Assembly (NCBI GenBank): GCA_020059045.1 | Contig: JAGVCW010000021.1 | Span: 27,821 to 91,820, forward strand | DNA from: Minisyncoccota bacterium | GTDB lineage: Bacteria > Patescibacteriota > Minisyncoccia > Phycocordibacterales > Zambryskibacteraceae | Length of the DNA stretch: 64,000 nucleotides | Direction: 5' to 3' | In this document: positions 1-64,000 of the stretch, piece after piece | Layout of the letters: every line of letters starts with the position of its first letter | Position numbering within the stretch: position 1 is the first letter of the stretch | Notes under the pieces: model-generated | Databases searched by the model: none | What the model saw: the letters and a program-made list of their open reading frames with translations, nothing else | Told to the model about the DNA's origin: nothing | Program-made: the position numbers and the translations under genes

Positions 1-1
1 C

Positions 2-2101
2 ATTGATGCTGGTAAGACCACCACATCTGAGCGGGTTTTGTATTACACAGGTTCTCAGCACAAGATTGGAGAAGTGCACGAAGGAGACACTACTACAGAC
101 TGGATGGAACAAGAGCGTGAAAGAGGGATCACCATCACCGCAGCCGCTATTACATGCTTTTGGGCACCCACATATCTTTCTGCCGATGAACGCAAAAAGA
201 CAGAAAACAAATATCGTTTCAATGTCATAGACACACCCGGTCACATCGACTTCACAGTAGAGGTCAAGCGTTCGCTTCGAGTTCTCGATGGTGCGGTTGT
301 AGTGTTTGACGGAGTTGCAGGTGTAGAGCCTCAGTCAGAGACCAACTGGCGTTATGCAGAAGAAGCTCAAGTTCCTAGAATTTGCTTTATAAACAAGTTA
401 GACAGAACTGGTGCAAGTTTTGAGCGTTCATACAAATCGATTCTCGATAGACTTTCGAAGAAAGCAGTGCGAATGCAGATCCCACTTGGTGAAGAAGACG
501 CACACGAAGGTGTGATCGATCTTCTCAAGATGAAGATGTACAAGTTTGAAGGTGAGCTTGGCCGTGATGTAGTTGAACACGATATCCCAGCTGAACTCAA
601 GGCTGATGCGGATAAGTATCGTCATGAGCTTGTAGAGAGAATCGTAGAAAACGATGACGGCCTAATGAGCGCGTATCTAGAAGGTCGTGAAGTAGCACTC
701 GAAGATTTAAAGAAGACATTGCGTAAAGCTGTTATCGAAAACAAAATTTTTCCTGTTTTTACAGGCTCTGCTCTCAAGAACAAAGGTGTACAACTAGTGC
801 TTGACTCAGTTGTAGACTATCTTCCATCTCCACTCGATATCCCACCAATCAAAGGAGTGGATCCTCGCAATGGTGAAGAAGTAATACGCCATGCATCAGA
901 CACGGATCCCTTCGCGGCCCTTGCTTTCAAACTTCAAGCAGATCCATTTGTCGGTCAACTCACATTTTTCCGAGTATACTCGGGAACAATCGAGGCTGGA
1001 ACATATTTATATAATTCAACCACAGGTGAGAAGGAGCGCCTTGGCCGCATAGTGCGTCTCCAGGCAAATGATCGTGAAGAGGTGAAGAAAGTTTACGCTG
1101 GAGAGATTGCAGCCGCAGTAGGACTCAAAAATGCTAAAACATCTCACACTTTTTGCGATGAAGACCATCCTATAATCCTCGATCAGATTACATTTCCAGA
1201 ACCCGTTATCTCACTGCGTATTGAACCTAAGACCAAAGCTGATCAGGAGAAGATGGGACTTGCGCTCAAACGTCTTTCAGACGAGGACCCAACATTTAGA
1301 ATCAAGTCAGACCAAGAGACTGGTGAAACAGTGATCATGGGAATGGGAGAGCTACATCTTGAGATCATTGTTGACCGAATGAAGCGGGAGTTCAGCGTTG
1401 AAGCAAATGTTGGTAAGCCACAAGTGGCCTACAAGGAAACAATCATGGGTGAGGCAGAGGTTGAGAACAAGTACATCAAGCAGTCAGGAGGTAAGGGTCA
1501 GTATGGTCACGTTAGAATAACTATCAAGCCTCTTGAGAAAAGAGATCCAGAAGCGAAAGTTCCTAAGAATGTCAAAATTTCTGAAGGCTTTGAGTTTATA
1601 GACTCGATTAAAGGAGGTGTTATCCCACAAGAGTTCATCCCAGCTGTTGAGAAGGGAGTTAAGGAAGCGATGGAGCGTGGGGTTACTGCTGGATACAAAA
1701 TGACAGATATTTCATGTGAGCTAACGTTTGGAAGTTATCACGATGTTGACTCCTCAGAAATCGCTTACAAGATAGCAGCATCACAAGCTTTCCAGGAAGC
1801 TGCAAGAAAAGCAAAGCCAGTTATTCTTGAACCAATTATGAAAGTAGAAGTGGTGGTACCAGACAAGTTCATGGGTGACATCACAGGAAACCTATCGTCA
1901 CGTCGTGGCCAAGTGGAAGGTATGGAAGAGCGTGGAGAGCTAAAAGTCATTCGTGCCAAGGTTCCTCTGGCAGAAATGTTTGGCTATGTAACAAGTCTCC
2001 GATCAATGACCGAAGGTCGTGGATCTTCTACCATGGAATTCGATCACTACGAGGTGGTACCGGCTAACGTGGCGTTATCTATTATTGAATCTAGGAAATA
2101 A
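2..2101 (+). CDS. fusA: Elongation factor G (5'-truncated by window edge)
   Basis: Frame of ORF 38..2101 continues to nt 2 ([17 protein letters not shown]...). G-domain motifs, EF-G domains II-V. True N-terminus lies upstream of window. Confidence 0.95.
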
Positions 2102-2235
2102 AATAAGTTACTACTCGTAGTATTACCACTTCTCGCCCCGTACGAAATCCGCCGCTTATCTGTGGTAGTTATTGACTTATGGAGTATTAGTCTGTATAAT
2201 TTACAAAGATTTAGAACCTCTAATGGGAGGCAACA

Positions 2236-2549
2236 TGTTTTATTGGTGGGAGCGAACTTGGGAAGAAACAGATATAAGAATTTTCTTAGGAATGTTTGTC
2301 TTTCTCGGCTGGGTTTATTCCTTCTTCGCTTTTATTCACCGGGGGAGTGATATTCATAATGATTTTTATGGTTTGGTGCTTGTTTTTGGTTTTGCATTAT
2401 TCTGGGGCCTACTTTCTTTTTCAGCTTCTTGGAGTGTCTATCCGCGCAAGATGGCTCCGTTCCTCCTAGCTGCTCCATTTGTTGGGCTCATCATGGGTCT
2501 TGTTCCTTACCTGCTTACATACATAATTATACAAATTGCAGGGACGTAG
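2236..2549 (+). CDS. Small integral membrane protein, hypothetical
   Basis: ORF 2172..2549. Internal ATG at 2236 is preceded by GGGAGG SD. 3-4 predicted TM helices. Confidence 0.5.
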
Positions 2550-2669
2550 AAAATTTGCAGCAGTAACTTCAAGTACACTCCACGATGATATCGTGGTTTT
2601 TTCATATAAAAAATTACTAAATAAAAATCTCCCGCTTCTCGAGTAGAGAATGGGAGATGCGGATTGAGG

Positions 2670-3125
2670 TTAATCTTTGATAGGAACTTCATCAGTGCTA
2701 CTCGCTCCGAAGATTCGTACGGGGTCTGCATTTTCCTGTCTTGAAAGATTTATCTCGTACTGATACAACAATGTGGGCAAAAGATATTTTTGAAGAAACT
2801 TTGCAAGGAGAGCAAGTTTCTCCTCTGGCGATTTGCCGAATGAATATATTGGCCCCCACAAATCTTCTTCGAAGAAAAGAGTTGCTTCGAAATATTCACT
2901 AGACACTATTGTCTCATGTGCCTTGCCACCTTTCTCATGACCTTCGTGTGTTTTACCATTGAGTTTAAGATGGTTTAGGATAATACCAGTAAGTGCAAAA
3001 AGATAGTCACTCCACTTAAGCTCGCTATGTTCAGTTCCAATCAAAAGCATTTCTCTACTTGCTTTTTCGAGCAGATGCTGCCTCTGCATTTCGCGTCTTT
3101 GCCATGCTGGCATTGTATTCGGCAT
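2670..3125 (-). CDS. Hypothetical protein
   Basis: ORF 2670..3170 (-). ATG at 3125 (MPNTMPAWQ...) is preceded by AAGGAGA SD. Confidence 0.5.
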   Translation of the reverse strand: MPNTMPAWQRREMQRQHLLEKASREMLLIGTEHSELKWSDYLFALTGIILNHLKLNGKTHEGHEKGGKAHETIVSSEYFEATLFFEEDLWGPIYSFGKSPEEKLALLAKFLQKYLLPTLLYQYEINLSRQENADPVRIFGASSTDEVPIKD

Positions 3126-3254
3126 TCGCCTCTCCTTTGGATGTAGGTACTTCTTGATCGAGCCTATCACTCAAGTTTAAAAAAATCAATAAAAAGTTGA
3201 CAAGTATAGAACTTTATTTTACTCTTTCTCATAGAATGAATCCTTGGAGGAAGA

Positions 3255-3722
3255 GTGAAAGGAACGAGGGCAAGCCAGATAGAAGCCAAAGCAAGAAGCT
3301 TGGCAGGTTCAATACACCACCTTCTTGAGCGTGGCGAAGGACTAGTTGTAAATGTCCATATATCGAAACGTGTTAGTTCTCGAATTCAAGTAAGGGACGG
3401 CAGAATGAAATCTACTCGCCGTACGGAAGGACAGTTAGCCAATAGTGAGTGGAAACGTTTATTGAAACTTAGCCACAAGTTGTCTACTCAACTCTGGAAA
3501 GAGAAGGGAATAAATCCTATGTGTGACCTTGTAGCTATGCTTGCCAGAAACGGAAATAAACCTGTTCTGATTGGGAATATATGGACGAATTGGCCCGCTA
3601 GTCTTGGGTTTTGGTCTTTTCGAGATAGATTGAACGCTCTAATTCGTGACGAAGGAATGATGGTTCGTTTGCAGTACCTCAATCGTGACGACAGGCGAGT
3701 TAAATTTTTTAGGGTCAAGTAA
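3255..3722 (+). CDS. Hypothetical basic protein
   Basis: GTG start with GGAGG SD 5 nt upstream. Candidate TTGACA-like promoter at ~3197. Confidence 0.45.
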   Translation: MKGTRASQIEAKARSLAGSIHHLLERGEGLVVNVHISKRVSSRIQVRDGRMKSTRRTEGQLANSEWKRLLKLSHKLSTQLWKEKGINPMCDLVAMLARNGNKPVLIGNIWTNWPASLGFWSFRDRLNALIRDEGMMVRLQYLNRDDRRVKFFRVK

Positions 3723-3831
3723 CTGCACGGTATTTTATATGATGGCCGTGTTTTTTATACCTAGACTTTTCTTGATTTACCTGTAATCTCAAAAAAAGAA
3801 GCTCACTTACAATCTGCCACCAAGGTTCTTC

Positions 3832-4422
3832 ATGACTTATATTTCGGAGGGAGATCGTCGGTTCTGGCAAAGGAAGTACCCAGAGTTGACTGACCCGAAG
3901 AGATGGGATGATAAAGTCTGGAAAAGTGTAAAAATTGGAATGCACGCATCTCCAAATGCTTTGATAGCAGAAGTACGAGAAAAAGGTTTTGAAGTGGGAG
4001 AAGAAACTGTGCACATCTTACATAGTGTTACTTCAGAACCACGAACAGTTGAGCTCGTTCGTATGGAGAAGTGGAATATCACTCGCTGCATCACGCCAGG
4101 CATTGATGAGGATTGGTTGGCGAGACATCTCCCGATCTTTGGTCTAGAACCTGCAAACCCAGAAATTGCACTTGCACTACGCATGGACTACAGCGATCAG
4201 CCAGAAGGTGAAGAATTGGGAGTAGTTGTGGAAGATGCAAGAATTTGGCAGTTCGATCCTTCAGAGCTAGTCCATACAGGTGAGGCTCGTCCAGGTATAA
4301 TTTCACTAAAAAATCTGAAGGGAAGTAAGCAAGTGAGAATCTGGACGGGGGATTACACTTCTGCTCCATGGAATTTTGCCCCAGTGTATGATTGGGTCTT
4401 TGCTCGAGTAACTCCAAGATGA
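3832..4422 (+). CDS. Hypothetical protein
   Basis: 196-aa ORF, no recognisable motif. Confidence 0.4.
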   Translation: MTYISEGDRRFWQRKYPELTDPKRWDDKVWKSVKIGMHASPNALIAEVREKGFEVGEETVHILHSVTSEPRTVELVRMEKWNITRCITPGIDEDWLARHLPIFGLEPANPEIALALRMDYSDQPEGEELGVVVEDARIWQFDPSELVHTGEARPGIISLKNLKGSKQVRIWTGDYTSAPWNFAPVYDWVFARVTPR

Positions 4423-4506
4423 CCATATATTGTCTTGGTTTTTTGTTTTCGTAGTGATCTTTTCCTCAACATAGAGTATTCTGGAGCGAGAGGCTTTCAT
4501 CCCAAA

Positions 4507-4923
4507 ATGGAGGCAGATATGTCAAAGAAACTTCGTAAGCAAGTATTGGGCGAGGCTACAACAGTTGTGCGTCGCGTAACATCCGTGCCACAGCGTGAGC
4601 TAGCAGAGTCAATAGGGATTGATATAAGCAATTGCACAATTGAAAATGCAAAACCAGTTATTGCTAATCGGCTTAGAGACGAGGCTTGGGAACTTGTAGA
4701 AAGGAACAGAATAGTTCCAGGATTAAAGTGTCTTTGTGATGGCGTACCATGCATTGTACAAAAGATTGGTAGTACAGCCCGCGGGTGGGGTAACCCTGGT
4801 GCGATAGTTGTAGTTCGTAAGCTTACTGAGCGTCCATGGACCGGCCATGTACGTCCATCGAGACTTACTGAATTCGATTACTCTCACCCAGTTTCCGTCG
4901 AGCCTAGAACCGCTGCCCCATAA
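4507..4923 (+). CDS. Hypothetical protein
   Basis: ORF 4435..4923. Internal ATG 4507 (MEADMSKK...) chosen. Confidence 0.4.
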   Translation: MEADMSKKLRKQVLGEATTVVRRVTSVPQRELAESIGIDISNCTIENAKPVIANRLRDEAWELVERNRIVPGLKCLCDGVPCIVQKIGSTARGWGNPGAIVVVRKLTERPWTGHVRPSRLTEFDYSHPVSVEPRTAAP

Positions 4924-5305
4924 TTTAGGAGCAGCTTTTTTCTTACCTGTTTTTGATTGAACAACTGCAATTCTCCAAGGATCTTTGGATAATTTTCGTT
5001 ATCCCGTTTTCATCCCCAGGATATTCACGATTTTTTAACCTTAAGTTTGACTATTCTACGCTCTCTGTTATGATGTTTCTCACGCTTTTCTCGATAGTAG
5101 TTTTTGGCTTTCCACGCTAGTTGCGGGACGAAACTTGGCCAAAATTTGCAATCAGTTGAGGCGATACTGTCCTTGCTTTGACAGGGAATTTTTTGTTTAT
5201 AAAAAGCATTATTAAAAGAAATTATTATTAGTAGCTCATTTGTATTAGTTGCTTCGGTCCGCTCGTTCTCGCGCAGCGAACCAAAGTAGTTATTACCACA
5301 TTATT

Positions 5306-6514
5306 ATGGCAGATTCACAAGCGTTTGATCGTTCCAAGCCTCACGTAAACGTGGGAACAATTGGTCATGTCGACCACGGCAAGACGACTCTCACAGCAAG
5401 TATTCTTCACATCCTTGATATGAACAAGGATAAGGGATATGGAGCTCGTGTAGAAGCTATAGACAAGATTGATAGTGCCCCAGAAGAGAAGGCCCGCGGT
5501 ATTACTATCGCTCTTCACCACTCAGAGTACTGGACCCCAAATCGTCACTACGCGCACATTGATGCTCCAGGTCACGCCGACTATATAAAGAACATGATTA
5601 CAGGTGCTGCCCAGATGGACGGCGCAGTACTCGTGGTTGCCGCAACTGACGGTGTTATGCCTCAGACTCGTGAGCACGTTCTACTTGCTCGCCAGGTTGG
5701 AGTGCCCAAGATCATAGTGTTTCTTAACAAGTGCGACATGGTTCCTGATAAAGAGCTTATAGATCTCGTGGAAGAAGAGGTTCGTGAACTTCTCACAAAG
5801 CAAGGTTTTGATGGTGCTAATACTCCGATTATCCGTGGTTCAGGTCTCAAGGCACTTGAAGCTAAAGCAGCGGATGACGAGTGGGCAATGAAAGTAATGG
5901 AACTTGTAAACACGCTCGATACTTTCATTCCAATGCCAGTTCGAGAAATCGACAAAGCATTCCTTATGCCAGTTGAAGACATCTTCTCTATTGAAGGTCG
6001 AGGCACGGTGGTAACAGGAAGAATTGAGAGAGGTCAAGTGAAGGTGAACGAAGAGATTGAGGTTATCGGTCTCAAGGACACTGCAAAGACTGTAGTCACA
6101 GGTATCGAAATGTTCAATAAGCAGCTCGATTCAGGTATGGCTGGAGACAATGCTGGTATTCTTCTCCGAGGATTGAAAAAGGAGGACATTACACGTGGTC
6201 AGGTTCTTGCAAAGCCAGGTTCAGTTACACCTCATACGGAGTTTGAATCAGAGGTCTACATCTTGAAGAAGGAAGAAGGCGGACGCCACACGCCATTCTT
6301 TACTGGTTACAAACCACAATTCTATGTTAGAACTACAGACGTTACAGGTGAAGTAACTTTGCCTGAGAAAGTAGAAATGGTTATGCCAGGAGACACAGTT
6401 ACATTCAAGGTCAAACTTGTAGCTCCAGTTGCGCTTGAAGCTCAACAGAGATTTGCTATCCGAGAGGGTGGTAAGACTGTTGGAGCAGGGGTGGTTACGA
6501 AGATAACGGCTTAA
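5306..6514 (+). CDS. tuf: Elongation factor Tu
   Basis: [29 protein letters not shown]..., GHVDHGKT P-loop, DAPGH, NKCD. ATG at 5306 inside ORF 5249..6514. Confidence 0.97.
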
Positions 6515-6639
6515 CAAGTTGAGAAGTTTAATAAGTTGTATAAATTTAATAAGTTTGAATTCAAAACTTATTAAACTTATAAGCACTAGCCAAGTCAGGC
6601 AGATGCGGAACTTATGTAACTTAATAACTAGTTCATTAC

Positions 6640-7026
6640 ATGCCCAAAGCAAAAATAAAAAAAGAAGCTCCTAAGAAAAAGAAAAGTGACTCCAAGGTGA
6701 GTAAGGCTAAAGAAGAGACTGTCTCAAAGCTACGTATTCGAGTCCGAGCCTATGAGTACAAAATTCTTGATGTATCTGTAAAGCAGATCATAGACACAGC
6801 ACTAAGGTTTGACGCCCAAGTGCTTGGTCCTATACCGCTTCCAACAGAAATCAAGAAATATACTGTCAATCGTTCCTCATTTGTGTACAAAAATGCGCGA
6901 GAGCAGTTTGAAATGAGGATTCATAAGCGATTGATAGATATAGTAAACCCTACTCCGAAGTTGATTGAGTCACTTACCAACTTGTCCCTTCCATCAGGAG
7001 TGAACATAGATGTGAAATTGATGTGA
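6640..7026 (+). CDS. rpsJ: 30S ribosomal protein S10 with ~30-aa Lys-rich N-terminal extension
   Basis: [15 protein letters not shown]...GPIPLPT core. N-terminus [26 protein letters not shown]. Confidence 0.93.
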
Positions 7027-7035
7027 TAGAGAAAT

Positions 7036-7200
7036 AACGAACGAAGTGAGTATATTTCTCATCATCCCTCCCCACTTTCACTGTTGATATTAAAAGAATT
7101 ACTTAACACTGAATGGCCGATTTTAGCTAAAGTTATTTATTAATGTCGTTAGTGAAAGTGGGGAGGGATCACGATTGTTTCTAACTCGCTTCGCTCATAA
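7036..7200 (+). promoter_or_regulatory. Family-1 structured inter-cistronic spacer upstream of rplC
   Basis: 5' arm AACGAACGAAGTGAG (7036-7050) complementary to 3' arm CTCGCTTCGCTC (7186-7197). Nested 22-bp IR CATCCCTCCCCACTTTCACTG / CAGTGAAAGTGGGGAGGGATC. Confidence 0.55.
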
Positions 7201-7208
7201 GAAAAAAC

Positions 7209-7817
7209 GTGAAATTTATCCTCGCAAAAAAGAATAGAATGTCAGAAGTCTTTACTGAGAGTGGTTTGGTAATTCCTGTTACTATTCTTTCTGCTACTCC
7301 TATGGTGGTAACTCAGATGAAAGATGAGTCGACCGACGGGTACAAAGCTGTACAAGTAGGATTTGGTACACGCAGAGAAAAGAGAATAAACAAGGCGGTA
7401 AAAGGGCATACCAAGGAGCTTGGCAATTTTCTAAAGCTAAAAGAATTTCGCCTCAAGGATGATACATTTGTCCGCGGTGACAAGATAGATGTTTCTGTCT
7501 TTACTGCAGGAGATGTGGTTGAAGTCTCAGCCATTTCTAAGGGTAAAGGTTTCCAAGGTGTCGTGAAGCGCCACGGATTTGCCGGTGGTCCACGAAGTCA
7601 TGGGCAGAAACACTCAGAGCGTGAGCCAGGATCTATCGGCGGAGGATTGCGTACACATGTTCCGAAAGGTATGCGCATGGCAGGGCGAATGGGTGGCGAT
7701 CGTATAACCGTAAGGAATCTTAAAGTTGTCGAGGTTAATCCTACAGAGAATATTATTTTAGTTTCTGGCGCGGTGCCGGGGAGAAGAGGAACGATTGTCG
7801 AAATCAGAGGTAAATAA
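7209..7817 (+). CDS. rplC: 50S ribosomal protein L3
   Basis: GTG start. MKFILAKKNRMSEVFTESGLVIPVTIL...YKAVQVGFG matches L3 N-terminus. Confidence 0.93.
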   Translation: MKFILAKKNRMSEVFTESGLVIPVTILSATPMVVTQMKDESTDGYKAVQVGFGTRREKRINKAVKGHTKELGNFLKLKEFRLKDDTFVRGDKIDVSVFTAGDVVEVSAISKGKGFQGVVKRHGFAGGPRSHGQKHSEREPGSIGGGLRTHVPKGMRMAGRMGGDRITVRNLKVVEVNPTENIILVSGAVPGRRGTIVEIRGK

Positions 7818-7888
7818 GTTGTAGATGTTCTAAATGTTATATATGTCTGACAATTACAACAACTAGAACAATTACAACAATTAGAACC
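7818..7888 (+). repeat. Family-2 inter-cistronic spacer (GTTGTA/GTTCTA ... TGTCTGACA ... TACAAC/TAGAAC)
   Basis: Same motif set recurs before rplD, rplV, the IVS-like gene, rplP, rpmC, rplE and rpsH. Confidence 0.55.
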
Positions 7889-8659
7889 ATGGACACAACA
7901 GTTTATAACCAAAAAGGTGATTCAGTAGGGAAGATTAAGATTCCTGAATCAGTTTTCGGCGTGAAGTGGAATTCTGACATGGTTCACCAAGTTGTGACGT
8001 CCATGACATCTAGTGCGCGCAGAAACACGGCTCATACAAAGACTCGTGGGGAAGTACGGGGAGGAGGCAAGAAGCCTTGGAAGCAGAAGGGTACAGGACA
8101 GGCTCGTCACGGCTCGACTCGTTCACCAATATGGGTAGGAGGAGGTGTGGCACACGGTCCAAGAAACGATAAGAATTATGATCGCAAGGTGAATCGCAAA
8201 ATGAAGACCAAGGCTCTGTTTGCTATACTTTCTAGAAAGCTAAGTGATGGAGAAATAATTTTTATAGATGCGATTACAATGGGAGAAGCGAAGACAAAGA
8301 ATGCAATCAATATTATTTCAAATTTGAGAAAAATTGAGGGTTTCGATAAGATCTTTAATAAAAAGAAAAACAGTGCTCTCATTACTCTTGGCGAGAAAGA
8401 CGATTCTATAACAAGAAGTTTTAAAAACATAGGGAACGTGAGTGTCGATGAAATTCGTAATATAAACCCAGTTACACTTTTAAATTACAAAGCTCTCATC
8501 ATTTTAAATCCAGAAGCGTCTCTTCGATTACTTGAATCAAGGCTTAAGCAGAAAGCTACAGGTGATGCAGAAGGAGTGATAAAGAAAAAGTTTACAGCTA
8601 AAAAGAAAGGAGCTACAACAAAGAAAAAAGTAGTAGCTGCAAAGCCAAAGTCTTTATAA
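7889..8659 (+). CDS. rplD: 50S ribosomal protein L4 with Lys-rich C-terminal extension
   Basis: ...RGGGKKPWKQKGTGQARHGS... L4 signature. Confidence 0.93.
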   Translation: MDTTVYNQKGDSVGKIKIPESVFGVKWNSDMVHQVVTSMTSSARRNTAHTKTRGEVRGGGKKPWKQKGTGQARHGSTRSPIWVGGGVAHGPRNDKNYDRKVNRKMKTKALFAILSRKLSDGEIIFIDAITMGEAKTKNAINIISNLRKIEGFDKIFNKKKNSALITLGEKDDSITRSFKNIGNVSVDEIRNINPVTLLNYKALIILNPEASLRLLESRLKQKATGDAEGVIKKKFTAKKKGATTKKKVVAAKPKSL

Positions 8660-8669
8660 CAACTCATTT

Positions 8670-9050
8670 ATGGCCCTATTTTCAAAAAAACCCAAAGAAA
8701 AAGTTAAGAAAGACTCTCCAAAGAGTGTTTCACCAGAAGGACCTGTCGCATCAATCGAAACGATGGGTGGTACATCTTTTGCCCATATTCTCTTGCAGCC
8801 ACGTATTACGGAGAAAGCATCTCTCAAGGCAGAGAGCAATAATGTTTATGTCTTTGAAGTAAGCCCTCGTGCGTCAAAAAGTGACATAAGGCAGGCAGTG
8901 AAAGAAATTTATAAAGTGTCTCCAGAAAAAGTTTCTGTCGCACGAATCCCAAGTAAAAGTATTGTGGTTCGTGGTAAGCAAGGTGTGCGATCAGGTGGCA
9001 AGAAAGCCTATGTGTACCTGAAGAAGGGAGAGAAGATAGAGGTAATTTAG
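8670..9050 (+). CDS. rplW: 50S ribosomal protein L23 (N-terminal extension)
   Basis: ILLQPRITEKAS...YVFEV...KV conserved L23 core. Confidence 0.9.
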   Translation: MALFSKKPKEKVKKDSPKSVSPEGPVASIETMGGTSFAHILLQPRITEKASLKAESNNVYVFEVSPRASKSDIRQAVKEIYKVSPEKVSVARIPSKSIVVRGKQGVRSGGKKAYVYLKKGEKIEVI

Positions 9051-9056
9051 AAATTC

Positions 9057-9225
9057 AACGAACGAAGTGAGTATGAATTACTTAACCCCAACAAATTTTA
9101 TAGATACACAATTACCCAATTATTCTTGTGTATTTAATAACCACGAGTTATTATCCTTGGGCAATTTCTCAACGATAAAATTTGAGGGGGTCATGATTTT
9201 CTAATCGCTCTGCTCAAGAAAATCT
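9057..9225 (+). promoter_or_regulatory. Family-1 structured spacer upstream of rplB
   Basis: AACGAACGAAGTGAGTATGAATTACTTAACCCC ... GAGGGGGTCATGATTTTCTAATCGCTCTGCTCAAGAAAATCT-ATG. Confidence 0.55.
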
Positions 9226-10065
9226 ATGAAACATTACAAACCAACAACCAAATCGCGAAGACAGATGACCGGTATAGACTACGGGAAAGTTTTGACCGCG
9301 AAAGATCCTTTGAAAAGTCTTACTCATGGAACTAAGCGTGATGTAGGCCGCAACCACCATGGTCGTGTTACAACACGTCACAAGGGAGGTGGGCACAAGC
9401 GTCTTTTCAGAGACATTGATTTTACATACAACAAATTTGATATTCCATTCAAAGTTTTAACAGTAGAATACGATCCAAACAGAACTGGTTTCATTGGCAT
9501 TGTAGTCTACAAGGATGGAGAAAAGAGATATGTCTTACTCCACAAAGGAGCGCGTGTTGGTGATACCTATATAGTTTCAGCTAAGGCTCCAGAGACAGTG
9601 GGCAACCGCCTGCCACTTGGCAAAATCACAGTGGGTACTTTCGTGTACAACGTAGAAGTTAAACCTCGTGGAGGTGCAAGGCTTGCAAGAAGCGCAGGTA
9701 ACTACATAGAAGTTGTTGCAAAGGATGCAGGCTACGTGGATCTTAAAATGCCATCTACAGAAGTAAGAAAAGTTTTAGAGACTTGCTGGGCGACAATCGG
9801 TGAAGTATCAAACGATGAGAACAGACTAGTAAATATCGGAAAAGCTGGAAGAAGTCGCTGGCTTGGTATAAGGCCTACTGTTCGTGGTTCTGCTATGAAC
9901 CCAGTAGATCATCCACACGGTGGAGGAGAGGGTCGTTCAGGACGCGGACGACGTCGAGCAGTGAGTGCATTTGGCAAACCAACAGGCAAGGGGCAGAAGT
10001 CTCGTACTCCAAAGAAATATTCAAACAAATTTATTGTTCGTCGCAGAAAAGTAGGAAAGAAGTAG
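9226..10065 (+). CDS. rplB: 50S ribosomal protein L2
   Basis: MKHYKPTTKSRRQM..., HPHGGGEG motif. Confidence 0.95.
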   Translation: MKHYKPTTKSRRQMTGIDYGKVLTAKDPLKSLTHGTKRDVGRNHHGRVTTRHKGGGHKRLFRDIDFTYNKFDIPFKVLTVEYDPNRTGFIGIVVYKDGEKRYVLLHKGARVGDTYIVSAKAPETVGNRLPLGKITVGTFVYNVEVKPRGGARLARSAGNYIEVVAKDAGYVDLKMPSTEVRKVLETCWATIGEVSNDENRLVNIGKAGRSRWLGIRPTVRGSAMNPVDHPHGGGEGRSGRGRRRAVSAFGKPTGKGQKSRTPKKYSNKFIVRRRKVGKK

Positions 10066-10160
10066 GATGATAAAGAGTAACCTACGACCGACAACACTAC
10101 TGAGTGGAAGCCGAGCTTCCAAAAATGTCTGTATTTCTTGCATAGCAGTGTAAATAAAAA

Positions 10161-10182
10161 AGCCCCGCATGTTTATGGGGCT
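10161..10182 (-). terminator. Rho-independent terminator of the 10187..11155 gene
   Basis: - strand hairpin GCCCCATAAACATGCGGGGC followed by TTTTTT, immediately after its stop codon. Confidence 0.6.
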
Positions 10183-10186
10183 ACGG

Positions 10187-11155
10187 TTATACTGTATCAA
10201 GCACAGCTTGTATCTCTGCGGCCAGTGCATTGGCTTCAGCCGCGTCTCTACTCTCATTTTCCTCAAGTTGAGCAGAGTCAACTGGTACTTCTCCAGGCAG
10301 AAGTGCAAGTTCAGCAAGTCGCAAAGCACCCTCTCTACTCTCGGCTACGATTAGGTATCGGTTTTGGTGGCAAAACACGGCATCTCCTACCCCGGTGATT
10401 TCCTGAAGTTCAAGACCTCTCATACCTGCCCACTCTCTTGGTAACAAGCGAGGCGAAGTTGTATCAGTAGCTCTGTGCCAGCGTTTCACTGTCTGTACGA
10501 GCCAGCCGACCCTTTTGGGGTACACGACGAGGACTATTTCTGGGAAGTTTCTACTTACGTAGTGATCCCAACGGCATGAGTCATCAAGGAGTAAAACCTG
10601 TGGGCTTAAGTGCTTCTCTACAGCTCTCTTGACCACCTCTTCTCCTCGAATCTCTTCTTTTGCGCGGAAGATTGCACCACTTATGTTTGCTCGTGCAAAC
10701 GCAAGAGCAATATCCCAGTCACTTGGCTTAAATGTAGCTACTGCACTTGAAATGCTGTATGGCCGGATTTCACCAGCTTTGTATCTTACCAGAGTATACC
10801 TGTTGTCTGCCGCATCTATGGGTATAACCATGTGCCTCTCAATTTCTTCAGCTATCCGAGTGTCTTGAGCAATTCGCAGTCCGAAATGTTTCCATACAAG
10901 ACCGAAGGCAGCGTATGGAACACCATTTGCTCGTCTACCAGCACCTCCTTGCATATGGTGATCGAAGTCTAGAGTTTCTGGGTTGTACACTCCTCCTACA
11001 TCAATACGTACATTGCTTTCAGCTATTACTCTTGGATCGCGGCTACGCACCACAAGAGCTTCCATGTATTCCGGAAGCAATTGTAAGGCCGCGATCGCGT
11101 ACACCTCGTCTGCATGGATGGGTCCGTCGTGGGTCACAATTTGCACAGACAACAC
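10187..11155 (-). CDS. MYG1/UPF0160-family metal-dependent exonuclease
   Basis: THDGPIHADEVYAIAALQLLPEY N-terminus and DFDHH motif typical of MYG1. GC ~50%, above neighbouring r-protein genes. Opposite strand to the operon. Confidence 0.75.
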   Translation of the reverse strand: MLSVQIVTHDGPIHADEVYAIAALQLLPEYMEALVVRSRDPRVIAESNVRIDVGGVYNPETLDFDHHMQGGAGRRANGVPYAAFGLVWKHFGLRIAQDTRIAEEIERHMVIPIDAADNRYTLVRYKAGEIRPYSISSAVATFKPSDWDIALAFARANISGAIFRAKEEIRGEEVVKRAVEKHLSPQVLLLDDSCRWDHYVSRNFPEIVLVVYPKRVGWLVQTVKRWHRATDTTSPRLLPREWAGMRGLELQEITGVGDAVFCHQNRYLIVAESREGALRLAELALLPGEVPVDSAQLEENESRDAAEANALAAEIQAVLDTV

Positions 11156-11369
11156 CTCAAAATGGGAGTGAAATGCTTCTATAACAAAGGGCAGTACAAA
11201 ATACAGAGTACATATTTTTAGAAAATAGTCAAGATTTGCTAGATTTGCAATAAGTCTATGAGTTTATGGGTATTAGTTATTTTCTCACAATATAAGTGCT
11301 TATTTACTCCCAAAATATGGCCTAAGATAGCCCTTTTTGGGGATTTATGTAATTTAAATCAAAAAGTTC

Positions 11370-11397
11370 TTGACAAATAAATTGTATATGTTATACT
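11370..11397 (+). promoter_or_regulatory. Sigma70-like promoter for the 11480 gene
   Basis: TTGACA at 11370-11375, 16-nt spacer, TG-n-TATACT at 11392-11397. Confidence 0.5.
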
Positions 11398-11479
11398 ATA
11401 GGTAGTAGTAAGTAGTACATTTCAGTTGCAGTTCCCCGTTCAAGGTAGTCCACTCAGCACACCTTATGGAGGTATTACC

Positions 11480-12199
11480 ATGGCTAGCAAGAAGAAGCAG
11501 CAGGTAGCAACGAGCCCGGTTCCCAGCATGCAGGCCGCGGTTGCCACGATGGCGGAAGAGGCTCCCGCCGAGAGCAGGCAGTTCTCTTCGAGCCAGCCGA
11601 AGTGGTCCCCGACTCAGTTCATTGAGACCCTGGGGAAGATCAAGGAAGAACTCCCGGCCGCCGTGTCGAACTTCAAGATCGTGAAGAAGATCGTGGGTCT
11701 CGAGATGGACGGCAAGGATGAGATGGCCTTTCGGCAGATGATTCAGCTCGCCGGGGCCGTTGCTACCAAAGCATCCCAGAAGGCGGACGCGGAAGACCCA
11801 TCAAAGGTGTATCTGGATGCCAGGAAGGTCCAGGCTGCGCTCACCGCATGTGAGCGTGCCAATTCCAATCTGGCACGCACCTTCGACAGGTACATCGGGA
11901 ACTGGCGGAAGCGGGCTGACACCATGATGTCGAACGCAAGGCGCAAGGACCCGGACGTGATCGAGCGCGAGAGTGACACAATCGCGGACAACATGGAGGC
12001 ACTGGATGAGGCACTTGAAGGAAAGAAGCCTCGTCAAGAGGTCCTCGAGATCTACAACAGGACCTTCACCCATCTTCGCGAGCTCTCAAAGGAAGCAACG
12101 GCGCTTGCTACTGAAGCTTCGAGGAGAGAGCAGATCGAAACGATCGGCTCACTCGGGGACGACATCCTCGACTCTCTCGCGGAACTCGACAGCATCTAA
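11480..12199 (+). CDS. High-GC hypothetical alpha-helical protein
   Basis: ATG 11480 (MASKKKQQ...) with GGAGG SD. GC ~58% against ~40% in flanks. No recognisable family. Confidence 0.6.
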   Translation: MASKKKQQVATSPVPSMQAAVATMAEEAPAESRQFSSSQPKWSPTQFIETLGKIKEELPAAVSNFKIVKKIVGLEMDGKDEMAFRQMIQLAGAVATKASQKADAEDPSKVYLDARKVQAALTACERANSNLARTFDRYIGNWRKRADTMMSNARRKDPDVIERESDTIADNMEALDEALEGKKPRQEVLEIYNRTFTHLRELSKEATALATEASRREQIETIGSLGDDILDSLAELDSI

Positions 12200-12215
12200 G
12201 TGCTGCGAGCAGTAG

Positions 12216-12258
12216 TACCCCACGAAAAACCCCCAAGGTATCGTGGGGTTTTTCTTTT
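12216..12258 (+). terminator. Rho-independent terminator
   Basis: CCCCACGA...TCGTGGGG hairpin followed by TTTTTCTTTT. Confidence 0.65.
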
Positions 12259-12472
12259 ATTGCAATTGCGGAGAATACCATGACAGCTAGGCTGCATGGG
12301 ATGAATCCGCAAATACATACTATATGTCGGCGGAGCCGACTCCTCTTGCAACAAAGTTTGCCCTGATGCCTCGTCCTGCTACTCGCCGAGGCTTTGCGAG
12401 GGAATAGCTTACTGCGATTATAGGACGAGGCCAATTTTATTAAGATAATAATCTTTCCTGTATAATTTATAT

Positions 12473-13441
12473 ATGGAATACAAAACTATTATTTTGCCTA
12501 CTAGGCCTCAGGTGGATACTGTTATTTCTATATTCGTATTAAAGCACTTTGGTGAAAGTTTCTTCCCTGGTATTAAGACTGCTAGCTATGAGTTCATGTC
12601 CAACTTACCAGCTGGTGCGAGCGAAGAGAGCTTGGCAGAGGAAGGAAGGCTCCCAATAGATATTGGTGGTGGACGATTTGATCATCACAACAAAGAGGAG
12701 AAAACCACTGTTCTAAATCTTTTGACTAGCTTTCTTGCTCAAGGGAATAATCCTGCTTTAATAAAACTCAAGAAGTTTGTAGAAAGAGATGATTTTTATG
12801 GTAAAGGAATAATATCCTCTGACCCCCTTGATCGTGCTTTCGGTTTGCCCGGGCTTATTGCTTGTCTTAATAAAAAGTATTCAAGTAACCCAGCGAAAGT
12901 GCTGGATATAATTCTTCCAGTTGTTGATGCGTACTACGAAGAAGAAGAGAAGAGGGCAATAGGAATGCCTCTTGAACTTAAGGAGAAAATAGCAAATGGT
13001 AAAGCTAGAGTATTTAATACAGAGCAGAGAGGCAGAAAACTTAAATGCATTTTCATAGAAAGCGATAACATAAGTCTACCGGGTTTTCTTCGATCTAAGA
13101 TTGGAGGGGAGCACGATGTGATTGCAATAAGGCTATCGTCTGGACACACAAATATTCTTACGAGTCTCAAAAATACAGTTGATTTGCGTTCACTCGCAGT
13201 GCTTATTCGCTTACAAGAAGCCGAGGCGCGAGGTGTGAAGCTAGATGGAGTGCCGGAAGATTTAGCAGTACCGGGTAAAATCGATGAAGTACTTAATTGG
13301 TACTACGATACAGCTACTAACTCTTTACTAAATGGTGGTCCTAATCCAAGTGAGACCGACCCAACGGGAATAGCATCTTTCGAATTTGAAAAAATAATGG
13401 AAATAGGGCTCTCTGAGAAACTCTGGTCTCCATCACGATAA
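12473..13441 (+). CDS. MYG1/UPF0160-like paralog, low GC, N-terminal His motif replaced
   Basis: DIGGGRFDHHNKEE aligns with the DHH motif of the 10187 gene. N-terminal TRPQVDTV occupies the FHADE position. TATAAT lies 13 nt before the ATG, so the mRNA may be leaderless. Confidence 0.55.
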   Translation: MEYKTIILPTRPQVDTVISIFVLKHFGESFFPGIKTASYEFMSNLPAGASEESLAEEGRLPIDIGGGRFDHHNKEEKTTVLNLLTSFLAQGNNPALIKLKKFVERDDFYGKGIISSDPLDRAFGLPGLIACLNKKYSSNPAKVLDIILPVVDAYYEEEEKRAIGMPLELKEKIANGKARVFNTEQRGRKLKCIFIESDNISLPGFLRSKIGGEHDVIAIRLSSGHTNILTSLKNTVDLRSLAVLIRLQEAEARGVKLDGVPEDLAVPGKIDEVLNWYYDTATNSLLNGGPNPSETDPTGIASFEFEKIMEIGLSEKLWSPSR

Positions 13442-13564
13442 GCCAAATACCCTTTATATTAGCCACGTAATGGTCTATAAAAATCCTTGACTTTTATAGA
13501 CCATTATGCTATTATTATACAAGAACAGCAGTTTCACACACCGACCCTTTCACAAGGAGTTTGC

Positions 13565-14155
13565 ATGGTAAAAAGCAAGGAAGTCGTCGACCCCGCATTT
13601 GTCGGAGAAGTGGAAGCGGCGCTCGTGTACCTCACGGTGCCCGGCAATCTGAAGTATCTTATACCCGGGTGGGTAAAAGAGGCGGACTTCTCGAATACTC
13701 CAAAGTCCGAGCGCCAGATGGCCCCACGATCCGATAAGTTGTTCCAAGTTGCACAAGCGAGGATGGATGGGGTGCTCGGGGATCTTGCCGGCGCTGGTTT
13801 CCTCCCCTCTGAAGTGTTTTATCTGAATCGGGATGGTGGCGCGCGGCGGGTTCGTATCACATGCAAGCGCTTTGGCGCACCGCTGACACTCGATCAGGTG
13901 CAGTCTCTCATTCCCCTCACTACCGAGCGGATATGGGATGTGATGGCTCATCGGACGGCTGCTACCAGGAACATTCCATGGGAGCACATTTCGATCAATG
14001 CCGGACGCCCCGATCATGCTCCAGAAGGGGGATTCGAAGCGGTTCGCGTGGTCGAAGGTCGAGTCTCGGTAGTTTCCCTTCTCAACACGGACGAGCTGCG
14101 GAAGGCGTCTGAGTCCATCATCGGCCTCCTCGAATCGCTGCAGATAACACGCTAA
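13565..14155 (+). CDS. High-GC hypothetical protein
   Basis: ATG 13565 preceded by AAGGAG SD, in frame with ORF 13487..14155. GC ~58%. Confidence 0.55.
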   Translation: MVKSKEVVDPAFVGEVEAALVYLTVPGNLKYLIPGWVKEADFSNTPKSERQMAPRSDKLFQVAQARMDGVLGDLAGAGFLPSEVFYLNRDGGARRVRITCKRFGAPLTLDQVQSLIPLTTERIWDVMAHRTAATRNIPWEHISINAGRPDHAPEGGFEAVRVVEGRVSVVSLLNTDELRKASESIIGLLESLQITR

Positions 14156-14349
14156 TCCTCCTTGCGATAACAGGGGGGTCAACGAGCCAGACAGAAATGT
14201 CTGGCTCTTTTCTATTTAATTGACAACAAGTGTCTATTTCTATAATATCTTGAGAAGCTCATCCGAGCTTTTTGTATTCTAATTTTAGTTTTAGTAGCTG
14301 GGCAGGAGTAACCCTTCGACGAGCTCAGGGTAAAAATCTAAAGATTTTT

Positions 14350-14709
14350 GTGACACGATCATCAAAAAAAGGCCCCTATGTATATGAGCGCCTTCTGAAG
14401 AAAATTGAAGGCAAAAAGCCCGAGCAAGCTGGGGTTATTAAGACATGGGCAAGGGACAGCCAGATCGCTCCCGAGATGGTTGGCTACACATTTGGAGTAC
14501 ATAATGGTAAGGATCATATTGAAGTTTTTGTAACTGAAGACATGGTGGGTCATAGACTCGGCGAATTCTCACCTACACGTAAGTTCGTTAAACATGGCGG
14601 TAAGATGCAGAAAGAACTTGAGCAGAAGAAGAAAGAATCAGAAATAGCATCTGCTCAAGCGGCCAAAGCCTCTGTAAGTGCAGGAGCAAATACAGTACCG
14701 GCGAAGTAG
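14350..14709 (+). CDS. rpsS: 30S ribosomal protein S19 (C-terminal Lys/Ala-rich extension)
   Basis: GTG 14350 gives [11 protein letters not shown]..., the canonical S19 N-terminus. [29 protein letters not shown] core. The alternative ATG 14272 would add an unconserved 26-aa leader. Confidence 0.85.
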
Positions 14710-14813
14710 CTTAAATGTTCTAAGTGTTGTATGTGTTATACATGTCATACAACTTCAACAATTCAAACAAATAAAACAACTAGAACATCTATAACAATTA
14801 AAACCGCGAATTT

Positions 14814-15212
14814 ATGAGCGAAATAACTGCACAACTAAATGATTACAGACAGGCACCTCGTAAGGTGCGAGTTGTTGCAGGTCTTGTAAGAGGCAAGTCG
14901 GTCAAAGATGCTTTGGTGTCACTTGAATTTTTGCCTAAGCGTGCAGCAGATCCAATCTCAAAGCTTATAAGATCAGCGGTTGCAAACGCTCGATCTCAGA
15001 ACATTGAAACCGAGAATCTTATTCTAAAGGAACTACGTGTAGACGGAGGAAAAATATTATATCGAAGACGCAGCGCATCCCGCGGCCGAGCACCAGCTAT
15101 ACGAAAGAGGACAAGCCACATTCTCGTTGTCTTATCGGAAGACACCAAGAAGAAGTTGAAAAAGCAAAATGCAAAAAGTAAAAGTAATTCAGACGTAAGC
15201 GCTAAAAAATAA
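14814..15212 (+). CDS. rplV: 50S ribosomal protein L22
   Basis: MSEITAQLNDYRQAPRKVRVVAGLVRGKSV... Confidence 0.92.
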   Translation: MSEITAQLNDYRQAPRKVRVVAGLVRGKSVKDALVSLEFLPKRAADPISKLIRSAVANARSQNIETENLILKELRVDGGKILYRRRSASRGRAPAIRKRTSHILVVLSEDTKKKLKKQNAKSKSNSDVSAKK

Positions 15213-15248
15213 TTTTAAATTTTGATTTTTAAATTTTAATTTATATTC

Positions 15249-15929
15249 ATGAGTCATACAGTTCACCCATTTTCACACAGACTAGGTATCATAAGAGATT
15301 GGAGATCTCGATGGTTTGGTACAAAGAAGAATTACAAAGAATTTCTTCGCGGTGATCTTTTGATACGAGCATTTCTAGAAGGAAAGCTTCGTGGTATGTA
15401 CGTAAGTACTATTGAAATCGAGCGTAATGAAAAAGTTCTGCGCATTATAGTTGAGACTTCTCGACCCGGTATGATCATTGGTCGTAGTGGCGATGGAGCA
15501 GTCCGGCTCAAAGACCAGATCGTAGCCATGCTTCGCCGAGAGAAGGTGGGTCGTGCTAACGAAGAGGTTCGTCTCGATATTAAGGAGGTTAGATCTCCAG
15601 AATCAAATGCTCACATTGTTTCTCAGATGATAGGAGAGGGACTTGAGAAAAGACTTCCATACAGAAGAGTTGTGAAGCAAATGGTAGAAAAGGTTATGGC
15701 CAATCGTGATGTGAAAGGGGTAAAGGTAACTGTTGCAGGAAGACTCGGGGGCGCAAGTATTGCACGATCAGAGACAAGAAAGCTTGGTAGAATTCCTCTT
15801 CAGACATTTCGTGCTGATGTAGAGTTCGCACGGCACGAAGCTCGTCTCCCATATGGCAATCTGGGTATAAAAGTTTGGATTTACAAAGGTGACATTTTCT
15901 CCACCAAGGTTGGTGGAGAAAAGTCATAA
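15249..15929 (+). CDS. rpsC: 30S ribosomal protein S3
   Basis: MSHTVHPFSHRLGIIRDWRSRWF..., KH domain. Confidence 0.95.
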   Translation: MSHTVHPFSHRLGIIRDWRSRWFGTKKNYKEFLRGDLLIRAFLEGKLRGMYVSTIEIERNEKVLRIIVETSRPGMIIGRSGDGAVRLKDQIVAMLRREKVGRANEEVRLDIKEVRSPESNAHIVSQMIGEGLEKRLPYRRVVKQMVEKVMANRDVKGVKVTVAGRLGGASIARSETRKLGRIPLQTFRADVEFARHEARLPYGNLGIKVWIYKGDIFSTKVGGEKS

Positions 15930-15956
15930 TTGTTCTACTTGTTATAGTTGTTCTAT

Positions 15957-16325
15957 ATGTCAGAGAGATTTCAAGGATATAGGTTTGAAAAATTGGAAGT
16001 TTGGCAGGTGGGAATGCGTATAGTAAGTAAGGTATATTCAATTACGAAAAGGTTTCCTAAAGACGAGACCTACGCCCTGTCTGACCAGTTAAAAAGAGCA
16101 GCCACTTCGATAGTTTTAAACTTGGCAGAAGGCTCAGGACAGCCAACAAAAAAGTTATTCTCTCTTTATATTGAACGTGCCAAGTCCTCAACACTTGAAT
16201 GTGTGGCTTGTACAAAAATTGCTGTTCAGGAAAAACTTGTAGAACCTGATGAGGTTAAATCTTTGGAAGAGCTACTTGCGGAAGAGTATTTTAAACTTAT
16301 TGCGCTAGCAAAATCTATGAGGTAA
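15957..16325 (+). CDS. Four-helix-bundle protein (23S rRNA intervening-sequence protein family, TIGR02436/PF05635-like)
   Basis: FEKLEVWQVGMRIVSKVYSITKRFPKDETYALSDQLKRAATSIVLNLAEG matches the family consensus (FE.L.vWQka..l...iy..t..FPk.E.y.L.sQ.rRAa.S...NIAEG). Confidence 0.75.
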   Translation: MSERFQGYRFEKLEVWQVGMRIVSKVYSITKRFPKDETYALSDQLKRAATSIVLNLAEGSGQPTKKLFSLYIERAKSSTLECVACTKIAVQEKLVEPDEVKSLEELLAEEYFKLIALAKSMR

Positions 16326-16396
16326 GATCTTCCTACTCTAGCTTGTAACCTATCTAACACCTATAACAACTAGAACATATATAACACTTACAACCA

Positions 16397-16813
16397 ATGC
16401 TTTTCCCAAAAAAAGTAAAATATCGAAAATGGCACACTATGCGCAAGAACCCCAAGAAGGTGGGTTCTGCTACTCGTGGTATAGAAGTTAACTTCGGATC
16501 CTATGGTCTGAAAGCTCTTGAGTATGGCCGTATTAAGTCGAACCAGATTGAGTCAGCAAGAAAGGTTATGTCTCGCTCACTCGGAAAGACTGGCAAGATT
16601 TGGATCAGGATTTTCCCAGACATGCCATACACAGCGAAACCTGCCGAAGTTAAGCTCGGTAAAGGAAAAGGTGATCTCCAAGGTTACGTCGCTCCAGTTC
16701 ACGCAGGCAGAGTACTTTTTGAAGTAGATGGAGTAACGGAGGCTGTGGCAAGAGAGTCGCTCCGTAAAGCAGGAACAAAGCTACCAGTGAAAACAAGGAT
16801 AGTGGCTAGGTAA
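16397..16813 (+). CDS. rplP: 50S ribosomal protein L16
   Basis: MLFPKKVKYRKWHTMRKNPKK... Confidence 0.95.
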   Translation: MLFPKKVKYRKWHTMRKNPKKVGSATRGIEVNFGSYGLKALEYGRIKSNQIESARKVMSRSLGKTGKIWIRIFPDMPYTAKPAEVKLGKGKGDLQGYVAPVHAGRVLFEVDGVTEAVARESLRKAGTKLPVKTRIVAR

Positions 16814-16903
16814 ATAGCGCTTGTTGTAAATGATGTATATGTTCTAAGTGTCTGACAAATACAACATCTACAACATTTAAAAACATTTACAACAAAATAT
16901 AGT

Positions 16904-17095
16904 ATGTCTAAGGAACTCAAAGAAAAAAACGAAAAGGAATTAAGTAAAATGCTTGCGGATAATCAAGAGAATTTACGCTCTTTTCGATTTGGTATCGCAG
17001 GTTCGAAGAATCGCAATGTGAAAGAGGGACGGGCAATTCGCAAAGACATTGCAAGGATCCAAACTGAGATGAGTGCTCGCAAGAAGGCTAAATAG
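16904..17095 (+). CDS. rpmC: 50S ribosomal protein L29
   Basis: MSKELKEKNEKELSKMLADNQENLRSFRF... Confidence 0.88.
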   Translation: MSKELKEKNEKELSKMLADNQENLRSFRFGIAGSKNRNVKEGRAIRKDIARIQTEMSARKKAK

Positions 17096-17142
17096 ACAAG
17101 AGTCTGAAAATATGTAGTATAAACACACTAACTTATAGAGAG

Positions 17143-17382
17143 ATGAGTGCAATATCCACAAAAAATAAAGAATTTACAGGTACAGTAGTGTCAGACAAAA
17201 TGAAAGACACGATTGTTGTTAGTGTGGAGAGGTTTACGAAGCACCCTCGTTACGGCAAGTACATCCGAAGCCGTCGTAAGTTCAAGGTTCACGATGTAGG
17301 AAATACGAAAAAGATTGGAGAAAAAGTAGTATTCATTGCTTGTCGCCCAATTTCAAAAGATAAGAGATTCAGAGTTATTTAA
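17143..17382 (+). CDS. rpsQ: 30S ribosomal protein S17
   Basis: FTGTVVSDKMKDTIVVSVERFTKHPRYGKYIRSRRKFKVHD. Confidence 0.92.
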   Translation: MSAISTKNKEFTGTVVSDKMKDTIVVSVERFTKHPRYGKYIRSRRKFKVHDVGNTKKIGEKVVFIACRPISKDKRFRVI

Positions 17383-17558
17383 GGAGCTTGGCGACTATAA
17401 ATAACCTGACCCCCCATCATTTTTAACAATGAAACCTGAAACATTAAAAAAAGATATTGAAAAACATTTCTATTATAGTATCCGATGAAACATATTTTAA
17501 AAATGATGAGGGATGGTGATTTTCAAAAACTCACTATCGCTCGTTAAGAAAATCAACC
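17383..17558 (+). promoter_or_regulatory. Family-1 structured spacer upstream of rplN
   Basis: TGACCCCCCATCATTTTT ... AAAAATGATGAGGGATGG IR, then CTCACTATCGCTCGTTAAGAAAATCAACC-ATG. Confidence 0.55.
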
Positions 17559-17930
17559 ATGATCCAACCCCGCTCAATAGTAAAAATAGCAGACAACTCA
17601 GGCGCCAAAATCGGTAGAGTTTTCAAGGTGCTTGGTGGGTCTAAGAAGAGATACGCACGTATTGGTGATGTGGTGGTATTGTCGGTTCAGGTAGCACAAC
17701 CTAGAAAGTCAGTGAAAAAGAAAGACATTTTGTACGCGGTGGTAGCACGTCAGAGAACACCATTTCGCAGACAAGATGGTTCCTACATTCGTTTCGATGA
17801 GAATGCAGTGATAATTGTTGATAAAGCAAAGCACGAGCCTATCGCAGGACGTGTTTTCGGACCGATCCCAAGAGAGCTTGGCGAGATGGGATTCCAGCAG
17901 GTAATATCATTAGCACAAGAGGTAGTTTAG
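17559..17930 (+). CDS. rplN: 50S ribosomal protein L14
   Basis: MIQPRSIVKIADNSGAK... Confidence 0.95.
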   Translation: MIQPRSIVKIADNSGAKIGRVFKVLGGSKKRYARIGDVVVLSVQVAQPRKSVKKKDILYAVVARQRTPFRRQDGSYIRFDENAVIIVDKAKHEPIAGRVFGPIPRELGEMGFQQVISLAQEVV

Positions 17931-18149
17931 AAAATCAAGGAGTGAAACGACTATGATTTACTTAACCCCACCTAAATTTTGCATCGAAGACAGAAGCGCA
18001 GTGCGCGGCCGAGTAGGCCAAGCGGTCATGGGCGAAGCGCTGCGCCTCGAAAGGTTTGTGACTATTCGTCACTCGCACTTCTTGTGGTAATGTAAAAGCA
18101 AAATTTAGGCGGGGTCATGATTTTCCAATCGCTCCGCTCAAAAAAATCA
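17931..18149 (+). promoter_or_regulatory. Family-1 structured spacer upstream of rplX, with GC-rich insert
   Basis: ACTTAACCCCACCTAAATTTT ... AAAATTTAGGCGGGGTCATGATTTTCCAATCGCTCCGCTCAA 15-bp IR, plus a GC-rich hairpin at 18005-18055. Confidence 0.55.
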
Positions 18150-18455
18150 ATGAAAATAAAAAGGGATGACAACGTAATAGTGATAGGAGGCAAGGACAGA
18201 GGCAAAACTGGTAAAGTTTTGCGTGCTTTTCCTCGTGAATCGAAAGTTGTCATCTCGGGCGTAAACTTGAAAAAACTTCATAAGCGTCCCACAAAATCCG
18301 GGCAGAAGGGACAAGTCGTTGAGCAAGCTGCACCCATACATGTATCAAATGTTATGATTGTGGATCCAAAATCTGGGAAGAGAACAAGAGTTCTACGCAA
18401 GATGGAAGGAGACAAGAAAGTCAGAGTAGCAAAAAGTAGCGGCACCACGCTGTAA
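18150..18455 (+). CDS. rplX: 50S ribosomal protein L24
   Basis: ATG 18150 gives MKIKRDDNVIVIGGKDRGKTGKV, the canonical L24 N-terminus. Confidence 0.9.
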   Translation: MKIKRDDNVIVIGGKDRGKTGKVLRAFPRESKVVISGVNLKKLHKRPTKSGQKGQVVEQAAPIHVSNVMIVDPKSGKRTRVLRKMEGDKKVRVAKSSGTTL

Positions 18456-18532
18456 AGTTATAAATGTTGTAATTGTTGTAGTGTCAGACATTTATAACAT
18501 CTACAACATTTAGAACAATTTCAACATACAAA

Positions 18533-19081
18533 ATGCAAAGCATAAAAGAAAAAACTCAAAAAACGTTTTCATCACTTAAGGCCACTCGTGGTTATAAAAA
18601 TCCCATGCAATCTCCACGTATTGTCAAAGTTGTTGTGAGTGTAGGAACGGGCTCATTTAAGGATGCGAAGAAAAAGGAACTTGCCCTGGATCGTCTTACG
18701 AAGATTACCGGCCAGCGCCCATCAGTACGCGGTGCAAAGCAGTCAATTGCCGCATTTAAAGTCCGACAGGGAGACCCGGTAGGACTTGCAGTCACACTTC
18801 GTGGCAAGAGAATGTACGATTTTCTAGATAAGTTAATCCATGTGGCCCTACCTCGTACCAAGGACTTCAGAGGAGTATCTTCTAAAGCTATTGATAAGAT
18901 GGGCAATTACACTCTAGGTATTAAGGAGCACACTATTTTCCCAGAGACAGCAGACGAGGAACTTAAAGACGTTTTTGGGCTAGCAATAACAATAGTTACG
19001 ACCGCAAGAACGAAGGAGGAGACCAAAGAATTTCTAGATTATCTAAGTTTCCCTTTCAAAAAAACAGAAGAGAAGAAGTAA
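18533..19081 (+). CDS. rplE: 50S ribosomal protein L5
   Basis: RIVKVVVSVGTG...KITGQRP...TLRGKRMYDFLDKLI. Confidence 0.95.
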   Translation: MQSIKEKTQKTFSSLKATRGYKNPMQSPRIVKVVVSVGTGSFKDAKKKELALDRLTKITGQRPSVRGAKQSIAAFKVRQGDPVGLAVTLRGKRMYDFLDKLIHVALPRTKDFRGVSSKAIDKMGNYTLGIKEHTIFPETADEELKDVFGLAITIVTTARTKEETKEFLDYLSFPFKKTEEKK

Positions 19082-19184
19082 ATCCGTGGAAGCGAAGCGT
19101 GGAAGCCGAGCTTCCACGGAACATACTGTGTTCAGAATCTTTAAATGCTTGTAAACTTCATATAAATTTGTTTCTATAATAGAT

Positions 19185-19391
19185 ATGACAGAAGAATCAC
19201 TAAACTTAAACGAGACAAAGGAGAAGAGCGCGTTTTCCATGGGCGATCATTCAGATTTTATTGCAAGAGAGCTTGACCAAGTGAATAGGGAGTTACTCGA
19301 TGTAAGTTTAGACATACCAGATGGGGAGGTATCAGGTTTGGAAGAAGTGTATGATGCGATGATAAGGGATCTAAAAATCGAAAATAAATAA
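19185..19391 (+). CDS. Small acidic hypothetical protein
   Basis: 68-aa ORF inside the operon, between rplE and rpsN. Confidence 0.4.
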   Translation: MTEESLNLNETKEKSAFSMGDHSDFIARELDQVNRELLDVSLDIPDGEVSGLEEVYDAMIRDLKIENK

Positions 19392-19410
19392 TTCAAGTTC
19401 TCACTTTCGT

Positions 19411-19752
19411 ATGAACAAATTTTTATCTTTAGTAACGCGTATTCTGGGTGAGCTAGAATTTTCGCAAGAAAACAAAGAAAAAGTTGCATATGATCTCAAT
19501 CGCCTAATTATGACAAAGGTTGTCATAGCACTTCTTGATGAGGCCCCAGAGAATGTTCAAACTGAAGTTGAAAAACTTTTAAGTGCTGGTGAAACACTTG
19601 AAGTTGCAAATATCCTCAAGTCTACATTTACGACTGAAAGATTCGAAGAAGTAAGCCTTCATATTACTCGAGATGTGGTTCACAAATACTTAAGCGAATT
19701 GTTTGCAAAAACTCACAAGGAAAACAAAGAGAAACTTGTCGCTTCACTCTAA
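19411..19752 (+). CDS. Small hypothetical protein
   Basis: 113-aa ORF followed by hairpin TGTGCTGGGCTCTAATAGCACA plus T-run. Confidence 0.45.
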   Translation: MNKFLSLVTRILGELEFSQENKEKVAYDLNRLIMTKVVIALLDEAPENVQTEVEKLLSAGETLEVANILKSTFTTERFEEVSLHITRDVVHKYLSELFAKTHKENKEKLVASL

Positions 19753-19794
19753 TATTTGTGCTGGGCTCTAATAGCACAGTACTTTTGTATAAAA

Positions 19795-20085
19795 ACAAAC
19801 CCGCTCCTTGGTGAGGGCGGGCGATAGTGGGAAGAAAACTTCCAATGGTTTGGAAACTGCATGAAACCGGGTACTTCCTCCCTTTGTCTAGTCAATGGCG
19901 ATTGGGCGCCTATGACATCCTCTTGGCTGTAAACCTCGTAACTCACCATGAGTTACGGCAGGCTAACGCCAACTAAGCTGAGGACTTCGACTGGGCTGTC
20001 TCTGCACGTGGTCCCGAATGAGACGCCTAGTGAGCGAATGACCCGAACGCAGACTACCCGGTTTCACACTTTGTAATGAACTTAT
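19795..20085 (+). ncRNA. Candidate RNase P RNA-like structured ncRNA (rnpB-like), with a related downstream GC-rich segment to ~20300
   Basis: No ORF. GC-rich. GAAACCGGGTA (19859-19869) is the exact reverse complement of TACCCGGTTTC (20057-20067), a P4-like pseudoknot. 3' segment GCCTAGTGAGCGAATGACCCGAACGCAGACTACCCGGTTTCAC resembles E. coli M1 RNA GCCUAGAUGAAUGACUGUCCACGACAGAACCCGGCUUAUC (CR-V). Local hairpins throughout. Confidence 0.4.
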
Positions 20086-20592
20086 ATCTTGCACTCTCTT
20101 TCGAGAGATGATTTCGTACCCTGGGGCGGCGAGCGGGCCGAAGCGCCGTCACGACCCCAGGGACTTCCTCGATATTTAACCTCTGATGCCGAGTACCGCA
20201 TCGGAGGCGATCCCCGTTAGGACGTAAGCGAATGCACCGGTTTAGGGCACATCACTGTATCCGAGCCCGCATGGGGGAGCTTGTGAGCTTATGTATATTA
20301 TAGCATGTACACGTTATTTGTCAAGGAGTTTCTCATTATCTTTTCTGTGACACATGAAATATGGCTAAAACTAAGGCTTATTTGAATATCACTTTAAAGT
20401 AGAGGGAAATTTGTTGGCAAGTTCTTGAAATTATCCGCTTAACCCTTATTTTATTGACTTTATACGGCTCAATTGCTAAGCTGTTGCAAAGCTTTTGGAA
20501 GCTTTTTTCTTTACTTAATCGCTTCATTCGTCAATATTCTTCCTTTTGAGGGCTTTCGCTCATGCGAGGTCGCTAGAGGATAAACAATATTT

Positions 20593-20778
20593 GTGGCCAA
20601 GAAATCAGTTATAGCAAGATCAGTTAAAAAGCCTAAATTCTCGACTCGCATCGTGAGGCGTTGTTTCCGTTGTGGTCGAAAGCGTGGCTATATGCAAGAT
20701 TTTGATCTATGTAGAATATGTTTTCGCGAATTTGCAAATGAAGGCAAAATCCCGGGCGTTAAGAAATCAAGTTGGTAA
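20593..20778 (+). CDS. rpsN: 30S ribosomal protein S14 type Z (zinc-binding)
   Basis: 61 aa with CFRCGR...CRICFRE Cys pairs. Confidence 0.92.
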
Positions 20779-20881
20779 TAAAAGATTGTTCTAGATGTTG
20801 TAATTGATATACATGTTATAAATGTCTGACAAATACAACAACTAAAACATTTTGAAACAAATATAACATCTCAAACATTAC

Positions 20882-21265
20882 ATGGATCCCATCGCTGACA
20901 TGATAATAAGAATCAAGAATGCAGGAGAATCCCGCAAGGATACAGTGGCTTTTCCATATTCAAATTTGAAAGCAAGCATCTGCAAAACTCTTCTAGATAG
21001 TGGATACATAAAATCTCTTGTTATAAAAGGGAAGATTGCCAAATCAATAGAAGTCGGACTTATTTACAACGGCAAGTTCCCAAAGATCCAAGGTGTGAAG
21101 AGACTTTCGAAGCCTTCTCGTCGTCTATACAAGGCCTCAAGTGATCTACGGCCGGTTAAGAGAGGGTATGGATCTCTCATCATGTCTACTCCGAAGGGAA
21201 TAATGGTAGGAGAGCATGCCCGTAAGTCTAAAGTCGGTGGTGAGGCATTATTTGAAATATGGTAA
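20882..21265 (+). CDS. rpsH: 30S ribosomal protein S8
   Basis: MDPIADMIIRIKNAG... Confidence 0.95.
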   Translation: MDPIADMIIRIKNAGESRKDTVAFPYSNLKASICKTLLDSGYIKSLVIKGKIAKSIEVGLIYNGKFPKIQGVKRLSKPSRRLYKASSDLRPVKRGYGSLIMSTPKGIMVGEHARKSKVGGEALFEIW

Positions 21266-21353
21266 TGGCTTTGTCTAAATTTTACGAACGAAGTGAAATA
21301 AAATTTAGTAACAAAACATTAACTCACTATCGTTCGTTAAGAAAATCAACCAC
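21266..21353 (+). promoter_or_regulatory. Family-1 structured spacer upstream of rplF
   Basis: ACGAACGAAGTGA-(loop)-TCACTATCGTTCGT stem (13 bp), then TAAGAAAATCAACCAC-ATG. Confidence 0.6.
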
Positions 21354-21887
21354 ATGAGCAGAATCGGAAAAGGAAAAATAGATATCCCAGAGAAAACTGA
21401 AGTTATTCTTCTTGCAGACACTGTCGTGGTAAAGGGGCCATTAGGTGAATTGTCTCACAAAGTTCACTCAGATATAGGTATTGAGATTGCTTCCGGAAGC
21501 GTAACATTTGTTCCCAAAGTTAATACTCTTGAAGCAAATGCTCTCTGGGGCACGACGTCTTCTCACTTGTCCAATATGATAGATGGAGTGAACAAACCTT
21601 TTGAAAAGAAATTAGTTTTAGAAGGCATTGGATATAAGGTAGAGGTAAAGGGAGATAAGATTCATCTTGCACTAGGCTTTTCTCATCCTGTAGAAGTTTT
21701 AATACCAAAAGGCTTGAATGTAAAAGTTGAGAAAAATGCCGTAACGATATCTGGCATTAGCAAGGACGATGTCGGGAGTTTCACAGCACGTCTGCGTGAC
21801 TTGAAGAAGCCGGAACCTTACAAAGGCAAAGGATTCAAATATTTTGGCGAAGTGATCAAGATTAAGCAGGGTAAAAAGTCAGTATAA
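21354..21887 (+). CDS. rplF: 50S ribosomal protein L6
   Basis: MSRIGKGKIDIP..., duplicated L6 domain. Confidence 0.93.
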   Translation: MSRIGKGKIDIPEKTEVILLADTVVVKGPLGELSHKVHSDIGIEIASGSVTFVPKVNTLEANALWGTTSSHLSNMIDGVNKPFEKKLVLEGIGYKVEVKGDKIHLALGFSHPVEVLIPKGLNVKVEKNAVTISGISKDDVGSFTARLRDLKKPEPYKGKGFKYFGEVIKIKQGKKSV

Positions 21888-21975
21888 TGGCTTTGTCTAA
21901 ATTTTATGAACGAAGTGAAATAAAATTTAGTAACAAAACATTAACTCACTATCGCTCGTTAAGAAAATCAACCAC
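21888..21975 (+). promoter_or_regulatory. Family-1 structured spacer upstream of rplR (near-identical copy of 21266-21353)
   Basis: 88 bp with 3 mismatches relative to the rplF leader. Confidence 0.6.
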
Positions 21976-22329
21976 ATGAAGACAACTAATCATAAAAGCT
22001 CAAAAAGAAATCGTAGACATACAAAAATCAGGACGAAAGTTTCTGGTACTTCTAGCCGCCCACGTCTTTCTGTATTTCGCTCCAATATGTATCTCTATGC
22101 TCAAGTCATAGATGATGAGAGTGGTAAAACACTTTTCTCCATTTCATCTAAAGGTATGAAGAAGGGAGGTGTCGGGTTTGAATCAGCTCGTGAACTGGGT
22201 AAGACGCTTGCCAAGTCTGTTATCGCAGGCAACATCAAGAAGGTTGTGTTTGATCGGGGTGGATATATGTATACTGGTAAGGTTCGTGCTCTTGCAGACG
22301 GAGCTCGCGAAGGAGGTCTAGAATTCTAA
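21976..22329 (+). CDS. rplR: 50S ribosomal protein L18
   Basis: RPRLSVFRSNMYLYAQVIDDESGKTL... Confidence 0.93.
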   Translation: MKTTNHKSSKRNRRHTKIRTKVSGTSSRPRLSVFRSNMYLYAQVIDDESGKTLFSISSKGMKKGGVGFESARELGKTLAKSVIAGNIKKVVFDRGGYMYTGKVRALADGAREGGLEF

Positions 22330-22351
22330 TCAAATATTAATAATCAAATCA

Positions 22352-23005
22352 ATGCCGAACGAAGAAGAAAAAATTTCAACAACTGAACCAACGACACCAG
22401 CAGATGTAAATGTAGATGTTCCTATTGCTGCATCTGTCGCCACATCTCCCGACCCTCAAGCTGATGGTAAGAGAGGTTTTGTAAGGAGAGACCATGGTGA
22501 GAGGAAGAAAAATCCTCGCAAGGCACCAAGACGAGAGGCTAGAGTTAAACCAGAATTCGACAATAAAATGGTTTCAATTAGACGTGTAACTCGTGTGGTA
22601 GCTGGAGGACGCAGGTTTAGCTTCTCTGTGACTCTTGTTGCAGGTAATCGCAAAGGGACTGTTGGAGTGGGTCAAGGTAAAGCATCAGACACTCCTATTG
22701 CGATCGATAAGGCCATGAGAGATGCGAAGAAAAACATGATCCAAATTCACACCACGAAGGACATGTCGATACCTCACGAGGTTGCAGCTAAATATGGAAG
22801 TTCAAGAGTGCTCATCATGCCAGCTCCTGGCCGCGGGATGCTCGCAGGTAGCTCAATAAGAACAGTTCTGGAGCTTGCAGGTCTTACTGGAATAAATGCC
22901 AAGCTTCTTTCCGGGAGTAAAAACAGAGCAAACAATGCAAAAGCTGCTGTAGAAGCGCTTCGCAAACTAGCAAGAACACAAGTAAGAACAGCAGTGAAGA
23001 AATAA
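22352..23005 (+). CDS. rpsE: 30S ribosomal protein S5 (N-terminal ~60-aa extension)
   Basis: IRRVTRVVAGGRRFSFSVTLVAGNRKGTVGVGQGKA... Confidence 0.93.
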   Translation: MPNEEEKISTTEPTTPADVNVDVPIAASVATSPDPQADGKRGFVRRDHGERKKNPRKAPRREARVKPEFDNKMVSIRRVTRVVAGGRRFSFSVTLVAGNRKGTVGVGQGKASDTPIAIDKAMRDAKKNMIQIHTTKDMSIPHEVAAKYGSSRVLIMPAPGRGMLAGSSIRTVLELAGLTGINAKLLSGSKNRANNAKAAVEALRKLARTQVRTAVKK

Positions 23006-23032
23006 TTTACATCATCCAAACCATTTCCGCCC

Positions 23033-23476
23033 ATGCAAATGAATACCATAAAAAGAAGAATAAAGAACAAGAAATCACGTCAAGTGGCGCGTGGTGGCAC
23101 ACGTGGTAAAACTGCAGGGCGCGGAACCAAAGGGCAGAATGCCCGCTCAGGAAGAAAGAAACGTCCAGAAATAAGAGACATGATCAAGCGTATACCGAAG
23201 CTTCGTGGGCGTGGTGTTTCTTCACTTAAAAGTATTCAAAGAGATGCGATCGCAGTTAACCTTACAGTGCTTAACAAGTCTTTCAATTCAGGCGACACTG
23301 TGTCTAAAGAGACTCTTCTTGAGAAGGGAATTGTGAAGAAAGTATCAGGTAAATATCCAAATGTGAAGATCCTTTCAGGTGGAACTCTCGATAAGAAATT
23401 GGATTTTGTTTCTTGCCAGGTGTCAGCGGGGGCAAGGGCGAAGATTGAATCTTTGGGTGGAAGTATAAAAGTGTAA
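23033..23476 (+). CDS. rplO: 50S ribosomal protein L15
   Basis: ARGGTRGKTAGRGTKGQNARSG... No rpmD (L30) gene between rpsE and rplO. Confidence 0.92.
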   Translation: MQMNTIKRRIKNKKSRQVARGGTRGKTAGRGTKGQNARSGRKKRPEIRDMIKRIPKLRGRGVSSLKSIQRDAIAVNLTVLNKSFNSGDTVSKETLLEKGIVKKVSGKYPNVKILSGGTLDKKLDFVSCQVSAGARAKIESLGGSIKV

Positions 23477-23616
23477 TAGAATATAAGAACTTGTCCCGTT
23501 AGGTGTGATCGGGATATAAGATAATGATAAATTTGTATATGTCAGATAATCGAAATAATGTTTTATTTACTAACCTAACCAAGACAGGAGTCTAAGGACT
23601 CCTTACATCTAACGGG

Positions 23617-24888
23617 ATGAACTCATTTTTTGATAAGGCACGTCTTGTTTTCACCGACAAAGTACTGCGCAAGCGTATATTCTTTGTGCTTGGCGCACTT
23701 ATTGTTTTTCGATTTCTTTCTACTATACCTGTCCCGGGTGTAGACGCAGATAAACTTGCAAGTTTCTTTTCTTCAAGTGAACTCCTTGGCCTCATAAACC
23801 TTTTTTCTGGAGGAGGATTTTCTAATCTTTCTATAATAATGCTTGGTGTTGGTCCTTACATTACGGCCTCGATCATAATGCAGCTTTTGACTATCATATT
23901 CCCAAAGTTAAAAGCAATGTATCAAGAAGAAGGTGATCTTGGAAGAAAGAAGTTTTCTCAGTACAGTCGTATGCTTTCTGTTCCTCTCGCTGTTATACAA
24001 GGTTTTGCCTTTCTGACACTTCTATCAAGGCAGGGCATCATGGCGCCTCTTAGCGGCTTTGAAATGGCTGTAAACATAGTTGTAATCACAGCAGGTTCAG
24101 TGCTTCTAATGTGGCTAGGTGAGCTTATGACAGAATTCGGAATCGGTAATGGTACGTCACTTATCATCTTTGCCGGTATAGTAAGCCAGCTTCCTCAGAT
24201 ACTTGGCCAGCTTGTGTTTACATTTGATGCGTCTCAGATTCCTCTATATTTATCATTTGTTGTAGCGGCCGTTATTATTATTTTTGCTGTTGTTATTATT
24301 ACAGAGGCAGAGCGTCCGATCCCAATAACATATGCGAAGCGTGTGAGAGGCGCGAGAGTTTATGGGGGGCTTTCTACGTACCTTCCAATCAGAGTTAACC
24401 AGGCTGGTGTTATACCTATAATATTTGCGTTATCTATCCTCCTATTTCCTCAACTAATATTTAGCTTCCTTGCAAATGTAGATAACAACATTATTAAAAC
24501 GGTTTCCACTTTCCTTCTTGGCCTTGTTGGCAACCCATGGTTCTATGCCGTTGCCTACTTTTTCCTAGTTTTTATTTTCACATATTTTTACACAGCTGTT
24601 ACGTTCGATCCTCATATGATTTCGACCAATCTACAGAAAAATGGAGCGTTTATCCCAGGAGTTAGACCAGGGGAGTCTACTGCAGACTATATTGCAAAGA
24701 TTTTGACACGTCTTACTCTTGTTGGCGCAATATTCCTCGGTCTCATTGCAGTCTTGCCTCTTATTATGAGAGGTGTTACGGGAATCCAATCTCTAGCTAT
24801 CGGTGGTACAGCACTTCTAATTGTGGTTTCTGTGGTTATTGATCTTATTAAAAAGATTGAGGCTCAGGTTTCGGTTAGGGAATATTAA
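23617..24888 (+). CDS. secY: Preprotein translocase subunit SecY
   Basis: 423 aa, 10 TM segments. Leader has long-range IR GTCCCGTTAGG ... CTAACGGGATG enclosing the start codon. Confidence 0.93.
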   Translation: MNSFFDKARLVFTDKVLRKRIFFVLGALIVFRFLSTIPVPGVDADKLASFFSSSELLGLINLFSGGGFSNLSIIMLGVGPYITASIIMQLLTIIFPKLKAMYQEEGDLGRKKFSQYSRMLSVPLAVIQGFAFLTLLSRQGIMAPLSGFEMAVNIVVITAGSVLLMWLGELMTEFGIGNGTSLIIFAGIVSQLPQILGQLVFTFDASQIPLYLSFVVAAVIIIFAVVIITEAERPIPITYAKRVRGARVYGGLSTYLPIRVNQAGVIPIIFALSILLFPQLIFSFLANVDNNIIKTVSTFLLGLVGNPWFYAVAYFFLVFIFTYFYTAVTFDPHMISTNLQKNGAFIPGVRPGESTADYIAKILTRLTLVGAIFLGLIAVLPLIMRGVTGIQSLAIGGTALLIVVSVVIDLIKKIEAQVSVREY

Positions 24889-24982
24889 AATTAGTAAAGA
24901 GTAATTGGTAGGCAGAAAATTATTGGTTATTGTTTTTTATCTACTGTCTACTTATTACTGATTACCAATAACTATTAAAAAA

Positions 24983-24999
24983 CCATCCTTTAGGGATGG
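24983..24999 (-). terminator. Terminator hairpin for 25010 gene (also 3' of secY)
   Basis: CCATCC-TTTAG-GGATGG flanked by A-run and T-run. Confidence 0.5.
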
Positions 25000-25009
25000 T
25001 GGTTTGTTG

Positions 25010-25486
25010 CTAGAGACCAGCAGCTACCCGCTCAGCTGGAACAAGGCAAATTGTACTATCGTTTTTGTTCTCACTAATTTCGTGGTATGACACAAACCAC
25101 TTTCTCCCATTCCAGTCTATCGTTTGGAATGGTCGGCACTGTTCTGCAATTTCTTCAGGAAGCTCGATATCAACGTCTGTTGCCCAAATGGGGGGAAGGT
25201 TTTTCCCCCGCCACCAAAAAGTTAATTGTGGAATAGAATATTTCTTAAAAACATCATTATCCATAATGCCATTTTCAAATACTTCCCCCGCACACATTTC
25301 TCTGTCTTCTCGTCGAAGTAAAGATAGTGGAACAGGTCCGTGCACCTCGTTTTCTGATTGAAGTCGGGAAAATGCTTGGAAAAACAATTTGCCGAGAGTA
25401 CTCTGAGGGTCAAGAGTAAGTGCGGCCGTCATTAGGGCCGGGTTTTCTTTTCCCATTTCACAAACTGCCGGCCAATTCATGTACAT
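25010..25486 (-). CDS. Hypothetical protein (opposite strand, between secY and adk)
   Basis: 158-aa ORF. AAGGAG SD 5 nt before ATG. Confidence 0.55.
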   Translation of the reverse strand: MYMNWPAVCEMGKENPALMTAALTLDPQSTLGKLFFQAFSRLQSENEVHGPVPLSLLRREDREMCAGEVFENGIMDNDVFKKYSIPQLTFWWRGKNLPPIWATDVDIELPEEIAEQCRPFQTIDWNGRKWFVSYHEISENKNDSTICLVPAERVAAGL

Positions 25487-25660
25487 GAGTACTCCTTGTG
25501 GGTAAGGGAGGTATATTCCTCATATGTATTACCATTTAGGTGGCGCTTTAGTCAAACTGAATTTTTCTAAGTAAACCCATGGTATAGCATCACAAAACTA
25601 GCAATTTGTGTTATTATAATCAGACACTGCACCGTATTTCTAATGTCTTGTCGCCTGGTT

Positions 25661-25709
25661 TCATTCCTCATTCCTCATTCCTCATTCCTCATTCCTCATT
25701 CCTCATTAC
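25661..25709 (+). repeat. Heptanucleotide tandem repeat (TCATTCC)x6 plus 1 degenerate unit
   Basis: Read directly at 25661-25702 (perfect), followed by TCATTAC. Lies 21 nt upstream of adk ATG 25730. Confidence 0.9.
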
Positions 25710-25729
25710 TTATTCATAATTCTTCCTTC

Positions 25730-26320
25730 ATGTTCTCCTTTATTTTCATAGGTCGCTCTGGTTGTGGTAAAGGTACTCAAGCCGATTTGCTACAAGCCTA
25801 TATTAAATCCAAGGATGAAAGTCCAATTCTCTACATTGAGACTGGCGCTAATTTCAGAGAATTCATTAAAGGTGCAAATTATACAAACACTCTTTCAAAG
25901 CAAGTTTACGAAAGTGACCATGTCCAGCCCGCCTTTCTCGCAGCTTATATGTGGAGTTTCGAAATGGTAGCAAAGTATACGGGTAAGGAGCACCTGATTT
26001 TTGACGGGACTCCGCGGTCTCTTGAGGAAGCTCAGATTTTAGCTGGTGCACTAGACTTTTATTCAATTGCAAGTACTGTGGTGATTCATCTCGAAGTTTC
26101 ACGTGCTTGGTCGGAGCGTCATCTCTTGAGTCGCGGAAGGTCAGATGATGCTAATATCTCACGCATAGATAAGAGGCTTGATTGGTTTGATGCCAATGTG
26201 ATTCCAGCTATAAATTATTTTAAAAGTAACAGCAAGTATCACTTTGTAGAAGTAAATGGCGAGCAAACTATAGCTGAGGTCCAAAATGAAATTATTGAGA
26301 AACTTAAACCCGTTTTATAA
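25730..26320 (+). CDS. adk: Adenylate kinase-like nucleoside monophosphate kinase
   Basis: MFSFIFIGRSGCGKGTQA P-loop. FDGTPRSLEEAQ matches the adk LDGFPRT region. Confidence 0.8.
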   Translation: MFSFIFIGRSGCGKGTQADLLQAYIKSKDESPILYIETGANFREFIKGANYTNTLSKQVYESDHVQPAFLAAYMWSFEMVAKYTGKEHLIFDGTPRSLEEAQILAGALDFYSIASTVVIHLEVSRAWSERHLLSRGRSDDANISRIDKRLDWFDANVIPAINYFKSNSKYHFVEVNGEQTIAEVQNEIIEKLKPVL

Positions 26321-26341
26321 CATCATATTTTATTTACGGTA

Positions 26342-27109
26342 ATGATTACGTACAAAAGTGCTAAAGAAATACAAATTTTAATCGAAGGTGGTAAGAGGCA
26401 CAGTGCAATTCTAAGAAAGCTTCGAGAAATGATTGTTCCCACCCTTTCCGCAAGAGTTCTAAATGATTTTGCTTTGAGTGAAATAAATAAGTATGGAGAT
26501 ACACCTGCATTTCTCGGTTACACTCCAGATGGTGCCAAGCGCCCATATCCTGCAGCACTCTGTGTATCACTAAACGATGAGATTGTGCACGGTATTCCAA
26601 ATGAGAAAGAAAAAATCTTGAAAGAAGGCGACATTGTAAGTATAGACTTAGGTCTTGTACACCAAGGACTAATTACCGACGGAGCTTTCACTTGTGGAGT
26701 GGGTAAAATATCAAAAGAGGATCAAAATCTTATTAAGATGACAGAAAAAGCTCTGTGGTTTGGGATCGAAGAGGCCAAAGCTGGTAATACAACTGGTGAT
26801 ATCGGTTTTGCAATCGAATCGGTTGCGCGAAGTGCGGGGCTAAATATTACTGAAGGTCTTGCGGGTCATGGAGTAGGTTACCATGTCCACGAGGATCCAT
26901 ACGTTCCAAATTATGGAGAAAAAGGAATGGGAGACATACTGAAGACAGGAATGGTAATAGCCATAGAGCCCATGCTTACAAGCGGCAGTGGAGCTATTAT
27001 ACTTGCGAAAGACGGTTATACATACAAAACAAAAGATGGCAGGAATTGCGCACATTTTGAACACACGGTGGTTATTACAGAAGGCGACCCGATTGTTGTA
27101 ACTGCATAA
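26342..27109 (+). CDS. map: Methionine aminopeptidase type I
   Basis: Metal-binding D, D, H, E, E residues in the classic pita-bread context (DIVSIDLG..., HGVGYHVHE...). Confidence 0.92.
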   Translation: MITYKSAKEIQILIEGGKRHSAILRKLREMIVPTLSARVLNDFALSEINKYGDTPAFLGYTPDGAKRPYPAALCVSLNDEIVHGIPNEKEKILKEGDIVSIDLGLVHQGLITDGAFTCGVGKISKEDQNLIKMTEKALWFGIEEAKAGNTTGDIGFAIESVARSAGLNITEGLAGHGVGYHVHEDPYVPNYGEKGMGDILKTGMVIAIEPMLTSGSGAIILAKDGYTYKTKDGRNCAHFEHTVVITEGDPIVVTA

Positions 27110-27526
27110 TTGTGTAATATTAACTTTATGACAGAAGGATTATCACTAGAACACTTTGAAGAATCTCGACGACAAATAGACCCGCGTCCAACTATAGTTA
27201 ATGCCGAATTTGGAGACGAGTCTTCAGAGCCTGATTTCGAATCTCCATATGTTCCAGTGACTCTCCCAGAGGAAGATCTAAAGGTGGATGCAGCAACAAA
27301 GGAAAAGGAAGAGACGAGTTTCGAGCGAGAAATTCGTGAGAGACAAATTTCACAGCATGCAAATTATGAAATAGAAAGAAGTGGTTTCCAGGCAAGACTC
27401 GATGTACTTAGAGAAAGAGCAGATAATTACAAGAAAGCTGGGATGAGCCCCCACGAACTCGAAGAATCGAATCGAGAATTGAAAGACACAGAACATTTTG
27501 CAAAGTATATTACGCAAATGATCTAA
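27110..27526 (+). CDS. Acidic hypothetical protein
   Basis: 138-aa Glu-rich ORF directly after map. Confidence 0.45.
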   Translation: MCNINFMTEGLSLEHFEESRRQIDPRPTIVNAEFGDESSEPDFESPYVPVTLPEEDLKVDAATKEKEETSFEREIRERQISQHANYEIERSGFQARLDVLRERADNYKKAGMSPHELEESNRELKDTEHFAKYITQMI

Positions 27527-27845
27527 AGGAGTATGTAAGAAAGGTAGGAAAATTTTCTTATGATATTTATTCCTCAAAATCATTTGAAGATTTGGTGGTT
27601 ACAATAGAGCTGTGGGGCGGTTTGCCTACAAGTGAGGCTAAGGGTGGCTTCATGCCGCAAGAAGTTTTTAAACAAAACCTGGAAAAAATAATTTTCCCAA
27701 ATCCAGAGGATAGGGAAAATCTTTTGAATTCAATTTTTGAGGATGGAGAAATTAAACGAAAGATAAGGGTACTTCTTAATAAACCTAAATAGTTTTGCAT
27801 TTGTCTCACATATTCTGTATTATCTGTGTCTAATATTTTTTTGTC

Positions 27846-28457
27846 ATGAATACACCTCAAAAAGAAAGAACATTTGTTTTTGTTAAGCATGATGGAATAC
27901 AGCGCTCTCTTGTGGGAGAAATAATAAAGAGAATAGAGAGAACTGGGCTCAAAATTGTTGCTATGAAGATGTTTGTGCCAGATCGCAAACGTGCGGAGAT
28001 TCATTATGGCAAAAACGACACTTGGTGCGCGGAGAAAGGTCAAATCCAGGTAGAAAATCTAAAAAAGATGGGGATTGAGCCGACTAAGCCTGCAATAGAA
28101 TACGGACGTGACAAAGTAGAAGCAATAATAAATTACATAACAGTTGGACCTGTGATAGCCATGGTGATAGAAGGGAATCAGGCTGTAGGAATAGTGAAAA
28201 AGATTGTTGGGGGAACGGAACCCCTTACATCTGATGTTGGGACCATTCGAGGCGACCTTACACTAGACTCTTATGCTGCAGCAGATAGTGGTGGGGCGGT
28301 TACTAGGGCAGTTAGAAACCTAATGCATTGCACAGGCAAACCAGAGGAAGCAGAAGGGGAGATTAACCTGTGGTTTAAAGAAGATGAGATAATCAATTAT
28401 CGTCTTGTTCAGGAAGCGATTCTTTACGACGTAAATCTAGACGGCATCCTCGAATAA
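27846..28457 (+). CDS. ndk: Nucleoside diphosphate kinase (with insertions)
   Basis: TFVFVKHDGIQRSLVGEIIKRIERTGLKIVAMK..., NLMHCTG active-site region. ~60 aa longer than canonical Ndk. Confidence 0.85.
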   Translation: MNTPQKERTFVFVKHDGIQRSLVGEIIKRIERTGLKIVAMKMFVPDRKRAEIHYGKNDTWCAEKGQIQVENLKKMGIEPTKPAIEYGRDKVEAIINYITVGPVIAMVIEGNQAVGIVKKIVGGTEPLTSDVGTIRGDLTLDSYAAADSGGAVTRAVRNLMHCTGKPEEAEGEINLWFKEDEIINYRLVQEAILYDVNLDGILE

Positions 28458-28482
28458 ATGTTAAACACTCGGTGTTGTACAT
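28458..28482. repeat. Near-palindromic 25-bp motif, copy 1 (ATGTTAAACAC-N-GTGTTGTACAT)
   Basis: Pairs with the copy at 29190-29214. Together they flank the higher-GC gene 28667..29110. Confidence 0.7.
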
Positions 28483-28666
28483 TAACCAACGGTCTACAAA
28501 AAAGCCTTATTTCAAGGCTTTTTTGGTAAGTAAAAACTTCTTGACTTTTCTACTCAGTCTATGGTATAATATTGGTATATCTAGCTCCATTTAGGGTCTG
28601 GGTATGTATTAAAGGAATTGGCACTTAGGCCTCTTCCTCAACCGTTCTTTCCAGTTTGGAGGTCGT

Positions 28667-29110
28667 ATGGAACCCTATTCCAGGCTCCAGTATGTCGTAC
28701 TCGTTCTCTGCAGTGTTATTACTCTCGGGACGATCCTCTTCATGCTCAATCGGCAGTACAAGATAAGAAAGGCGGGTGCATTTCAGGAGATCTTTGGTTT
28801 CAATCCCATGCAAACGTGGGTCGAGACTCCTATGACAAGGCACGAGCGTCAAGATAAAGTCAATCTTGCTCTAGAGCACCTGGCTATGATGCTCTCAGTG
28901 CAGACCCATCTCGCAGGACGTGAGTTTGGGCATCCTCCGACCGCAAAAGGCGTAAAGAAAATGTTCTGGCAGGCGCACAAGATTGCCCGCTCATGGGGAT
29001 ACCAAGTGAGAGGCAGTTGGACTGAGTATCTTGATGTGAATCCTCTGCAATGGTTAGTTCTCGGTCAATCGATCCATGCAGCGACAGTGGCAGCAGCAAA
29101 GAAACCATAA
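28667..29110 (+). CDS. Hypothetical membrane-anchored protein (higher GC)
   Basis: GGAGG SD 5 nt upstream. N-terminal TM helix. Terminator CCCCACCTGTTGGGGTTTTTTT follows. Confidence 0.55.
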   Translation: MEPYSRLQYVVLVLCSVITLGTILFMLNRQYKIRKAGAFQEIFGFNPMQTWVETPMTRHERQDKVNLALEHLAMMLSVQTHLAGREFGHPPTAKGVKKMFWQAHKIARSWGYQVRGSWTEYLDVNPLQWLVLGQSIHAATVAAAKKP

Positions 29111-29129
29111 CCCCATCAGGAGGAGTAAA

Positions 29130-29158
29130 CCCCACCTGTTGGGGTTTTTTTATTTTAG
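29130..29158 (+). terminator. Rho-independent terminator
   Basis: AAACCCCACCTGTTGGGGTTTTTTTATTTT. Confidence 0.65.
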
Positions 29159-29189
29159 AGACGTACAACTTAAGCGATAAGACCATTAA

Positions 29190-29214
29190 ATGTTAAACAC
29201 CGAGTGTTTAACAT
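29190..29214. repeat. Near-palindromic 25-bp motif, copy 2 (ATGTTAAACACCGAGTGTTTAACAT)
   Basis: Perfect 11-bp dyad arms ATGTTAAACAC / GTGTTTAACAT. Confidence 0.7.
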
Positions 29215-29379
29215 ACTACATAAGCTGCATGGTCGGTAAAGCTTTTCATAATGAGGTTTTTGTTTCCTACTGTGCTCTTCACACTTTCCTTATATTGTGT
29301 GAGTAATATAATGTATGAGGGTTATTTGGCATATTATCTAGATTAAAGTAATTTTAAAGGGAGTCCTATATTTCCTCAC

Positions 29380-29495
29380 TTTAATGAAGCCTTCGGGCAT
29401 CTGACAAGTGAGGTTGCGGACACCCACCTGGCAAATAGCTAGGGCAATATGTCCAAGTAACCCACACAAAGAACCCCGTATACGGGATTTTTTGT
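29380..29495 (+). ncRNA. Candidate small structured RNA
   Basis: CCTCACTT...AAGTGAGG stem enclosing a GCC-TTCG-GGC tetraloop hairpin. Ends in CCCGTATACGGGATTTTTTG intrinsic terminator. No plausible ORF on + strand. Confidence 0.3.
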
Positions 29496-29542
29496 TTACA
29501 TGACTAAATTTTAAAACAAACAGGTTATAATATTCGTAATAA

Positions 29543-29932
29543 ATGAAGCGACCACTTGTAACTACTGTAGTCATACTAGTTCTTGTTCTAGTTTTTCATC
29601 TTAGTGCACTTTCCAACTTTTGGTACTGGAAATATTGGTGGTTTGATATTTTAATGCATATTGCTGGTGGCTATGTCATTTTGCTTCTAATAATTATAGG
29701 TTGGGAAAGGTATCTGCGTGCCCACAGTGGTAGTTTAAAAAGAGCAATCATTACAGCCCTGTTTGGTGTACTTCTCGTTGCTGTAGGTTGGGAAGTTTTT
29801 GAGTACAAAGCTGGTGTAACATTTTTGGATGACAATTATTACGTGGACACAGCCCTCGATATTTTTATGGGAGTTCTAGGAGCAATTCTTGGAGCAAGGC
29901 AGATGTTTACTTACTTTAAAAAAAATGAATAA
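29543..29932 (+). CDS. Hypothetical integral membrane protein
   Basis: 4 predicted TM helices. Confidence 0.5.
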   Translation: MKRPLVTTVVILVLVLVFHLSALSNFWYWKYWWFDILMHIAGGYVILLLIIIGWERYLRAHSGSLKRAIITALFGVLLVAVGWEVFEYKAGVTFLDDNYYVDTALDIFMGVLGAILGARQMFTYFKKNE

Positions 29933-31307
29933 AGATTTTTCTGTTACATTTTATGGAGGAGTAGGTACAGTCACTGGGTCCAACTTTCTTTTCGCGGGTC
30001 CAGAGTTTAGAGCACTTGTGGATTGTGGAATGTTTCAAGGTGATGCCGGTGTGGGTGGAAGGAATAGTGATCCGTTTCCATATGATCCTGCGTCAATTGA
30101 TTTTCTTTTTGTTACCCATGCACACATTGATCATATAGGGAGAATTCCTCATTTAGTCAAAGCAGGATTCAATGGCAAAATTTATTCCACACCTGAAACG
30201 AAAAGTATCGCGGAGCTTATGCTTCTTGACGCACTTCACATTGAGGAGATGTCTTCAAGAGAGAAAGGTATTCTTGCATTGTATGACGAAGTGGATGTCA
30301 GAAAAAGTTTTACACTTTGGCAGACACTTCCATATCGTATGGATCATGAAATCACAAATATTCTATCTGTAAATTTAAAAGATGCGGGGCATATACTCGG
30401 ATCTGCGATGTACCTTTTCACATATACGCAAGAAACTGGGGGCAAGCAGACAATTCTTTTTACCGGAGACTTGGGCAACTCGCCATCTGTGCTTCTTCCC
30501 GACACTGAGTATGTAGATGAGGCGGATTATGTTGTTATGGATAGTGTGTATGGCGATAGGAATCACGAAGATAGGTATACAAGTCTAAACAAATTTAAAA
30601 CTGCACTTCTCGAGGCTATATCAAGACAGGGCGCAGTTCTAATACCTGCTTTTTCACTTGAGCGTACACAAACAATTCTATATGAATTGAATAACCTAAT
30701 TGAAAACAAGGAGATTCCATCAATCCCAGTATTTTTAGACTCGCCGCTTGCCATCAAGCTTACGACAATATATGAAAGAATTTCTTCTTTATACAACAGT
30801 GATGTGCAAAAGGACATAAAAGGGGGAGACAAGATTTTCGAGTTTCCTCGACTGAAAGAAACGGCAAGGGTAGAGGAGTCAAAGAGAATCACAAATACTC
30901 CAAACCCGAAAGTTATTATTGCAGGCTCAGGTATGTCTACGGCAGGTAGGATTCTCCATCATGAAGAGCACTACCTTCCAGATCCGAAGACAACACTCAT
31001 TCTTATGGGATATCAAGCTCCAGGTACAATAGGGCGCAATCTAGAGGAGGGCATTAAAAAGATCAATTTTAAAGAGAAAGAAGTCATAGTTAGAGCCAAA
31101 GTTGTTAAAATTGATGGTTTTTCTGGCCATAAAGACTCAGACAATTTAGTAGATTTTGTTGCTCATTTTGACACACAGAAACTTAAAAAAGTCTTTATTT
31201 TACTGGGTGAACCGAAATCATCACTTTTTCTTGCACAGAGGCTTCACGACTATTTGGGGGTTAAAACTGTAATTCCAGAGGGGGGAAAGACCTATTCATT
31301 AGACTAA
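29925..31307 (+). CDS. Metallo-beta-lactamase / beta-CASP family ribonuclease (RNase J / CPSF-like)
   Basis: HAHIDHIG motif, beta-CASP region, C-terminal RNA-metabolising MBL domain. ATG 29925 overlaps the previous stop (ATGAATAAAG). Confidence 0.75.
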   Translation: MNKDFSVTFYGGVGTVTGSNFLFAGPEFRALVDCGMFQGDAGVGGRNSDPFPYDPASIDFLFVTHAHIDHIGRIPHLVKAGFNGKIYSTPETKSIAELMLLDALHIEEMSSREKGILALYDEVDVRKSFTLWQTLPYRMDHEITNILSVNLKDAGHILGSAMYLFTYTQETGGKQTILFTGDLGNSPSVLLPDTEYVDEADYVVMDSVYGDRNHEDRYTSLNKFKTALLEAISRQGAVLIPAFSLERTQTILYELNNLIENKEIPSIPVFLDSPLAIKLTTIYERISSLYNSDVQKDIKGGDKIFEFPRLKETARVEESKRITNTPNPKVIIAGSGMSTAGRILHHEEHYLPDPKTTLILMGYQAPGTIGRNLEEGIKKINFKEKEVIVRAKVVKIDGFSGHKDSDNLVDFVAHFDTQKLKKVFILLGEPKSSLFLAQRLHDYLGVKTVIPEGGKTYSLD

Positions 31308-31360
31308 TGACAAATTTTTTGGTGTATACTTATAGCAATTAATTATAAAGTGAAATTCAT

Positions 31361-34300
31361 ATGAAAAAGATTGTCATAGCAGTTATTTTGCTCGCAGTGT
31401 TGCTGTTGTCTGGTCCGATTTCGGCTCAAACCCTAGAAGCACAAACCATAAACGACATGTATGCGGTAGTGTTGTCGCTTCAAAACTTGATTCGTCAGTT
31501 AGTTGCGCTTGTTTCTCAGGGAGGAAATCTTGCGCAAGTTACGAACATAGTCACAGTAACTGGGTCAGTCTCTCCTGTACCAGTAACTCTTGGTGACCAG
31601 GCCAATCTTACATGGGACTCAACTAATACAACATCCTGTCTGCTTGATATAGGTACAGCAAACATAACAGGCCAGGCAGTGTCTGGCACATACACTGTGA
31701 CACCAACAAAGTCGATGGATTATATAGTCAAATGTACTGGATCGACTGGCTCAAAATTCGTAAAAGTCCCAGTAGTCGTGGTGGCAGCCTCAACTCCTTC
31801 CACCCCGTCCACTCCAGCAACTCCTTCCACCCCGTCCACACCATCTACTCCATCTACTCCATCTACACCATCTACACCATCTACACCATCAACACCAGCA
31901 ATTCCAAGTGGTCCAATAGTTTTACCAGATTTACCACAAACCTTTTCCGTGTCGGTTCCAGCTCAAACTGGAACAGTCATCTCAGTTCCGGCCGGGAACG
32001 CTGCAGCTTTTCAAGCGGCACTCAACAGTGCAGTCCTGGGTGATGTGATCGAGCTCCAAGCAGGCTCCACCTACACCGGAACATTTACGTTTCCCAATAA
32101 AACTTCTGGCAGCGGCTGGATTACAGTACGCTCCAGTGCCCACAACAGTCTCCCTCAAGGAATTCGAGTAGACCCCGGGGATGTTTCTAAAATGGCTAAA
32201 ATTATCACTAATGCCGTTGGATCAGGGGGGGCAGCATCAGGTTCTGCTATAATTTTTGCTAATAGTGCTCATCATTATTATCTACTAGGCTTAGAAGTGA
32301 CTGCGGCCACTGCAGCCAAGATTGCCACAGGTCCTACTATCCAGATGGACTTTACTACTCCTCTTTCTAATCAGCCCACGAACATTACACTCGATCGCAT
32401 GTATGTTCACGGTCATTCTAATTTAGACATGACCAGATGTATTCTAGCCAACGGTGCCTACATCGCTGTTATCAATAGTTATGTTTCTGAATGTCACTCT
32501 GGAGCGGATGCTCAAGCCATCGAAGTATGGACTGGATCTGGACCATTTAAATTTGTAAATAACCACCTGGAAGCGTCCGGCGAAAATATCATGTTCGGGG
32601 GTGCAGATCCCAAAGTGCAAGGACTCATTCCGTCGGACGCCGAAATTCGTGGAAATTATATTTATACTCCCATTGCCTGGGGGCCCTCGACTCCGTGGAC
32701 TAGAAAAAACTTATTTGAGACTAAAAATGCGCAAAGAGTACTTCTCGAAGGTAATATTCTAGATGGATCTTGGGCAGATGGGCAAGTGGGGTATGCTATT
32801 GTGCTCAAATCTTCAGATCAAGGAGGTGTTGGCACCGGGTGTACTTGGTGTGCATCAAAAGATATTACCGTAAGGTACAACATTATTCGCAATGCAGCCG
32901 GTACAGTGGATATAAGTGGAAAGCAAAACGCTATCGGTACTGCTCCGGCCCTTACCGAACGAATCCTAATTGAACACAACATTTTTGAAAATATTAATGT
33001 TGCCCCATACACCGGGGCTGCCCGACTGCTTAGTTTTAGCCTCGATGTGCGTGATCTTATATATAGGAATAACACTGTTAATACCACGGGCTATCTTCAG
33101 GGTATGATATTAGTGGGTGGAACTCCATCGAACTCTCTGAGTTTCCCGGGTGTCACAAACTTTGAATACAAGGACAATATCACTCCTTTTGGAGAATTCG
33201 GTATATTTGCCACTAACCTAATCGGGGAAGCCCTTTTTGCTGGCTCGCCAAACATTGCTGGTATCTCTAATTATTCGGGTAACGTGACTTACAACAATAC
33301 GTCAGCAAATAAGTACAATGCAACTACTCATCCCACGACTAAACTTTATTCAAGTTACAGCGCAGCAGTGGCCAGTGGTAAAGGCGCAAATACAGCGGCT
33401 GTGCTTGCGGCTACTAAGAATGCGCAAAACGGCGGAGGCGCTGGGACCCAGCCACCTCCTCCACCTCCTCCACCCCCGCCTAACACAACTGTTCCTACCC
33501 CTCCTTCTCCCGTTGCCATTACAACCTATGTTACACCTCCGGCAAACGGAGAGTCGACGCCTCCTTCTGCGGTAAAAAATTTACGTACTTGGGGAGTGTG
33601 CGACAACATGATCGGAGTTACTTGGGATCACGCTACAGATAATTACGGAGTGGCGGGTTATATTATTTCTCGAGACGGACAACCCTATACTATGACGGTG
33701 AGAAGTAGACCTCTCGGCACAACCGGAGGTGTTCCCAACAATACTGCCACCACCATAAGAAATTGGGTCACTGACTCCGGCCGGCAACCCAACACCTCGC
33801 ATTCTTACTCCGTGCAAGCGTTCGATACCTCCAACAACAAAGGCCCCGTGGCTACTTTCTCTGCCAAGACATCAACGGGCGGTTGTTTTGACCCGACCCC
33901 CCCAGTGCCGATGAATCTTAGACTTACAGGTTCGACATTAAATAGCGCGGGGTTAACTTGGGATCCCGTTACAGATTCCCGTTATAACGTAGTTCAATAT
34001 AGAATATATCTGGATTTTCCGCTCTTTACGCCTTTTCCTTTTCCCGCAGCACCTACATTTATGAATCCTGCTACTCCTCCTTTTGTCTATGGGAATCTTC
34101 CCTCAGCTCCTAGTCACAATTTCTTTGTTTCCTCTCGTAGCAACCTTGGTAAAGAGGGTGACTGGACTATGCCTCTTATTATGACTCCCGGTCAAACCAC
34201 GCCTGCTCCTACCGTGATGCTATCCGCTTCACCAAGCTCTGTGATTCCAGGTGGACAAACAATTCTCACCTGGTCTTCTACTAATGCAACAAGCTGTACC

Positions 34301-35746
34301 GCAAGCGGCGGGTGGTCTGGTTCGCAAGCTTTAGTCGGGACTCTTACAATCACACCCATAACAAGTTCACCATACACACTTTCATGTAGTGGAGCAGGTG
34401 GATCATCAATTAAATCAGTAACGGTTACTGTTGGTGGAATCATACCTCCACCACCAAACCCATTGTTTAGTATAGGAGATAGAGCAGAAACCACAGCTAA
34501 CCTAAATGTTCGATCTGGCCCAAGTGTCGATGCAACAGTTTTTGGTATCCAATCTCTTGGATCACTTGGCACCATTATTGAAGGACCAAGTATAGGTTCA
34601 ATTTACACTTGGTGGAATATTAACTTCGATGCGGGTGTAGATGGATGGAGTGCAGAAAGTTTCCTAAAGAAATCTACCATCTCGACACCACCTCCAGCTA
34701 GTCAACCCGTTGTTACTCTTTCTGTTTCACCTTCCACAATCACTTCTGGTTCGCCAGCAACTCTCACCTGGTCTTCTACTAATGCAACAAGCTGTACTGC
34801 AAGCAGTGGGTGGTCTGGTTCTAAGTCCACGTCTGGTGTGCATGGTATTGCTCCTGCTACAAACACTACGTATACACTCTCATGTAGTGGGGGAGGTGGA
34901 TCGTCAAGTAAATCTGTAACAGTCACAGTAATATCTACTACTCCAACTCCAACACCTAGTGATCCTACGCCTACTGACCCAACCCCGACTCCAACTCCAA
35001 CTCCTACACCTAATCCCGTTCCTACCCCAGGAGATGGCCAGGTATGTGCTCAAGTTGCAACATGGGCTAAAAGTCCATCAGGACAAATTAGGCAGTTCCC
35101 AAGTGCATGTATTCCAAGTGGTTGGGTCGTAATAGCATCTCCACTTATAGAAATTCCTAAAATTCCTACGACTCCAATTCCACCTGTTGGAGAGGTTCCT
35201 ACTATCCCAACAACTGAATCTCCAAGAACAGTTATTACTAAACAGCTTTACTTTGGAGTATCTGATCCCCAAGTTACAGCTCTTCAGATTTTCTTGAGGT
35301 CAAAAGGACTGTATTCAGATGACATTACTGGATTCTTCGGTACAAAAACTCTTCAATCTGTGCGTCTATACCAGACATCAAAGGGGATAGATGCGACAGG
35401 TGCTGTGGGCCCACAAACAAGAGCATCAATATCGGCTGAGACGACAGGTATCACTACGCCATCTACACCAACGACGCAAGCCCCAAGCGCACCTACGACC
35501 GGTTCGCTACCAAGAACACTGTATCGAGGTATATCAGGTAGTGATGTTTCATCTCTACAGACCATACTTATGAACCTGGGATATTACAATGACGAGATTA
35601 CAGGATACTTCGGTGTGAAAACGGAAGCGGCAGTTCAGGCATTCCAGAGAGCAAATGGAATAGTATCTTCAGGTAGTCCTGGTACTACTGGGTATGGGCT
35701 CGCAGGGCAACTAACAAGAGCAAAACTTATTGAACTAAGCCAATAA
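31361..35746 (+). CDS. Giant secreted cell-surface protein with C-terminal peptidoglycan-binding domains
   Basis: Signal peptide MKKIVIAVILLAVLLLSGPISAQT. (STP)n linker, parallel beta-helix/pectate-lyase-like repeats, Pro10 tract, FN3-like, Ig-like (SSTNATSCTASGGWSG), SH3b-like and PT-rich linker modules. Two C-terminal PG_binding_1-like domains (ITGFFG / ITGYFG motifs). 1461 aa. Confidence 0.85.
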   Translation: MKKIVIAVILLAVLLLSGPISAQTLEAQTINDMYAVVLSLQNLIRQLVALVSQGGNLAQVTNIVTVTGSVSPVPVTLGDQANLTWDSTNTTSCLLDIGTANITGQAVSGTYTVTPTKSMDYIVKCTGSTGSKFVKVPVVVVAASTPSTPSTPATPSTPSTPSTPSTPSTPSTPSTPSTPAIPSGPIVLPDLPQTFSVSVPAQTGTVISVPAGNAAAFQAALNSAVLGDVIELQAGSTYTGTFTFPNKTSGSGWITVRSSAHNSLPQGIRVDPGDVSKMAKIITNAVGSGGAASGSAIIFANSAHHYYLLGLEVTAATAAKIATGPTIQMDFTTPLSNQPTNITLDRMYVHGHSNLDMTRCILANGAYIAVINSYVSECHSGADAQAIEVWTGSGPFKFVNNHLEASGENIMFGGADPKVQGLIPSDAEIRGNYIYTPIAWGPSTPWTRKNLFETKNAQRVLLEGNILDGSWADGQVGYAIVLKSSDQGGVGTGCTWCASKDITVRYNIIRNAAGTVDISGKQNAIGTAPALTERILIEHNIFENINVAPYTGAARLLSFSLDVRDLIYRNNTVNTTGYLQGMILVGGTPSNSLSFPGVTNFEYKDNITPFGEFGIFATNLIGEALFAGSPNIAGISNYSGNVTYNNTSANKYNATTHPTTKLYSSYSAAVASGKGANTAAVLAATKNAQNGGGAGTQPPPPPPPPPPNTTVPTPPSPVAITTYVTPPANGESTPPSAVKNLRTWGVCDNMIGVTWDHATDNYGVAGYIISRDGQPYTMTVRSRPLGTTGGVPNNTATTIRNWVTDSGRQPNTSHSYSVQAFDTSNNKGPVATFSAKTSTGGCFDPTPPVPMNLRLTGSTLNSAGLTWDPVTDSRYNVVQYRIYLDFPLFTPFPFPAAPTFMNPATPPFVYGNLPSAPSHNFFVSSRSNLGKEGDWTMPLIMTPGQTTPAPTVMLSASPSSVIPGGQTILTWSSTNATSCTASGGWSGSQALVGTLTITPITSSPYTLSCSGAGGSSIKSVTVTVGGIIPPPPNPLFSIGDRAETTANLNVRSGPSVDATVFGIQSLGSLGTIIEGPSIGSIYTWWNINFDAGVDGWSAESFLKKSTISTPPPASQPVVTLSVSPSTITSGSPATLTWSSTNATSCTASSGWSGSKSTSGVHGIAPATNTTYTLSCSGGGGSSSKSVTVTVISTTPTPTPSDPTPTDPTPTPTPTPTPNPVPTPGDGQVCAQVATWAKSPSGQIRQFPSACIPSGWVVIASPLIEIPKIPTTPIPPVGEVPTIPTTESPRTVITKQLYFGVSDPQVTALQIFLRSKGLYSDDITGFFGTKTLQSVRLYQTSKGIDATGAVGPQTRASISAETTGITTPSTPTTQAPSAPTTGSLPRTLYRGISGSDVSSLQTILMNLGYYNDEITGYFGVKTEAAVQAFQRANGIVSSGSPGTTGYGLAGQLTRAKLIELSQ

Positions 35747-35767
35747 GAAAAGATAACAAAAAATCTT

Positions 35768-35803
35768 GTCTACTTAGACAAGATTTTTTGTTATAAAGAT
35801 TTT
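35768..35803. terminator. Bidirectional terminator between giant protein and rplT
   Basis: ACAAAAAATCTTGTCTA-CTTAGACAAGATTTTTTGT perfect hairpin. Confidence 0.7.
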
Positions 35804-35809
35804 AGAGAC

Positions 35810-36154
35810 TTATTTCACCTGTTCAAATATTCTTTTGAAAGTTTCTGGGTTACTTCCTGCTAATGTCGAAAGTATTTTTCTATCTATCAAAATATTTTTC
35901 TTCTTCATATTACCCATAAATTTACTGTAAGTACCTCCAAGTTCGCGAAGTGCGGCATTAATACGTACATTCCATAGGCGACGGAAATCACCCTTTTTGT
36001 CTCTTCGGTGAGCAAAGGCATAGCTTCCAGCATGAACAATCGCCTCGTTTGCCGCTCTCTCCTTCTTACTACGAGAAAAGCGATAGCCCTTTACTTGTTT
36101 AAGGATATTACGGCGTGTCTTTAATGCATTTACTCCCTTCTTTACTCTTGTCAT
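35810..36154 (-). CDS. rplT: 50S ribosomal protein L20
   Basis: MTRVKKGVNALKTRRNILKQVKGYRF... Confidence 0.93.
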   Translation of the reverse strand: MTRVKKGVNALKTRRNILKQVKGYRFSRSKKERAANEAIVHAGSYAFAHRRDKKGDFRRLWNVRINAALRELGGTYSKFMGNMKKKNILIDRKILSTLAGSNPETFKRIFEQVK

Positions 36155-36193
36155 TTGATTGATTTCTACTCGCTACTTATTACTTTCTACTAT

Positions 36194-36385
36194 TTATATA
36201 TTAACTAAATACCTGCTTCTTTCTTTGTTTGCCATTACGATTGAACCCTGGCGTTTCTTGCCAAGCTGACTGCGGCGACTTTCCTTGGCGTTGAAGTGAT
36301 TCTGGCCAGCCTTACGTGCTAAAACTTTGCCGCCCTTTGTGAGCTTCAATCTTTTCGAGTACGACTTATTGGTTTTCATTGCCAT
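36194..36385 (-). CDS. rpmI: 50S ribosomal protein L35
   Basis: MAMKTNKSYSKRLKLTKGGKVLARKAGQNHF... Confidence 0.88.
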   Translation of the reverse strand: MAMKTNKSYSKRLKLTKGGKVLARKAGQNHFNAKESRRSQLGKKRQGSIVMANKERSRYLVNI

Positions 36386-36429
36386 AGGAAGCTAATCTTA
36401 ACTATTTTTGGAATATTGTCCAGCACGTA

Positions 36430-36472
36430 CCCCACACTTACTTGGCAGTGAAACTGCCAAGTAAGTGTGGGG
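36430..36472 (-). promoter_or_regulatory. 20-bp perfect hairpin between infC and rpmI (candidate attenuator / L20 operator)
   Basis: CCCCACACTTACTTGGCAGT-GAA-ACTGCCAAGTAAGTGTGGGG. Confidence 0.5.
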
Positions 36473-36644
36473 TAACTTAACATAATAATTATTTATATAA
36501 ATCTTTGGCCCTTTTGCAGATTTAAATATTTAGTACAGTTCCTGGTCTTATTAGTACGAATGTGCGAATAGCATTGAATTACCTATACTGATAAATCTTC
36601 ATCTAAAATTCAAAAAATAAAGACCACTTGGTTGTTTGCAGGTG

Positions 36645-37184
36645 CTAATTGCTTGTATTCTGCTTTCCTCCTTCGTTTGATTTCTCAACGAGGAGGGTAA
36701 GACCTTTAGGACTTTTCTGGGGAGGTTCAGCAATTTTATACTCTTCAGAAATGAGCTTAAGGATTCGCTCAAGTCGAGTGTTTAGAAAATTTCTATCTAG
36801 GTACTTCGCACGCCCGGGTAGGAATAGATCTATCTTAACTCTGTGACCTTCTCGGAGCCACTCTGATATCTTCTTAGCTTTGAGAGCAAGGTCATGTTCT
36901 CCAGTACCGAGCTTCACTTGGGCGCTCTTCACTTCCACACTATGACTCTTTGCTTTGCTTGCTTTAGCTTTTTTGTTTTCTAGATATTGGAATTTTCCAA
37001 AATCCATTATCTTTGCTACTGGAGGGGTAGCATTGGGAGAGATTTCTATTAGATCAAGTCCGTACTCCTTGGCTTTTACAAGGGCAGATGATAGTTCCAA
37101 TACACCTATATTTTCACCTTCTGGGCCTATTACTCGTACTTCTTTCGCTTTTATTTGATGATTAATTCGTGTTTGTGTACTCAA
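36645..37184 (-). CDS. infC: Translation initiation factor IF-3
   Basis: TTG start. IF3 N- and C-terminal domains (INHQIKAKEVRVIGPEGE...). Confidence 0.9.
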   Translation of the reverse strand: MSTQTRINHQIKAKEVRVIGPEGENIGVLELSSALVKAKEYGLDLIEISPNATPPVAKIMDFGKFQYLENKKAKASKAKSHSVEVKSAQVKLGTGEHDLALKAKKISEWLREGHRVKIDLFLPGRAKYLDRNFLNTRLERILKLISEEYKIAEPPQKSPKGLTLLVEKSNEGGKQNTSN

Positions 37185-37243
37185 CAGGGTGTATGTTTAA
37201 TGTCGGTTAATACTAAATGATTATTCAATGCAGCTATAATATA

Positions 37244-37828
37244 CTAATTATTCTTTAATTCAAATGATCTCATAATGATGTCGAAATCGCGAACAATTTG
37301 ATCATTTGGGCCGAGGTAAGTGACACTCGACATAATAATATTCCCCTTGTGTGAGAAGACAATGGAGTTTCCCTCATATAGCCCAGACCACCTGTAGGCA
37401 TAACCGTCACGACTGCCAACTTTTGCTGTGAGTAGTATCCCGTCAGGTGATAATTTAAAGTTTGAGTTGCCATTGCCGCGTATCCAGCTCTCTCCAGTTT
37501 CGTTCTCTAAGTTTTGGAACACGTCGATAGTGATAGCGGTGGGCCCCTCACGTGCAGTTGTACTAGCCGTGCCTTCTCGTAGAGTCCGATTTTCTTCCGA
37601 ATCTTCTGTTAATACTAGTACAGTGTGCATTCGTTCAGAATTTCCTAAGTCCTTCTCTTCCAGAAAATAATTTTCGGGGTAATCAAATGAAAATCCAAAC
37701 AAAGATGAGTTGTACGTTTTAGTATTTACGTCTCCCGTGTTAGTCCCAAGGTTCTTTATTTGAAGTGTCCAAACAATAAGTCCAAGCACGACAATTATTA
37801 TCCCAGTTATTATAATTTTTTTAGTCAT
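37244..37828 (-). CDS. Secreted hypothetical protein
   Basis: Signal anchor MTKKIIITGIIIVVLGLIVW. Confidence 0.5.
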   Translation of the reverse strand: MTKKIIITGIIIVVLGLIVWTLQIKNLGTNTGDVNTKTYNSSLFGFSFDYPENYFLEEKDLGNSERMHTVLVLTEDSEENRTLREGTASTTAREGPTAITIDVFQNLENETGESWIRGNGNSNFKLSPDGILLTAKVGSRDGYAYRWSGLYEGNSIVFSHKGNIIMSSVTYLGPNDQIVRDFDIIMRSFELKNN

Positions 37829-37940
37829 ATAGGTATTATAGCAAAGAGGTGTTTTCTATGAGAAATATGCCTTATTTTTCAAAAAAAAAGACAAGAAACG
37901 TTAACCCACAGAAGAGAATCGGTTGTAATATAATTTATAT

Positions 37941-38204
37941 ATGGACGAATCATTCAAAAAGTTGCCGCCTGAAGATTGGGTTTCAGAAAAAACTCTTGCT
38001 CGAGAACTAAGACTTACCCCGGAAGTCATCAATCATGAGATAGGGTGGCAGATAGAGAAGATTTTAGAGGAAAGTAATGGAGAGGGGATAGAGTGGATAA
38101 ATAACCAGGAACGCTATTGGTCACCTGAAGCTGCCGAAAAAGTGAAAGCAGGTATTATTGTCCGCGTGCAGGCAATAAGTGCAACAGTAAACAAAAAACA
38201 CTAA
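37941..38204 (+). CDS. Small hypothetical protein
   Basis: 87-aa ORF. Confidence 0.35.
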   Translation: MDESFKKLPPEDWVSEKTLARELRLTPEVINHEIGWQIEKILEESNGEGIEWINNQERYWSPEAAEKVKAGIIVRVQAISATVNKKH

Positions 38205-38239
38205 GTAAAACTAGTAGGGTATAAGTTTTCTAGCTAAAT

Positions 38240-38653
38240 TTAAAGCATAGAAACTATTATAATCCCAGAGATCATGAGAGTAACGATAGAGTAGAGTGCG
38301 TTTATCATAAAGAGTTTCATTGATTTCATGTCCCAGAGAACTGAACCGATGTGTATTGGTACCTGGAAGCCAAGCCATGCCCATAATGCAAGACTTAGTG
38401 CTCCCGCAATAGATGTCACTTCTTGGATAGCGATAAAGTGAGCAAGTATATAAGTAGAAATAAGTGCGAATATAAACATAAAGATGTAAGACTTCGCTAC
38501 ACCTTTAGTCTTCGCACCCGCCATCATCTCGTCTGTAATGCCAGATTCTCTTTGCCAAATTTTGCCAAACAGCGGTCCATACCAGAGGCCACCCACAATC
38601 ATGGAAGCTATTCCTCCCATAAGTACTGCCCAATAATTTATTGCAATTTCCAT
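38240..38653 (-). CDS. DUF1761-like membrane protein
   Basis: 4 TM helices, YWAVLMGGIASMIVGGLWYGPLFGKIW pattern. Confidence 0.55.
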   Translation of the reverse strand: MEIAINYWAVLMGGIASMIVGGLWYGPLFGKIWQRESGITDEMMAGAKTKGVAKSYIFMFIFALISTYILAHFIAIQEVTSIAGALSLALWAWLGFQVPIHIGSVLWDMKSMKLFMINALYSIVTLMISGIIIVSML

Positions 38654-38764
38654 AATAAATATTATTACTTTTTAATGTGTGTATTCTACCACTCTAAATG
38701 TTTTGGGGTATAACAAAAAACCGACCACGACTGATAGAAGTGGGAGGCTTTTTGTAAGGAGTAA

Positions 38765-39019
38765 TTATTCTTCTTCTGTAAACGATCCATCAAGTAGATC
38801 CTGGACATTCTTCAAAGCATCTGCACATGTATCCCTTCCTGCTTCAGTTGTCATATCACTACATGCTGGCCCCACTTTGGCTCGAAGGTCTGCAAGCTCA
38901 GTATTGAAGTCAGATACACTATCTGGCTTATTCAACTCCATAATGTAGAGAGCACCTACAATCACTAGCGCAATTGCTAGAACGTAGATCCATATGGTTT
39001 TTGTATCTTGTTGTGCCAT
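38765..39019 (-). CDS. Small membrane-anchored protein
   Basis: 84 aa with N-terminal TM helix. Confidence 0.4.
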   Translation of the reverse strand: MAQQDTKTIWIYVLAIALVIVGALYIMELNKPDSVSDFNTELADLRAKVGPACSDMTTEAGRDTCADALKNVQDLLDGSFTEEE

Positions 39020-39239
39020 ATTTGTTAGTTAATGTTATTACGACCTCATGGTTATTACTACACTATGGTGGTGAAGGCTTCATGAAGAGAGTACTACAAA
39101 AATAACAATTCTTCTCATATACAAAACTGCGAGTTTTGTCCGTTAGATTGATAAAGGTGGCAATAAAAACAAGTTTGTTATAGACTCGCTATGCAAGGCC
39201 TCGATCTTGCATAGAGCTCTTTAACCACAGGAATGGGCC

Positions 39240-39992
39240 ATGACCTCGGACAAGGCCGGAAGTTCGCGAACACGCAATCAGCTGGACTACGCTTTGGGCA
39301 AGAAGAGAATAAGCCTTAGAGGGCTTAAACCGAAAGAATTTGATGATTTTCTGGAAGCGGAACTATCGAAGATCAATCTTCGGGAGCTTCAAGGGTTTGA
39401 GCCTCTTGAGGAGTTGATTTCTCGAAGGCCGGGTAGTGTAATTTATGGTTCTCATGTTAGGCAGGATCCTTCAGAGACAGTAAGTGTAGCACCGGCAACT
39501 AAGTTCGAAGTAGCTAGTTCCGTTCCTCCACCGTTCAACTTGAAAACCCATGTAGTATGGGTTTCACAAGGAGTACTTAGTCAACTGGTTACCTGGCGCA
39601 GGTTTGAATCTCAGGAGGAGACTACTGATTGGAAGGTGGCTGACAACTGGAAAGGAGGTAGATATATTCAGAAAATGGAAGAGGAGATCCTTGTGCTTCG
39701 TTGTCCTGCAGATCACAGTGGGGCAGATGAAAACATTTTTATTGTCTGGTACGTTGCGGAGAAAGTTCCGCATGAGGATGAGATGGTTGTTAAAGTAGTA
39801 AGAGTGAAACTAGTGCCAATATCAAAGTTCCGAAAACAGTTCGGGAAAAAGTACCCATCTGTTGCTATAGAACTCATCTCAAGGATTGCGATGTTGTCTA
39901 GTATTACACTTGATGCACTTAAGAACAACGTTACTGTTTTTCAAAGGAGTGTGGTTGATATTCAAAGACTTTCTGATGCGCTCCTTCCGTAA
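39240..39992 (+). CDS. Hypothetical protein
   Basis: 250-aa ORF. Confidence 0.45.
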   Translation: MTSDKAGSSRTRNQLDYALGKKRISLRGLKPKEFDDFLEAELSKINLRELQGFEPLEELISRRPGSVIYGSHVRQDPSETVSVAPATKFEVASSVPPPFNLKTHVVWVSQGVLSQLVTWRRFESQEETTDWKVADNWKGGRYIQKMEEEILVLRCPADHSGADENIFIVWYVAEKVPHEDEMVVKVVRVKLVPISKFRKQFGKKYPSVAIELISRIAMLSSITLDALKNNVTVFQRSVVDIQRLSDALLP

Positions 39993-40180
39993 AGCATGAG
40001 CATCGCTTACCTTTAAAAGGTGAGCTTTTTATTTGTCATATCTAATTTACTCTATTATTTTATTAACAATCATAATTCCTGCCAATCGGAGGCAATTATA
40101 ATGAGATAAATTTTCGTATCAAGGAAAATTTTGATCTTGTGTAAATGAAAAATCACACCAAGTTTTGTGTGATTATATGA

Positions 40181-40435
40181 TCAGTGTGGTCGGAAGTGGG
40201 AAATGTATAGAACACTACGATCCTTGAGTGCTTGGAGCTCTTTTTTCGTAAGTTTTCTTACAGTACCAGCACCAATTGCTGGGGTATGGCGTTGACCCTT
40301 TGACCTTTCTTCGCAATAAATGCCACTCACATTTCTATGTCGACGCAGTTTTCCATCTGCTCGTAATAGAATCATCCGCCAGCATTTTCGACATTCTCCG
40401 GCGTATGTAGACTGTGGTTTCTTTTTCTTCCCCAC
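40181..40435 (-). CDS. Small basic Cys-containing hypothetical protein
   Basis: 84 aa with CRKC ... C motifs. Confidence 0.3.
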   Translation of the reverse strand: MGKKKKPQSTYAGECRKCWRMILLRADGKLRRHRNVSGIYCEERSKGQRHTPAIGAGTVRKLTKKELQALKDRSVLYISHFRPH

Positions 40436-40696
40436 GTGGGTCTCCTTGTACAGTAAATTTCTGTACGAAGCTTAGTACATAGAATAAAAAAACACAACTT
40501 CAGTAAGTAAAACATAAAAAACAAAAGCGCCCGAAGGCGGTTAGATTTATTTGTGGCGCCACAGAGTACTGCGGCATCCTACAAAAATATAGTCACTATG
40601 TTTCTTTTTTTGTGGACTTAGTAAGCCGAAATTGGAACCAGCTCCACATGTATGGGCTTTCGAGGCGTCTGAGGCGATTTTAGGGAAGCAATGGCC

Positions 40697-41155
40697 TTAT
40701 AACCGTATCTGATACATTAGCATATTGTCTTCATCTGTATATACATATGAAAAACCAGCTTTTTCTAGAAGTTTTTTAGATATTTCGTTTTCCTTTTCAA
40801 TTCCGGCTTCCACAACTTTTACTTGTTTTACTTCGGGAAGTTTTAGGCCTTCTGTTAAGAGCTCATAACCGAAACCCTTACCTCTCAATTCTGGTGCGAT
40901 AAAGAACGCGACGTATCCTATTTCAGGAGTGTCTATTTCAAAGTCTAGAAAACCAATTGGGTTCTCATCGTTTGAGACTATGAATAAATATCTCTTTTTA
41001 AAATCTATAAGATGTTTATAATCGTCCGTAGATCTATAGGTGGGTAAAAATCTCATCCCAATAGAATCATTTTCAAACCACTTCTTGATGAGTTCTCGGT
41101 CTTTTTCCTTAAATTTTCTGAAATTGATCATGTCTCTATCATAGAGCAAAAGCAC
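40697..41155 (-). CDS. GNAT family N-acetyltransferase
   Basis: ...VAFFIAPELRGKGFGYELL... acetyl-CoA binding motif. Confidence 0.75.
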   Translation of the reverse strand: MLLLYDRDMINFRKFKEKDRELIKKWFENDSIGMRFLPTYRSTDDYKHLIDFKKRYLFIVSNDENPIGFLDFEIDTPEIGYVAFFIAPELRGKGFGYELLTEGLKLPEVKQVKVVEAGIEKENEISKKLLEKAGFSYVYTDEDNMLMYQIRL

Positions 41156-41242
41156 CCTGAGGGTGTTTTTGCTATTTCGCTCCCAGGTGGTTTACCACGA
41201 GCGAGCCTTCGACCTGGCTCAGGCCAGGGCGAAGCGAGTCGA

Positions 41243-41678
41243 GTGGAGATGGGCGGAATCGAACCGCCGTGCAATAGAAGAGATGAAAGATTTCTACAAG
41301 AGGTAGTTTGTTTCAATCTGCCTGTTGGCAGATATTTAGACTCTGTAAGTATGGAACAAACAAAATCTTACAAAGTCGAGCTTCTACATTTCGGAAACAA
41401 GCAAAGCAATTTGTTTCCAGAGTCTCAAGTTATTACGCGAGCAACTTGTTATGAGACATCACAAGTGCTAACGTCGCTTAGGCCGACCCAGACACCGAAG
41501 TGTCGGGTTAAGAGGCGTAAACGAAAGCGAAATCCTTAGCTCCAAAATATGGAGAAACTAGAGACCCAGCTTTTGCGACAATGCTGTTTGCAATTATCGG
41601 TTGTGGCGGATTTAAGAGTCACCACAGCTCTCCCTTGCATCTATCAAATGAATTCTACTGTCTAGGCCGATCATCCCC
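41243..41678 (-). ncRNA. ssrA: Transfer-messenger RNA (tmRNA)
   Basis: - strand 5' end GGGGATGATCGGCCTAGACAG matches the tmRNA 5' consensus. 3' end GGCGGTTCGATTCCGCC-CATCTCC-A forms the T-arm and acceptor. Acceptor stem pairs with a G3-U70 wobble, the Ala identity element. Internal candidate tag ORF starts GCA AAC (A-N...). smpB lies 350 bp away. Confidence 0.8.
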
Positions 41679-41746
41679 TAAATCATCTTGACTACAAGAT
41701 GATCGGGCGAACAATTTGCGGAGCAAAATTGTTTTAGCCCCACAAA

Positions 41747-42019
41747 CTAATTGTTACGCCCTATTTTGTCTAAATATTTCTTTAGTATTTTCTTTTTTTC
41801 TCTTGCTGACCACAATGTCTTAAGAAAACGCTCCCTTTGGAATGCATCTGACTTGTCTAAGTATTTTTCTTGGTGAATAACAACAAGAGGTCTGCGCGAT
41901 CTAGTAGAAAGTACTTTTCCACTATTGTGCGCTTGAATTCTTTTTTGTATATTCTTCGTGCATCCAACATAGAGCCCACTGTCTTTGGTACTAAGCAATA
42001 TGTATACAAAATAGTGCAT
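41747..42019 (-). CDS. GIY-YIG nuclease domain protein (UPF0213-like)
   Basis: YFVYILLS...GLYVGCT...RIQAHN GIY-YIG motif. Confidence 0.8.
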   Translation of the reverse strand: MHYFVYILLSTKDSGLYVGCTKNIQKRIQAHNSGKVLSTRSRRPLVVIHQEKYLDKSDAFQRERFLKTLWSAREKKKILKKYLDKIGRNN

Positions 42020-42023
42020 AAGC

Positions 42024-42467
42024 CTATTTATATTTCAAAGTTCTTCTCATCTCTCTCTCGGTCTCTCTTTTCTTTATACTCTGACGTTTGTCCCGTGTTT
42101 TCTTACCACGGGCTATGCCGATTGCTACCTTGATTTTTCTTCCTTTATTATACACCGAAAGTGGTACTACTGTCAAACCTCTTTGCCTCTCAGAATCCAT
42201 AATAGTTTTAATCTCAGCTTTGGTTAGCAGGAGCTTGCGGTTTCTTCTCGAATCATAACCTTTTGGGGTGTTCGCAGCCTGATAGGGAGGAATATCTGAG
42301 CCCACGAGGAATGCTTCATTACCTCGTGCGATTACGTGCGATCCGTCGAGTGACCCACGTTTCATGCGCAAAGCTTTAACTTCAAATCCAAGCAGCTCTA
42401 TACCCGCCTCGATTTTCTCGAGTATTTCGTAGTTAAACCCTACCTTTTTGTTCTCAACTAGTGACAT
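42024..42467 (-). CDS. smpB: SsrA-binding protein SmpB
   Basis: NKKVGFNYEILEKIEAGIELLGFEVKALR... Confidence 0.9.
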   Translation of the reverse strand: MSLVENKKVGFNYEILEKIEAGIELLGFEVKALRMKRGSLDGSHVIARGNEAFLVGSDIPPYQAANTPKGYDSRRNRKLLLTKAEIKTIMDSERQRGLTVVPLSVYNKGRKIKVAIGIARGKKTRDKRQSIKKRETEREMRRTLKYK

Positions 42468-42546
42468 ATGTGAATAATATCAGATTTATTCTACTCTATT
42501 GGTCTAACACTCTAAGCTCCACACTTTGCGCTCTGTGTCATTTTAA

Positions 42547-42873
42547 TTGACACTTCATCATAAATACAATATTGTTTGGGTAGAACTCACAACAGGAGAC
42601 GAGTATAAGATGTTACGTCGTCAGTGTCATGCCGCACCAAAGAGAAGTATGGTGCCGCTCTGTCGGAAGGAAACAGTTGAGCAGACACAGATCCAAATTG
42701 GTGAGTTATGGGCAGAACCTCATGAAAAAGATTTGGTTGATTGTCCCGAGTGTGTAGCACTTATCGATAAGTATCTTCTGGGGCAAAAGGAGATACGTAT
42801 GAGAAAAGAAGTTAATACAAAGAATGATCGCAGGTCCAAGTACTTGCTCAACGATCTTTCAAACGTAGCGTGA
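42547..42873 (+). CDS. Hypothetical protein
   Basis: 108-aa ORF upstream of ftsH. Confidence 0.35.
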   Translation: MTLHHKYNIVWVELTTGDEYKMLRRQCHAAPKRSMVPLCRKETVEQTQIQIGELWAEPHEKDLVDCPECVALIDKYLLGQKEIRMRKEVNTKNDRRSKYLLNDLSNVA

Positions 42874-42939
42874 TCCCGGGGAATCGGGGTCATTTTTTAT
42901 TTATAATTTTCATAGCAAAATAAGTATATTTGTGTATAA

Positions 42940-44892
42940 TTGCTCTCTAATATTAGCCATATGGCAACACAGAATCCTAAAAACAAAAAGCAGTTCAAGG
43001 TGGTAATGAAGAAGGACTGGAAGAGCCCGGGAAGCAGTTCTATGTGGAAGAACTTTCTGTCAGTCGTTCTCATTTTTTTAATTATTTCTACAATTTATTC
43101 AGCGTTAACTGAAGGCAGTCAAGAGGCACTTCAGATTCCCATTTCAGAATTAGCTCGCGATGTGAACCAAGAGCTTGTTCTAAAAGTAGTGGTTGAAGGT
43201 GATGAGGTGAAAGCAGAATACAAGTCAGGAGAGATAAAGGATACTAAGAAGGAAGAGGGTATCGCACTCACTGAGACACTCGTAAGATATGGTGTAACGC
43301 CAGAGAAGCTTCTGGGTCTCAATATTGAAATAGTAAAGGAGAGTGGTTTCATGTTTTGGCTTTTGAATCTTTTGCCGATAATTCTGCCAATTCTCTTCAT
43401 TGTTTTTTTCATTTGGTATTTATCTCGCCAGGTCAAGGGTGCTGGGATGCAAGCATTTACATTCGGCCAATCCAAGGCTCGTCTCATACCGCCAAACGAC
43501 AAGAAACAGAAAGTAACTTTCAAGGATGTTGCCGGGGTCAAGGAAGCAAAGCAAGAGCTCACCGAGATCGTAGATTTTCTTCGAAATCCTAAAAAGTTTT
43601 TAGACATTGGAGCACAGATTCCAAAAGGAGTACTGCTCATGGGTGCCCCAGGAACAGGTAAAACTTTGCTTGCTCGAGCTGTAGCGGGAGAAGCAAACGT
43701 GGCTTTCTTTTCTATATCTGGTTCTGAGTTCGTAGAAATGTTTGTAGGAGTTGGAGCTTCGCGTGTACGTGACCTTTTTCAGCTTGCCAAGCGTGCAGCA
43801 CCCGCGATTATTTTCGTTGATGAGATAGATGCTGTAGGACGAGTGCGAGGAGTGGGTGCGGGTGGTGGTAATGATGAAAGGGAACAGACTTTGAACCAGA
43901 TTCTAGTTGAGATGGACGGTTTCGAGCCAAATGAGAAAGTTATTGTGATGGCAGCGACCAATAGACCGGACGTTCTAGACCCTGCACTCCTGCGTCCTGG
44001 CCGATTCGACAGGCGCGTTGTTATAGATCTGCCAGACCGAGCAGAAAGAGAAGAGATTCTCCATATTCACTCACGGCAAAAACCTTTTGGTGAAGACGTA
44101 AAATTGAATGTAATAGCTGAGAGAACACCAGGATTTTCTGGTGCAGACCTCTATTCACTTATGAATGAGGGTGCGATACTTGCTGCACGTGAAGATAGAA
44201 CGAAGATTTCTCAGTTTGATCTGATTCGCTCTATTGAGAAGGTGATCCTTGGCCCGGAGCGAAAGAGCCATATCTTGTCTCTCAAAGAGAAAGAGATCAC
44301 CGCGTATCACGAAGCCGGTCATGCACTTGTCTCATCAGTTCTTGATTATGCCGACCCAGTGCACAAAATTTCAATAATTTCTCGTGGCAGAGCTGCTGGC
44401 TACACTCTCAACTTGCCAATAGAAGATCGCAAGCTTCAGTCTAAGAAAGAGTTTCTAGATGATATAGCTATGGCTCTCGGTGGCTATGTTGCTGAGCGTA
44501 CTGTCTTTGGTGATCTTACTACTGGTCCATCCAATGATCTCCAGGTTTCCACGGGCCTTGCACGTGATATGGTGACCAAGTATGGAATGTCTGAAAAGAT
44601 TGGCCCCATAGCTCTAGAGGAGCCAACAGGCAGGGTGCTCTTTGGTAAAGGTCTTGAAGATAGGGAATACTCCGAGAAGGTAGGTGCAGAGATTGACGGA
44701 GAAGTCTCAAAAATTATGAAGGAAGCCCTAGAGCGCGCAGAGAAGGTGATTGGTGAGTACAGAAAAGCACTCGATGCTATTGCCAAGCGACTGATAGAAG
44801 TAGAAACTATAGAGAGGGACGAGTTCGAGCTTATTTTAATCGCTCATGGCATTACTCCCAAGAAGAAAAAAGATATAGAACATCAAGTTTAA
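42940..44892 (+). CDS. ftsH: ATP-dependent zinc metalloprotease FtsH
   Basis: Two N-terminal TM segments, AAA+ Walker [19 protein letters not shown] zinc motif. Alternative start ATG 42961. Confidence 0.95.
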
Positions 44893-44898
44893 ATTTTT

Positions 44899-45756
44899 AT
44901 GAGATCATTTGAAGCGGAAAGCTTACATAATGCAGATATAGATAGGTTTTACCAGAAAGCTACAGAAAGGTTAGCAGCGGGAGGTTTTAAAGAAGAAGAA
45001 TTTATCGATCCGTATGGGGAGCAAACAGTGGGGGCAGACTTAATTGAAGTTAAGAAAAGAGAAGCGGTACATAATCGCACAAGAGACGAACAGACAGAAG
45101 AGCAGAAAAAAGTCGCAGATATATTTGAAGCAATTGTACTTGAGGTTGGAGAACTCAACGAATGGTGGGGCAGCAATGCCTTCATTTTGCAAACCTCTAA
45201 GTATGATGATTATGTTAATGGAGTTGATGCGGTAATTGAATTTAGAGTTGAAGATCCTAAATCTGCCTCGTACTTAGGTCTTGCAACTGACGTCACGTTT
45301 TCTGGAGATACAGGAGACAAATTTTTAAGAATTTTCAGCCAGATTGACAGTGGAAATCTTACAAAAGTTAAATATTTCCACTCTAAGCATATGGGCATAC
45401 ACGGGCCGCTAAGTGACTTGCCCAAGGTGATAATTGGTGCGCATAGAGAAACTGTTCTTGAGGTTGCAGAAAAATGGATTGCAGGGAAATACAATGCTCT
45501 AGCAAGACACAAACTCCAAATAATGATTCTTCTGCAAACAGTTGAGCAGCTAAGAGTATTTCGAAATTATGCAAAAAAAATAGGCAAAGAAGATCTTGTA
45601 CGGATTTATTCAGAACGAATTACTGTAGTGGAGAGAATTCTGGAAGAAAAGAAAGATATTTATAATCAAGTAAAAAGTGATTTAAATGATGATAATGTTC
45701 ATTACTCAATTATGGATTTCCTGAAAAGGAAACAAAGGGAGATAGACCAAATGTAA
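44899..45756 (+). CDS. Hypothetical protein
   Basis: 285 aa, 7 nt after ftsH stop. Confidence 0.5.
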   Translation: MRSFEAESLHNADIDRFYQKATERLAAGGFKEEEFIDPYGEQTVGADLIEVKKREAVHNRTRDEQTEEQKKVADIFEAIVLEVGELNEWWGSNAFILQTSKYDDYVNGVDAVIEFRVEDPKSASYLGLATDVTFSGDTGDKFLRIFSQIDSGNLTKVKYFHSKHMGIHGPLSDLPKVIIGAHRETVLEVAEKWIAGKYNALARHKLQIMILLQTVEQLRVFRNYAKKIGKEDLVRIYSERITVVERILEEKKDIYNQVKSDLNDDNVHYSIMDFLKRKQREIDQM

Positions 45757-46174
45757 TAATTTTGGCAGCTTGGGCTAGGTGCTTGTCATTCGCATCAATG
45801 TTGCTATTCTGTACTTAGAATCGAGCCCTCGAGGTGCAAATGGACGTAACTCTCTTGCTCGAGTATTGGAAGCTTATGGAAAGAGAGAAAGAGCTTGCCG
45901 ATATGGGGCAAGCAGAGTCAAAAATAAATGTTCGTAAAGAGCAAATACAAAAAGCTCTTGTGTCTACTCATGAAGAGATTGTAGAGAAAATTGAAGAACT
46001 GCATGTATCCTAGCTACGTACTCGCACAACCCAAGGTGTGAGTTTTTGTTTCAATTTTTATACATCTTAACCCACCCCGCATAATTTATTACCCTATTCG
46101 TACGAATAAGACCAGTAGATTTTGTTTTATATATAGAAGGAATTAGCAAGGAATCATTGCTTTAATTTTCCGTT

Positions 46175-46693
46175 TTAGTGTTCACTACTTTCAAGTAATG
46201 AAGACTCTCTATCTTGAATTCTTATAAACGGAGTGAATATGACACCTGCTAGGAGTATACCGAGAGAGTTGCTTATAAGATCAAGCCAAGTGTCGTTTAT
46301 TGTTGTCGCCATTACGAGATTAGTATAGTTTTGAAGGAAAAATTCGAAAATCTCGTTTCCTACTCCGAGTGCAGTTACGACAAGTGCAGTAAATACTAAA
46401 AATTGGAATCTACTTACTTTTGCTCCTGAATCTTTTACAGCAAGAAAGCAAATGAGAAATGCGGCGAATCCTCCTGCAAAGCCATGCTGAATCCTGTTGG
46501 CTATTTCGCGATCCGGAGTTAGATACACGATTGCGAAAGCTACAACACAGAACAAAACTATAATTCCAAGTGATCGAGAAGTGTTGCCATCTCTCATGTT
46601 CATTTCGTTATCGTTTGCAAAAAACTTAGAGAAGAGATATCTAAGAGGGAAGTAGGCAATACAGTATGTAATTGTAGTTAAAATTGAAAACAT
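46175..46693 (-). CDS. Integral membrane protein
   Basis: ATG 46693 lies 1 nt after the ABC gene stop (translationally coupled). 5 TM helices. Confidence 0.55.
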   Translation of the reverse strand: MFSILTTITYCIAYFPLRYLFSKFFANDNEMNMRDGNTSRSLGIIVLFCVVAFAIVYLTPDREIANRIQHGFAGGFAAFLICFLAVKDSGAKVSRFQFLVFTALVVTALGVGNEIFEFFLQNYTNLVMATTINDTWLDLISNSLGILLAGVIFTPFIRIQDRESSLLESSEH

Positions 46694-46694
46694 A

Positions 46695-48476
46695 TTATTC
46701 TTCTCGTACCGCACTCTGCTGTCTCCACAAGGCCGAGTAGAGACCGTTTTTTGAAAGCAGCTCCACGTGACTACCAGCTTCGGACAAGCTGCCCTTTTCG
46801 AGAACATATATTGTATCAGCGTGTGCGATTGTTGACAGCCTATGAGCAACCATCACTATTACAAGATCAGGTTTGGTCTTTGCAATGTCTTGTATTGTTT
46901 TTGTAATCTCTTTTTCTGTAATCGAGTCTAGACTAGATGTCGCCTCGTCAAATATTATTAAGTCAGGATTTCGTAGTAGCGCTCGTGCAATGGCAAGTCT
47001 TTGGCGTTCCCCACCAGAGACCTTTATGCCACCTTCACCAATCTTTGTATCAAGTCCCTCTGTACTCCGCTCAATAATAGAAAGCACTGCCGCACCACGT
47101 AGAGCCTCCAAGCACTCTTCATCACGAGCTTTCGGATTTACGAAGAGCAAGTTTTCGCGAATGGTGCCTGCGAAGAGCTGAGTTTCTTGTGATACGTATC
47201 CTATGCGACGACGGAGAAGGTCGTAATCAATATTTTCTCCAGAAATATTATTAACTAACACTGTGCCTTCTGTGGGTTTATACAAGCCTACAAGTAGTTT
47301 AATCGTTGTAGATTTTCCAGATCCTGATGGTCCGACGAAAGCAGCTACTTCTCCCTTCTTAATTTTGAAAGTTAAATCTTTAACCGCAGGGCTATTGCCT
47401 GTTGCATGAGTGAACCCAACCCGCTCGAACCGAATACTATCGAGTGCCCCAAGCGTTGTTGGATTTTCTGGTTTTACCTCTGGCTTTTGTTTCAGTATGT
47501 CATCGAGCTTCTCCATACTTGCACGAGCTTCCTGGAAAATGTTTGCAACGGTTCCAAGCTCGCCAAGCGGTCCAAATACGAAGAAAAGATATATGTATAG
47601 ACTGAAGAATTCTCCAAACGTAATGAGCTTCTCATAAATGAGGTACATCATTATAAGAAGTAAGACTGACCGGATAGCGTTTATGAGTGTGCCCTGTACG
47701 AAGCTAAGAAGACGAATGACTTTGATCTTTCGTAGCTCAAGAGATAATATTTTTTTATTTACTATATTGAGTCGATCTGTTTCTTGGTTTTCAAGCCCTA
47801 GAGATTTTACAAGTTCTACATTGCGCAATGTTTCTGTTGTCGATCCTGAGAGAGCGGCCGTTTCTGTCACGATCTCTTTCTGCATTGCCTTTATGCGTCG
47901 CGTAAGGAAAAAGGTTACAGTTCCAACAGTAGGAATGATAAGAATATACATGAGCCCCACAAGCCAGTGAACATAGAAACCGTATCCTACTACGAAGATA
48001 ATAGAAACAAGTGGTAGAAAAATAATTCCGACAGCGGCACCTATGAGCTGTTCAGAATCCTTACGAGCCTTCTGAAGCTTTTGTAATAGCTCACCAGATC
48101 TTTCATCTTCGAATGCGGCATAGGGGAGAGAGAATGAATGCGCAACACTTTTTTCATACATTGTTGCACCCACTCGCTGAGTTACCGTGCTTAAGTAGTA
48201 GTCTTGAAAGTTTTTCGCGACTCTTGAGACAAAAGCTACACCGACGGATGCAAGAAGCAGGAGTATTATTCCCTGGAAGAATTCTTCCCGGGGTATCTCA
48301 AAGGCTCGAGACGCATAGTTGTCTACAATAAGTCTGAAAATCTGAGGGTCAAGAAGTGAGAAGACTTGGTTAATGGTTGCAAGAACAAGCGCGAAAGTAA
48401 GCATCACTTTCTGCTCCTTTAGGTATACAAGAAGTTGTCGCATGGCACCCATAATACAGCAATACCAAGTACCCAC
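46695..48476 (-). CDS. ABC transporter, fused permease/ATP-binding exporter (MsbA/ABCB-type)
   Basis: 6-TM domain plus Walker A GPSGSGKST, LSGGERQRLAIARAL signature, Walker B DEATSSLD. Confidence 0.92.
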   Translation of the reverse strand: MGTWYCCIMGAMRQLLVYLKEQKVMLTFALVLATINQVFSLLDPQIFRLIVDNYASRAFEIPREEFFQGIILLLLASVGVAFVSRVAKNFQDYYLSTVTQRVGATMYEKSVAHSFSLPYAAFEDERSGELLQKLQKARKDSEQLIGAAVGIIFLPLVSIIFVVGYGFYVHWLVGLMYILIIPTVGTVTFFLTRRIKAMQKEIVTETAALSGSTTETLRNVELVKSLGLENQETDRLNIVNKKILSLELRKIKVIRLLSFVQGTLINAIRSVLLLIMMYLIYEKLITFGEFFSLYIYLFFVFGPLGELGTVANIFQEARASMEKLDDILKQKPEVKPENPTTLGALDSIRFERVGFTHATGNSPAVKDLTFKIKKGEVAAFVGPSGSGKSTTIKLLVGLYKPTEGTVLVNNISGENIDYDLLRRRIGYVSQETQLFAGTIRENLLFVNPKARDEECLEALRGAAVLSIIERSTEGLDTKIGEGGIKVSGGERQRLAIARALLRNPDLIIFDEATSSLDSITEKEITKTIQDIAKTKPDLVIVMVAHRLSTIAHADTIYVLEKGSLSEAGSHVELLSKNGLYSALWRQQSAVREE

Positions 48477-48490
48477 AAAATATTTATGAT

Positions 48491-48530
48491 AACAAAACTA
48501 CTCCGTCACGCCGTGACGGAGTAGTTTTGT
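48491..48530. terminator. Perfect 20-bp inverted repeat terminator
   Basis: AACAAAACTACTCCGTCACG|CCGTGACGGAGTAGTTTTGTT. Confidence 0.7.
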
Positions 48531-48538
48531 TATAGAGC

Positions 48539-48739
48539 CTACATTGATGGCCGAGAATCGCAATCTCTGCAATTCTTTTTGTGTGTGAAGATTTCGTAAA
48601 TAGCGGCAAGACCTACAAGGACGTATATGATTTTTACAATCATAGCCGGGATTCCCCAAGATCCTAGTCCATAGCTAAATGCTTCGAGAAGCCAGTTTAA
48701 GCCCCCAATAATAAGTAAAACGAAAGCAACTTTATGCAT
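48539..48739 (-). CDS. DUF378 family small membrane protein
   Basis: LLIIGGLNWLLEAF...IIYVLVGLAAIYEIF. Confidence 0.7.
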   Translation of the reverse strand: MHKVAFVLLIIGGLNWLLEAFSYGLGSWGIPAMIVKIIYVLVGLAAIYEIFTHKKNCRDCDSRPSM

Positions 48740-48801
48740 AATTTCTTTCTAATTAATAATTTGAAACTACGTTTAGTATATCAAGTTATGCAAGAATATT
48801 T

Positions 48802-48875
48802 GTCCACCCTCCACGATTTGAACGTGGGACCCTCGAGGTATAAGCTCGATGCTCTAACCAACTGAGCTAAGGGTG
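48802..48875 (-). tRNA. tRNA-Ile, anticodon TAT (UAU)
   Basis: - strand cloverleaf: acceptor CCACCCT/AGGGTGG, D-arm GCTC/GAGC, anticodon arm TCGAG-CTTATAC-CTCGA, T-arm CCACG-TTCAAAT-CGTGG. 74 nt, no encoded CCA. Confidence 0.75.
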
Positions 48876-49053
48876 GTATAGCGCTCAAATACTATATCAA
48901 ATATGGAAATCCTTCAATTATTACAGTCGTGCGGTTAAGTGTCCCAGCTATCCACAACGTGAGTATTCACATTGTTATAACCTAAGGGTATACTTCTAAT
49001 CAAGTTGCGGTCCTGTCTTGAAACCTTATTTATTCTTAACTTCTCTTAATAAT

Positions 49054-52000
49054 ATGTTCTCTAAAAAATTGCCATTAGTAATTGGTTTTGTTTTTGCTTT
49101 TCTTTTTATTGGACTATCTGTAGATGCACAAACTACTTCTCTAAGTTTGACGAGAAACCTAAGTTTTGGTTCTAGCGGCACAGACGTCAGCTCTCTCCAA
49201 CAATTTTTAATATCACAAGGACATTTGTCTTCTGGGAACGCCACAGGTTACTTTGGCCCCTTGACTCAAGCTGCCGTGCAAAGCTTTCAGCGAGCGCAAG
49301 GGATCGTTACTACAGGAACTGTTCAGACAACTGGGTACGGTTTAGTGGGCATACGAACACGTGCAGCCTTGGCTACATTTACGGGAGCTCAAGGCACCTT
49401 TACGCAGAATGCTACTATTGGTACTACTTTTAATACCGCAGTTTCTACGACTCTACCCCCGACCGTGGATCTAAAAGTTAATGGTTCGGATGGGCCTGTC
49501 TTGTTGCCTCCGTCTATTTCGATACAAGCCCACCAACAAGCAAACTTATCCTGGTCCTCGACTAACGCTACCAGTTGTACTGCATCGGGGGGTTGGAGTG
49601 GTACCCAAAAAACTTCAGGCAGTCAGTCATTTAAACCAACAGTAAATACTCTATATATAATTACATGTACAGGATCGGGTGGAAGTGCTAGCGATGAAGT
49701 AACTGTAAATAAAATTGGGGCCCCAAGCTCAAGCATGTTTAATCTCGGGGAAGACGTTGAAACTATTTATAGTAGCGGAAATATTTTTAATTATCCCGCT
49801 CCTGACCCCAGGGGAGGTCAAAGTATGTTTGGCGGTGTAAAAGGTAGAGTTGTTGGGGGTCCAGCGGCAGGCACATGTTGTGGCCATATTTTTTGGCATG
49901 TGGATTATGTAAACGGAATGAAGGGGTGGACCGAAAAAGATAATCTTAAAAAAGCTATCATTAATTCTACCTATACTCTTTCAAATATGGGAGATGTGAT
50001 TGTAACGAAAACCAACTTCACCCAGGCTAAGATAGTTACTTTTACAATGACTGCGATTTCTGGTAAACCCGTAGTATCAGCCGTAATAAGCTCTTCCCTG
50101 CCATCTGGCGTAACAGTCAGTCCTGATCATTATAACTCTGGTAGTCATAACGCTTGTGGCGCAGACCCAAGTGCCGCAGACCCAACTTGTTCGCATAAAC
50201 CTGTTTTTTCCATAGCTAGTAACGCGGCTACCGGAGTCTTCCCAGTTACTCTGACTACTTATGGTCCCAGCGCTCCTACAGAAACCAGCACATTTAATCT
50301 GCATATTCTTCCCGCTGGAACGGCTGTTCCCACCGTATCTCTAAAAGCTAACAACACACCTGGCACACTTTCTATCACTAACGGTACCCAGATCTCTCTC
50401 ACTTGGGACTCAACCAATGTTACGAGTTGTGACCTTAGTGGAGACGGCTGGAGTGGCACAAAATATGCGGCCAAAATGCCAAGTCCAGGATTCTCTGCTA
50501 TACCGCTATCCAATAAAACCACCACATACATTATTATTTGTTCTGATGTTGCCGGCCAAAAGAGCGCGCCGAGCACGGTGGTGGTCACGACCACGGCCGG
50601 TTCTCAAACTAACAAATTTAACCAAAATGATAAGGTTGAAACCAATGCTGATGCTGTAAACGTTCGATCTACGCCGAATGGTAATCCTCCTATAGATTCT
50701 AAAAGCAAAGGAGCTAAGGGCGTGATTATGTGGGATGCTACGACAAGCGCAGGGGGTCATAATTGGTGGGAGATCAACTACGATACAGGAAAAGACGGCT
50801 GGACTGCGGAGCAGTATCTTAATCTTATATTGTCTACAGCTACTCCGCCTCCGCCACCAGGTACCCCAACAGTCGAACTTAAAGCTAATAACACTCTTGG
50901 CTCACTTTCTGTCACTAACGGTACCCAGATTTCTCTCACTTGGGTCTCCACGGATGCTACCGGTTGCGCCCTTAGTGCCAACAGCTGGAGCAGTACGAAC
51001 TTTTCGGCCCAGATGGGAAGTCCAGGATTCACTACTACTCCGTTGTCTAATACCACTACCACTTATACTATCACTTGCTATGATGCAAATGGCGTGAAAA
51101 GTGCACCAAGTACTGTAGTGGTGACAACAACTGGCTCAAGTAATACATTTAAAGACGGAGATACGGTGGAGGTGACAAACACGACCACTTCAGTCAATGT
51201 CCGCTCTTCTGCAAACGGAACAGTAATTGGCACTCAGCCACTTGGGGCTCTAGGATTAATTAAAGGTACAAGTATTAACTCTGGAGGATACGACTGGTGG
51301 AATGTGGATTACGTTCACGCCCCTGACGGCTGGACCGCAGAGCAGTTTCTTCAAAAGAATGCCGGAGGAATCCCAAGTTCCAGCAGAGTGAGTCTTCAAG
51401 CCACTCCAAATTCAGTGGCAGTCAATACCCCTGTTCTCCTTATCTGGGCACTTAGCAACTGGCCCACCAGCAGTCCCACTACTACATGTAATGCGACCGG
51501 TGGCACGGCGGGATGGCCCGGTACAAAATACGGTTTTATGACCGGCGGACAAGCTGTAGTTACTCCTACAACTGCTGGTACTCACACTTTCAACATTGAC
51601 TGTAGCGGTTATAAAGACTCGGTGACTGTGACGGTGACTACTGCGGGTTCAACCAACAAACCTCCAGTCGCGAATGCTGGCCAAGACAAAACAATCACTC
51701 TACCCACGAGCTCCGTTTCTGTGGTGAGCCCTCCAGTCGACGCAACCGATCCTGATGGTTCAAGCGACATAAATACCCATACCTGGTCTTTCGTCTCTGG
51801 TCCTGCTGGTGTTACTCCAGGCATCGCCGCTCCCGGCAACAAGAACAGTACTTTTTCTGGTCTTACTGTTGCAGGTACCTACACTTTCCGCTTCACCGTG
51901 GAAGATAAAGGGGGACTCAGGGCAACCGATGACATGAATGTAGTTGTTTTAACAAGTGGCACGCAGTCATCGGGTCCAGTTGTCGATCTAAAAGCAAATG

Positions 52001-53538
52001 GTTCAAACGGACCAGTAACTCTTTCAAAGGGTGATTCGGTTCAGTTTTCTTGGACGGGATCCAACTTAGTAAATTCTTGTTCCATTAAGGACGAAAATAA
52101 TAGCACTATATCTGGGGGGACAGGACTCAATCCTTTGGGGGGTACTCTCACTCTAGTAAATCTTACTTCTACACACACCTATACAATTACTTGTTTTACA
52201 AGTAACAACAGTACTGCAACTGATAGCGTGACGGTAATTATTTCTGGAGTATTCACAACCCCAGTTGTAGATCTCAAAGCAAATGGCTCAGACAATCCTA
52301 TAACGCTTACTGCGAACCAAGATCTTACTTTGAGTTGGACAATACAAGGAGTGTTACCAACTTGCTCATTGCGTGGTTGGGGAGTGTCCGGCTCTAATTC
52401 ATCTGGCTATGTTGAACTCTCTTCTAAAGTATTAATCGGTTCAGCATTCACTATTACCCCAACTACTGCAGGCTATCCGACTGCTGCTGGCAATATGTAC
52501 GAGATCAACTGTACAGTTTCTGGAGCAGTCACAAAGTACGATCGAGTAATAGTGACGGCAGCAGCGGTAACACCTCCAGGAGGAGGGACTACTGCATCTC
52601 CAGTAGTAACTTTATCTGCTAGTTCTGGCTCTGTAGCCGATGGTCAATCTGTTGCTCTGACTCTCACTTCTCAAAACGCTACTTACTGCACAGGAAATGT
52701 TTTTTCTGACAACAGAACTTCTGGCACGGCATATGTTGTTCCTCCCTTTGGCGGAAATACTAGCGTGGGCTACTCTGTAATATGTTACAACGGTCTTGGC
52801 GGCCCATCTAAAACTGCCTCCGTAAACGTCACCAAGTCAACGTCTGGAGGCTCACCCTCTAGCGGGGCACCGACACTTGATTTCAAAGCTGATAACTCTA
52901 AGGGGCCACTTTCTGTAGGAACTTCCGGGTCTGTATATCTCAGCTGGTCAACAACAAATGTATCTAGCTGTACGTTGAGTAATGCTGGAATATCGTACGT
53001 TTCACTTCCTAGTGGTTTCTGGAATGCAACTCCAAGTAGCTACACTTCGAAAGTCATATACACTATGAGCTGTACTGGGACAAACGGCGCTTCTATATCA
53101 GAATCAATCACCGTATATCCTGTCTACACTACAGTAAGCGTCAACAGTAGCTATCCTCTACCAAAAACTACTTATACGCTACACAATTCCCAAGACCTTA
53201 ACTTGGCTTGGAGTGCCCCAAATCTTCCAGCAGATGCACACTGTGATCTCACTTCACCTGTTAGTCTTACAAACCCCGCAGGTCAGAAGACCGGATCATG
53301 GAAGTTTACATCTACATCAACAAACTATCCTCCAAACAATGTGAGCAGCTGGTATTCACCTGGAATTGTCTACACTGTTACATGTAGTAATTCTGGCGGC
53401 ATCGTAGGCATGGCCACGGCCAATATTCTTCTTGACCCAAATACTACGAGTCTCAATAGCTCTAGTTCAAACCAACTAGCTGCTATATTTTCAGCCATAC
53501 AAAACATTTTGGCTGAGCTTAGTCTATCTGCTCGGTAG
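49054..53538 (+). CDS. Giant secreted cell-surface protein with N-terminal peptidoglycan-binding domain
   Basis: Signal peptide MFSKKLPLVIGFVFAFLFIGLSVDA (ATG 49054 within ORF 49018..). PG_binding_1-like (GYFGPLTQAAVQSFQRAQGIVTTG). More than 10 Ig-like repeats with SSTNATSCTASGGWSG motif, SH3b-like modules, PKD-like domain. ~1494 aa. Confidence 0.85.
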   Translation: MFSKKLPLVIGFVFAFLFIGLSVDAQTTSLSLTRNLSFGSSGTDVSSLQQFLISQGHLSSGNATGYFGPLTQAAVQSFQRAQGIVTTGTVQTTGYGLVGIRTRAALATFTGAQGTFTQNATIGTTFNTAVSTTLPPTVDLKVNGSDGPVLLPPSISIQAHQQANLSWSSTNATSCTASGGWSGTQKTSGSQSFKPTVNTLYIITCTGSGGSASDEVTVNKIGAPSSSMFNLGEDVETIYSSGNIFNYPAPDPRGGQSMFGGVKGRVVGGPAAGTCCGHIFWHVDYVNGMKGWTEKDNLKKAIINSTYTLSNMGDVIVTKTNFTQAKIVTFTMTAISGKPVVSAVISSSLPSGVTVSPDHYNSGSHNACGADPSAADPTCSHKPVFSIASNAATGVFPVTLTTYGPSAPTETSTFNLHILPAGTAVPTVSLKANNTPGTLSITNGTQISLTWDSTNVTSCDLSGDGWSGTKYAAKMPSPGFSAIPLSNKTTTYIIICSDVAGQKSAPSTVVVTTTAGSQTNKFNQNDKVETNADAVNVRSTPNGNPPIDSKSKGAKGVIMWDATTSAGGHNWWEINYDTGKDGWTAEQYLNLILSTATPPPPPGTPTVELKANNTLGSLSVTNGTQISLTWVSTDATGCALSANSWSSTNFSAQMGSPGFTTTPLSNTTTTYTITCYDANGVKSAPSTVVVTTTGSSNTFKDGDTVEVTNTTTSVNVRSSANGTVIGTQPLGALGLIKGTSINSGGYDWWNVDYVHAPDGWTAEQFLQKNAGGIPSSSRVSLQATPNSVAVNTPVLLIWALSNWPTSSPTTTCNATGGTAGWPGTKYGFMTGGQAVVTPTTAGTHTFNIDCSGYKDSVTVTVTTAGSTNKPPVANAGQDKTITLPTSSVSVVSPPVDATDPDGSSDINTHTWSFVSGPAGVTPGIAAPGNKNSTFSGLTVAGTYTFRFTVEDKGGLRATDDMNVVVLTSGTQSSGPVVDLKANGSNGPVTLSKGDSVQFSWTGSNLVNSCSIKDENNSTISGGTGLNPLGGTLTLVNLTSTHTYTITCFTSNNSTATDSVTVIISGVFTTPVVDLKANGSDNPITLTANQDLTLSWTIQGVLPTCSLRGWGVSGSNSSGYVELSSKVLIGSAFTITPTTAGYPTAAGNMYEINCTVSGAVTKYDRVIVTAAAVTPPGGGTTASPVVTLSASSGSVADGQSVALTLTSQNATYCTGNVFSDNRTSGTAYVVPPFGGNTSVGYSVICYNGLGGPSKTASVNVTKSTSGGSPSSGAPTLDFKADNSKGPLSVGTSGSVYLSWSTTNVSSCTLSNAGISYVSLPSGFWNATPSSYTSKVIYTMSCTGTNGASISESITVYPVYTTVSVNSSYPLPKTTYTLHNSQDLNLAWSAPNLPADAHCDLTSPVSLTNPAGQKTGSWKFTSTSTNYPPNNVSSWYSPGIVYTVTCSNSGGIVGMATANILLDPNTTSLNSSSSNQLAAIFSAIQNILAELSLSAR

Positions 53539-53566
53539 GCAAAGGTGTTTCCTGTTTTTTTAAAAT

Positions 53567-53603
53567 AAAAACCATTCCCGAATTAAATAGGGAATGGTTT
53601 TCA
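53567..53603. terminator. Bidirectional terminator between giant protein 2 and recG
   Basis: AAAACCATTCCC-GAATTAAATA-GGGAATGGTTTT. Confidence 0.7.
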
Positions 53604-53622
53604 TTTCGCTTAATATAATTAA

Positions 53623-55782
53623 CTATTCAAAATGGAATTGTTTGCGCTTCTCATCTATTTGATTTTTCAAAATGGGATATTTTTTAAGCTCTGGGTCTTC
53701 TTCAATAAGTTTTCCTGCTTCAAGTCGAGCAGCTTCAACCATCTTCAGATTTTTTATTGCTTCCATTCCTATATCAGAGAGCCCCCACTGCTTGCGACCG
53801 TAGAGCTCGCCTGCACCTCTCTGCACAAGGTCGAACTCGGCAAGCTCAAAGCCACTTTTTGCAGTGCGAAGTGCTTTGAGACGATCCATACTCTTACCAC
53901 TCTTTGTCTCAGAAAATATATAGCAGTAAGGTTGGTGTGAGCTTCGCATTACTCGCCCGCGAAGCTGGTGAAGCTGAGCAAGACCAAATCTTTCTGCCCC
54001 TTCAATTATGATTATTGTGGCATTTGGAACATTTACTCCAACTTCAACAACAGAAGTTGAAACCAAAATATTTATTTTTCCATCCTTAAAGTCGTTCATG
54101 ACTTCATCCTTCTCCCCAGGTTTCATTTTGCCGTGCATGACCCCAACTTGAAATTCGGTAAAAACATCTTTTTTAAGACGCTTTGCTTCTTCTGTAACAG
54201 ATTTTGCAATCAAAGCCATTTCCCGAGTAGGGTCTGGTTCATCAATACGAGGGCAAATCACGTATGCTTGGCGACCAGACCTTAGCTCTTTACGTATTTT
54301 TTCGTACACTTGGCCTCGAGTATTTGGCAATACAATTTCTGTAATAGGCCATTTACGACCAGGAGGTAGCTCATCAAGTAGTGAAAGATCGAGGTCCCCA
54401 TAGACAGTTAGGGCCAGTGTGCGGGGTATGGGGGTCGCAGTCATGCTCAAAAGGTGGGGGATGACTCCACCTCTCTCTCTAAATTTCTGCCTCTGTGTGG
54501 TTCCAAATTTGTGTTGTTCGTCGATAATTGAAAAAGCAAGATGTTTAAATTTAACGCTTTTCTGGATAAGAGTGTGAGTGCCAATAAGTATTGGTATCTC
54601 GCCACTTGCGACCCACTTGAGGAGCTGGGAACGAGAGATGTTTGTCGCACCAAGCGGATTTATTTTGGACGGAAACTTCCTTGCACCACTTCCGGTGATG
54701 AGGCCCACCTGAACTCCAGTATATGCAAAGTATTTAACAAATGACTCAAAGTGTTGCTCAGCCAAGATTTCTGTTGGAACCATGTATGCAACCTGAAGGT
54801 TCCCAAAGTCCTGATTCTTCGGCTTTGTGGAGATTACAGCGAATGATGCGGTGGCGGCGACAGCAGTTTTCCCACTTCCCACATCTCCTTCGAGAAGCCG
54901 AGCCATAGGCACACCCTTCTTGAAGTCATCTAGAATATGGTTTACAGATTTTTTTTGGGCTTCTGTAAGAGGGAAGGGAAATCTGCTGATAAAGTCCGTT
55001 AGTTCACTAAATTTTTTAGAGATCTCAAATGAATCATGTTGTTGCCAAAGTTTGCGACTCTTGTGTTTCTCAAGTTGAATGAAGAATACTTCTTCAAATG
55101 CAAACCGTTTACGTGCTGAGAGTGCATCGTCTTTGTTCTTCGGAGTGTGGATCCATATGAGAGCAGTTTTAAGTGTAGGAAGATTGTATTTTTTTAAAAT
55201 ACTTTCAGGTATGGGGTCCACCAGCTCATCAAGCAATCCTGATTTGAAAACTTTTTGGATTGCATGGAATATCCAGTTGGATGTTACACCACGGGTTTCA
55301 GGGTAGACAGGGTATAGGTAGTGGTCCTCGTTACCTTCACCAAATAGTGAAGTTGCCCCAGTGTGAAGTGGAAGCTTCGCAATATTTTCTATCTTCGGGT
55401 TAGAAAGATAGAGCTCTCCTTTTCTCTCCGAAACTTTTCCTTCGGCACGGACAAAGCTGCCATCCTGAAGCATTTTTGCCAAGTATGGCTGATTGAACCA
55501 AACAACCTTTATACTTCCAGTCTCATCTTCAAGCATACCTTCAGCCATAGGGATTTTCTTCTTCCATGCTTTCTTCATTTTGAGCCCAGAAATTTTCCCA
55601 AATATTACTGCCGCTTCTCCTCGAGCCAAGCTTTCTATAGATTTAATTTCTGAGGTGTCTCCATACCGGCTGGGGAAGTAGTGGAGAATGTCCTCGACAG
55701 TTAGTATGTCAATCTTCTTAAGAGCCTTTTGTTGAGGAGGAAGAATGCGTAGGTGATCCGTAAGTATAGAATCATTTTTCAT
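53623..55782 (-). CDS. recG: ATP-dependent DNA helicase RecG
   Basis: Wedge/OB N-domain, helicase motifs GDVGSGKT, DEQHKFG, C-terminal domain. 719 aa. Confidence 0.9.
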   Translation of the reverse strand: MKNDSILTDHLRILPPQQKALKKIDILTVEDILHYFPSRYGDTSEIKSIESLARGEAAVIFGKISGLKMKKAWKKKIPMAEGMLEDETGSIKVVWFNQPYLAKMLQDGSFVRAEGKVSERKGELYLSNPKIENIAKLPLHTGATSLFGEGNEDHYLYPVYPETRGVTSNWIFHAIQKVFKSGLLDELVDPIPESILKKYNLPTLKTALIWIHTPKNKDDALSARKRFAFEEVFFIQLEKHKSRKLWQQHDSFEISKKFSELTDFISRFPFPLTEAQKKSVNHILDDFKKGVPMARLLEGDVGSGKTAVAATASFAVISTKPKNQDFGNLQVAYMVPTEILAEQHFESFVKYFAYTGVQVGLITGSGARKFPSKINPLGATNISRSQLLKWVASGEIPILIGTHTLIQKSVKFKHLAFSIIDEQHKFGTTQRQKFRERGGVIPHLLSMTATPIPRTLALTVYGDLDLSLLDELPPGRKWPITEIVLPNTRGQVYEKIRKELRSGRQAYVICPRIDEPDPTREMALIAKSVTEEAKRLKKDVFTEFQVGVMHGKMKPGEKDEVMNDFKDGKINILVSTSVVEVGVNVPNATIIIIEGAERFGLAQLHQLRGRVMRSSHQPYCYIFSETKSGKSMDRLKALRTAKSGFELAEFDLVQRGAGELYGRKQWGLSDIGMEAIKNLKMVEAARLEAGKLIEEDPELKKYPILKNQIDEKRKQFHFE

Positions 55783-55909
55783 ATAGTCTCCAAATCATAG
55801 CCGATTTGGTCTTTATGACAAATGTTAGTTCCTGTGCTCACACTAACTAAAGCACCAAGTCGTACGACTTGGTGCTTTAGTTAGTGTTTAATACCCCTAC
55901 AGCTTACTA

Positions 55910-56164
55910 CTATGTAAGATGCTTTGAAACAAGCTTTGTCATCTCAAACATGTTCACAGTTTCCTTGCCTCCGAAGACTTTCTTCAAGTTTTCGTCTGCG
56001 TTGATGTTGCGCTTGTTAGTAGGGTCCTGGAGATTCTTCCCTTTAATGTAAACCCAGAGCTTCTTAACAACTTCTGATCTAGGCATAGGTCCATTGCCCA
56101 CAACAGCCGCTAGTTCATCACTAACGTTCAAAGGCTTCATAAATGCTGAATTTGCTTTTGGCAT
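55910..56164 (-). CDS. SWIB/MDM2 domain protein
   Basis: ELAAVVGNGPMPRSEVVKKLWVYIKGKNLQDPTNKRNINADENLKKVFG...MFEMTKLVSKHL fits the SWIB consensus. Confidence 0.75.
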   Translation of the reverse strand: MPKANSAFMKPLNVSDELAAVVGNGPMPRSEVVKKLWVYIKGKNLQDPTNKRNINADENLKKVFGGKETVNMFEMTKLVSKHLT

Positions 56165-56284
56165 GTATTTTTTATTTATATTTAACCCTACTATCCTACC
56201 ATATTTGCTGTTTTAGGGAAGGGGATGATTGGGGGTTGAAAAAACCTCCACAAAAGATGCGGAGGCTAAAGGGTTCAAATAGAG

Positions 56285-57073
56285 TCAAAAACTTAAGAAC
56301 TCAGGTTTCTGTCTAAATGCAGCTGACAAACCGACGGATTTACCGCGGTAGTCGTCGCTATAGCTGGTGATAGCGAGACCTCGATGATCAAAGTCGCCAA
56401 CAGCGACACGGGCACCGAATGAGTCGACATTGATGCAACGAACGTAGATCCCTTCAAACAAGCGCTCATCGGTGGCAAGAAAGTGACCGATTATGGTGTA
56501 AACCATGATCTGAGCAGTCGGGAGTTCCTCGTTTTTTGAAAGGAGTGCCAACTGGCCTTCCAAGGTTTCCCAGACTGAGTTGGGAATTGGTTCCTTGCGG
56601 ACCAACTGCCATGTGGGTATACCTTTGTCTGCCGCGAACGGCAGCTTTTTATACCAGTTCATGCTGTAAAGCAGGGTTTGGTCGGGCAGGTTCTTATCAA
56701 CGCCATGGATGTCGAGAATAGACAGTGGGAAAACTGCAACGAGAATGTGCGTATCCTTACAGGATTCGAGCACACTCTTTTTGAACGGAATTTCGCCGAG
56801 ATCGGAAAGCTGTTGCTTCGTGGCTTTAACCCCGAAGTACTTGATCGCCTCCTCGATACCGAAGAAGTTCCTTCCCATGATCACTCGTGCAAGTATCTGT
56901 GATTCGGAAGGTTCATAACCACCGCTGATCATGAATCGTGCAACTTTTCCCACGAATTCAGGGTCCGTATTGAGGCGGTCGGCGACTTCGTCAGCGTTGT
57001 TCCTGAAAGCCCTCCATAAGCGTTGATTGGCGGCATTGATGTCACCATGGGGGACTTGAGTCCATACTTTCAT
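56285..57073 (-). CDS. Hypothetical protein
   Basis: ATG 57073 (MKVWTQVPHG...) inside ORF 56285..57286. Start uncertain. Confidence 0.45.
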   Translation of the reverse strand: MKVWTQVPHGDINAANQRLWRAFRNNADEVADRLNTDPEFVGKVARFMISGGYEPSESQILARVIMGRNFFGIEEAIKYFGVKATKQQLSDLGEIPFKKSVLESCKDTHILVAVFPLSILDIHGVDKNLPDQTLLYSMNWYKKLPFAADKGIPTWQLVRKEPIPNSVWETLEGQLALLSKNEELPTAQIMVYTIIGHFLATDERLFEGIYVRCINVDSFGARVAVGDFDHRGLAITSYSDDYRGKSVGLSAAFRQKPEFLSF

Positions 57074-57439
57074 GTTTTTCACCTTTTCTGTTAGCCTTTT
57101 TGAAGTTATCTTGAAGGCGACTAGAAAGTGGGAATACGATCCCGGTTTACGTCTTGCCTCGGATGAGACAAGCTTTTTAAGTCCTAATATTTTAAGGCCC
57201 AGAAAGCTTGTCTCACTTGAGTTTTGTATGAAGAGCAGTTGTTTATGTTCTTTTTGTATTATACTATATATGAGCTTAAAAAGCAAGGGCTATTTCCGGC
57301 CTATAAATATGCCGTTTTTTGGTTGTAATATGTCTTGACATGTATGTTATAATATGCTATGTTGCAAGTGGATTCAGCGGTATGTCCTTGGGCAATTTCG
57401 CTTCAGGGGTGAGTCGCTGACCAAAACAAGGAGCTAGGC

Positions 57440-58015
57440 ATGTCATTTGGAAAAGATTACCGTCTCGTTGGTGAAGCTACAGTGACCGGAGAGAAGTTTG
57501 GTGCTGGAACAACCTTCTGGTCATCTCTTGTACATACCGACATTATCGGTCGGATCAGGCTGATGGTTGAACACTACGCCATTGTTGGGAAGTACATTGG
57601 TCAGCCACTGGTCTATGATCGGGAAGAGCTCATTGCATGGCTCACTGATCGATCTAGCAACTGTCTCAAGTGTTACCCGTATTACGTGGATGATGAGAAA
57701 ATGTTAATAACGGACCAACCCCGTTTCATTTCCGAGTTTTTTTCCAAAATGAAGGAAATCGGGCTCGGGTGGATGGAGTTCCGGCTGTATTACGGTAGGC
57801 TAATCGACAAGTATTTTCAAAGAAATACCAAGTCCCTCGAATCCGATTGGGATGAGAAGGAAATCTTTCGCTCAGAACCGCGTCCTGGGGCACTCTTCGA
57901 TGATTGCATAACTCCCCAACGCTTCGTTGATGTTCTGGATGAGATCGTAGCGAACCGGCGACGGATACACGAGCTTCCTGTTGCACGGGCTGTGCCCACG
58001 TATAGCTATAAGTAA
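57440..58015 (+). CDS. Hypothetical protein
   Basis: AAGGAG SD. 191 aa. Confidence 0.5.
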   Translation: MSFGKDYRLVGEATVTGEKFGAGTTFWSSLVHTDIIGRIRLMVEHYAIVGKYIGQPLVYDREELIAWLTDRSSNCLKCYPYYVDDEKMLITDQPRFISEFFSKMKEIGLGWMEFRLYYGRLIDKYFQRNTKSLESDWDEKEIFRSEPRPGALFDDCITPQRFVDVLDEIVANRRRIHELPVARAVPTYSYK

Positions 58016-58149
58016 AATCGTACTCGGCGAAATCGAGTAGAGAAATCATATCGGTCGGTAGGCCAAAAACCTACCGACTTTTTCATGTAAATTTATTTTG
58101 AGAGAGAGTGGGAATTTCTCCCTCGACTCAAAATTGTTTCATTTTACTT

Positions 58150-58560
58150 AAAATAGATTGAAAAGGGATTCGGTCACAGATAATTTTCTGTTGAAAAAGT
58201 TCACCCCACAAGTTTTTGCATACTTGCAAAACTTGCAGGCCCACCTCAGCTCGACAGCTTCCGGTCTTGCGAAAGCTTCAACTATTCGCTTTCTCACCCC
58301 GCCTCGCGCCGTCGCGCTCCGGCTTTCGAATCCCACCTCTCACGCGCCGACGTCCGACTCGAACAGCACATTTGGCTGTTCTTTCCGGTCGTTGCGGAGA
58401 CGATGCCCGGAACTTTGAACCAAAAATACGGCTCAAATTCGAGGATCTTGATAAAAGTATACAGAAACTAAGAGCTATCTACAAAGTCCACCCTGAATGG
58501 TTTGAAGTACCAAAACCCAAATCAACCAAAGGTAAGAACGAGGTAGACTATTCGATTTAG
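58150..58560 (+). repeat. Repeat unit A: tRNA-Ser-derived fragments plus conserved 3' coding fragment
   Basis: GATTCGGTCAC T-arm-like remnant. + strand TTCGAATCCCACCTCTCACGCGCC resembles the tRNA-Ser 3' end. Last 150 bp ~85% identical to 62900-63060. Confidence 0.65.
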
Positions 58561-58570
58561 CACTGGTTAT

Positions 58571-59497
58571 TTAGTAACTTTGTGCAAGAGTATTATCAAA
58601 TACATGCTCGTATCTTTCGGGCGAACCAAATCCATGCTCATCAAAATCATCAAGTAAATCTTTTAGCGGAAATGACCTGGCGCCATCTTTTCTCCTGACT
58701 ATGCAGCGACCACCTTGTTTAGTACCAAAAGGATGCCTTTGAGGACTGACCACATCTTCTTGGATATAAGGCTTAGAAAAGACCTCTTTATTAAAGTAAG
58801 CAATGACTTTCTTGTGAACCGTATCTAAATAATTCTTTCCTGAATCATCCCCGTTGAAATATTCCCCATGCACCAATCGATTTCTTAACCCATTTTCATC
58901 TGCAAATATTTCTGTTGCTAAATCCTCACCTAAAATCTTTGTATATAAATTTATTGACTTTTTGAATACAGATTTATTCCTTTTCCGAGCCATTGCTTCC
59001 ATTGCAGAAAACATCAAAAGAAGTTTTGCAGAATAACCTGAAGCGTTTACAGCGTCATTCCAGTAATGATAGAAGGGTTCTGGAATTTCCTCATGTTTTA
59101 GGAGTTCTACTAGACCGTCTCGTTCTTTCTCCATAAACATCAACCCTCCTGATTTCACATCTTGACTGTACTCAAAAAACGCAATGTCTCTACTGAGATC
59201 ATGAACTATAAAAGGTTCTCTTGTGAATTCTATGTACGACTGACAAATTAATGATATGCGTGGAATGAGTTTGTTCAACCTTGCTCTAAAAACATTTATT
59301 GCGTCTATAAAGTTTTCAGCTTCAATTTCACAGGTTGCAATCCAAGCATCTGAATCTTTCCAGCCATCTCTAAAATTAAAGTCACAATGGGAAAATTCCA
59401 AACCTTCAATTTCAAACGAAGCAGGTTTTTCTTTCACCTCCATTACTGCGCAATGAGCAAGTGTGAGAATTTTATGTTCTATTCTGTATTTTTTCAT
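58571..59497 (-). CDS. Hypothetical protein translationally coupled to guaA; candidate HEPN-like R-x4-H motif
   Basis: ATG 59495-59497 abuts guaA stop 59498-59500. Contains LRNRLVHGEY (Rx4H). No other recognisable domain. Confidence 0.5.
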   Translation of the reverse strand: MKKYRIEHKILTLAHCAVMEVKEKPASFEIEGLEFSHCDFNFRDGWKDSDAWIATCEIEAENFIDAINVFRARLNKLIPRISLICQSYIEFTREPFIVHDLSRDIAFFEYSQDVKSGGLMFMEKERDGLVELLKHEEIPEPFYHYWNDAVNASGYSAKLLLMFSAMEAMARKRNKSVFKKSINLYTKILGEDLATEIFADENGLRNRLVHGEYFNGDDSGKNYLDTVHKKVIAYFNKEVFSKPYIQEDVVSPQRHPFGTKQGGRCIVRRKDGARSFPLKDLLDDFDEHGFGSPERYEHVFDNTLAQSY

Positions 59498-61045
59498 TTA
59501 TTCGTACTCAATTGTAGCTGGAGGCTTTTGAGTAATATCGTAAAGAACGCGATTTACCCCTCGCACCTTGCCGATAATCGCGCTGGATATTTTTTCCAGC
59601 AGCTCATTTGGGATTTTGTGCCAGTCAGCACTCATACCATCTATCGAATCAACTGCGCGAAGCGCGATCACGTATTCATACGTACGACCATCGCCCATAA
59701 CACCTACCACTTTAACTGGCAGTAGTGCGGCAAAGGCCTGCCAGATCTTTTCGTACTCTCCTGCTTTGCGTAGCTCCTCAATAAATACCGAATCAGCTTC
59801 GCGGAGGATTTGAAGCCGCTCTTCGGTGATTTCTCCGACAATACGTACTGCAAGTCCTGGACCTGGGAATGGATGCCTCCAGAGAAGTTCTCTTGGAAGT
59901 CCTAGAGTTAAACCTACGCGACGCACTTCATCTTTGTACAAATCCTTTATGGGCTCAAGTATTTTGAAGCCCATCTTTTCGGGAAGCGTGAGGTTGTGAT
60001 GGCTCTTGATTTTCGCTACCGTTTTAGATGTTGAAGCAGACTCAATACGGTCGGGATAAATAGTACCTTGAGCTAAATATGCGATTGTATGTTTTTTGAG
60101 TTCATTTTTAATTGCTTTCTCAAACACTTCAATAAAGCTGTGGCCGATGATTTTACGTTTCTGCTCTGGGTCGGAAATGCCCTTTAAGCGTTTTAAGAAG
60201 AGAGGGCTTGCATCTATGACATGTAGTTGTCTGAAGCCATTTTTGCGTAGGTATGAAGCTACTTGTTCAACCTCCCCCTTACGAAGAAGCCCTGTATCGA
60301 CAAAGACTGCATGTAGGCGATTGCCAATGGTCCTATGGATAAGTGTAGCTGCTACCAGTGAATCGACGCCGCCTGAAATACCCACAACTACGTGCCTGTC
60401 TCCAACCTCATTTTTAACCTCCGCGACGATATTTTCTGTCACTGAGTTAATCCTCCAGTTCTTTTTGGCTTTACATATTGAGAATAGGAAGTTCTTAAGT
60501 AATTTTTCTCCATGCTGAGTATGGGTGACCTCTGGATGGAACTGGATGCCGTAGAAGTTGTTTTGTAAATCAGCAAAAGCAGCATATTTGCAGCCAATAG
60601 TAGATGCTGTCTGTTTAAACCCCTTAGGCAAAGCTGATACTTGGTCACCATGCGAGAACCACACAACTTCTTTTGAGGAGAGCGTCTGGAAAATTCCGCT
60701 CTTGTTTTTGATTGCAAGATTTTCTTTGCCGAACTCTCGATGTTTCCCTTTGGCAACCTTGCCACCAAGCATTTGCGCCATGACTTGATGCCCGTAGCAG
60801 ATGCCAAGAACTGGAATACCGATTTTGAATATTGGTTTGTCGGGTCTAGGACTACCTTTTTCTAGGACTGATGCAGGGCCACCTGAAAGGATGATACCAA
60901 CAGGATTATGTTTCTGTATTTCAGAAGCAGGAGTATCAAAAGGCAAAATCTCGGCTTTTACACCGAGATCCCGCACGCGTCTTGCAATGAGATGGGCAAA
61001 CTGGCTTCCGAAATTGAGGATTATGACCATAGTAAATAATATCAC
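59498..61045 (-). CDS. guaA: GMP synthase (glutamine-hydrolysing)
   Basis: Class I GATase (GICYGHQ) plus ATP-pyrophosphatase SGGVDS motif plus C-terminal dimerisation domain. Confidence 0.95.
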   Translation of the reverse strand: MILFTMVIILNFGSQFAHLIARRVRDLGVKAEILPFDTPASEIQKHNPVGIILSGGPASVLEKGSPRPDKPIFKIGIPVLGICYGHQVMAQMLGGKVAKGKHREFGKENLAIKNKSGIFQTLSSKEVVWFSHGDQVSALPKGFKQTASTIGCKYAAFADLQNNFYGIQFHPEVTHTQHGEKLLKNFLFSICKAKKNWRINSVTENIVAEVKNEVGDRHVVVGISGGVDSLVAATLIHRTIGNRLHAVFVDTGLLRKGEVEQVASYLRKNGFRQLHVIDASPLFLKRLKGISDPEQKRKIIGHSFIEVFEKAIKNELKKHTIAYLAQGTIYPDRIESASTSKTVAKIKSHHNLTLPEKMGFKILEPIKDLYKDEVRRVGLTLGLPRELLWRHPFPGPGLAVRIVGEITEERLQILREADSVFIEELRKAGEYEKIWQAFAALLPVKVVGVMGDGRTYEYVIALRAVDSIDGMSADWHKIPNELLEKISSAIIGKVRGVNRVLYDITQKPPATIEYE

Positions 61046-61096
61046 TAATTATTGGCCAAACGAACCTTATTTTACCTTGGTTCAAAGTTGCCAATC

Positions 61097-61186
61097 TGGC
61101 GGAGAGAGTGGGATTCGAACCCACGGTTCCGGTAAAGGAACGACGGTTTAGTAAACCGTTGATTTAAACCACTCATCCATCTCTCC
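61097..61186 (-). tRNA. Type II tRNA, Ser-like, with anticodon ACT
   Basis: - strand: acceptor GGAGAGA/TCTCTCC, discriminator G, encoded CCA, 3-bp D-stem, anticodon arm ACGGT-TTACTAA-ACCGT, long variable arm GTTCC...GGAAC, T-arm GTGGG-TTCGAAT-CCCAC. Confidence 0.7.
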
Positions 61187-61358
61187 ATATATTTACTTCG
61201 CTCAAATGGAGGCGCATACGCGCATCGGTGGACTCGTGGTCAGCTTTAAGGCCGGCTTGGATAGAAGCAGTTCTATCCTTCGCCCATCTCATCCGTCTCT
61301 CCATTGTTCAGGTAAGAAGTATACCTTGTGAATGAAAAGTGTTAAATATAGTTTATAT

Positions 61359-61634
61359 CTAGTCGGAAAAGAGAATACTTCTTAATTTATTGTATTCCTC
61401 TTCATTAAGTTTGTACTCTTGAACAACAAAGTGGGCAAAGGCATCTCCTGCCCAATTATCTATGCCTGGGCGGATTTCTCCTTTTTGAAAAGCTTCTACA
61501 AACTGAGGGAAGTTCTCAGAAGGTGACGTGGGGTAACTCTCAAGTAACCTGCGAGCAATTTTCTCTCTAATTTCAGCTAAAAATGCTCTGCTCTCTACAT
61601 CGGGACGTTCTTTTTTAGGTTGTTCTGGAGTCAT
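61359..61634 (-). CDS. Hypothetical protein
   Basis: 91-aa ORF. Confidence 0.4.
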   Translation of the reverse strand: MTPEQPKKERPDVESRAFLAEIREKIARRLLESYPTSPSENFPQFVEAFQKGEIRPGIDNWAGDAFAHFVVQEYKLNEEEYNKLRSILFSD

Positions 61635-61712
61635 GATGAAAATTATATATGAATTGGTCGTAATTTGTAATTAATCTTCAAGACTTTTGAACTTAAATTA
61701 AAGTTTAGAACC

Positions 61713-62261
61713 TTATTCTAAAGTATATTCCCATCCCGGCTTCCAAGATTTTGTTTTTCGCCAATCTTCAGCAAGTGCCTGCTTCCAAGTCTTTCCTTTA
61801 AGCAAAACATCGAGTGAAAGCTGTGGGGCTTTATGGCCAACAATCGCAATATTTTTCCCATCATAATTTTGCTTTAGAAATTCGAGAAAATCAGCAATGC
61901 GAGCTTTTACGTCTTCATAACTTTCACCTTCGGGAAAGGATTTTTCGATACACTCTTCCTCCTGCATTGGCTCAACAATATCTGAAGAAGCGCCGTTCAA
62001 TTTTCCGTAGTTACATTCACGCAATCTCGCGTCGGGGATGATTTGGTATATGTCTTCCCATGCAAGCTTTGCAGAATCATAAGCACGTTTTAGGTCAGAG
62101 CAGAAAACCACATCAAATTTCTGATCTTTGGTTTGGTCTTTGAGTGCGATTGATTGCTGTACGCCAAGTTCTGAAAGTTCAACATCCTTCCAGCCGGAAG
62201 AAATATGCTGCTCGTTGTCAGTTGTGGTGCCGTGTACGAAATAAGTAATTTTGATTGCCAT
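61713..62261 (-). CDS. Histidine phosphatase family protein (phosphoglycerate-mutase-like)
   Basis: ITYFVHGTTTDNE ... FCSDLKRAYDSA. Start taken at internal ATG 62261. Confidence 0.6.
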   Translation of the reverse strand: MAIKITYFVHGTTTDNEQHISSGWKDVELSELGVQQSIALKDQTKDQKFDVVFCSDLKRAYDSAKLAWEDIYQIIPDARLRECNYGKLNGASSDIVEPMQEEECIEKSFPEGESYEDVKARIADFLEFLKQNYDGKNIAIVGHKAPQLSLDVLLKGKTWKQALAEDWRKTKSWKPGWEYTLE

Positions 62262-62265
62262 AAGA

Positions 62266-62622
62266 TTAGGATAATTTACTTCCAAGTATTACCGAGTCGC
62301 TTTTAGGCTCAATGAGTACCCATCCATCACCTGCACTATTTTTAAAACCAAGAGTGAGAACTTCTGACCTAAATGGACCAACTTGCTTGGGTGGAAAATT
62401 AACAACACAACACACAAGCGAATTCAGAAGCTCTTCCTTGGTATGTGCTCCTACTGCCTGAACGCTCGATTGTTTTATTCCAATTTCAGTACCGAAATCG
62501 ATCTTGAGCTTATATGCAGGCTTTCGGGCTTCTGGAAAATCGGAAACCTCGACAATTTTACCAACTCGAATATCGACTTTTTCAAAATCGTCAAATGTTA
62601 TGGTTTTAGGTTTGTTGTCCAT
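62266..62622 (-). CDS. tRNA-binding domain protein (CsaA/Trbp111/EMAP-like OB fold)
   Basis: FEKVDIRVGKIVEVSDFPEARKPAYKLKIDFG... Confidence 0.7.
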   Translation of the reverse strand: MDNKPKTITFDDFEKVDIRVGKIVEVSDFPEARKPAYKLKIDFGTEIGIKQSSVQAVGAHTKEELLNSLVCCVVNFPPKQVGPFRSEVLTLGFKNSAGDGWVLIEPKSDSVILGSKLS

Positions 62623-62642
62623 AATTTGTTCAAAATGGCCTT

Positions 62643-63073
62643 ACTTTGCTTAAGTTCAAAGTTGCCAATCTGGCGGAGAGGGAAGAATGATTCGGTCACG
62701 AATCTTTTTCTGTTGAAAAAGTTCTCGACCTGGATTTCGAATCTGTTTCGAGTCTTACAGACTCTGTACACCTTTCGTATCGTGCTCGTAAACTGCGCGC
62801 GATGTACTCAAGGTTTTCGAATCTCCCACGTCCCGCTGTGGTGGGACTCCTCTCTCGCAAAATCACATCCCTTAAGAAGGGATAGATTTTGGCGGGGATG
62901 ATGCTCGGAACTTTGAACCTAAAACACGGCTCACGTTCGAGAATCTTGATAAAAGTATACAGAAACTAAGGGCTATCTACAAAGTCCACCCTGAATGGTT
63001 TGAAGTTCCTAAGCCGAAATCAGATAAAGGCAGGAATGAGGTTGATTACACTGAGCTTAACCAACCTTCATGA
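62643..63073 (+). repeat. Repeat unit B: 26-bp direct repeat of the tRNA-Ser 3' flank and end, degenerate tRNA fragments, conserved 3' coding fragment
   Basis: 62643-62668 is identical to 61081-61106. GATTCGGTCACGAATC remnant. TTCGAATCTCCCACGTCCCGC tRNA-like segment. 3' block homologous to unit A. Confidence 0.65.
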
Positions 63074-63990
63074 GCAGAATCGGCTGCTTTCGTATTGTCG
63101 AAAATAGAGTCAATGCGACGGATTATCGGAGCGTCGAGTGCAGAACCAACGTGCAAGAGAAATTCTTTTGTCGTTTCTAATATTAACTGTGCAATTGGCA
63201 GTATTTGTTGAGGTCTTGGGCGCCCCCATTCAAATTTTGGACTGAATCCTTGATCGCTGTATTCAAGATGATGGTCTAAAATGTCCGTCCAGTTACCATG
63301 AATGCTACGAGAACTACCGCCGTAAAGAGCAAGATACGTAGACTCAAGTCCTACGTCCCTAGTTCTCTCATAGAAGTTTTTATTTCCCCATTCTTTCGGT
63401 TGGTTTGGTAATACATCATCAATTTTTATTCCTGACTTCCTCGCGACTTTTTCAATAGATGAGAGCATTCGGTGCTCAATGTGTAAACTTATTCCTTTTC
63501 TATTTTCAATGTTTTTTGAAATTAAATCTCGTAATTTTCTCTCATTGCGTAATGCGTATTTTACGTATGAGTCGAACAGTTCTGTTGAATCATTTTTAAT
63601 TAAAAACTTTATGTTTACTACGTTTTCAAATAGAAGACGCGAAATAATAAAAACGACTTCTTGCCGTTTTTGACAAATTTGATCTAAATGAGCAGATAAG
63701 AGTTTGGAAAGACGTACAAAGTTGCCACCAATGATAGCTTGATCTCGAGTCCACTTCTTTGAGTCCGGGGGCAATACACCAGCAGCGAGCGCTACTATTG
63801 AAGCTGTTTCTTTCATCAGCTCTACTGACAGATGCATAAAATCGTCTTCGTTCTTTAGAGAATCAAGCTGTTCAGGAGTTATTTCGATGTGATTGATGGT
63901 CTCGAGTATCTCACCAATATCCGCTAATTCAGTTTCTTTACTTTCATTCATGAATGTCGTGCTTACCGTCGTTATAAAGTTTACGACCAT
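63046..63990 (-). CDS. Hypothetical protein (may extend past window end)
   Basis: 314-aa ORF. No stop between its ATG and the window edge. Confidence 0.45.
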   Translation of the reverse strand: MVVNFITTVSTTFMNESKETELADIGEILETINHIEITPEQLDSLKNEDDFMHLSVELMKETASIVALAAGVLPPDSKKWTRDQAIIGGNFVRLSKLLSAHLDQICQKRQEVVFIISRLLFENVVNIKFLIKNDSTELFDSYVKYALRNERKLRDLISKNIENRKGISLHIEHRMLSSIEKVARKSGIKIDDVLPNQPKEWGNKNFYERTRDVGLESTYLALYGGSSRSIHGNWTDILDHHLEYSDQGFSPKFEWGRPRPQQILPIAQLILETTKEFLLHVGSALDAPIIRRIDSIFDNTKAADSAHEGWLSSV

Positions 63991-64000
63991 ACATGACTGG

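Follow-up and report, generated by a model that had tools for sequence, protein, structure and literature searches.

The window, that is the whole 64,000-nt stretch of DNA analysed here, comes from a bacterium of the candidate phyla radiation and holds an S10/spc ribosomal-protein cluster; Pfam confirmed the identity of every gene. Twelve of the 20 junctions between rpsJ and rplO are filled by spacers of 71-219 nt that belong to two repeat families (Table 1), in agreement with the 70-220 bp given for them in an earlier, sequence-only reading of this DNA. The claim of that reading that almost every junction is punctuated in this manner needs correction to these 12 of 20: five junctions (rplD>rplW, rplV>rpsC, rpmC>rpsQ, rplR>rpsE and rpsE>rplO) have short, plain spacers, and two others are occupied by inserted genes (4.3 kb at rplB>rpsS and 1.5 kb at rplE>rpsN). 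All 12 copies in the window are confined to the ribosomal-protein cluster. The inserts occupy precisely the interval between stop and start codon, their hairpin stems are 18-29 bp long, and both families end at their 3' side in a G-poor tail that adjoins the start codon. Compared with mononucleotide shuffles, most spacers have a strongly stable fold (z -4 to -9), but the stability is weak at rpsS>rplV, rpsQ>rplN and rplF>rplR (z -0.6 to -1.9).

Table 1. Repeat elements and neighbouring features of the S10/spc cluster, in positions of the window.
Feature	Junction or site	Position	Strand	Details
Family 1, long form	rpsJ>rplC	7027..7208	+	MFE -68.3, z -9.0; 3' module match 7165-7204; inner helix arms 7059-7093 / 7140-7174
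Family 1, long form	rplW>rplB	9051..9225	+	3' module match 9187-9226; inner helix arms 9085-9119 / 9157-9191
Family 1, long form	rpsQ>rplN	17383..17558	+	3' module match 17510-17561, E 4e-11
Family 1, long form	rplN>rplX	17931..18149	+	MFE -76.2, z -5.5; HMM 3' module match; inner helix arms 17965-17982 / 18098-18115, nested GC-rich apex
Family 1, short form	rpsH>rplF	21266..21353	+	outer helix only, ACGAACGAAGTGA / TCACTATCGTTCGT
Family 1, short form	rplF>rplR	21888..21975	+	98% identical to rpsH>rplF copy
Family 2 hairpin	rplC>rplD	7818..7888	+	z -4.8
Family 2 hairpin	rpsS>rplV	14710..14813	+	extra TANAAC-type units on start-codon side
Family 2 hairpin	rplP>rpmC	16814..16903	+	z -4.0
Family 2 hairpin	rplX>rplE	18456..18532	+	z -5.3
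Family 2 hairpin	rpsN>rpsH	20779..20881	+	z -4.1
IVS-like cassette, full length, 464 nt	rpsC>rplP	15927..16390	+	family 2 arms around IVP gene
23S_rRNA_IVP / four-helix-bundle protein gene, 122 aa		15957..16325	+	Pfam PF05635
Third periodic hairpin	tuf>rpsJ	6515..6639	+	AAGTTnnnn / AACTTnnnn units, 9-nt period; MFE -32.4, z -5.2
GC mini-hairpin GGAAGCCGAGCTTCC	40 nt past rplB stop	10106..10120	+
GC mini-hairpin GGAAGCCGAGCTTCC, second exact copy	20 nt past rplE stop	19101..19115	+
Promoter-like site and leader hairpin	before rpsS	14220..14274	+	TTGACA-17-TAATAT, 10/12

Family 1 has the layout ACGAACGAAGTGA ... TCACTATCG(C/T)TCGTT-AAGAAAATCAACC-ATG, and an HMM of its 3' module matched the window exactly six times, always on the + strand and before the same six genes (rplC, rplB, rplN, rplX, rplF and rplR) that had been named from the sequence. 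The copies preceding rplF and rplR, already described as near-identical, are 98% identical across 95 nt, a span that takes in the stop and start codons, and the second is a recent duplicate of the first. The start of the rpsH>rplF copy, TGGCTTTGT, is common to the spacer at the equivalent junction in the related locus L005, and the rplN>rplX junction also carries family 1 in L031, L040, L043 and L065. In the loci searched, which were all centred on ribosomal-protein clusters, 29 of 29 HMM matches had the sense orientation, bordered a start codon and fell at a ribosomal-protein junction; they were distributed over 11 junctions among 13 related genomes, the junctions differing from genome to genome. 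The rpsN 5' leader in L004 and L005 also holds family 1, downstream of a real promoter. No HMM match to the 3' module was seen in the locus flanks, in the remaining ~50 kb of the window sequence or in the metagenome loci of family 2. The inner helix shows double changes at 8 of 11 pairs and a covariation score of 0.61 (0.16 in shuffles), with G-U pairs in 1 of 198 cells, and the blocks GA(C/G)TAT, GGTGATTTT and TCGTTAAGAAAATC are conserved. Rfam, known ribosomal-protein leaders included, gave no match. Family 1 is accordingly described as a module in its own right, conserved at both ends, built around a long helix that covaries and copied between junctions, and it is known only from positions before ribosomal-protein genes in the Zambryskibacteria-like group, among the ribosomal-protein loci searched.

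The family 2 hairpin is made up of 9-nt units, GTTNTA on one arm and TANAAC on the other, that recur with a strict 9-nt period. The window has 23 occurrences of TANAACNNNTANAAC where 0.18 are expected, and 22 of the 23 lie inside the cluster. The rplC>rplD copy, with three GTTNTA and four TANAAC units around TGTCTGACA, runs from the base following the stop codon to 1 nt short of the ATG. The seven genes earlier listed as preceded by family 2 were correctly placed, but the entries for the IVS-like gene and for rplP are one element, the sixth copy, split around the IVP gene (15930-15956 and 16326-16396). Across the arms the variable base of the unit is matched in 208 Watson-Crick and 25 G-U pairs out of 265, with all four pair types represented, showing that pairing has been maintained. 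The family is also polar with respect to transcription, since on the sense strand TANAAC units outnumber GTTNTA units in 23 spacers and the opposite holds in 3 (p = 9e-5). Within the window family 2 is restricted to the ribosomal-protein cluster, a distribution not expected of an entirely generic mobile element.

The IVP gene occupies the position of the loop of a family 2 hairpin. Its product matches PF05635 with E 5.5e-27 (94.5 bits, cutoff 33.8) and PDB 2GSC XCC0516 with E 3.4e-12, and 142 homologues were found at E <= 1e-5; the 120 listed of these are 36-75% identical, except for P0001, which is the same sequence. The 49-nt cassette arms (15927-15975 and 16342-16390) are 76% complementary, and the right arm stops 2 nt before the rplP ATG. 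This arrangement recurs in all eight further Patescibacteria IVP contexts examined (six LemA-IVP-HtpX, one DsbA-IVP-TrxB and one after a hydrolase gene), where GTTNTA units stand upstream of the IVP ATG and TANAAC units end 1-10 nt, mostly 1-4 nt, before the next start codon. The arms are thus kept in different gene contexts around proteins 59-75% identical to that of the window, and a LemA>HtpX junction with an ORF-less GTTCTA array was found as well. The arms may be carried along by the IVP gene, or the gene may land in hairpins already in place. Gene-less family 2 hairpins were present on more than 120 metagenome contigs, 51 between co-oriented ORFs versus 23 between convergent or divergent ones, in unrelated operons such as pstB>phoU, pstS>pstC and moaA>moeA. 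The same arms around IVP genes and the gene-less copies in unrelated operons together link family 2 to the IVP cassette and indicate that it is an IVS-like cassette family colonising mRNAs, of which the element at rpsC>rplP is the full form and the remaining copies the gene-less form. IVP domains have been reported in insertions of CPR rRNA genes (10.1101/2024.02.27.582315) and between cmr3 and cmr2 (PMC3936711).

In the nearest relatives (S3 77-84% identical) all 11 junctions compared measure 1-11 nt, which identifies the spacers as insertions and not as ancestral leaders. Family 2 was absent from all 80 related S10/spc loci; it occurs also in S10/spc clusters of distant relatives, among which L102 is punctuated at most junctions. 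At other junctions, further relatives have hairpin families of their own, built of 7- or 9-nt units, and hairpins of AAAGTT-type units resembling that at tuf>rpsJ were seen in L029, L033 and L050. The sequence-only reading proposed systematic processing into monocistronic mRNAs or a shared translational operator, and this is supported in part. The short junctions of the closest relatives, the occurrence of family 2 in unrelated operons and the shifting junctions of family 1 speak against the conserved regulatory spacers that it implied.

The cluster is not one operon, contrary to what had been assumed. The promoter-like site before rpsS, with a leader hairpin GAAGCTC-ATCC-GAGCTT-TTTT, is the clade's conserved restart point of the cluster, and relatives have a terminator and a promoter at rpsJ>rplC, rplB>rpsS and rplE>rpsN. 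The GC mini-hairpin had been correctly located at its two exact copies and occurs nowhere else. At the site of the rplB copy relatives have an intrinsic terminator ending the rplC-rplB block, and the rplE copy is nested in CCGTGGAAGC...GCTTCCACGG, where relatives likewise have an intrinsic terminator.

The clade lacks Shine-Dalgarno sites, with SD-like motifs at 1 of 22 window genes and at 3.8% of 1430 starts in relatives versus a background of 15%, and the native short spacers before ATG read TAACAAC, TACAACT or CAAC. In 9 of 12 window spacers the sense RNA has a less stable fold than its antisense counterpart, as it has in 99 of 164 spacers of relatives (99 vs 65, p = 2.5e-5), so that selection on the mRNA fold has left no G-U signature. 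Together with the scarcity of G-U pairs in the family 1 helix this means that the complementarity could be kept in the DNA itself, or by selection for an extremely stable stem, and not by ordinary RNA-fold selection.

Several known systems share features with these elements. Like REP/BIME, ERIC/IRU, Correia (CREE), RUP and BOX-type repeats, they are multi-copy imperfect palindromes of strain-variable presence, lying between co-oriented genes and presumably co-transcribed. Unlike REP/BIME-type repeats, they were found without transposase, RAYT or target-site duplication, their arms are internally periodic, the copies in the window are concentrated in one operon cluster, and of the two families one goes with a particular small ORF and the other exclusively with ribosomal-protein genes. 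Some small intergenic palindromic repeats, such as Correia, are RNase III substrates. The TAACTGA heptamers of Beggiatoaceae, cyanobacteria and Bacteroidetes (PMC4679880) are likewise tandem short units before SD-less start codons, over-represented before translation genes including ribosomal-protein operons and missing in close relatives of equal gene order, but they are direct repeats of a different 7-nt unit with no opposing complementary arm and no known associated ORF. The 23S rRNA IVS with an S23p / 23S_rRNA_IVP ORF in Leptospira and Coxiella (PMC4990558) resembles the cassette in being an insert of ~460 nt (428 nt in Coxiella) in a highly transcribed RNA, in the inverted-repeat arms that form a long stem around a PF05635 ORF, in having short gene-less versions of ~70-100 nt, and in being patchy among relatives as horizontal or selfish spread would give. 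The host of the cassette, in contrast, is an mRNA (rpsC>rplP here, other gene pairs elsewhere) and not an rRNA helix, and its arms are built of 9-nt periodic GTTNTA/TANAAC units that end at the next start codon; RNase III excises the Coxiella IVS, and for the cassette such excision is a prediction.

We regard it as an even chance that both families are duplicative intercistronic hairpin modules, lineage-restricted additions to junctions of 1-11 nt, which provide the start context and probably serve as substrates of RNase III. The insert would be transcribed within the operon mRNA and fold back, so that the upstream stop and downstream start codons stay spatially close. At the 3' end of the insert, extra UACAAC-type units or AAGAAAAUCAACC would give a G-poor, unpaired, Shine-Dalgarno-less start context, and the downstream gene would therefore keep being translated. 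By analogy with 23S rRNA stems, RNase III probably cuts the 18-29 bp stems, which would split the transcript into gene-sized pieces, and inserts may be copied between junctions. Processing is favoured in that the family 2 arms are those of an IVS-type cassette with a 23S_rRNA_IVP gene, RNase III acts on the IVS stems of 23S rRNA (PMC4990558) and the stems here measure 18-29 bp.

A shared translational operator is possible but unlikely. Family 1 would then be a portable leader for one trans-acting factor, a ribosomal protein or another RNA binder, co-controlling many ribosomal-protein cistrons, and family 2 an unrelated passenger. The sense-strand, start-abutting placement in 13 genomes, found at S10/spc junctions only among the loci searched, the conserved blocks, the covarying helix and the copies in rpsN leaders point in this direction, and strict ribosomal-protein specificity fits at least as well. 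Known autoregulatory leaders (S10/L4, spc/S8, L20 and others; PMC3616713) are also structured RNAs right before ribosomal-protein genes, but they have one fixed site per operon and mimic the rRNA site of one protein, whereas family 1 is multi-copy per operon, patchy over 11 interchangeable junctions and matched by no Rfam leader. Against an operator stand also the closest relatives that lack family 1, the short form lacking the inner helix and the absence of a candidate binding protein among our findings, and the specificity was seen among ribosomal-protein-centred loci.

It is quite unlikely that the spacers are functionless by-products, ACAAC-type native spacers that replication slippage and copying templated by hairpins have enlarged to periodic palindromes, which are tolerated under weak selection. 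Their strict unit periodicity (9 nt here, 7 or 9 nt in relatives), the empty native sites that already read TACAAC or TAACAAC, the patchiness, an antisense fold at least equal to the sense fold and the near absence of G-U pairs agree with such an origin. It accounts poorly for arms kept around diverged IVP genes, for the polarity of family 2, for the non-repetitive conserved blocks and strict placement of family 1, for the exact span between codons and for the confinement of 12 of 12 window copies to the cluster. Transcription punctuation, with the family 1 inner helix and U-run as internal terminator or attenuator and a TATAAT-like box as internal promoter, so that the cluster would be broken up into small transcription units, is very unlikely: there is a conserved GGTGATTTT(C/T) after the helix, a TAT(A/G)AT box 12-14 nt before it, two weak promoter-like matches (9/12; 7027-7056 and 17928-17957) and a clade that does use terminator and promoter breaks, but the box precedes the helix, the wrong order for terminator-then-promoter, the U-run begins 5-6 nt past the helix, a terminator scan called 0 of 12 elements, promoter-like matches in the region do not exceed shuffles (32 vs 30.3), family 2 stems are AU-rich without a U-run, and ribosomal proteins need equal dosage.

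Under the preferred reading of duplicative hairpin modules, the elements look like insertions that were perhaps put to use and not like an ancestral operator system. The intervening-sequence cassette has until now been known from ribosomal RNA genes, and here what appears to be its gene-less form is encountered in a ribosomal-protein operon.

The window derives from the Patescibacteria (CPR), near Candidatus Zambryskibacteria / Paceibacteria, the best S3 matches being MAGs of that group at 75-84% identity. In the ribosomal-protein cluster, Pfam confirmed rpsJ, rplC, rplD, rplW, rplB, rpsS, rplV, rpsC, the 23S_rRNA_IVP gene, rplP, rpmC, rpsQ, rplN and rpsN; the remaining genes were named from gene order and tblastn, and the rpsE-rplO interval is without an L30 gene. 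The sequence-only reading had placed repeat spacers of two families at almost every junction of this cluster. Both families are real and lie where it put them, but only 12 of the 20 junctions carry one.

The spacers of the window are insertions, and in the three closest relatives all 11 of the family 1 and family 2 junctions compared measure 1-11 nt. Of the marks of MITE or REP-like elements, a target-site duplication was not seen when filled and empty sites were compared, and the genes called next to the elements studied included no evident transposase-like gene or RAYT. With regard to MITE-type dispersal, all copies in the 64-kb window lie inside the cluster, and in other genomes family 2 is scattered over unrelated operons.

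Family 2 is built from a left-hand run of GTTNTA units, each followed by 3 nt, a TGTC(T/A)GACA core and a right-hand run of TANAAC units, again followed by 3 nt, so that its period is exactly 9 nt. This bears out the composition first proposed for it, GTT.TA units on one side of a core and TA.AAC units on the other. The 64 kb contain the two-unit motif 23 times, where 0.18 occurrences are expected; 22 of the 23 are inside the cluster. Six elements are present in the window, one of them split by the IVP gene into arms of 49 nt. Since the motif is absent from the 80 related S10/spc loci, a covariation test among orthologues was impossible and unit-level complementarity was used in its place. Out of 265 unit pairs, the variable base is matched across the arms by a Watson-Crick pair in 208 and by a G-U pair in 25, and all four types of pair occur; within the window 10 of 14 unit pairs are matched. 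The likeness of the loop ATGTC(T/A)GA to the IVP start ATGTCAGAG, considered as a relic, is suggestive only (3/5 copies) and was left out of the evidence.

The elements are also oriented. Strict units are more numerous in the right arm in four of the six window elements and equal in two, and across metagenome spacers between co-oriented genes, sense-strand TANAAC units exceed GTTNTA units in 23 spacers while the reverse holds in 3 (p = 9e-5). Relative to the mRNA, family 2 elements are therefore polar, even though the palindrome as such has no polarity.

The ORF within the split element matches Pfam PF05635 (23S_rRNA_IVP) at 94.5 bits against a cutoff of 33.8. PF05635 is a large protein family, and we know of no function for it. 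Homologues numbered 142 at E <= 1e-5; the best 120 of these, leaving aside the identical P0001, are 36-75% identical, and the named sources among the matches listed are Kaiserbacteria, Paceibacterota and other Patescibacteria. Eight independent contexts were compared (six LemA-IVP-HtpX, one DsbA-IVP-TrxB and one after a hydrolase gene). In all eight, GTTNTA units precede the IVP ATG and TANAAC units follow the stop, ending 1-10 nt, and in most 1-4 nt, from the next start codon.

Family 2 forms the arm pair of an IVS-like cassette. Like an IVS, the window element carries a PF05635 ORF, with matching arms around the homologues in the eight other contexts, and it is bounded by inverted repeats with an extended stem (arms 76% complementary, duplex -33.4 kcal/mol). 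Its site is not in an rRNA gene, at helix 25 or 45 of the 23S, but between rpsC and rplP, and the other copies also lie between protein genes. The IVS of Coxiella 23S rRNA is 428 nt long, encodes a similar IVP-type ORF and is excised by RNase III (PMC4990558); the full-length element in the window carries a kindred ORF and has 464 nt, its host RNA being an mRNA. IVP ORFs have already been reported in insertions of CPR 16S and 23S rRNA genes (10.1101/2024.02.27.582315) and between cmr3 and cmr2 (PMC3936711). The arms may travel together with the IVP gene, or the gene may insert into hairpins already in place. One conserved IVP slot, from lemA to an htpX-like M48 peptidase gene, is seen in many Patescibacteria (loci L082-L085, L206-L211 and L213-L216); its IVP proteins are only 59-70% identical to that of the window, and the slot may have been kept over a long time, or it may be an insertion hot spot.

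The hairpin also occurs without the gene. A pattern scan found gene-less family 2 hairpins in at least 120 metagenome contigs, with chance matches estimated at roughly a dozen or so, and most of the matches listed are unmistakable GTTGTA/TACAAC hairpins of 9-nt period. Among the matches listed, 51 are flanked by co-oriented ORFs and 23 by convergent or divergent ones, and 15 fall inside ORFs, these last probably by chance. Neighbours of the sampled hairpins are operon partners such as pstB>phoU, pstS>pstC and moaA>moeA, and at one LemA>HtpX junction, the usual IVP site, an ORF-less GTTCTA array is found. Seven S10/spc clusters of distant relatives are among the matches listed (L089, L101, L102, L112, L178, L193 and L194); in L102 most junctions are punctuated, by several hairpin families including family 2.

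Many of the more distant relatives carry hairpin spacers of 55-260 nt at other junctions, made from short units of their own (CTAATT, AAAGTT, ATTCGTA and others). In these relatives several hairpin families stand side by side per genome, and one locus, L052, is punctuated at nearly every junction. Over 166 such spacers the dominant period was 7 nt in 24 and 9 nt in 8, with none in shuffles, so that a universal 9-nt period is ruled out. Hairpin-punctuated S10/spc clusters therefore recur, in a patchy way, within this part of the CPR and are not confined to one contig.

Family 1 differs in kind from family 2 and is a candidate new RNA motif. The window holds six copies, four long forms with an inner helix of 17-29 bp and a variable apex, and two short forms of 88 nt, those before rplF and rplR; the near-identity noted for these two amounts to 98% over 95 nt when the flanking stop and start codons are included. 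The order of parts is AAAATTAACGAGCGAAGCGACTATAAT, 12-14 nt, ACCC[helix]GGGT, GGTGATTTT(C/T), ACTCACT..CGTTCGTTAAGAAAATC.ACC and ATG. With nhmmer, family 1 was found in relatives at partly different junctions. An HMM of the 3' module gave 29 matches, distributed over 11 different junctions of the window and of 13 relatives; all 29 are on the sense strand and each ends at a ribosomal-protein start codon. The flanks of the loci, the remaining ~50 kb of the window and the metagenome loci of family 2 gave no match. Some relatives have the left motif overlapping the final codons and the stop codon of rpsC.

The sequence of the inner helix differs completely between copies while pairing is kept (92% of cells paired, double changes in 8 of 11 pairs, G-U in 1 of 198 cells). 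With the helix arms anchored on their own complementarity, the covariation score was 0.61 compared with 0.16 in shuffles and at most 0.15 with slid partners, and 0 of 500 shuffles reached it. The outer helix shows compensatory-looking differences (GGAGTGA/TCGCTCC versus ACGAACGAAGTGA/TCACTATCGTTCGT) and was left unscored because its pairing register shifts between copies.

A shared operator acting on the genes behind it has been proposed for family 1. The inner helix has the covariation-supported structure of an autoregulatory leader, its arms being anchored on complementarity, and the proposal had been made to depend on such structure and on conservation in related genomes; the covariation is there, and 13 relatives carry the element, but the nearest ones lack it. 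A fixed, clade-conserved position was not found either, with 11 junctions occupied, and no curated leader family matches: Rfam gave no hit for either family over the whole window at the gathering threshold or in 6400-23700 at E <= 1, a spurious miRNA hairpin aside. We regard a shared operator as unlikely, and the ribosomal-protein specificity and distribution of family 1 make it directly testable.

Several further features of the window are collected in the table. The GAGCGAAGCGA / GCGAAGC motif, the latter being known as a very stable mini-hairpin sequence, also occurs within family 2-type right arms on unrelated metagenome contigs; beyond the window, the loci with the motif are L008, L089, L102, L122, L129 and L200. 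The infC>rpmI hairpin has a base ACCCCAC...GTGGGGT like the family 1 inner helix; it is without family 1 flanks and gave no family 1 HMM match. The third GC hairpin of the sequence-only reading has exact copies at its two sites and only there, and tuf>rpsJ holds a third periodic hairpin.

Features of the window and their coordinates
Feature	Position	Strand	Remark
fusA	38-2101		
Five ORFs between fusA and tuf	2172-4923		no Pfam match; another usually tight str/S10 junction opened
tuf	5249-6514		
rpsJ N-terminal extension	6640-6735		~30 aa, Lys-rich
GAGCGAAGCGA / GCGAAGC motif	7037-7052, 9058-9073		family 1 left ends
rplD C-terminal extension	8520-8659		Lys/Ala-rich, beyond Pfam domain
rplB>rpsS insertion	10066-14349		4.3 kb; relatives carry 45-8512 nt
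GC hairpin GGAAGCCGAGCTTCC	10106, 19101		
MYG1-family exonuclease gene	10187-11155	minus	PF03690, E 1e-50
ORF in rplB>rpsS insertion	11426-12199		near-consensus promoter-like site at 11370, terminator-like hairpin behind
ORF in rplB>rpsS insertion	13487-14155		near-consensus promoter-like site at 13487, terminator-like hairpin behind
Promoter and leader before rpsS	14220-14274		kept in the window
rpsS C-terminal extension	14590-14709		Lys/Ala-rich, beyond Pfam domain
Split family 2 element, left arm	15927-15975		
IVP gene	15957-16325		
Split family 2 element, right arm	16342-16390		
rplE>rpsN insertion	19082-20592		
GAGCGAAGCGA / GCGAAGC motif	19088-19100		after rplE
66-aa ORF	19749-19949	minus	overlaps 3' part of GC-rich stretch
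GC-rich stretch	19784-20297	minus	~500 nt, inside rplE>rpsN insertion
Terminator-like hairpin and U-run	~19784-19830		3' end of GC-rich stretch
Promoter of GC-rich stretch	20324->20297	minus	perfect consensus, TTGACA-16-TATAAT with upstream TG
Tandem repeat, 7/14-nt period	25647-25734		at adk ORF start; unrelated in sequence to spacer families
Tandem repeat, 9-nt period (PST repeats)	31809-31917		in 1461-aa surface-protein-like ORF; unrelated in sequence to spacer families
infC>rpmI hairpin	36428-36474		TACCCCACACTTACTTGGCAGT / ACTGCCAAGTAAGTGTGGGGTA, perfect 22 bp; spacer 259 nt, genes on minus strand
tmRNA gene	41241-41678		
tRNA-Ile (ARAGORN)	48802-48876	minus	anticodon TAT, unusual for bacteria
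tRNA-Ser (ARAGORN)	61097-61186	minus	anticodon ACT, unusual for bacteria

In this clade the S10/spc genes do not make up a single operon. Nearly all of the 80 relatives have long rpsJ>rplC, rplB>rpsS and rplE>rpsN junctions, and where such a break is short it contains a terminator, a promoter of the TTGACA-N17-TAGTAT type and a small leader hairpin, AAGCT...AGCTT-UUUU. In the window the rplB>rpsS and rplE>rpsN breaks are filled with extra genes. Three ORFs of the rplB>rpsS insertion have no Pfam match, and two of these lie where the window is richer in GC (2-kb windows 0.46-0.48 versus ~0.41); the insertion looks like foreign DNA parked in an ancestral operon break. The GC-rich stretch within rplE>rpsN matched no Rfam family (best E 0.057, a suhB-like terminator only) and had no homologue in the 212 loci compared; it is possibly a structured RNA not yet described.

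The folds of most spacers are much more stable than those of their shuffles (z -4 to -9); three spacers are exceptions. The antisense RNA is the more stable in 9 of the 12 window spacers, and among spacers of relatives antisense wins in 99 versus 65 for sense (p = 2.5e-5); mismatches on the mRNA strand are A-C, not G-U. There is therefore no positive signature of selection maintaining the mRNA fold itself. A G-U asymmetry had been considered as support for selection on the sense RNA and was rejected, the result being opposite in sign; it is kept as a caveat and may simply come from the sense strand being rich in A and poor in G near starts. We consider it rather improbable that the spacers are functionless slippage palindromes.

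Punctuation by terminators and promoters, with 3' ends after GGTGAUUUU and primary 5' ends after TATAAT-like boxes, is very unlikely, as the scan called a terminator in 0 of 12 elements, the GC-rich stem with an immediate U-run being absent (in family 2 the stems are AU-rich, and in family 1 the U-run begins 5-6 nt past the helix), and promoter-like matches were at shuffle level.

SD-like motifs precede 1 of 22 window genes and 3.8% of 1430 ribosomal-protein starts in the relatives (L001-L080) versus 15% of random 17-mers, a four-fold depletion, and the whole clade appears to do without SD-led initiation for its ribosomal-protein genes. The 20 nt upstream of starts contain 10.7% G, and the last bases ahead of ATG are typically A/C-rich (ACAAC-like). 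Native short spacers often have TAACAAC, TACAACT or CAAC ahead of ATG, which equals one family 2 right-arm unit, and in all five folded family 2 spacers 8-28 nt of G-poor sequence are unpaired before ATG.

The mechanism that we find most likely is that the inserts are transcribed inside the operon RNA and fold on themselves, that folding would keep the upstream stop and downstream start codon near each other, that their 3' tails would provide an unpaired, G-poor start context, and that the long stems would be cut by RNase III, leaving gene-sized fragments. To this package as a whole we give an even chance. The RNase III step, taken singly, is proposed by analogy with rRNA IVSs and we are somewhat less inclined to accept it; stems of 18-29 bp are compatible with putative RNase III excision without religation.

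Full-text literature searches turned up no description of CPR ribosomal-protein operons punctuated by hairpins, of periodic GTTGTA/TACAAC arms, or of mRNA-borne IVP cassettes with arms of this type. The nearest described systems are rRNA IVSs, palindromes of the REP/ERIC/Correia type and the TAACTGA heptamer repeats before SD-less starts (PMC4679880).

It is a speculative and rather improbable step further that the IVP protein and the 9-nt-periodic GUUGUA/UACAAC arms are one cassette system colonising any heavily transcribed RNA, be it rRNA or operon mRNA. An IVP oligomer would then bind the arm units and so serve in their copying, processing or protection; hairpins lacking the gene would be non-autonomous copies dependent on it in trans; and family 1 would be a second, domesticated module, a common ribosomal-protein leader in an SD-less lineage. 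If true, PF05635 would for the first time have a function and a substrate outside diversity-generating retroelements. Apart from this step, the family 2-IVP link in itself widens the IVS concept from rRNA to mRNA and gives PF05635 a defined candidate nucleic-acid partner.

The elements described here have a bearing on how operons are predicted and intergenic regions analysed in metagenome-assembled CPR genomes. No gene array of bacteria is more conserved than the S10/spc cluster, and its tight spacing is thought to give equal dosage via translational coupling. In the window and in Patescibacteria related to it, most of the cluster's junctions tolerate hairpin inserts of 70-460 nt, and thus translational coupling either survives a folded spacer or is dispensable in these SD-less organisms.

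Follow-up and report, generated by a model that had tools for sequence, protein, structure and literature searches.

An interruption of the S10 ribosomal-protein cluster in one Parcubacteria clade, with a putative DHH-type phosphoesterase gene and conserved GC-rich neighbours

The S10 cluster in the stretch of DNA analysed here (64 kb, referred to as the window) was interrupted between rplB and rpsS, and we consider it fairly probable (about 0.6) that the interruption represents an old clade-wide gene set in Parcubacteria, combining an RNA-type phosphoesterase module with structured partner mRNAs, and not a recent mosaic insertion. The gap would thus be this genome's version of an interruption common to one Parcubacteria clade (Minisyncoccia/Paceibacteria-type Patescibacteria), whose conserved core is proposed to be P2, P3 and P4, then rpsS under its own promoter. 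The predicted split of the cluster was real, and exactly positions 10066-14349 (4284 bp) lay between rplB, which closes the upstream portion of the cluster, and the GTG start codon of rpsS at 14350, where the ribosomal cluster resumed. The gap contained one true MYG1 gene, two genes at 57-58% GC (P2 and P4), each with its own promoter and terminator, and P3 at 40% GC. The features were as follows.

9226-10065, plus strand: rplB (uL2), from the ORF call, 72-76% identical to rplB of relatives
10154-10181, minus strand: putative intrinsic terminator of MYG1, hairpin GCCCC..GGGGC then a T-run, inferred by reading the sequence
10187-11155, minus strand: MYG1/UPF0160 gene, 322 aa (PF03690, 1.2e-50, full profile; PDB MYG1 24ah, 1.8e-24)
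11370-11397, plus strand: P2 promoter, TTGACA-16-TGnTATACT, 11/12 matches with the TG present
11480-12199, plus strand: P2, 239-aa helical orphan protein, GC 0.58, GC3 0.72, Shine-Dalgarno GGAGG 8 nt before the start
12218-12258, plus strand: P2 intrinsic terminator, CCCCACGA..TCGTGGGG, hairpin and T-run, kept in two relatives
12459-12466, plus strand: putative extended -10 element (TGTATAAT), 6 nt 5' of the P3 ATG
12473-13441, plus strand: P3, 322 aa, DHH/DHHA1 fold, GC 0.40, GC3 0.32
13455-13519, plus strand: hairpin with 31-nt arms 3' of P3, the P4 -35 box lying in its loop (repeat analysis)
13487-13515, plus strand: P4 promoter, TTGACT-17-TGnTATTAT (sequence scan)
13565-14155, plus strand: P4, 196-aa orphan protein, GC 0.57, GC3 0.61
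about 14184-14217, plus strand: P4 intrinsic terminator, 10-bp stem and T-run (sequence scan)
14220-14248, plus strand: rpsS promoter, TTGACA-17-TAATAT (sequence scan)
14350-14709, plus strand: rpsS (uS19; PF00203, 1e-33), N-terminus in agreement with relatives

The gene content of the gap was compared with that of related genomes. P3 was located between rplB and rpsS in five relatives and on the P0004 contig, and the order P3-P4-rpsS was found in all ten close relatives sampled, often with P2 preceding P3. P4 orthologs were always located between P3 and rpsS. P2-family genes stood directly upstream of P3 in four relatives, every one of the 8 family members being directly 5' of P3, and only 3 P2 homologs, 1 of them syntenic, came out of a search run exhaustively over 1.84 billion representatives. 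The terminator-then-promoter arrangement before rpsS was also present in two relatives, and in another the hairpin after P3 had a different arm sequence with complementarity kept. Among the components of the gap, only MYG1 occupied this site in this genome alone; the genes of relatives at its place were rplJ-rplL, a winged-helix-like gene and a channel gene (Pfam MS_channel_1st_1).

P2 and P4 formed the top 300-bp GC windows across the whole 64 kb and had the two highest GC contents at third codon positions (GC3) of 66 ORFs (median 0.37, sd 0.074), and the sequence scan bore out both GC-rich genes of the original prediction as well as the promoter and terminator it had assigned to P2. The orthologs in the sampled close relatives were all G/C-rich at third codon positions (GC3 of 0.58-0.95 for P4 and 0.72-0.95 for P2, background 0.3-0.4); values in the window's own subclade (0.60-0.64) were below those of other relatives, and across relatives P3 had a GC3 of 0.30-0.49 and the locus a GC of 0.42-0.51. 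Since this third-position bias was found everywhere, the GC contrast is, by comparison of sequences, a conserved property of the two genes and gives no evidence of recent horizontal transfer. In the GC-rich genes G3 and C3 were both raised and A3 fell to as little as 0.00, the rise being confined to the transcribed unit (promoter GC 0.17-0.31; P2 promoter segment 0.17). Between P4 and an 86% identical ortholog, 18, 13 and 63 differences were located at codon positions 1, 2 and 3, with 54 synonymous versus 27 non-synonymous codons differing. Third-position changes, once polarised, numbered 16 for S>W and 11 for W>S, which fits equilibrium or slow decay alike.

A GC-rich segment (at least +0.10 GC) was present at most 1.3 kb from P3 at 35 of 66 Parcubacteria loci (53%), whereas control positions gave 13% (binomial p 9e-15), these loci having been chosen through P3 and being phylogenetically related, so that p-values overstate their independence. 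The GC-rich families beside P3 were several and unrelated, one of them a degenerate P3 paralog. When mRNA folding was compared with synonymous shuffles, the mean z was -1.72 for 16 GC-rich genes and 0.01 for 24 controls (Mann-Whitney p 3e-5), with -2.97 for P2. The z-scores of the GC-rich mRNAs were only moderate. Because G/C-ending codons are kept and the mRNAs fold more stably than their shuffles, selection at the RNA level would be favoured over a foreign origin, and the GC bias of P2 and P4 may reflect selection on the RNA itself for stable, nuclease-resistant or long-lived messages. P2 and P4 are fast-evolving orphan proteins, each encoded by a predicted transcription unit of its own with a consensus promoter, a 50-80 nt leader carrying a Shine-Dalgarno site, and an intrinsic terminator.

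The variable gene content beside P3, with P2 present or absent and extra units in four loci, would also fit a hotspot at the P3 side into which moron-like single-gene units were swapped repeatedly from a GC-rich Patescibacteria pool. This history was regarded as unlikely but worth weighing, given that different cassettes end in near-identical terminators, that distant lineages have unrelated GC-rich families flanking P3, and that pairwise identities of P3 and P4 were uncorrelated (Spearman 0.08). P4 alleles may have been exchanged to some extent, as P4 and P3 of one relative (L001) fell into different subclades. However, no GC-rich donor pool was found, the P4 and P2 families were restricted to the same small clade with positions kept, and the GC-rich degenerate P3 paralog suggests that the bias can arise in place.

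The gap had been predicted to hold two MYG1-family paralogs, and one of them was recovered. The gene at 10187-11155 was identified as MYG1/UPF0160 by Pfam profile search. It spans the full length of the family and has the N-terminal H..H.D/E and FDHH motifs (THDGPIHADE and FDHH in this protein), a GC of 0.49, a GC3 of 0.40 and native-like codons; we know of no characterised bacterial MYG1 protein. P3, the other supposed paralog, had no Pfam match at E<0.1, gave only 12/41 identities with the MYG1 gene in BLASTP (around D.GG..FDHH, E 0.016), and matched MYG1 in profile-profile comparison with 84% probability (E 7e-6) in the N-terminal half only. The replacement of its N-terminal His motif had been read correctly: MYG1 H9/H14/D16 corresponded to P3 R11/Q13/D15, and P3 keeps the DHH motif while both N-terminal histidines are lost. 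It is further marked by many invariant residues of its own (RDD.YGKG, WYYD.ATNS..NGG). Judged by motifs and profiles, P3 is a remote relative in the MYG1 superfamily and no paralog in the usual sense, and belongs to a large, strongly conserved, unnamed Patescibacteria family with the DHH/DHHA1 fold, near which stand NrnA, PggH, the GdpP catalytic domain, family II pyrophosphatase, PPX1 and RecJ. Its start had no Shine-Dalgarno site, with an equivalent layout in six relatives, and the P3 mRNA is probably leaderless or near-leaderless.

Among 120 P3 homologs, 54 (~45%) were at least 440 aa long and 49 had two HxT/S motifs; about 45% were fused to an N-terminal 2H cyclic phosphodiesterase domain of the type of LigT (PF02834/PF13563) and the CPD of the fungal tRNA ligase Trl1 (PF08302). 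A C-terminal CPD match in one homolog (L024), below the Pfam cut-off (E 0.002, 18.1 bits vs 23), suggests the reverse domain arrangement; the window's own P3 had no 2H domain, and its neighbourhood showed neither a ligase nor a kinase partner. The fusions point to activity on RNA ends that carry a 2',3'-cyclic phosphate or a 2'-5' linkage. From fold and fusions, P3 may be a metal-dependent phosphoesterase acting on the ends of RNAs or on small products of RNA breakdown, with 2',3'-cyclic or 3'-phosphate ends and short oligoribonucleotides as candidate substrates, and it may partner with the true MYG1, a 3'-5' exonuclease whose gene adjoins P3 at six separate loci including the window.

An RNA-metabolism flavour of the locus is supported by MYG1, the DHH-type phosphoesterase and the 2H/CPD fusions, while the hint of ribosome biogenesis drawn from position was weak, because P3 is mostly far from the S10 cluster and MYG1 is private here. 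In such a role MYG1 and P3 would trim rRNA 3' ends and their location would reflect co-regulation with ribosome synthesis. The eukaryotic MYG1 RNA exonuclease works in the 3'-5' direction on rRNA and mitochondrial transcripts (Grover et al. 2019, PMC6582341), and P3 of this clade sits amid ribosomal genes along with rplJ-rplL. But P3 is distant from that cluster in most Parcubacteria, and every gap gene has its own promoter and terminator, as rpsS has its own promoter, with no sign of co-transcription; we regard the role as doubtful. It bears on the substrate alone and does not conflict with the clade-wide gene set.

The GC contrast had further been taken to suggest horizontal acquisition into a native paralog locus, read here as a recent gain of the two GC-rich genes. 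P2 and P4 are indeed the strongest GC and GC3 outliers and carry their own promoters and terminators as in phage morons. However, the orthologs in all close relatives occupy identical positions and share the bias: the common gene content speaks against acquisition, while composition was not uniform in them either, the GC contrast being kept. No donors were found among the representatives searched, searches for phage or viral relatives and for terminal repeats at the gap gave none, no integrase or tRNA was found at its borders, and the P2 and P4 promoters are AT-rich and native-looking. Because synteny is conserved, this reading appears largely refuted and very improbable. Similarly improbable is GC-biased gene conversion, or a different mutational bias acting regionally at a recombination hotspot, even though the gap is rearrangement-prone (rplJ-rplL, Cas1, GIY-YIG and MYG1 gained or lost) and the GC-rich genes evolve fast: P3, in mid-region, has the lowest GC3 (0.32), and promoters and spacers stay at 0.17-0.36 GC where a regional process should cross gene borders. 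A reading of the GC-rich stretches as genes for structured non-coding RNA, with the ORFs as by-products, is refuted as a sole explanation and negligible in probability. GC-rich islands of AT-rich genomes are often RNA genes and the folds are stabler than shuffles, yet three-base periodicity is strong, GC3 is far above GC2, differences follow the codon-position pattern above, protein-level homology reaches 1e-42 and 9e-34, Shine-Dalgarno sites are present and no Rfam match was found. A dual mRNA/RNA role is possible.

The canonical S10 operon has the order rpsJ-rplC-rplD-rplW-rplB-rpsS-rplV-rpsC-rplP-rpmC-rpsQ. The window has every gene in the usual order on a single strand, but its cluster is interrupted at rplB/rpsS (4.3 kb), at rpsC/rplP by a 23S_rRNA_IVP four-helix-bundle gene, and at rplE/rpsN (1.5 kb); relatives even have rplJ-rplL within the rplB/rpsS gap. 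The GC-rich units also resemble the morons of lambdoid phages, which, following Juhala and Hendrix, are said to be units of a promoter, a gene and a terminator that lie between conserved genes and deviate in composition. P2, P4 and their sister cassettes likewise consist of one gene each, served by a sigma-70-type promoter and an intrinsic terminator of its own, and their composition departs sharply from that of the adjacent genes; P2-type units, moreover, are found at some loci and missing at others between the same flanking genes. In contrast to morons, the P2 and P4 units are chromosomal, lying within a ribosomal-protein cluster and not in a prophage; different species share them as orthologs in conserved synteny, and their deviant composition is maintained and not decaying.

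The window had a GC content of 42.4% and carried the S10-spc ribosomal cluster on its plus strand. The separation of rplB from rpsS, which the original prediction had reported, was real: 4284 bp (10066-14349) lay between the two genes, with four other genes inside. The features of this region were as follows, with GC3 denoting the share of G or C at third codon positions (A3, G3, C3 and T3 likewise per base) and P2, P3 and P4 the plus-strand genes of the gap.

6640-7026, plus strand: rpsJ, upstream of the gap
7209-7817, plus strand: rplC, upstream of the gap
7889-8659, plus strand: rplD, upstream of the gap
8670-9050, plus strand: rplW, upstream of the gap
9226-10065, plus strand: rplB, last gene before the gap
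10187-11155, minus strand: MYG1/UPF0160 gene (PF03690 1.2e-50; solved MYG1 structures 1.8e-24)
11370-11397, plus strand: P2 promoter, 11/12 consensus matches, TG present
11480-12199, plus strand: P2, GC 0.58, GC3 0.72, GGAGG site
12218-12258, plus strand: P2 terminator
12473-13441, plus strand: P3, GC 0.40, GC3 0.32, 322 aa
13487-13515, plus strand: P4 promoter
13565-14155, plus strand: P4, GC 0.57, GC3 0.61
14184-14207, plus strand: P4 terminator
14220, plus strand: rpsS's own promoter, TTGACA-17-TAATAT
14350-14709, plus strand: rpsS, where the cluster restarts, followed by rplV, rpsC, rplP onwards

As predicted, two genes of the gap were GC-rich: P2 and P4 contained the highest 300-bp GC windows of the 64 kb, and they were the top two of its 66 ORFs in GC3 (median 0.37, sd 0.074).

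A second break of the S10 genes was observed between rpsC and rplP, where a 23S_rRNA_IVP/four-helix-bundle gene (15948-16325, plus strand; PF05635 5.5e-27, TIGR02436) was located that was absent from the related loci L001 and L002. In the spc part, about 500 nt at 0.57 GC (19800-20290, plus strand) between a 113-aa ORF and rpsN contained no ORF above 66 aa, folded as RNA with z = -4.24 against dinucleotide shuffles, showed weak three-base periodicity in 19820-20090 and had no Rfam match at E<=1; this stretch is either a structured RNA of a new type or a decayed GC-rich cassette. Elsewhere in the window, a tRNA-Ile(TAT) (48802-48876, minus strand), a tRNA (61097-61186, minus strand) that ARAGORN typed, unusually, as Ser with the anticodon ACT, and a tmRNA gene adjoining a GIY-YIG gene (41241-41678 and 41768-42010, both minus strand) were detected.

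The contexts of P3 homologs came from two sources, exact look-ups and a scan that covered a single genome of each species. In close relatives, rplB and rpsS were likewise not contiguous and P3 lay inside the gap; P3 stood between the two genes in all close relatives, defined by a P3 identity of 54% or more, whose flanks were long enough. This position was found in L001 (557-kb contig), L002, L006, L008, L014 and the P0004 contig, and the order P3-P4-rpsS in L003, L004, L007 and L083. The gap exceeded that of the window in most of these relatives, its order being rplB, (variable genes), rplJ, rplL, a 185-aa gene, a channel gene matching Pfam MS_channel_1st_1 (PF05552), P3, P4 and rpsS. None of rplJ, rplL, the 185-aa gene and the channel gene occurred anywhere within the 64-kb window, which indicated that the window's version of the gap is derived: it has lost this block and carries MYG1 in the opposite orientation. 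The presence of rplJ-rplL inside the gap (L001 2932-3877, L002 4883-5794, L080 256-1172 and the P0004 contig) is an unusual merger of two ribosomal operons. The gene of about 185 aa (L001 4400-4960; also L002, L006, L008 and L080) matched the PADLOC phage-defence candidate PDC-M05A (4e-18), and the L002 gap additionally carried Cas1, a YbjQ gene and, just before rpsS, a GIY-YIG gene with 51% identity to the tmRNA-adjacent one of the window. In distant Parcubacteria, those with a P3 identity of 53% or less, the S10 cluster was usually absent from the 10 kb on either side of P3, and a broken rplB-rpsS pair without P3 inside was found in two distant loci (L024, 2.9 kb; L033, 0.7 kb). The nearest assembled relative, L078 (P3 68% identical), had the following gene order.

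Gene 1: PF05552-type channel gene
Gene 2: 160-aa gene, GC3 0.78
Gene 3: P2-family gene, GC3 0.95, A3 0.00
Gene 4: P3, GC3 0.33
Gene 5: P4, GC3 0.95

The GC-rich genes of this locus were each preceded by a TTGACT-17-TATxAT promoter and followed by a terminator, CCCCACGA..TCGTGGGGTTTT, that was nearly the same as in the window.

Homologs of P2 were rare, three being found among 1.84 billion representative proteins. The best of them, in L080 (GC3 0.82), lay between the channel gene and the usual place of P3, on a contig that begins with rplJ-rplL and ends just short of the position P3 occupies in relatives. BLAST clustering assigned L004_123-734, L005_8772-9362 and L078_1135-1755 to the P2 family, all immediately upstream of P3. 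For P4, a k-mer seeded homolog search returned just 3-5 proteins, even with a profile; an iterative HMM over all locus ORFs revealed orthologs immediately 3' of P3 in L001-L004 and L006-L008, and look-ups added L078, L082 and L083. P4 is a genuine protein-coding gene: its differences from an 86% identical ortholog numbered 18, 13 and 63 at codon positions 1, 2 and 3, and were synonymous in 54 codons and non-synonymous in 27. The motif Y.T.P...IP.W(V/L) was N-terminal in the P4 type of the window, L001, L002 and L078, and VR.AFN.YPD...IPSWV..RP stood at the C-terminus in L003, L004 and L006-L008; judged from these alignments, the shift looks like a circular permutation within the family. Nothing beyond marginal matches was obtained for P2, P3 and P4 in Pfam, NCBIfam, PHROGs and PADLOC, and none of the four gap proteins matched a PADLOC anti-phage system significantly (P2 marginal, E 0.003-0.008). 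Two other views of the GC-rich stretches were discarded. That they are RNA genes was dropped in view of the lack of an Rfam match in 10000-21000 at E<=1, and codon-position statistics also spoke against it. Full-length antisense ORFs in the GC-rich genes (e.g. 13550-14182, minus strand) were put down to A3/T3 depletion, as they occupy the codon-aligned antisense frame.

The sharp GC contrast and the private promoters in a near-universal operon mimic fresh horizontal transfer, and the gap had been read as a mosaic insertion acquired in this way; the comparative data correct that reading. P2, P3 and P4 were syntenic in relatives, and the odd composition of P2 and P4 was kept there: P4 orthologs had a GC3 of 0.58-0.95 next to P3 genes at 0.30-0.49, in loci with 0.42-0.51 GC. 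A genomic island is expected to be absent from close relatives, to be bordered by repeats, an integrase or a tRNA, and to have donor-like homologs elsewhere. Here, no terminal repeats, integrase or tRNA were found at the gap borders, no outside homologs were detected, and viral contig scans and phage tblastn with P3, P2 and P4 were all empty. In the GC-rich cassettes, a full -35/-10 promoter was followed by a C/A-rich leader of 50-90 nt with an AGGAG site, and GC was 0.17-0.31 in promoters, 0.45-0.52 in leaders and 0.57-0.67 in coding regions. The GC rise was thus limited to the transcribed units, and G and C were raised symmetrically. Together with the conserved position and composition, this excluded that the contrast stems from a recent horizontal transfer; the contrast is an old, maintained property of orthologous genes. 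The gap holds a conserved, lineage-specific module, set in a part of the ribosomal cluster that is broken and prone to rearrangement.

P3 had no Pfam or NCBIfam match at E<0.1 and no PHROG, PADLOC or PDB sequence match. It had 378 homologs, of which the best 120 were 48-100% identical over their full length; among these 120, all with a source name were from Patescibacteria, and none had PF03690 or any Pfam domain in the P3-like region. The 120 sequences shared 30 invariant and about 75 near-invariant positions, including D63, D70-H71-H72, R105-D107, G110/G112, D117, D120, N227 and the stretch W276...N283-S284..N287-G288. P3 showed a two-domain DHH + DHHA1 fold, a phosphoesterase fold. When the Asp-His-His of motif III and the acidic metal ligands of motifs I, II and IV were sought, the putative DHH-superfamily residues D70-H71-H72, D63, D117 and D120 were invariant and D15 was at least 90% conserved in the 120 sequences. 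P3 had been described as a MYG1 paralog with a replaced N-terminal catalytic His motif. The replacement was confirmed (LPTRPQVDT, with R11 and Q13 in place of H9 and H14, D15 retained), and the paralogy was not: P3 lacks a PF03690 match and forms, within the superfamily, a family distinct from MYG1 rather than being a conventional paralog. In BLASTP, it shared only 12/41 identities with the adjacent MYG1, around D.GG..FDHH. Hhalign against a MYG1 profile of 6 local sequences gave 84% probability (E 7e-6, 138 columns, N-terminal half only), pairing Q13/D15 of P3 with H14/D16 of MYG1 and the two FDHH motifs with each other.

These results indicated that the P3 family is a large, nameless and very strongly conserved enzyme family of Patescibacteria with a DHH/DHHA1 fold, often fused to a 2H domain (a cyclic phosphodiesterase of LigT or tRNA-ligase-CPD type). 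Among the best 120 homologs, 54 were at least 440 aa long and at least 49 carried an N-terminal extension with two HxT/S motifs; many of the fused proteins had precomputed PF02834, PF13563 or PF08302 matches. The window's P3, with 322 aa, begins at the DHH-like domain and has no 2H domain. A weak C-terminal match to the CPD profile in L024 (E 0.002, 18.1 bits vs a cut-off of 23) hints that the fusion order may be either. The functional case for P3 rests mainly on the recurrent N-terminal fusion, which suggests that P3 and the 2H cyclic phosphodiesterase act together, the likely substrates being RNA ends (2',3'-cyclic-phosphate or 2'-5') or products of RNA breakdown. P3 is probably a DHH-fold phosphoesterase acting on RNA ends or RNA fragments, and its family is a promising candidate for healing RNA ends or salvaging nucleotides derived from RNA. 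Patescibacteria are generally unable to make nucleotides. An extended -10 (TGnTATAnT) was found 6-10 nt before the P3 ATG, with no Shine-Dalgarno, in the window, L003-L006, L008 and L078, suggesting a leaderless or near-leaderless mRNA; the window site is 12459-12475. On the 3' side of P3, a hairpin with 31-nt arms (13455-13519) held the P4 -35 box in its loop. In L082 (1-60), the arm sequences differed from those of the window and their complementarity was retained.

The original assignment of the minus-strand gene was upheld, as it scored 173.3 bits against PF03690 (cut-off 22.1) over profile positions 1-318 of 318. The motifs T-H-x-G-x-x-H-x-D/E and D.GG...FDHH were sought and found as THDGPIHADE and DVGGVYNPETLDFDHH, and T8, H9, H14, D16, D52, D65, H66 and H67 were invariant in the local alignment. 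Its composition was native-like (GC 0.49, GC3 0.40), the GC of 0.49 being due to amino-acid content. Eukaryotic MYG1 is a 3'-5' RNA exonuclease, an activity demonstrated solely for the eukaryotic protein (PMC6582341). MYG1 inside the rplB-rpsS gap was private to the window among the loci compared. It lay within 3.4 kb of P3 in five further, distant loci in three arrangements: directly downstream of P3 (L024, L053), divergent with 68 bp between (L070), and upstream (L037, L054). All 6 MYG1 genes among 78 loci were within 3.4 kb of P3, which supports a functional link or an old duplication staying linked. In metagenome scans, P3 yielded a single distant locus and MYG1 no match.

The GC-rich companions of P3 extended beyond the close relatives. 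Among loci of at least 8 kb, 35 of 66 (53%) had a GC-rich window (400 bp, exceeding the median GC of the locus by 0.10 or more) no farther than 1.3 kb from the P3 ORF, compared with 13% at random control positions more than 3 kb from it in the same loci (binomial p 9e-15, which kinship among the 66 loci makes optimistic). The GC3-rich neighbours belonged to at least 8 unrelated families. One consisted of degenerate P3 paralogs without FDHH (hhalign 97%, E 8e-11; GC3 0.78-0.85), immediately upstream of the AT-rich P3 (L010 2444-3544; L019 2157-3209; L064 1401-2420). Another was a cold-shock-domain protein (PF00313 2.4e-6; L033 2229-3317, L049 8554-9306), a further RNA-binding neighbour of P3. 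In Yanofskybacteria, GC3 of the orphan genes upstream of 2H-P3 was 0.74, 0.50 and 0.47, where the background was 0.33-0.42.

Of all features of the locus, the conserved anomaly in codon use is the most surprising. Some allele or cassette exchange at P3/P4 is possible; the identities of the two genes did not co-vary cleanly, and short local alignments inflate identity. Translational selection was considered unlikely and rejected, since GC3 is ordinary in ribosomal proteins and EF-Tu. The transcript-bounded, G/C-symmetric rise argues against a mutational bias, be it regional or strand-specific, and strand-specific mutation such as deamination was rejected with G3 and C3 up equally. Polarised substitutions in the P4 comparison (16 S>W, 11 W>S) had low power to show equilibrium. 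For folding, 16 coding regions of GC-rich cassettes were compared with 30 permutations each, preserving protein, codon usage and GC3. Their mean z was -1.72 (15/16 negative), against 0.01 (sd 1.09) for 24 ordinary genes (Mann-Whitney p = 3e-5). The GC-rich messages are therefore more structured than composition explains, which points to selection on RNA and fits the transcript-bounded GC rise. The phylum-wide tie of AT-rich P3 with GC3-rich, extra-structured, fast-evolving orphans provides a clean natural setting in which to study how selection acts on synonymous sites and mRNA structure in bacteria.

One mechanism can be proposed, to which we give a probability of roughly 0.15. The P3 family, with MYG1 as a frequent partner, would be an RNA-degrading or RNA-end-processing enzyme; the companion genes would have evolved G/C-ending codons and extra mRNA structure; and their messages would survive, or stay decodable, while this enzyme, or an associated attack on RNA or tRNA, is at work. 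If true, this would be a built-in "nuclease-proof message" design, with GC3 held at 0.6-0.95 in 42-50% GC genomes across speciation. The module itself comprises a DHH-fold predicted phosphoesterase, a recurrent MYG1 partner and independently transcribed orphan genes with maintained G/C-rich, structured messages. A literature search found nothing on such a locus type or on GC3-rich genes in Patescibacteria, and we know of no description of gene-specific synonymous-site selection this strong, tied to one enzyme family across a phylum. In layout, P2 and P4 resemble phage morons, each having a promoter, a single ORF and an intrinsic terminator with a composition unlike that of the neighbours. They differ from morons in having no phage matches, in lying within a ribosomal-protein cluster and in having orthologs kept across species.

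Follow-up and report, generated by a model that had tools for sequence, protein, structure and literature searches.

REP-like hairpin repeats, linked in CPR bacteria to a RAYT-like transposase, probably mark the edges of a foreign block inserted downstream of ndk

To our knowledge, almost all REP/RAYT systems characterised so far are from Proteobacteria, where the REP element and its RAYT (REP-associated tyrosine transposase, or TnpA_REP), together a ‘REPtron’, are said to have been set out by Nunvar in 2010 and by Ton-Hoang and Messing in 2012 (PDB-code: 4ER8). The mode of REP spread is still not settled. The REP/RAYT systems of Proteobacteria are described in Di Nocera 2013 (PMC3733652): the described REP superfamilies are defined by a GTAG or CGTC tetranucleotide tag at one end, and some copies lie inside genes. 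According to the same source (PMC3733652), Rickettsia palindromic elements (RPEs; Ogata 2000) are 100-150 bp long and have no known dedicated transposase. A literature search on REP/RAYT in CPR bacteria, or on the motif string treated here, returned no description, which is not proof of novelty.

The window, by which we mean the whole 64-kb stretch of DNA analysed here, contains two copies of a short palindrome (pal1 and pal2), one on each side of a single ORF downstream of ndk. We propose that both are most probably REP-like hairpin copies of a family with a RAYT-like partner, and that they mark the edges of an inserted foreign block of 757 bp. The features of the locus are the following.

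27846..28457, plus strand: ndk (nucleoside diphosphate kinase; Pfam NDK, 114.6 bits), the conserved gene directly upstream of the block; its stop codon abuts pal1
28458..29214, no strand: the whole block, 757 bp, palindrome-bounded, lineage-specific, not in related genomes
28458-28482, no strand: palindrome 1 (pal1), ATGTTAAACACTCGGTGTTGTACAT, centre TCG, REP-like hairpin repeat copy
28497..28525, no strand: hairpin CAAAAAAGCCTT-ATTTC-AAGGCTTTTTTG, a perfect 12-bp stem (100% complementary) between an A-run and a T-run, from RNA folding
28541..28570, plus strand: predicted sigma-70-type promoter TTGACT-18-TATAAT with extended -10 TG, 11/12 consensus positions, the best site of the region
28667..29110, plus strand: 147-aa ORF, an N-terminal transmembrane helix and then a helical domain
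29127..29153, plus strand: intrinsic terminator of the ORF, an 8-bp stem (29127-29147) and then a T-run, from RNA folding
29190-29214, no strand: palindrome 2 (pal2), ATGTTAAACACCGAGTGTTTAACAT, centre CGA, REP-like hairpin repeat copy
29224..29250, plus strand: possible decayed remnant of an ancestral ndk terminator, AAGCT-N12-AGCTT and then TTC

The original prediction had placed two 25-bp near-palindromes at 28458-28482 and 29190-29214, and both coordinates and sequences are exact. It had also described a GC-enriched gene between them (28667-29110) with its own SD sequence and terminator. This description holds as well: GGAGG lies 7 nt before the ATG, the 29127-29147 stem is followed by a T-run, and the GC content of the ORF is 0.498, compared with 0.424 for the window.

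The first palindrome starts 1 nt past the TAA stop codon of ndk (28455-28457), and the second lies 732 bp further on, beyond the 147-aa ORF. While pal2 is a perfect 11-3-11 palindrome with 0/25 mismatches to the family consensus, pal1 has two arm mismatches and differs from the consensus at 2/25 positions. With up to 3 mismatches allowed, the two are the only matches in 64 kb (expected 0.00 from 100 dinucleotide shuffles), and raising the limit to 6 mismatches adds none; taken singly, the 10-mer half-site is no more frequent in the window than expected (6 observed vs 5.9 expected). Folded as single-stranded DNA, pal2 is predicted to form a hairpin of -8.9 and -8.6 kcal/mol on its two strands (z -7.6 for -8.9), and pal1, which has a 2x2 internal loop, one of -5.4 and -4.9 kcal/mol (z -3.8 for -5.4), with z-scores for both hairpins and both strands from -3.5 to -7.6. 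By itself, neither palindrome resembles a promoter or terminator. The two align better when one is inverted (26 nt, 92%), because their centres are TCG and CGA. An invertible segment was considered on this ground and rejected: an orthologous site within the coding sequence of the transposase gene (see below) has the loop both ways, as an S or an R codon, and loops therefore flip readily, so that orientation is not evidence for inversion.

By their sequence, pal1 and pal2 can be assigned to a repeat family of Parcubacteria/Paceibacteria-type CPR bacteria. The consensus, built from 175 distinct sites among the matches listed, is aATGTTAAACAC-CGA/TCG-GTGTTTAACATt, a 23-25-mer present in at least 53 CPR species genomes. 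Its exact pattern of 20 specified bases occurs in more than 120 metagenome stretches and at least 114 genome stretches, with up to at least 10 sites per assembly; these modest copy numbers are lower bounds. The centre triplet is CGA or TCG in 198/260 sites among the matches listed. The unit spans approximately 25-27 nt, with an 11-12-bp stem ATGTTAAACAC/GTGTTTAACAT around the 3-nt loop (CGA or TCG); past ~27 nt the flanks are unrelated, with a weak A/T preference outside the stem as their only common trait. An identity of 23 nt, loop included, is kept across genomes whose proteins share only 50-75% identity. Pattern matches outside CPR (Idiomarina, Shewanella and viral-contig sequences) were set aside as chance matches to the degenerate pattern, because they have other centre triplets and imperfect arms.

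Where do these copies lie? Among the non-transposase sites, 73/206 (~35%) are in ORFs of at least 120 aa, compared with 71% of random positions, and 65% are outside such ORFs, compared with 29% of random positions. Many copies sit just downstream of ORFs, often with 0-10 nt between stop codon and repeat, and the in-frame coding copies read VKH[S/R]VFN or LNT[E/R]CLT, according to the reading frame, in unrelated proteins. In one orthologous spacer, three genomes have no copy while two more carry the repeat, each at a different point, and clean gains of ~25 nt are visible in intergenic DNA; comparisons of this kind show presence/absence mobility of single repeat copies. In coding regions the motif often replaces a sequence of equal length and is not a clean insertion, which simple cut-and-paste does not predict.

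The repeat family is associated with an HUH/Y1 RAYT-like transposase of ~220 aa. At ~45 loci examined, the repeat is found around the transposase gene in a fixed layout, with copies at -36 to -63 (about -50), at +169 in the coding sequence and at +633 to +725 just past the stop codon. The +169 copy encodes VKH[S/R]VFN in frame, at residues 57-64 of the transposase and with variants such as VKNRAFN, and the upstream copy overlaps a -35-like TTGAAC located 17 nt before a TATAAT. The protein scores 40.1 bits against Pfam Y1_Tnp (gathering cutoff 23), HUH (H89-F-H91) and Y149-I-H-x-N-P are invariant in the family, and the family profile matches ISDra2 TnpA among PDB sequences (E 0.008). Against the NCBIfam equivalog REP_Tyr_transpos (NF047646) it reaches 39.1 bits, below the cutoff of 80. 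An AlphaFold model (pLDDT 85) has its best PDB fold match in 4ER8, E. coli TnpA_REP with REP hairpin (E 1.8e-6), and its next matches in the TnpA of IS608 and ISDra2 (~4e-4). In Patescibacteria MAGs the family counts no fewer than 1232 clusters, every one assigned to PF01797; the gene is usually single per genome, and the hairpin-gene-hairpin unit turns up in numerous genomic settings. No RAYT-like gene was found in the 64-kb window by tblastn or by HMM searches in six frames, and the eight ORFs nearest the block match no integrase or recombinase family. No tyrosine recombinase or integrase was seen beside the examined copies, and no recurrent regulator gene was found beside repeat copies, where the HUH transposase is the sole conserved partner.

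Like REPs, the CPR repeat is short and hairpin-forming (20-40 bp class), seemingly mostly intergenic and often just downstream of genes, and it is tied to a usually single-copy HUH/Y1 transposase gene with the repeat on both sides, whose modelled fold is closest to TnpA_REP; the window has no such gene. In contrast to REPs, its consensus carries neither the GTAG nor the CGTC tag, and it has an AT-rich stem and a 3-nt loop; the protein has a C-terminal extension and is under the NCBIfam equivalog cutoff; a conserved in-frame copy lies inside the transposase gene; approximately 35% of the non-transposase copies are in ORFs, although copies inside genes have been reported for REPs too (PMC3733652); the copies observed number tens per genome (lower bounds), not hundreds; and the same 23-mer is found in at least 53 species whose transposases share only 45-70% identity, while a classical REP is largely restricted to one species. 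IS200/IS605 elements and their hairpin-only derivatives (PATEs) share with the CPR family the HUH/Y1 enzyme (Pfam Y1_Tnp), sub-terminal hairpins at both gene ends, a hairpin-gene-hairpin unit in many genomic contexts and a similar predicted fold (TnpA structures 2VJV and 2XM3; matches ~4e-4). The CPR left and right hairpins, however, have the same sequence and are not distinct LE/RE ends, the gene is single-copy and not a multi-copy IS, there is no tnpB, and solo hairpins far outnumber the gene.

RPEs resemble the CPR repeat as selfish palindromic repeats that lie in frame in genes still seeming functional, at different positions in homologous proteins; the CPR unit differs in its size of 25-27 nt, in encoding 7-9 residues and in its tie to a RAYT-like gene. 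The window resembles pdif modules (Xer-site, Acinetobacter plasmids) and integron attC cassettes in having a single gene between two short imperfect inverted palindromes, in a block missing in relatives, but here the architecture is 11-3-11 (25 nt) and not the 11-6-11 of dif, the attC architecture (R''-L''...L'-R', 57-141 bp) is not present, the CPR partner is an HUH enzyme, and there are many solo copies, including some in coding sequences. The arm ATGTTAAA resembles the XerD arm of dif, and GTTAAAC the integron core GTTRRRY; identity with either was rejected because architecture and copy number do not fit. We regard the family as a REP/RAYT-like selfish repeat and not as an operator because of its spread across CPR, the transposase layout, the predicted TnpA_REP fold, the presence/absence pattern and the in-frame copies.

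The ORF between pal1 and pal2 is foreign to the window in its composition: GC3 is 0.534, compared with 0.29-0.41 in 23/26 long genes of the window, and GC by codon position is 0.57/0.39/0.53. The encoded protein has no Pfam or NCBIfam match. Its sole match among 5.8e9 proteins is the same protein with a shorter start call, and among 1.84e9 representatives it has one remote homologue, P0122, the gene of which (genome L240) sits in a higher-GC island without palindromes and has small membrane ORFs as neighbours. The protein family is thus very rare. A single-sequence AlphaFold model is all-helical and poor (pLDDT 50). We favour a real coding sequence over a structured RNA because of the codon-position GC pattern and the remote protein homologue; Rfam scans of the higher-GC block, with gathering cutoffs and with E-values, gave only terminator look-alikes. 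A decayed transposase gene was also considered, as the 732-bp span is near the ~721 bp of REP-RAYT-REP units, but a sequence match is absent: tblastn and the family HMM in six frames recovered only the 7-residue palindrome peptide. A MITE was rejected, since the unit is 757 bp and coding compared with 70-300 bp and non-coding, and its protein is unique in the 5.8e9.

The block is inserted between the ndk stop codon and a 6S-like RNA gene, in the source lineage only. In five related genomes ndk is followed directly by the 6S-like RNA, and neither the palindromes nor the ORF are present; the segment from 28458 to ~29220 is therefore a lineage-specific insertion bounded by the repeats. The gene order secY-adk-map-ndk is kept in relatives. 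Between ndk and DUF2238 lie 1085 nt here, compared with 241-344 nt in L113, L236, L237 and L238, which have no palindrome at up to 6 mismatches. Homology to the relatives resumes at ~29258, about 40 nt past pal2, and no target-site duplication was seen at the block flanks.

By analogy with TnpA_REP and the TnpA of IS200/IS605, we infer that the RAYT-like enzyme would act on the family hairpins, recognising them on single-stranded DNA and cutting and joining beside them. Such transposase action could spread the repeat through intergenic DNA and also, which is unusual, into those loops of coding genes that tolerate it. The block itself, edged by the two copies, consists of a terminator, a predicted strong promoter, the 147-aa ORF for a membrane protein, foreign in its codon composition, and another terminator. 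That block and both palindromes arrived or were assembled via REP-linked recombination, and not by independent landings beside a separately acquired gene, is a tentative proposal to which we give nearly balanced chances. The original prediction had offered, as one of its two readings, recombination sites of a small cassette. What stands of it is the link of the repeat family to a REP-type ssDNA recombinase, the absence of the segment from five relatives and the foreign ORF; what weighs against it is that both the island of the homologue and the window's other foreign ORFs are without palindromes.

Some further observations count against a link between cassette and repeat. The only homologue of the ORF lies in a palindrome-free island, and the window's other foreign-looking ORFs, as well as an insertion between map and ndk, are not flanked by palindromes. 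Palindrome pairs elsewhere bracket ordinary genes (NUDIX, Ham1 and DedA), and indels near transposase genes in the comparison of L140, L037 and L092 are ambiguous and not strictly REP-bounded.

Could two REP insertions have landed independently beside a separately acquired ORF block, their bracketing of it being coincidental? Single copies do land alone in intergenic spacers, often 0-10 nt from a stop codon, and in a compact genome the gene-poor 1.1 kb offers them a large neutral target. Two arm mismatches and the loop orientation separate pal1 from pal2, and the unflanked foreign ORFs of the window, the L240 homologue and the pairs around ordinary genes all fit this explanation. Against it, the only two copies in 64 kb (up to 6 mismatches) lie just 732 bp apart, one per side, and coincide with the limits of the segment that is missing in relatives, namely the ndk stop codon and the point ~40 nt past pal2 where homology returns. 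With so few copies, hits at both borders are improbable, at roughly a few per cent by a rough estimate. We consider independent insertion possible, if somewhat doubtful.

The cassette idea can also be taken further, to a reading that we think unlikely, in which identical palindromes, common to many Parcubacteria species, would serve as portable recombination sites. A segment between two copies could be excised, either through the action of the RAYT-like protein or through recombination of one copy with the other, and a solo copy in a different genome could then take it up; the 757-bp pal-ORF-pal block would be an example of such a cassette, still in its place downstream of ndk. If true, CPR bacteria would have a gene-cassette system linked to an HUH transposase, with a function like that of integron cassettes and pdif modules, and a gene-exchange route of which we found no description in the literature searched.

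It is quite improbable, in our judgement, that the repeat is at heart an RNA-level element, with transcript hairpins selected for mRNA 3'-end stabilisation, for processing or for modulating translation or termination, and with a secondary link to the transposase. Such a role would suit the many copies just downstream of ORFs and pal1 itself, which is transcribed within the ndk 3' UTR, ahead of the terminator hairpin, and is itself a hairpin in the predicted RNA structure; in other bacteria, REPs downstream of coding sequence have been reported to act as RNA elements (PMC3733652). But pal2, with a terminator before it and a promoter after it, is probably poorly transcribed, copies are found on either side of genes and within coding sequences in two reading frames, and the 23-nt identity, with its loop, across genomes of 50-75% protein identity exceeds what a generic stabilising hairpin needs.

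The other reading of the original prediction, an operator pair for a dimeric transcription factor, we now hold to be very improbable. Such a factor would occupy the dyads so as to repress or loop the ORF promoter, and perhaps the 6S promoter. The 11-bp dyads have the right form, pal1 is ~60 nt upstream of the -35 box of the ORF and pal2 ~90 nt upstream of the promoter of the 6S-like RNA, and protein binding at the upstream copy of transposase genes could regulate transcription, as that copy overlaps their -35-like box. However, the motif is common across CPR genomes and contexts without any tie to this ORF, an outcome that the original prediction itself had named as refuting; approximately one third of its copies are in coding sequences of many unrelated genes and others directly past stop codons; some genomes have it and others lack it at orthologous sites; and its conserved partner is a transposase, with no co-occurring regulator gene. 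The conserved asymmetric 3-nt centre can read CGA in one genome and TCG in another at orthologous positions, and this fits the loop of a hairpin better than the spacer of a duplex operator. Finally, a DNA-uptake-type or other sequence-drive signal, accumulating by biased uptake or gene conversion and not by transposition, would account for the equal-length replacements in coding regions, as uptake sequences show, and for a motif identical across many species, but is scarcely credible given a density that is far too low (2 copies per 64 kb here), the strict hairpin with its conserved loop, the tight geometric link to the HUH transposase gene and the clean ~25-nt intergenic gains.

As a REP/RAYT-like family, the CPR repeat is unusual in that one 23-mer extends across dozens of species, that in-frame copies are tolerated in housekeeping genes, and that one copy is fixed within the transposase gene while the upstream copy overlaps its -35 box. 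Repeat and transposase together offer a compact natural system for HUH hairpin recognition, for hairpin dissemination and for the way repeats shape streamlined, gene-dense genomes. For annotation, the repeat explains the recurrent VKHSVFN/LNTECLT peptide in unrelated CPR proteins and cautions against calling these dyads operators.

Some further points concern transcription around ndk. The hairpin at 28497-28525, between pal1 and the ORF promoter, did not figure in the original prediction; it looks like a bidirectional intrinsic terminator, the one that now serves ndk, and the next element, at 28541-28570, is predicted from its consensus match to be the promoter of the inserted ORF. Located 1 nt past the stop codon, pal1 would give the 3' UTR of ndk an additional stable RNA hairpin. 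The short dyad at 29224-29250, beyond pal2, may be what is left of the ancestral ndk terminator, as it lines up in position with the terminators that follow ndk in L236 and L238.

The gene directly downstream of ndk is bracketed by two 25-nt near-palindromes, in the following layout:

27846-28457, ndk (Pfam NDK; stop codon TAA)
28458-28482, first palindrome, ATGTTAAACACTCGGTGTTGTACAT, directly after the ndk TAA
28497-28525, perfect 12-bp hairpin with an A-run and a T-run at its sides
28541-28570, near-consensus promoter
7 nt upstream of the ATG, GGAGG box of the 147-codon ORF
28667-29110, 147-codon ORF
29127-29147, terminator of this ORF
29190-29214, second palindrome, ATGTTAAACACCGAGTGTTTAACAT

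These positions and sequences confirm the original prediction of two near-palindromes around a gene with its own Shine-Dalgarno sequence (GGAGG) and terminator (29127-29147). The two copies are the sole matches in 64 kb at up to 3 mismatches, where shuffled sequence is expected to yield 0, and no further copy is found in the window at up to 6 mismatches. Each folds to a hairpin as a single strand, and they are 92% identical in inverted orientation because their 3-nt centres are reverse complements of each other. In the RNA fold the first copy adds a hairpin to the ndk 3′ UTR, 1 nt past the stop, which may influence ndk expression.

The locus was compared with relatives L236-L239 (ndk 74-80% identical) and L113 (about 65% nucleotide identity). 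The order secY-adk-map-ndk-DUF2238-beta-CASP is found in L113, L236, L237 and L238, where the ndk-DUF2238 gap measures 241-344 nt versus 1085 nt in the window. In the alignment, homology picks up again near 29258, and a weak hairpin at 29224-29250 aligns with the ndk terminators of the relatives. The gap sizes and the resumption of homology place the extra DNA at about 28458-29220, with one palindrome at its start and the other at its end. The proposed cassette is missing from all four syntenic relatives, which contain neither the palindrome (at up to 6 mismatches) nor the 147-aa ORF; L239, a 1.1-kb contig, has no palindrome after ndk and a different downstream sequence. These alignments identify the bracketed block as an insertion specific to this lineage, with limits that match the only two palindrome copies in 64 kb. 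The short gap of the four relatives contains a conserved 6S-like RNA, with this equivalent in the window:

29311-29470, + strand, probable 6S RNA (ssrS), terminator at 29466-29495

This candidate scores 26.4 bits against Rfam 6S (E 0.005), short of the 46.4 needed for gathering. It is kept in sequence and position (the ndk/DUF2238 interval) in the four relatives, its closing stem is conserved, with compensatory changes in 5 pairs, and it is preceded by a TATAAT near 29306 and followed by an intrinsic terminator.

The bracketed gene is compositionally distinct, as predicted: its GC3 is 0.53 versus 0.29-0.41 in most window genes, and its GC1 and GC2 resemble those of other window genes, a pattern that would be expected of a real but foreign coding sequence. 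Among 5.8e9 proteins the sole match was this gene itself, annotated with a later ATG as its start, and HMMER, run over all 1.84e9 representatives, returned a single remote homologue, P0122 (E 7.5e-4; pairwise BLASTP 3e-12). At the C terminus both proteins have a FWxAHxxAxxxGxxVRxSxTEYL motif, and the membrane anchor is also common to both. P0122 (L240:4001-4537, in another small genome) is one of four small membrane-protein ORFs that form an island (L240:3283-5313; GC3 0.54-0.60 versus about 0.36-0.40 in neighbouring genes) flanked by a CorC/CNNM gene and dCTP deaminase genes, and no palindromes occur near this island. A 135-aa ORF beside P0122 has a similar N-terminal architecture. The AlphaFold model of the 147-aa protein is poor. 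We conclude that the protein is real, rare and carried on foreign-looking DNA.

A scan of genome and metagenome collections with the pattern TGTTAAACAC-N3-GTGTTKWACA matched at least 114 and at least 120 stretches, respectively; all palindrome counts from these scans are lower bounds. Nearly all listed matches belong to Patescibacteria/Parcubacteria-type MAGs (Nomura-, Kaiser-, Sung-, Zambryski- and Nealsonbacteria, Paceibacterota, Minisyncoccia), a range that is approximate, as ‘Candidatus Saccharibacteria’-type titles on binning-pipeline assemblies are possibly generic labels. The motif is common beyond the 147-aa ORF, occurring between unrelated flanks in at least 53 assemblies, several with at least 5-10 sites each. 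Across 175 distinct sites the 3-nt centre is nearly always CGA or TCG and conservation ends at about 27 nt, so the element is a discrete 25-27-nt unit within unrelated DNA. Three non-CPR pattern matches differ in the centre triplet and look like chance. On a 5.9-kb contig that was binned as archaeal and labelled Methanosarcinales MAG there is a CGA-centred copy whose half-sites overlap (L147:4927); this contig may be a CPR one placed in the wrong bin, or the motif may truly occur outside CPR.

At many loci three copies occur, with spacings of about 500 and 220 bp; in L126 they surround and enter a 222-aa ORF (L126:2848-3516, - strand) that scores 40.1 bits against Pfam Y1_Tnp (‘Transposase IS200 like’; cutoff 23) and 39 against the NCBIfam REP-associated tyrosine transposase, under the cutoff of 80. 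Of the 235 fetched loci, about 45 have a homologue by tblastn (e.g. L143, L150, L176), with constant geometry: one palindrome precedes the start codon by 36-63 nt, another lies at CDS +169 and a third just past the stop. This RAYT-like family comprises at least 1232 clusters (90% identity) from Patescibacteria MAGs, all of about 220 aa, all PF01797 and annotated ‘transposase’, with an invariant HUH motif (H89-F-H91) and Y149 in YIHxNP. Its profile finds ISDra2 TnpA among PDB sequences at E 0.008. For an AlphaFold model of the protein (pLDDT 85, pTM 0.83) the best PDB fold match, at E 1.8e-6, is 4ER8, in which E. coli TnpA_REP is complexed with a REP hairpin; the E-values of the IS608 and ISDra2 transposases are two orders of magnitude higher. 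The in-frame copy at +169 encodes VKH[S/R]VFN, the model's only internal low-confidence loop; members chosen by protein similarity alone read otherwise here, for example VKNRAFN, and these differences may follow repeat variants of the respective genomes. The 67 ORFs that neighbour the palindrome-gene-palindrome unit fall into 43 families. Usually there is one such gene per assembly among the matches listed; a Kaiserbacteria MAG (L179:202-2051) is the only one of these with two side by side, in tandem and each with its own palindromes. In four aligned loci the palindrome upstream of the transposase start (L092 ~9385, L140 ~5539, L037 ~1498, L158 ~4061) is a variant, GTGTTGAACA, that supplies a TTGAAC -35-like box. 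In L092 this box lies 17 nt before a TATAAT, so that the repeat overlaps the transposase promoter, an arrangement that suggests autoregulation.

The two palindromes of the window are therefore members of a REP-like repeat family, with the RAYT-like HUH/Y1 transposase as putative cognate enzyme; tblastn and a family HMM, applied to all six frames, found no transposase homologue or remnant in the 64 kb. With 4ER8 as the enzyme compared, the system would work like REP/RAYT as defined previously (PMC3733652). However, the described families carry a GTAG or CGTC tag, whereas the CPR palindrome has neither, and the RAYT-like protein scores below the NCBIfam equivalog threshold. Further departures are the fixed in-frame palindrome inside the transposase gene, one palindrome sequence common to many CPR species, and frequent in-frame palindromes in other CPR genes, which are reminiscent of Rickettsia RPEs.

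Among 206 non-transposase sites, 35% fall within ORFs of 120 aa or more (called mechanically rather than by gene prediction), compared with 71% of random positions, and 27 lie within 10 nt of an ORF 3′ end. Dozens of proteins unrelated to each other, some of 700-1000 aa, contain in-ORF copies translated as VKH[S/R]VFN or LNT[E/R]CLT; between homologous proteins the position of the copy differs. Orthologues read the palindrome at one site in different frames (VKHSVFN or LNTECLT), and coding copies often take the place of equal-length sequence; therefore, the conserved entity is the DNA, not the peptide. In an AlaRS-like gene the palindrome takes the place of 27 nt with no gain in length. Examples of copies inside housekeeping genes are L041:433 versus L033, L080/L169 (Fmt-like), L212/L220 and L020/L086 (RNase HII-like). 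Between an ABC-type gene and lepA, the spacer has no copy in three genomes, a copy that extends the upstream ORF in one and a copy a few nt further in another, which is a direct presence/absence polymorphism. Loop orientation varies between orthologous copies (Ser or Arg codon inside the transposase gene), so the inverted orientation of the two window copies says little.

How the block arose is a separate matter. It may be REP-linked, through integration at, or recombination between, repeat copies, and we give this origin close to an even chance. Of the earlier proposal of recombination sites flanking a cassette, the lineage-specific insertion limited by the two copies stands, and the causal link is contested. 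Alternatively, two repeat copies could have inserted independently beside the block, a coincidence that we regard as credible but somewhat less likely. The window's other foreign ORFs and the homologue P0122 are without palindromes, palindrome pairs elsewhere bracket ordinary genes, and in one tested case variable DNA beside a transposase gene was not cleanly repeat-bounded, all of which speaks against a causal link. On the other hand, two independent landings at exactly the block limits seem unlikely. The operator pair proposed originally fails on the distribution of copies, their presence in coding regions and the lack of a regulator partner.

A second lineage-specific insertion, at 27110-27845, accounts for a map-ndk gap of 736 nt versus 33-113 nt in relatives. 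It holds a 138-aa ORF (27110-27526; acidic, without a Pfam match) and one of 66 aa (27592-27792), and neither a palindrome nor another long inverted repeat flanks it. Two further ORFs of foreign composition have no Pfam match and no flanking palindrome; typical GC3 is about 0.35. These and the remaining features are:

11426-12199, + strand, ORF with GC3 0.72
56285-57286, - strand, ORF with GC3 0.52
41241-41678, - strand, tmRNA (Rfam, 101.5 bits), an ordinary feature
48803-48876 and 61100-61186, - strand, tRNA genes (Rfam), ordinary features
31361-35746, + strand, secreted-looking protein of 1461 aa with Pro/Thr/Ser-rich linkers and PG_binding_1 domains
49018-53538, + strand, secreted-looking protein of 1506 aa, likewise with Pro/Thr/Ser-rich linkers and PG_binding_1 domains
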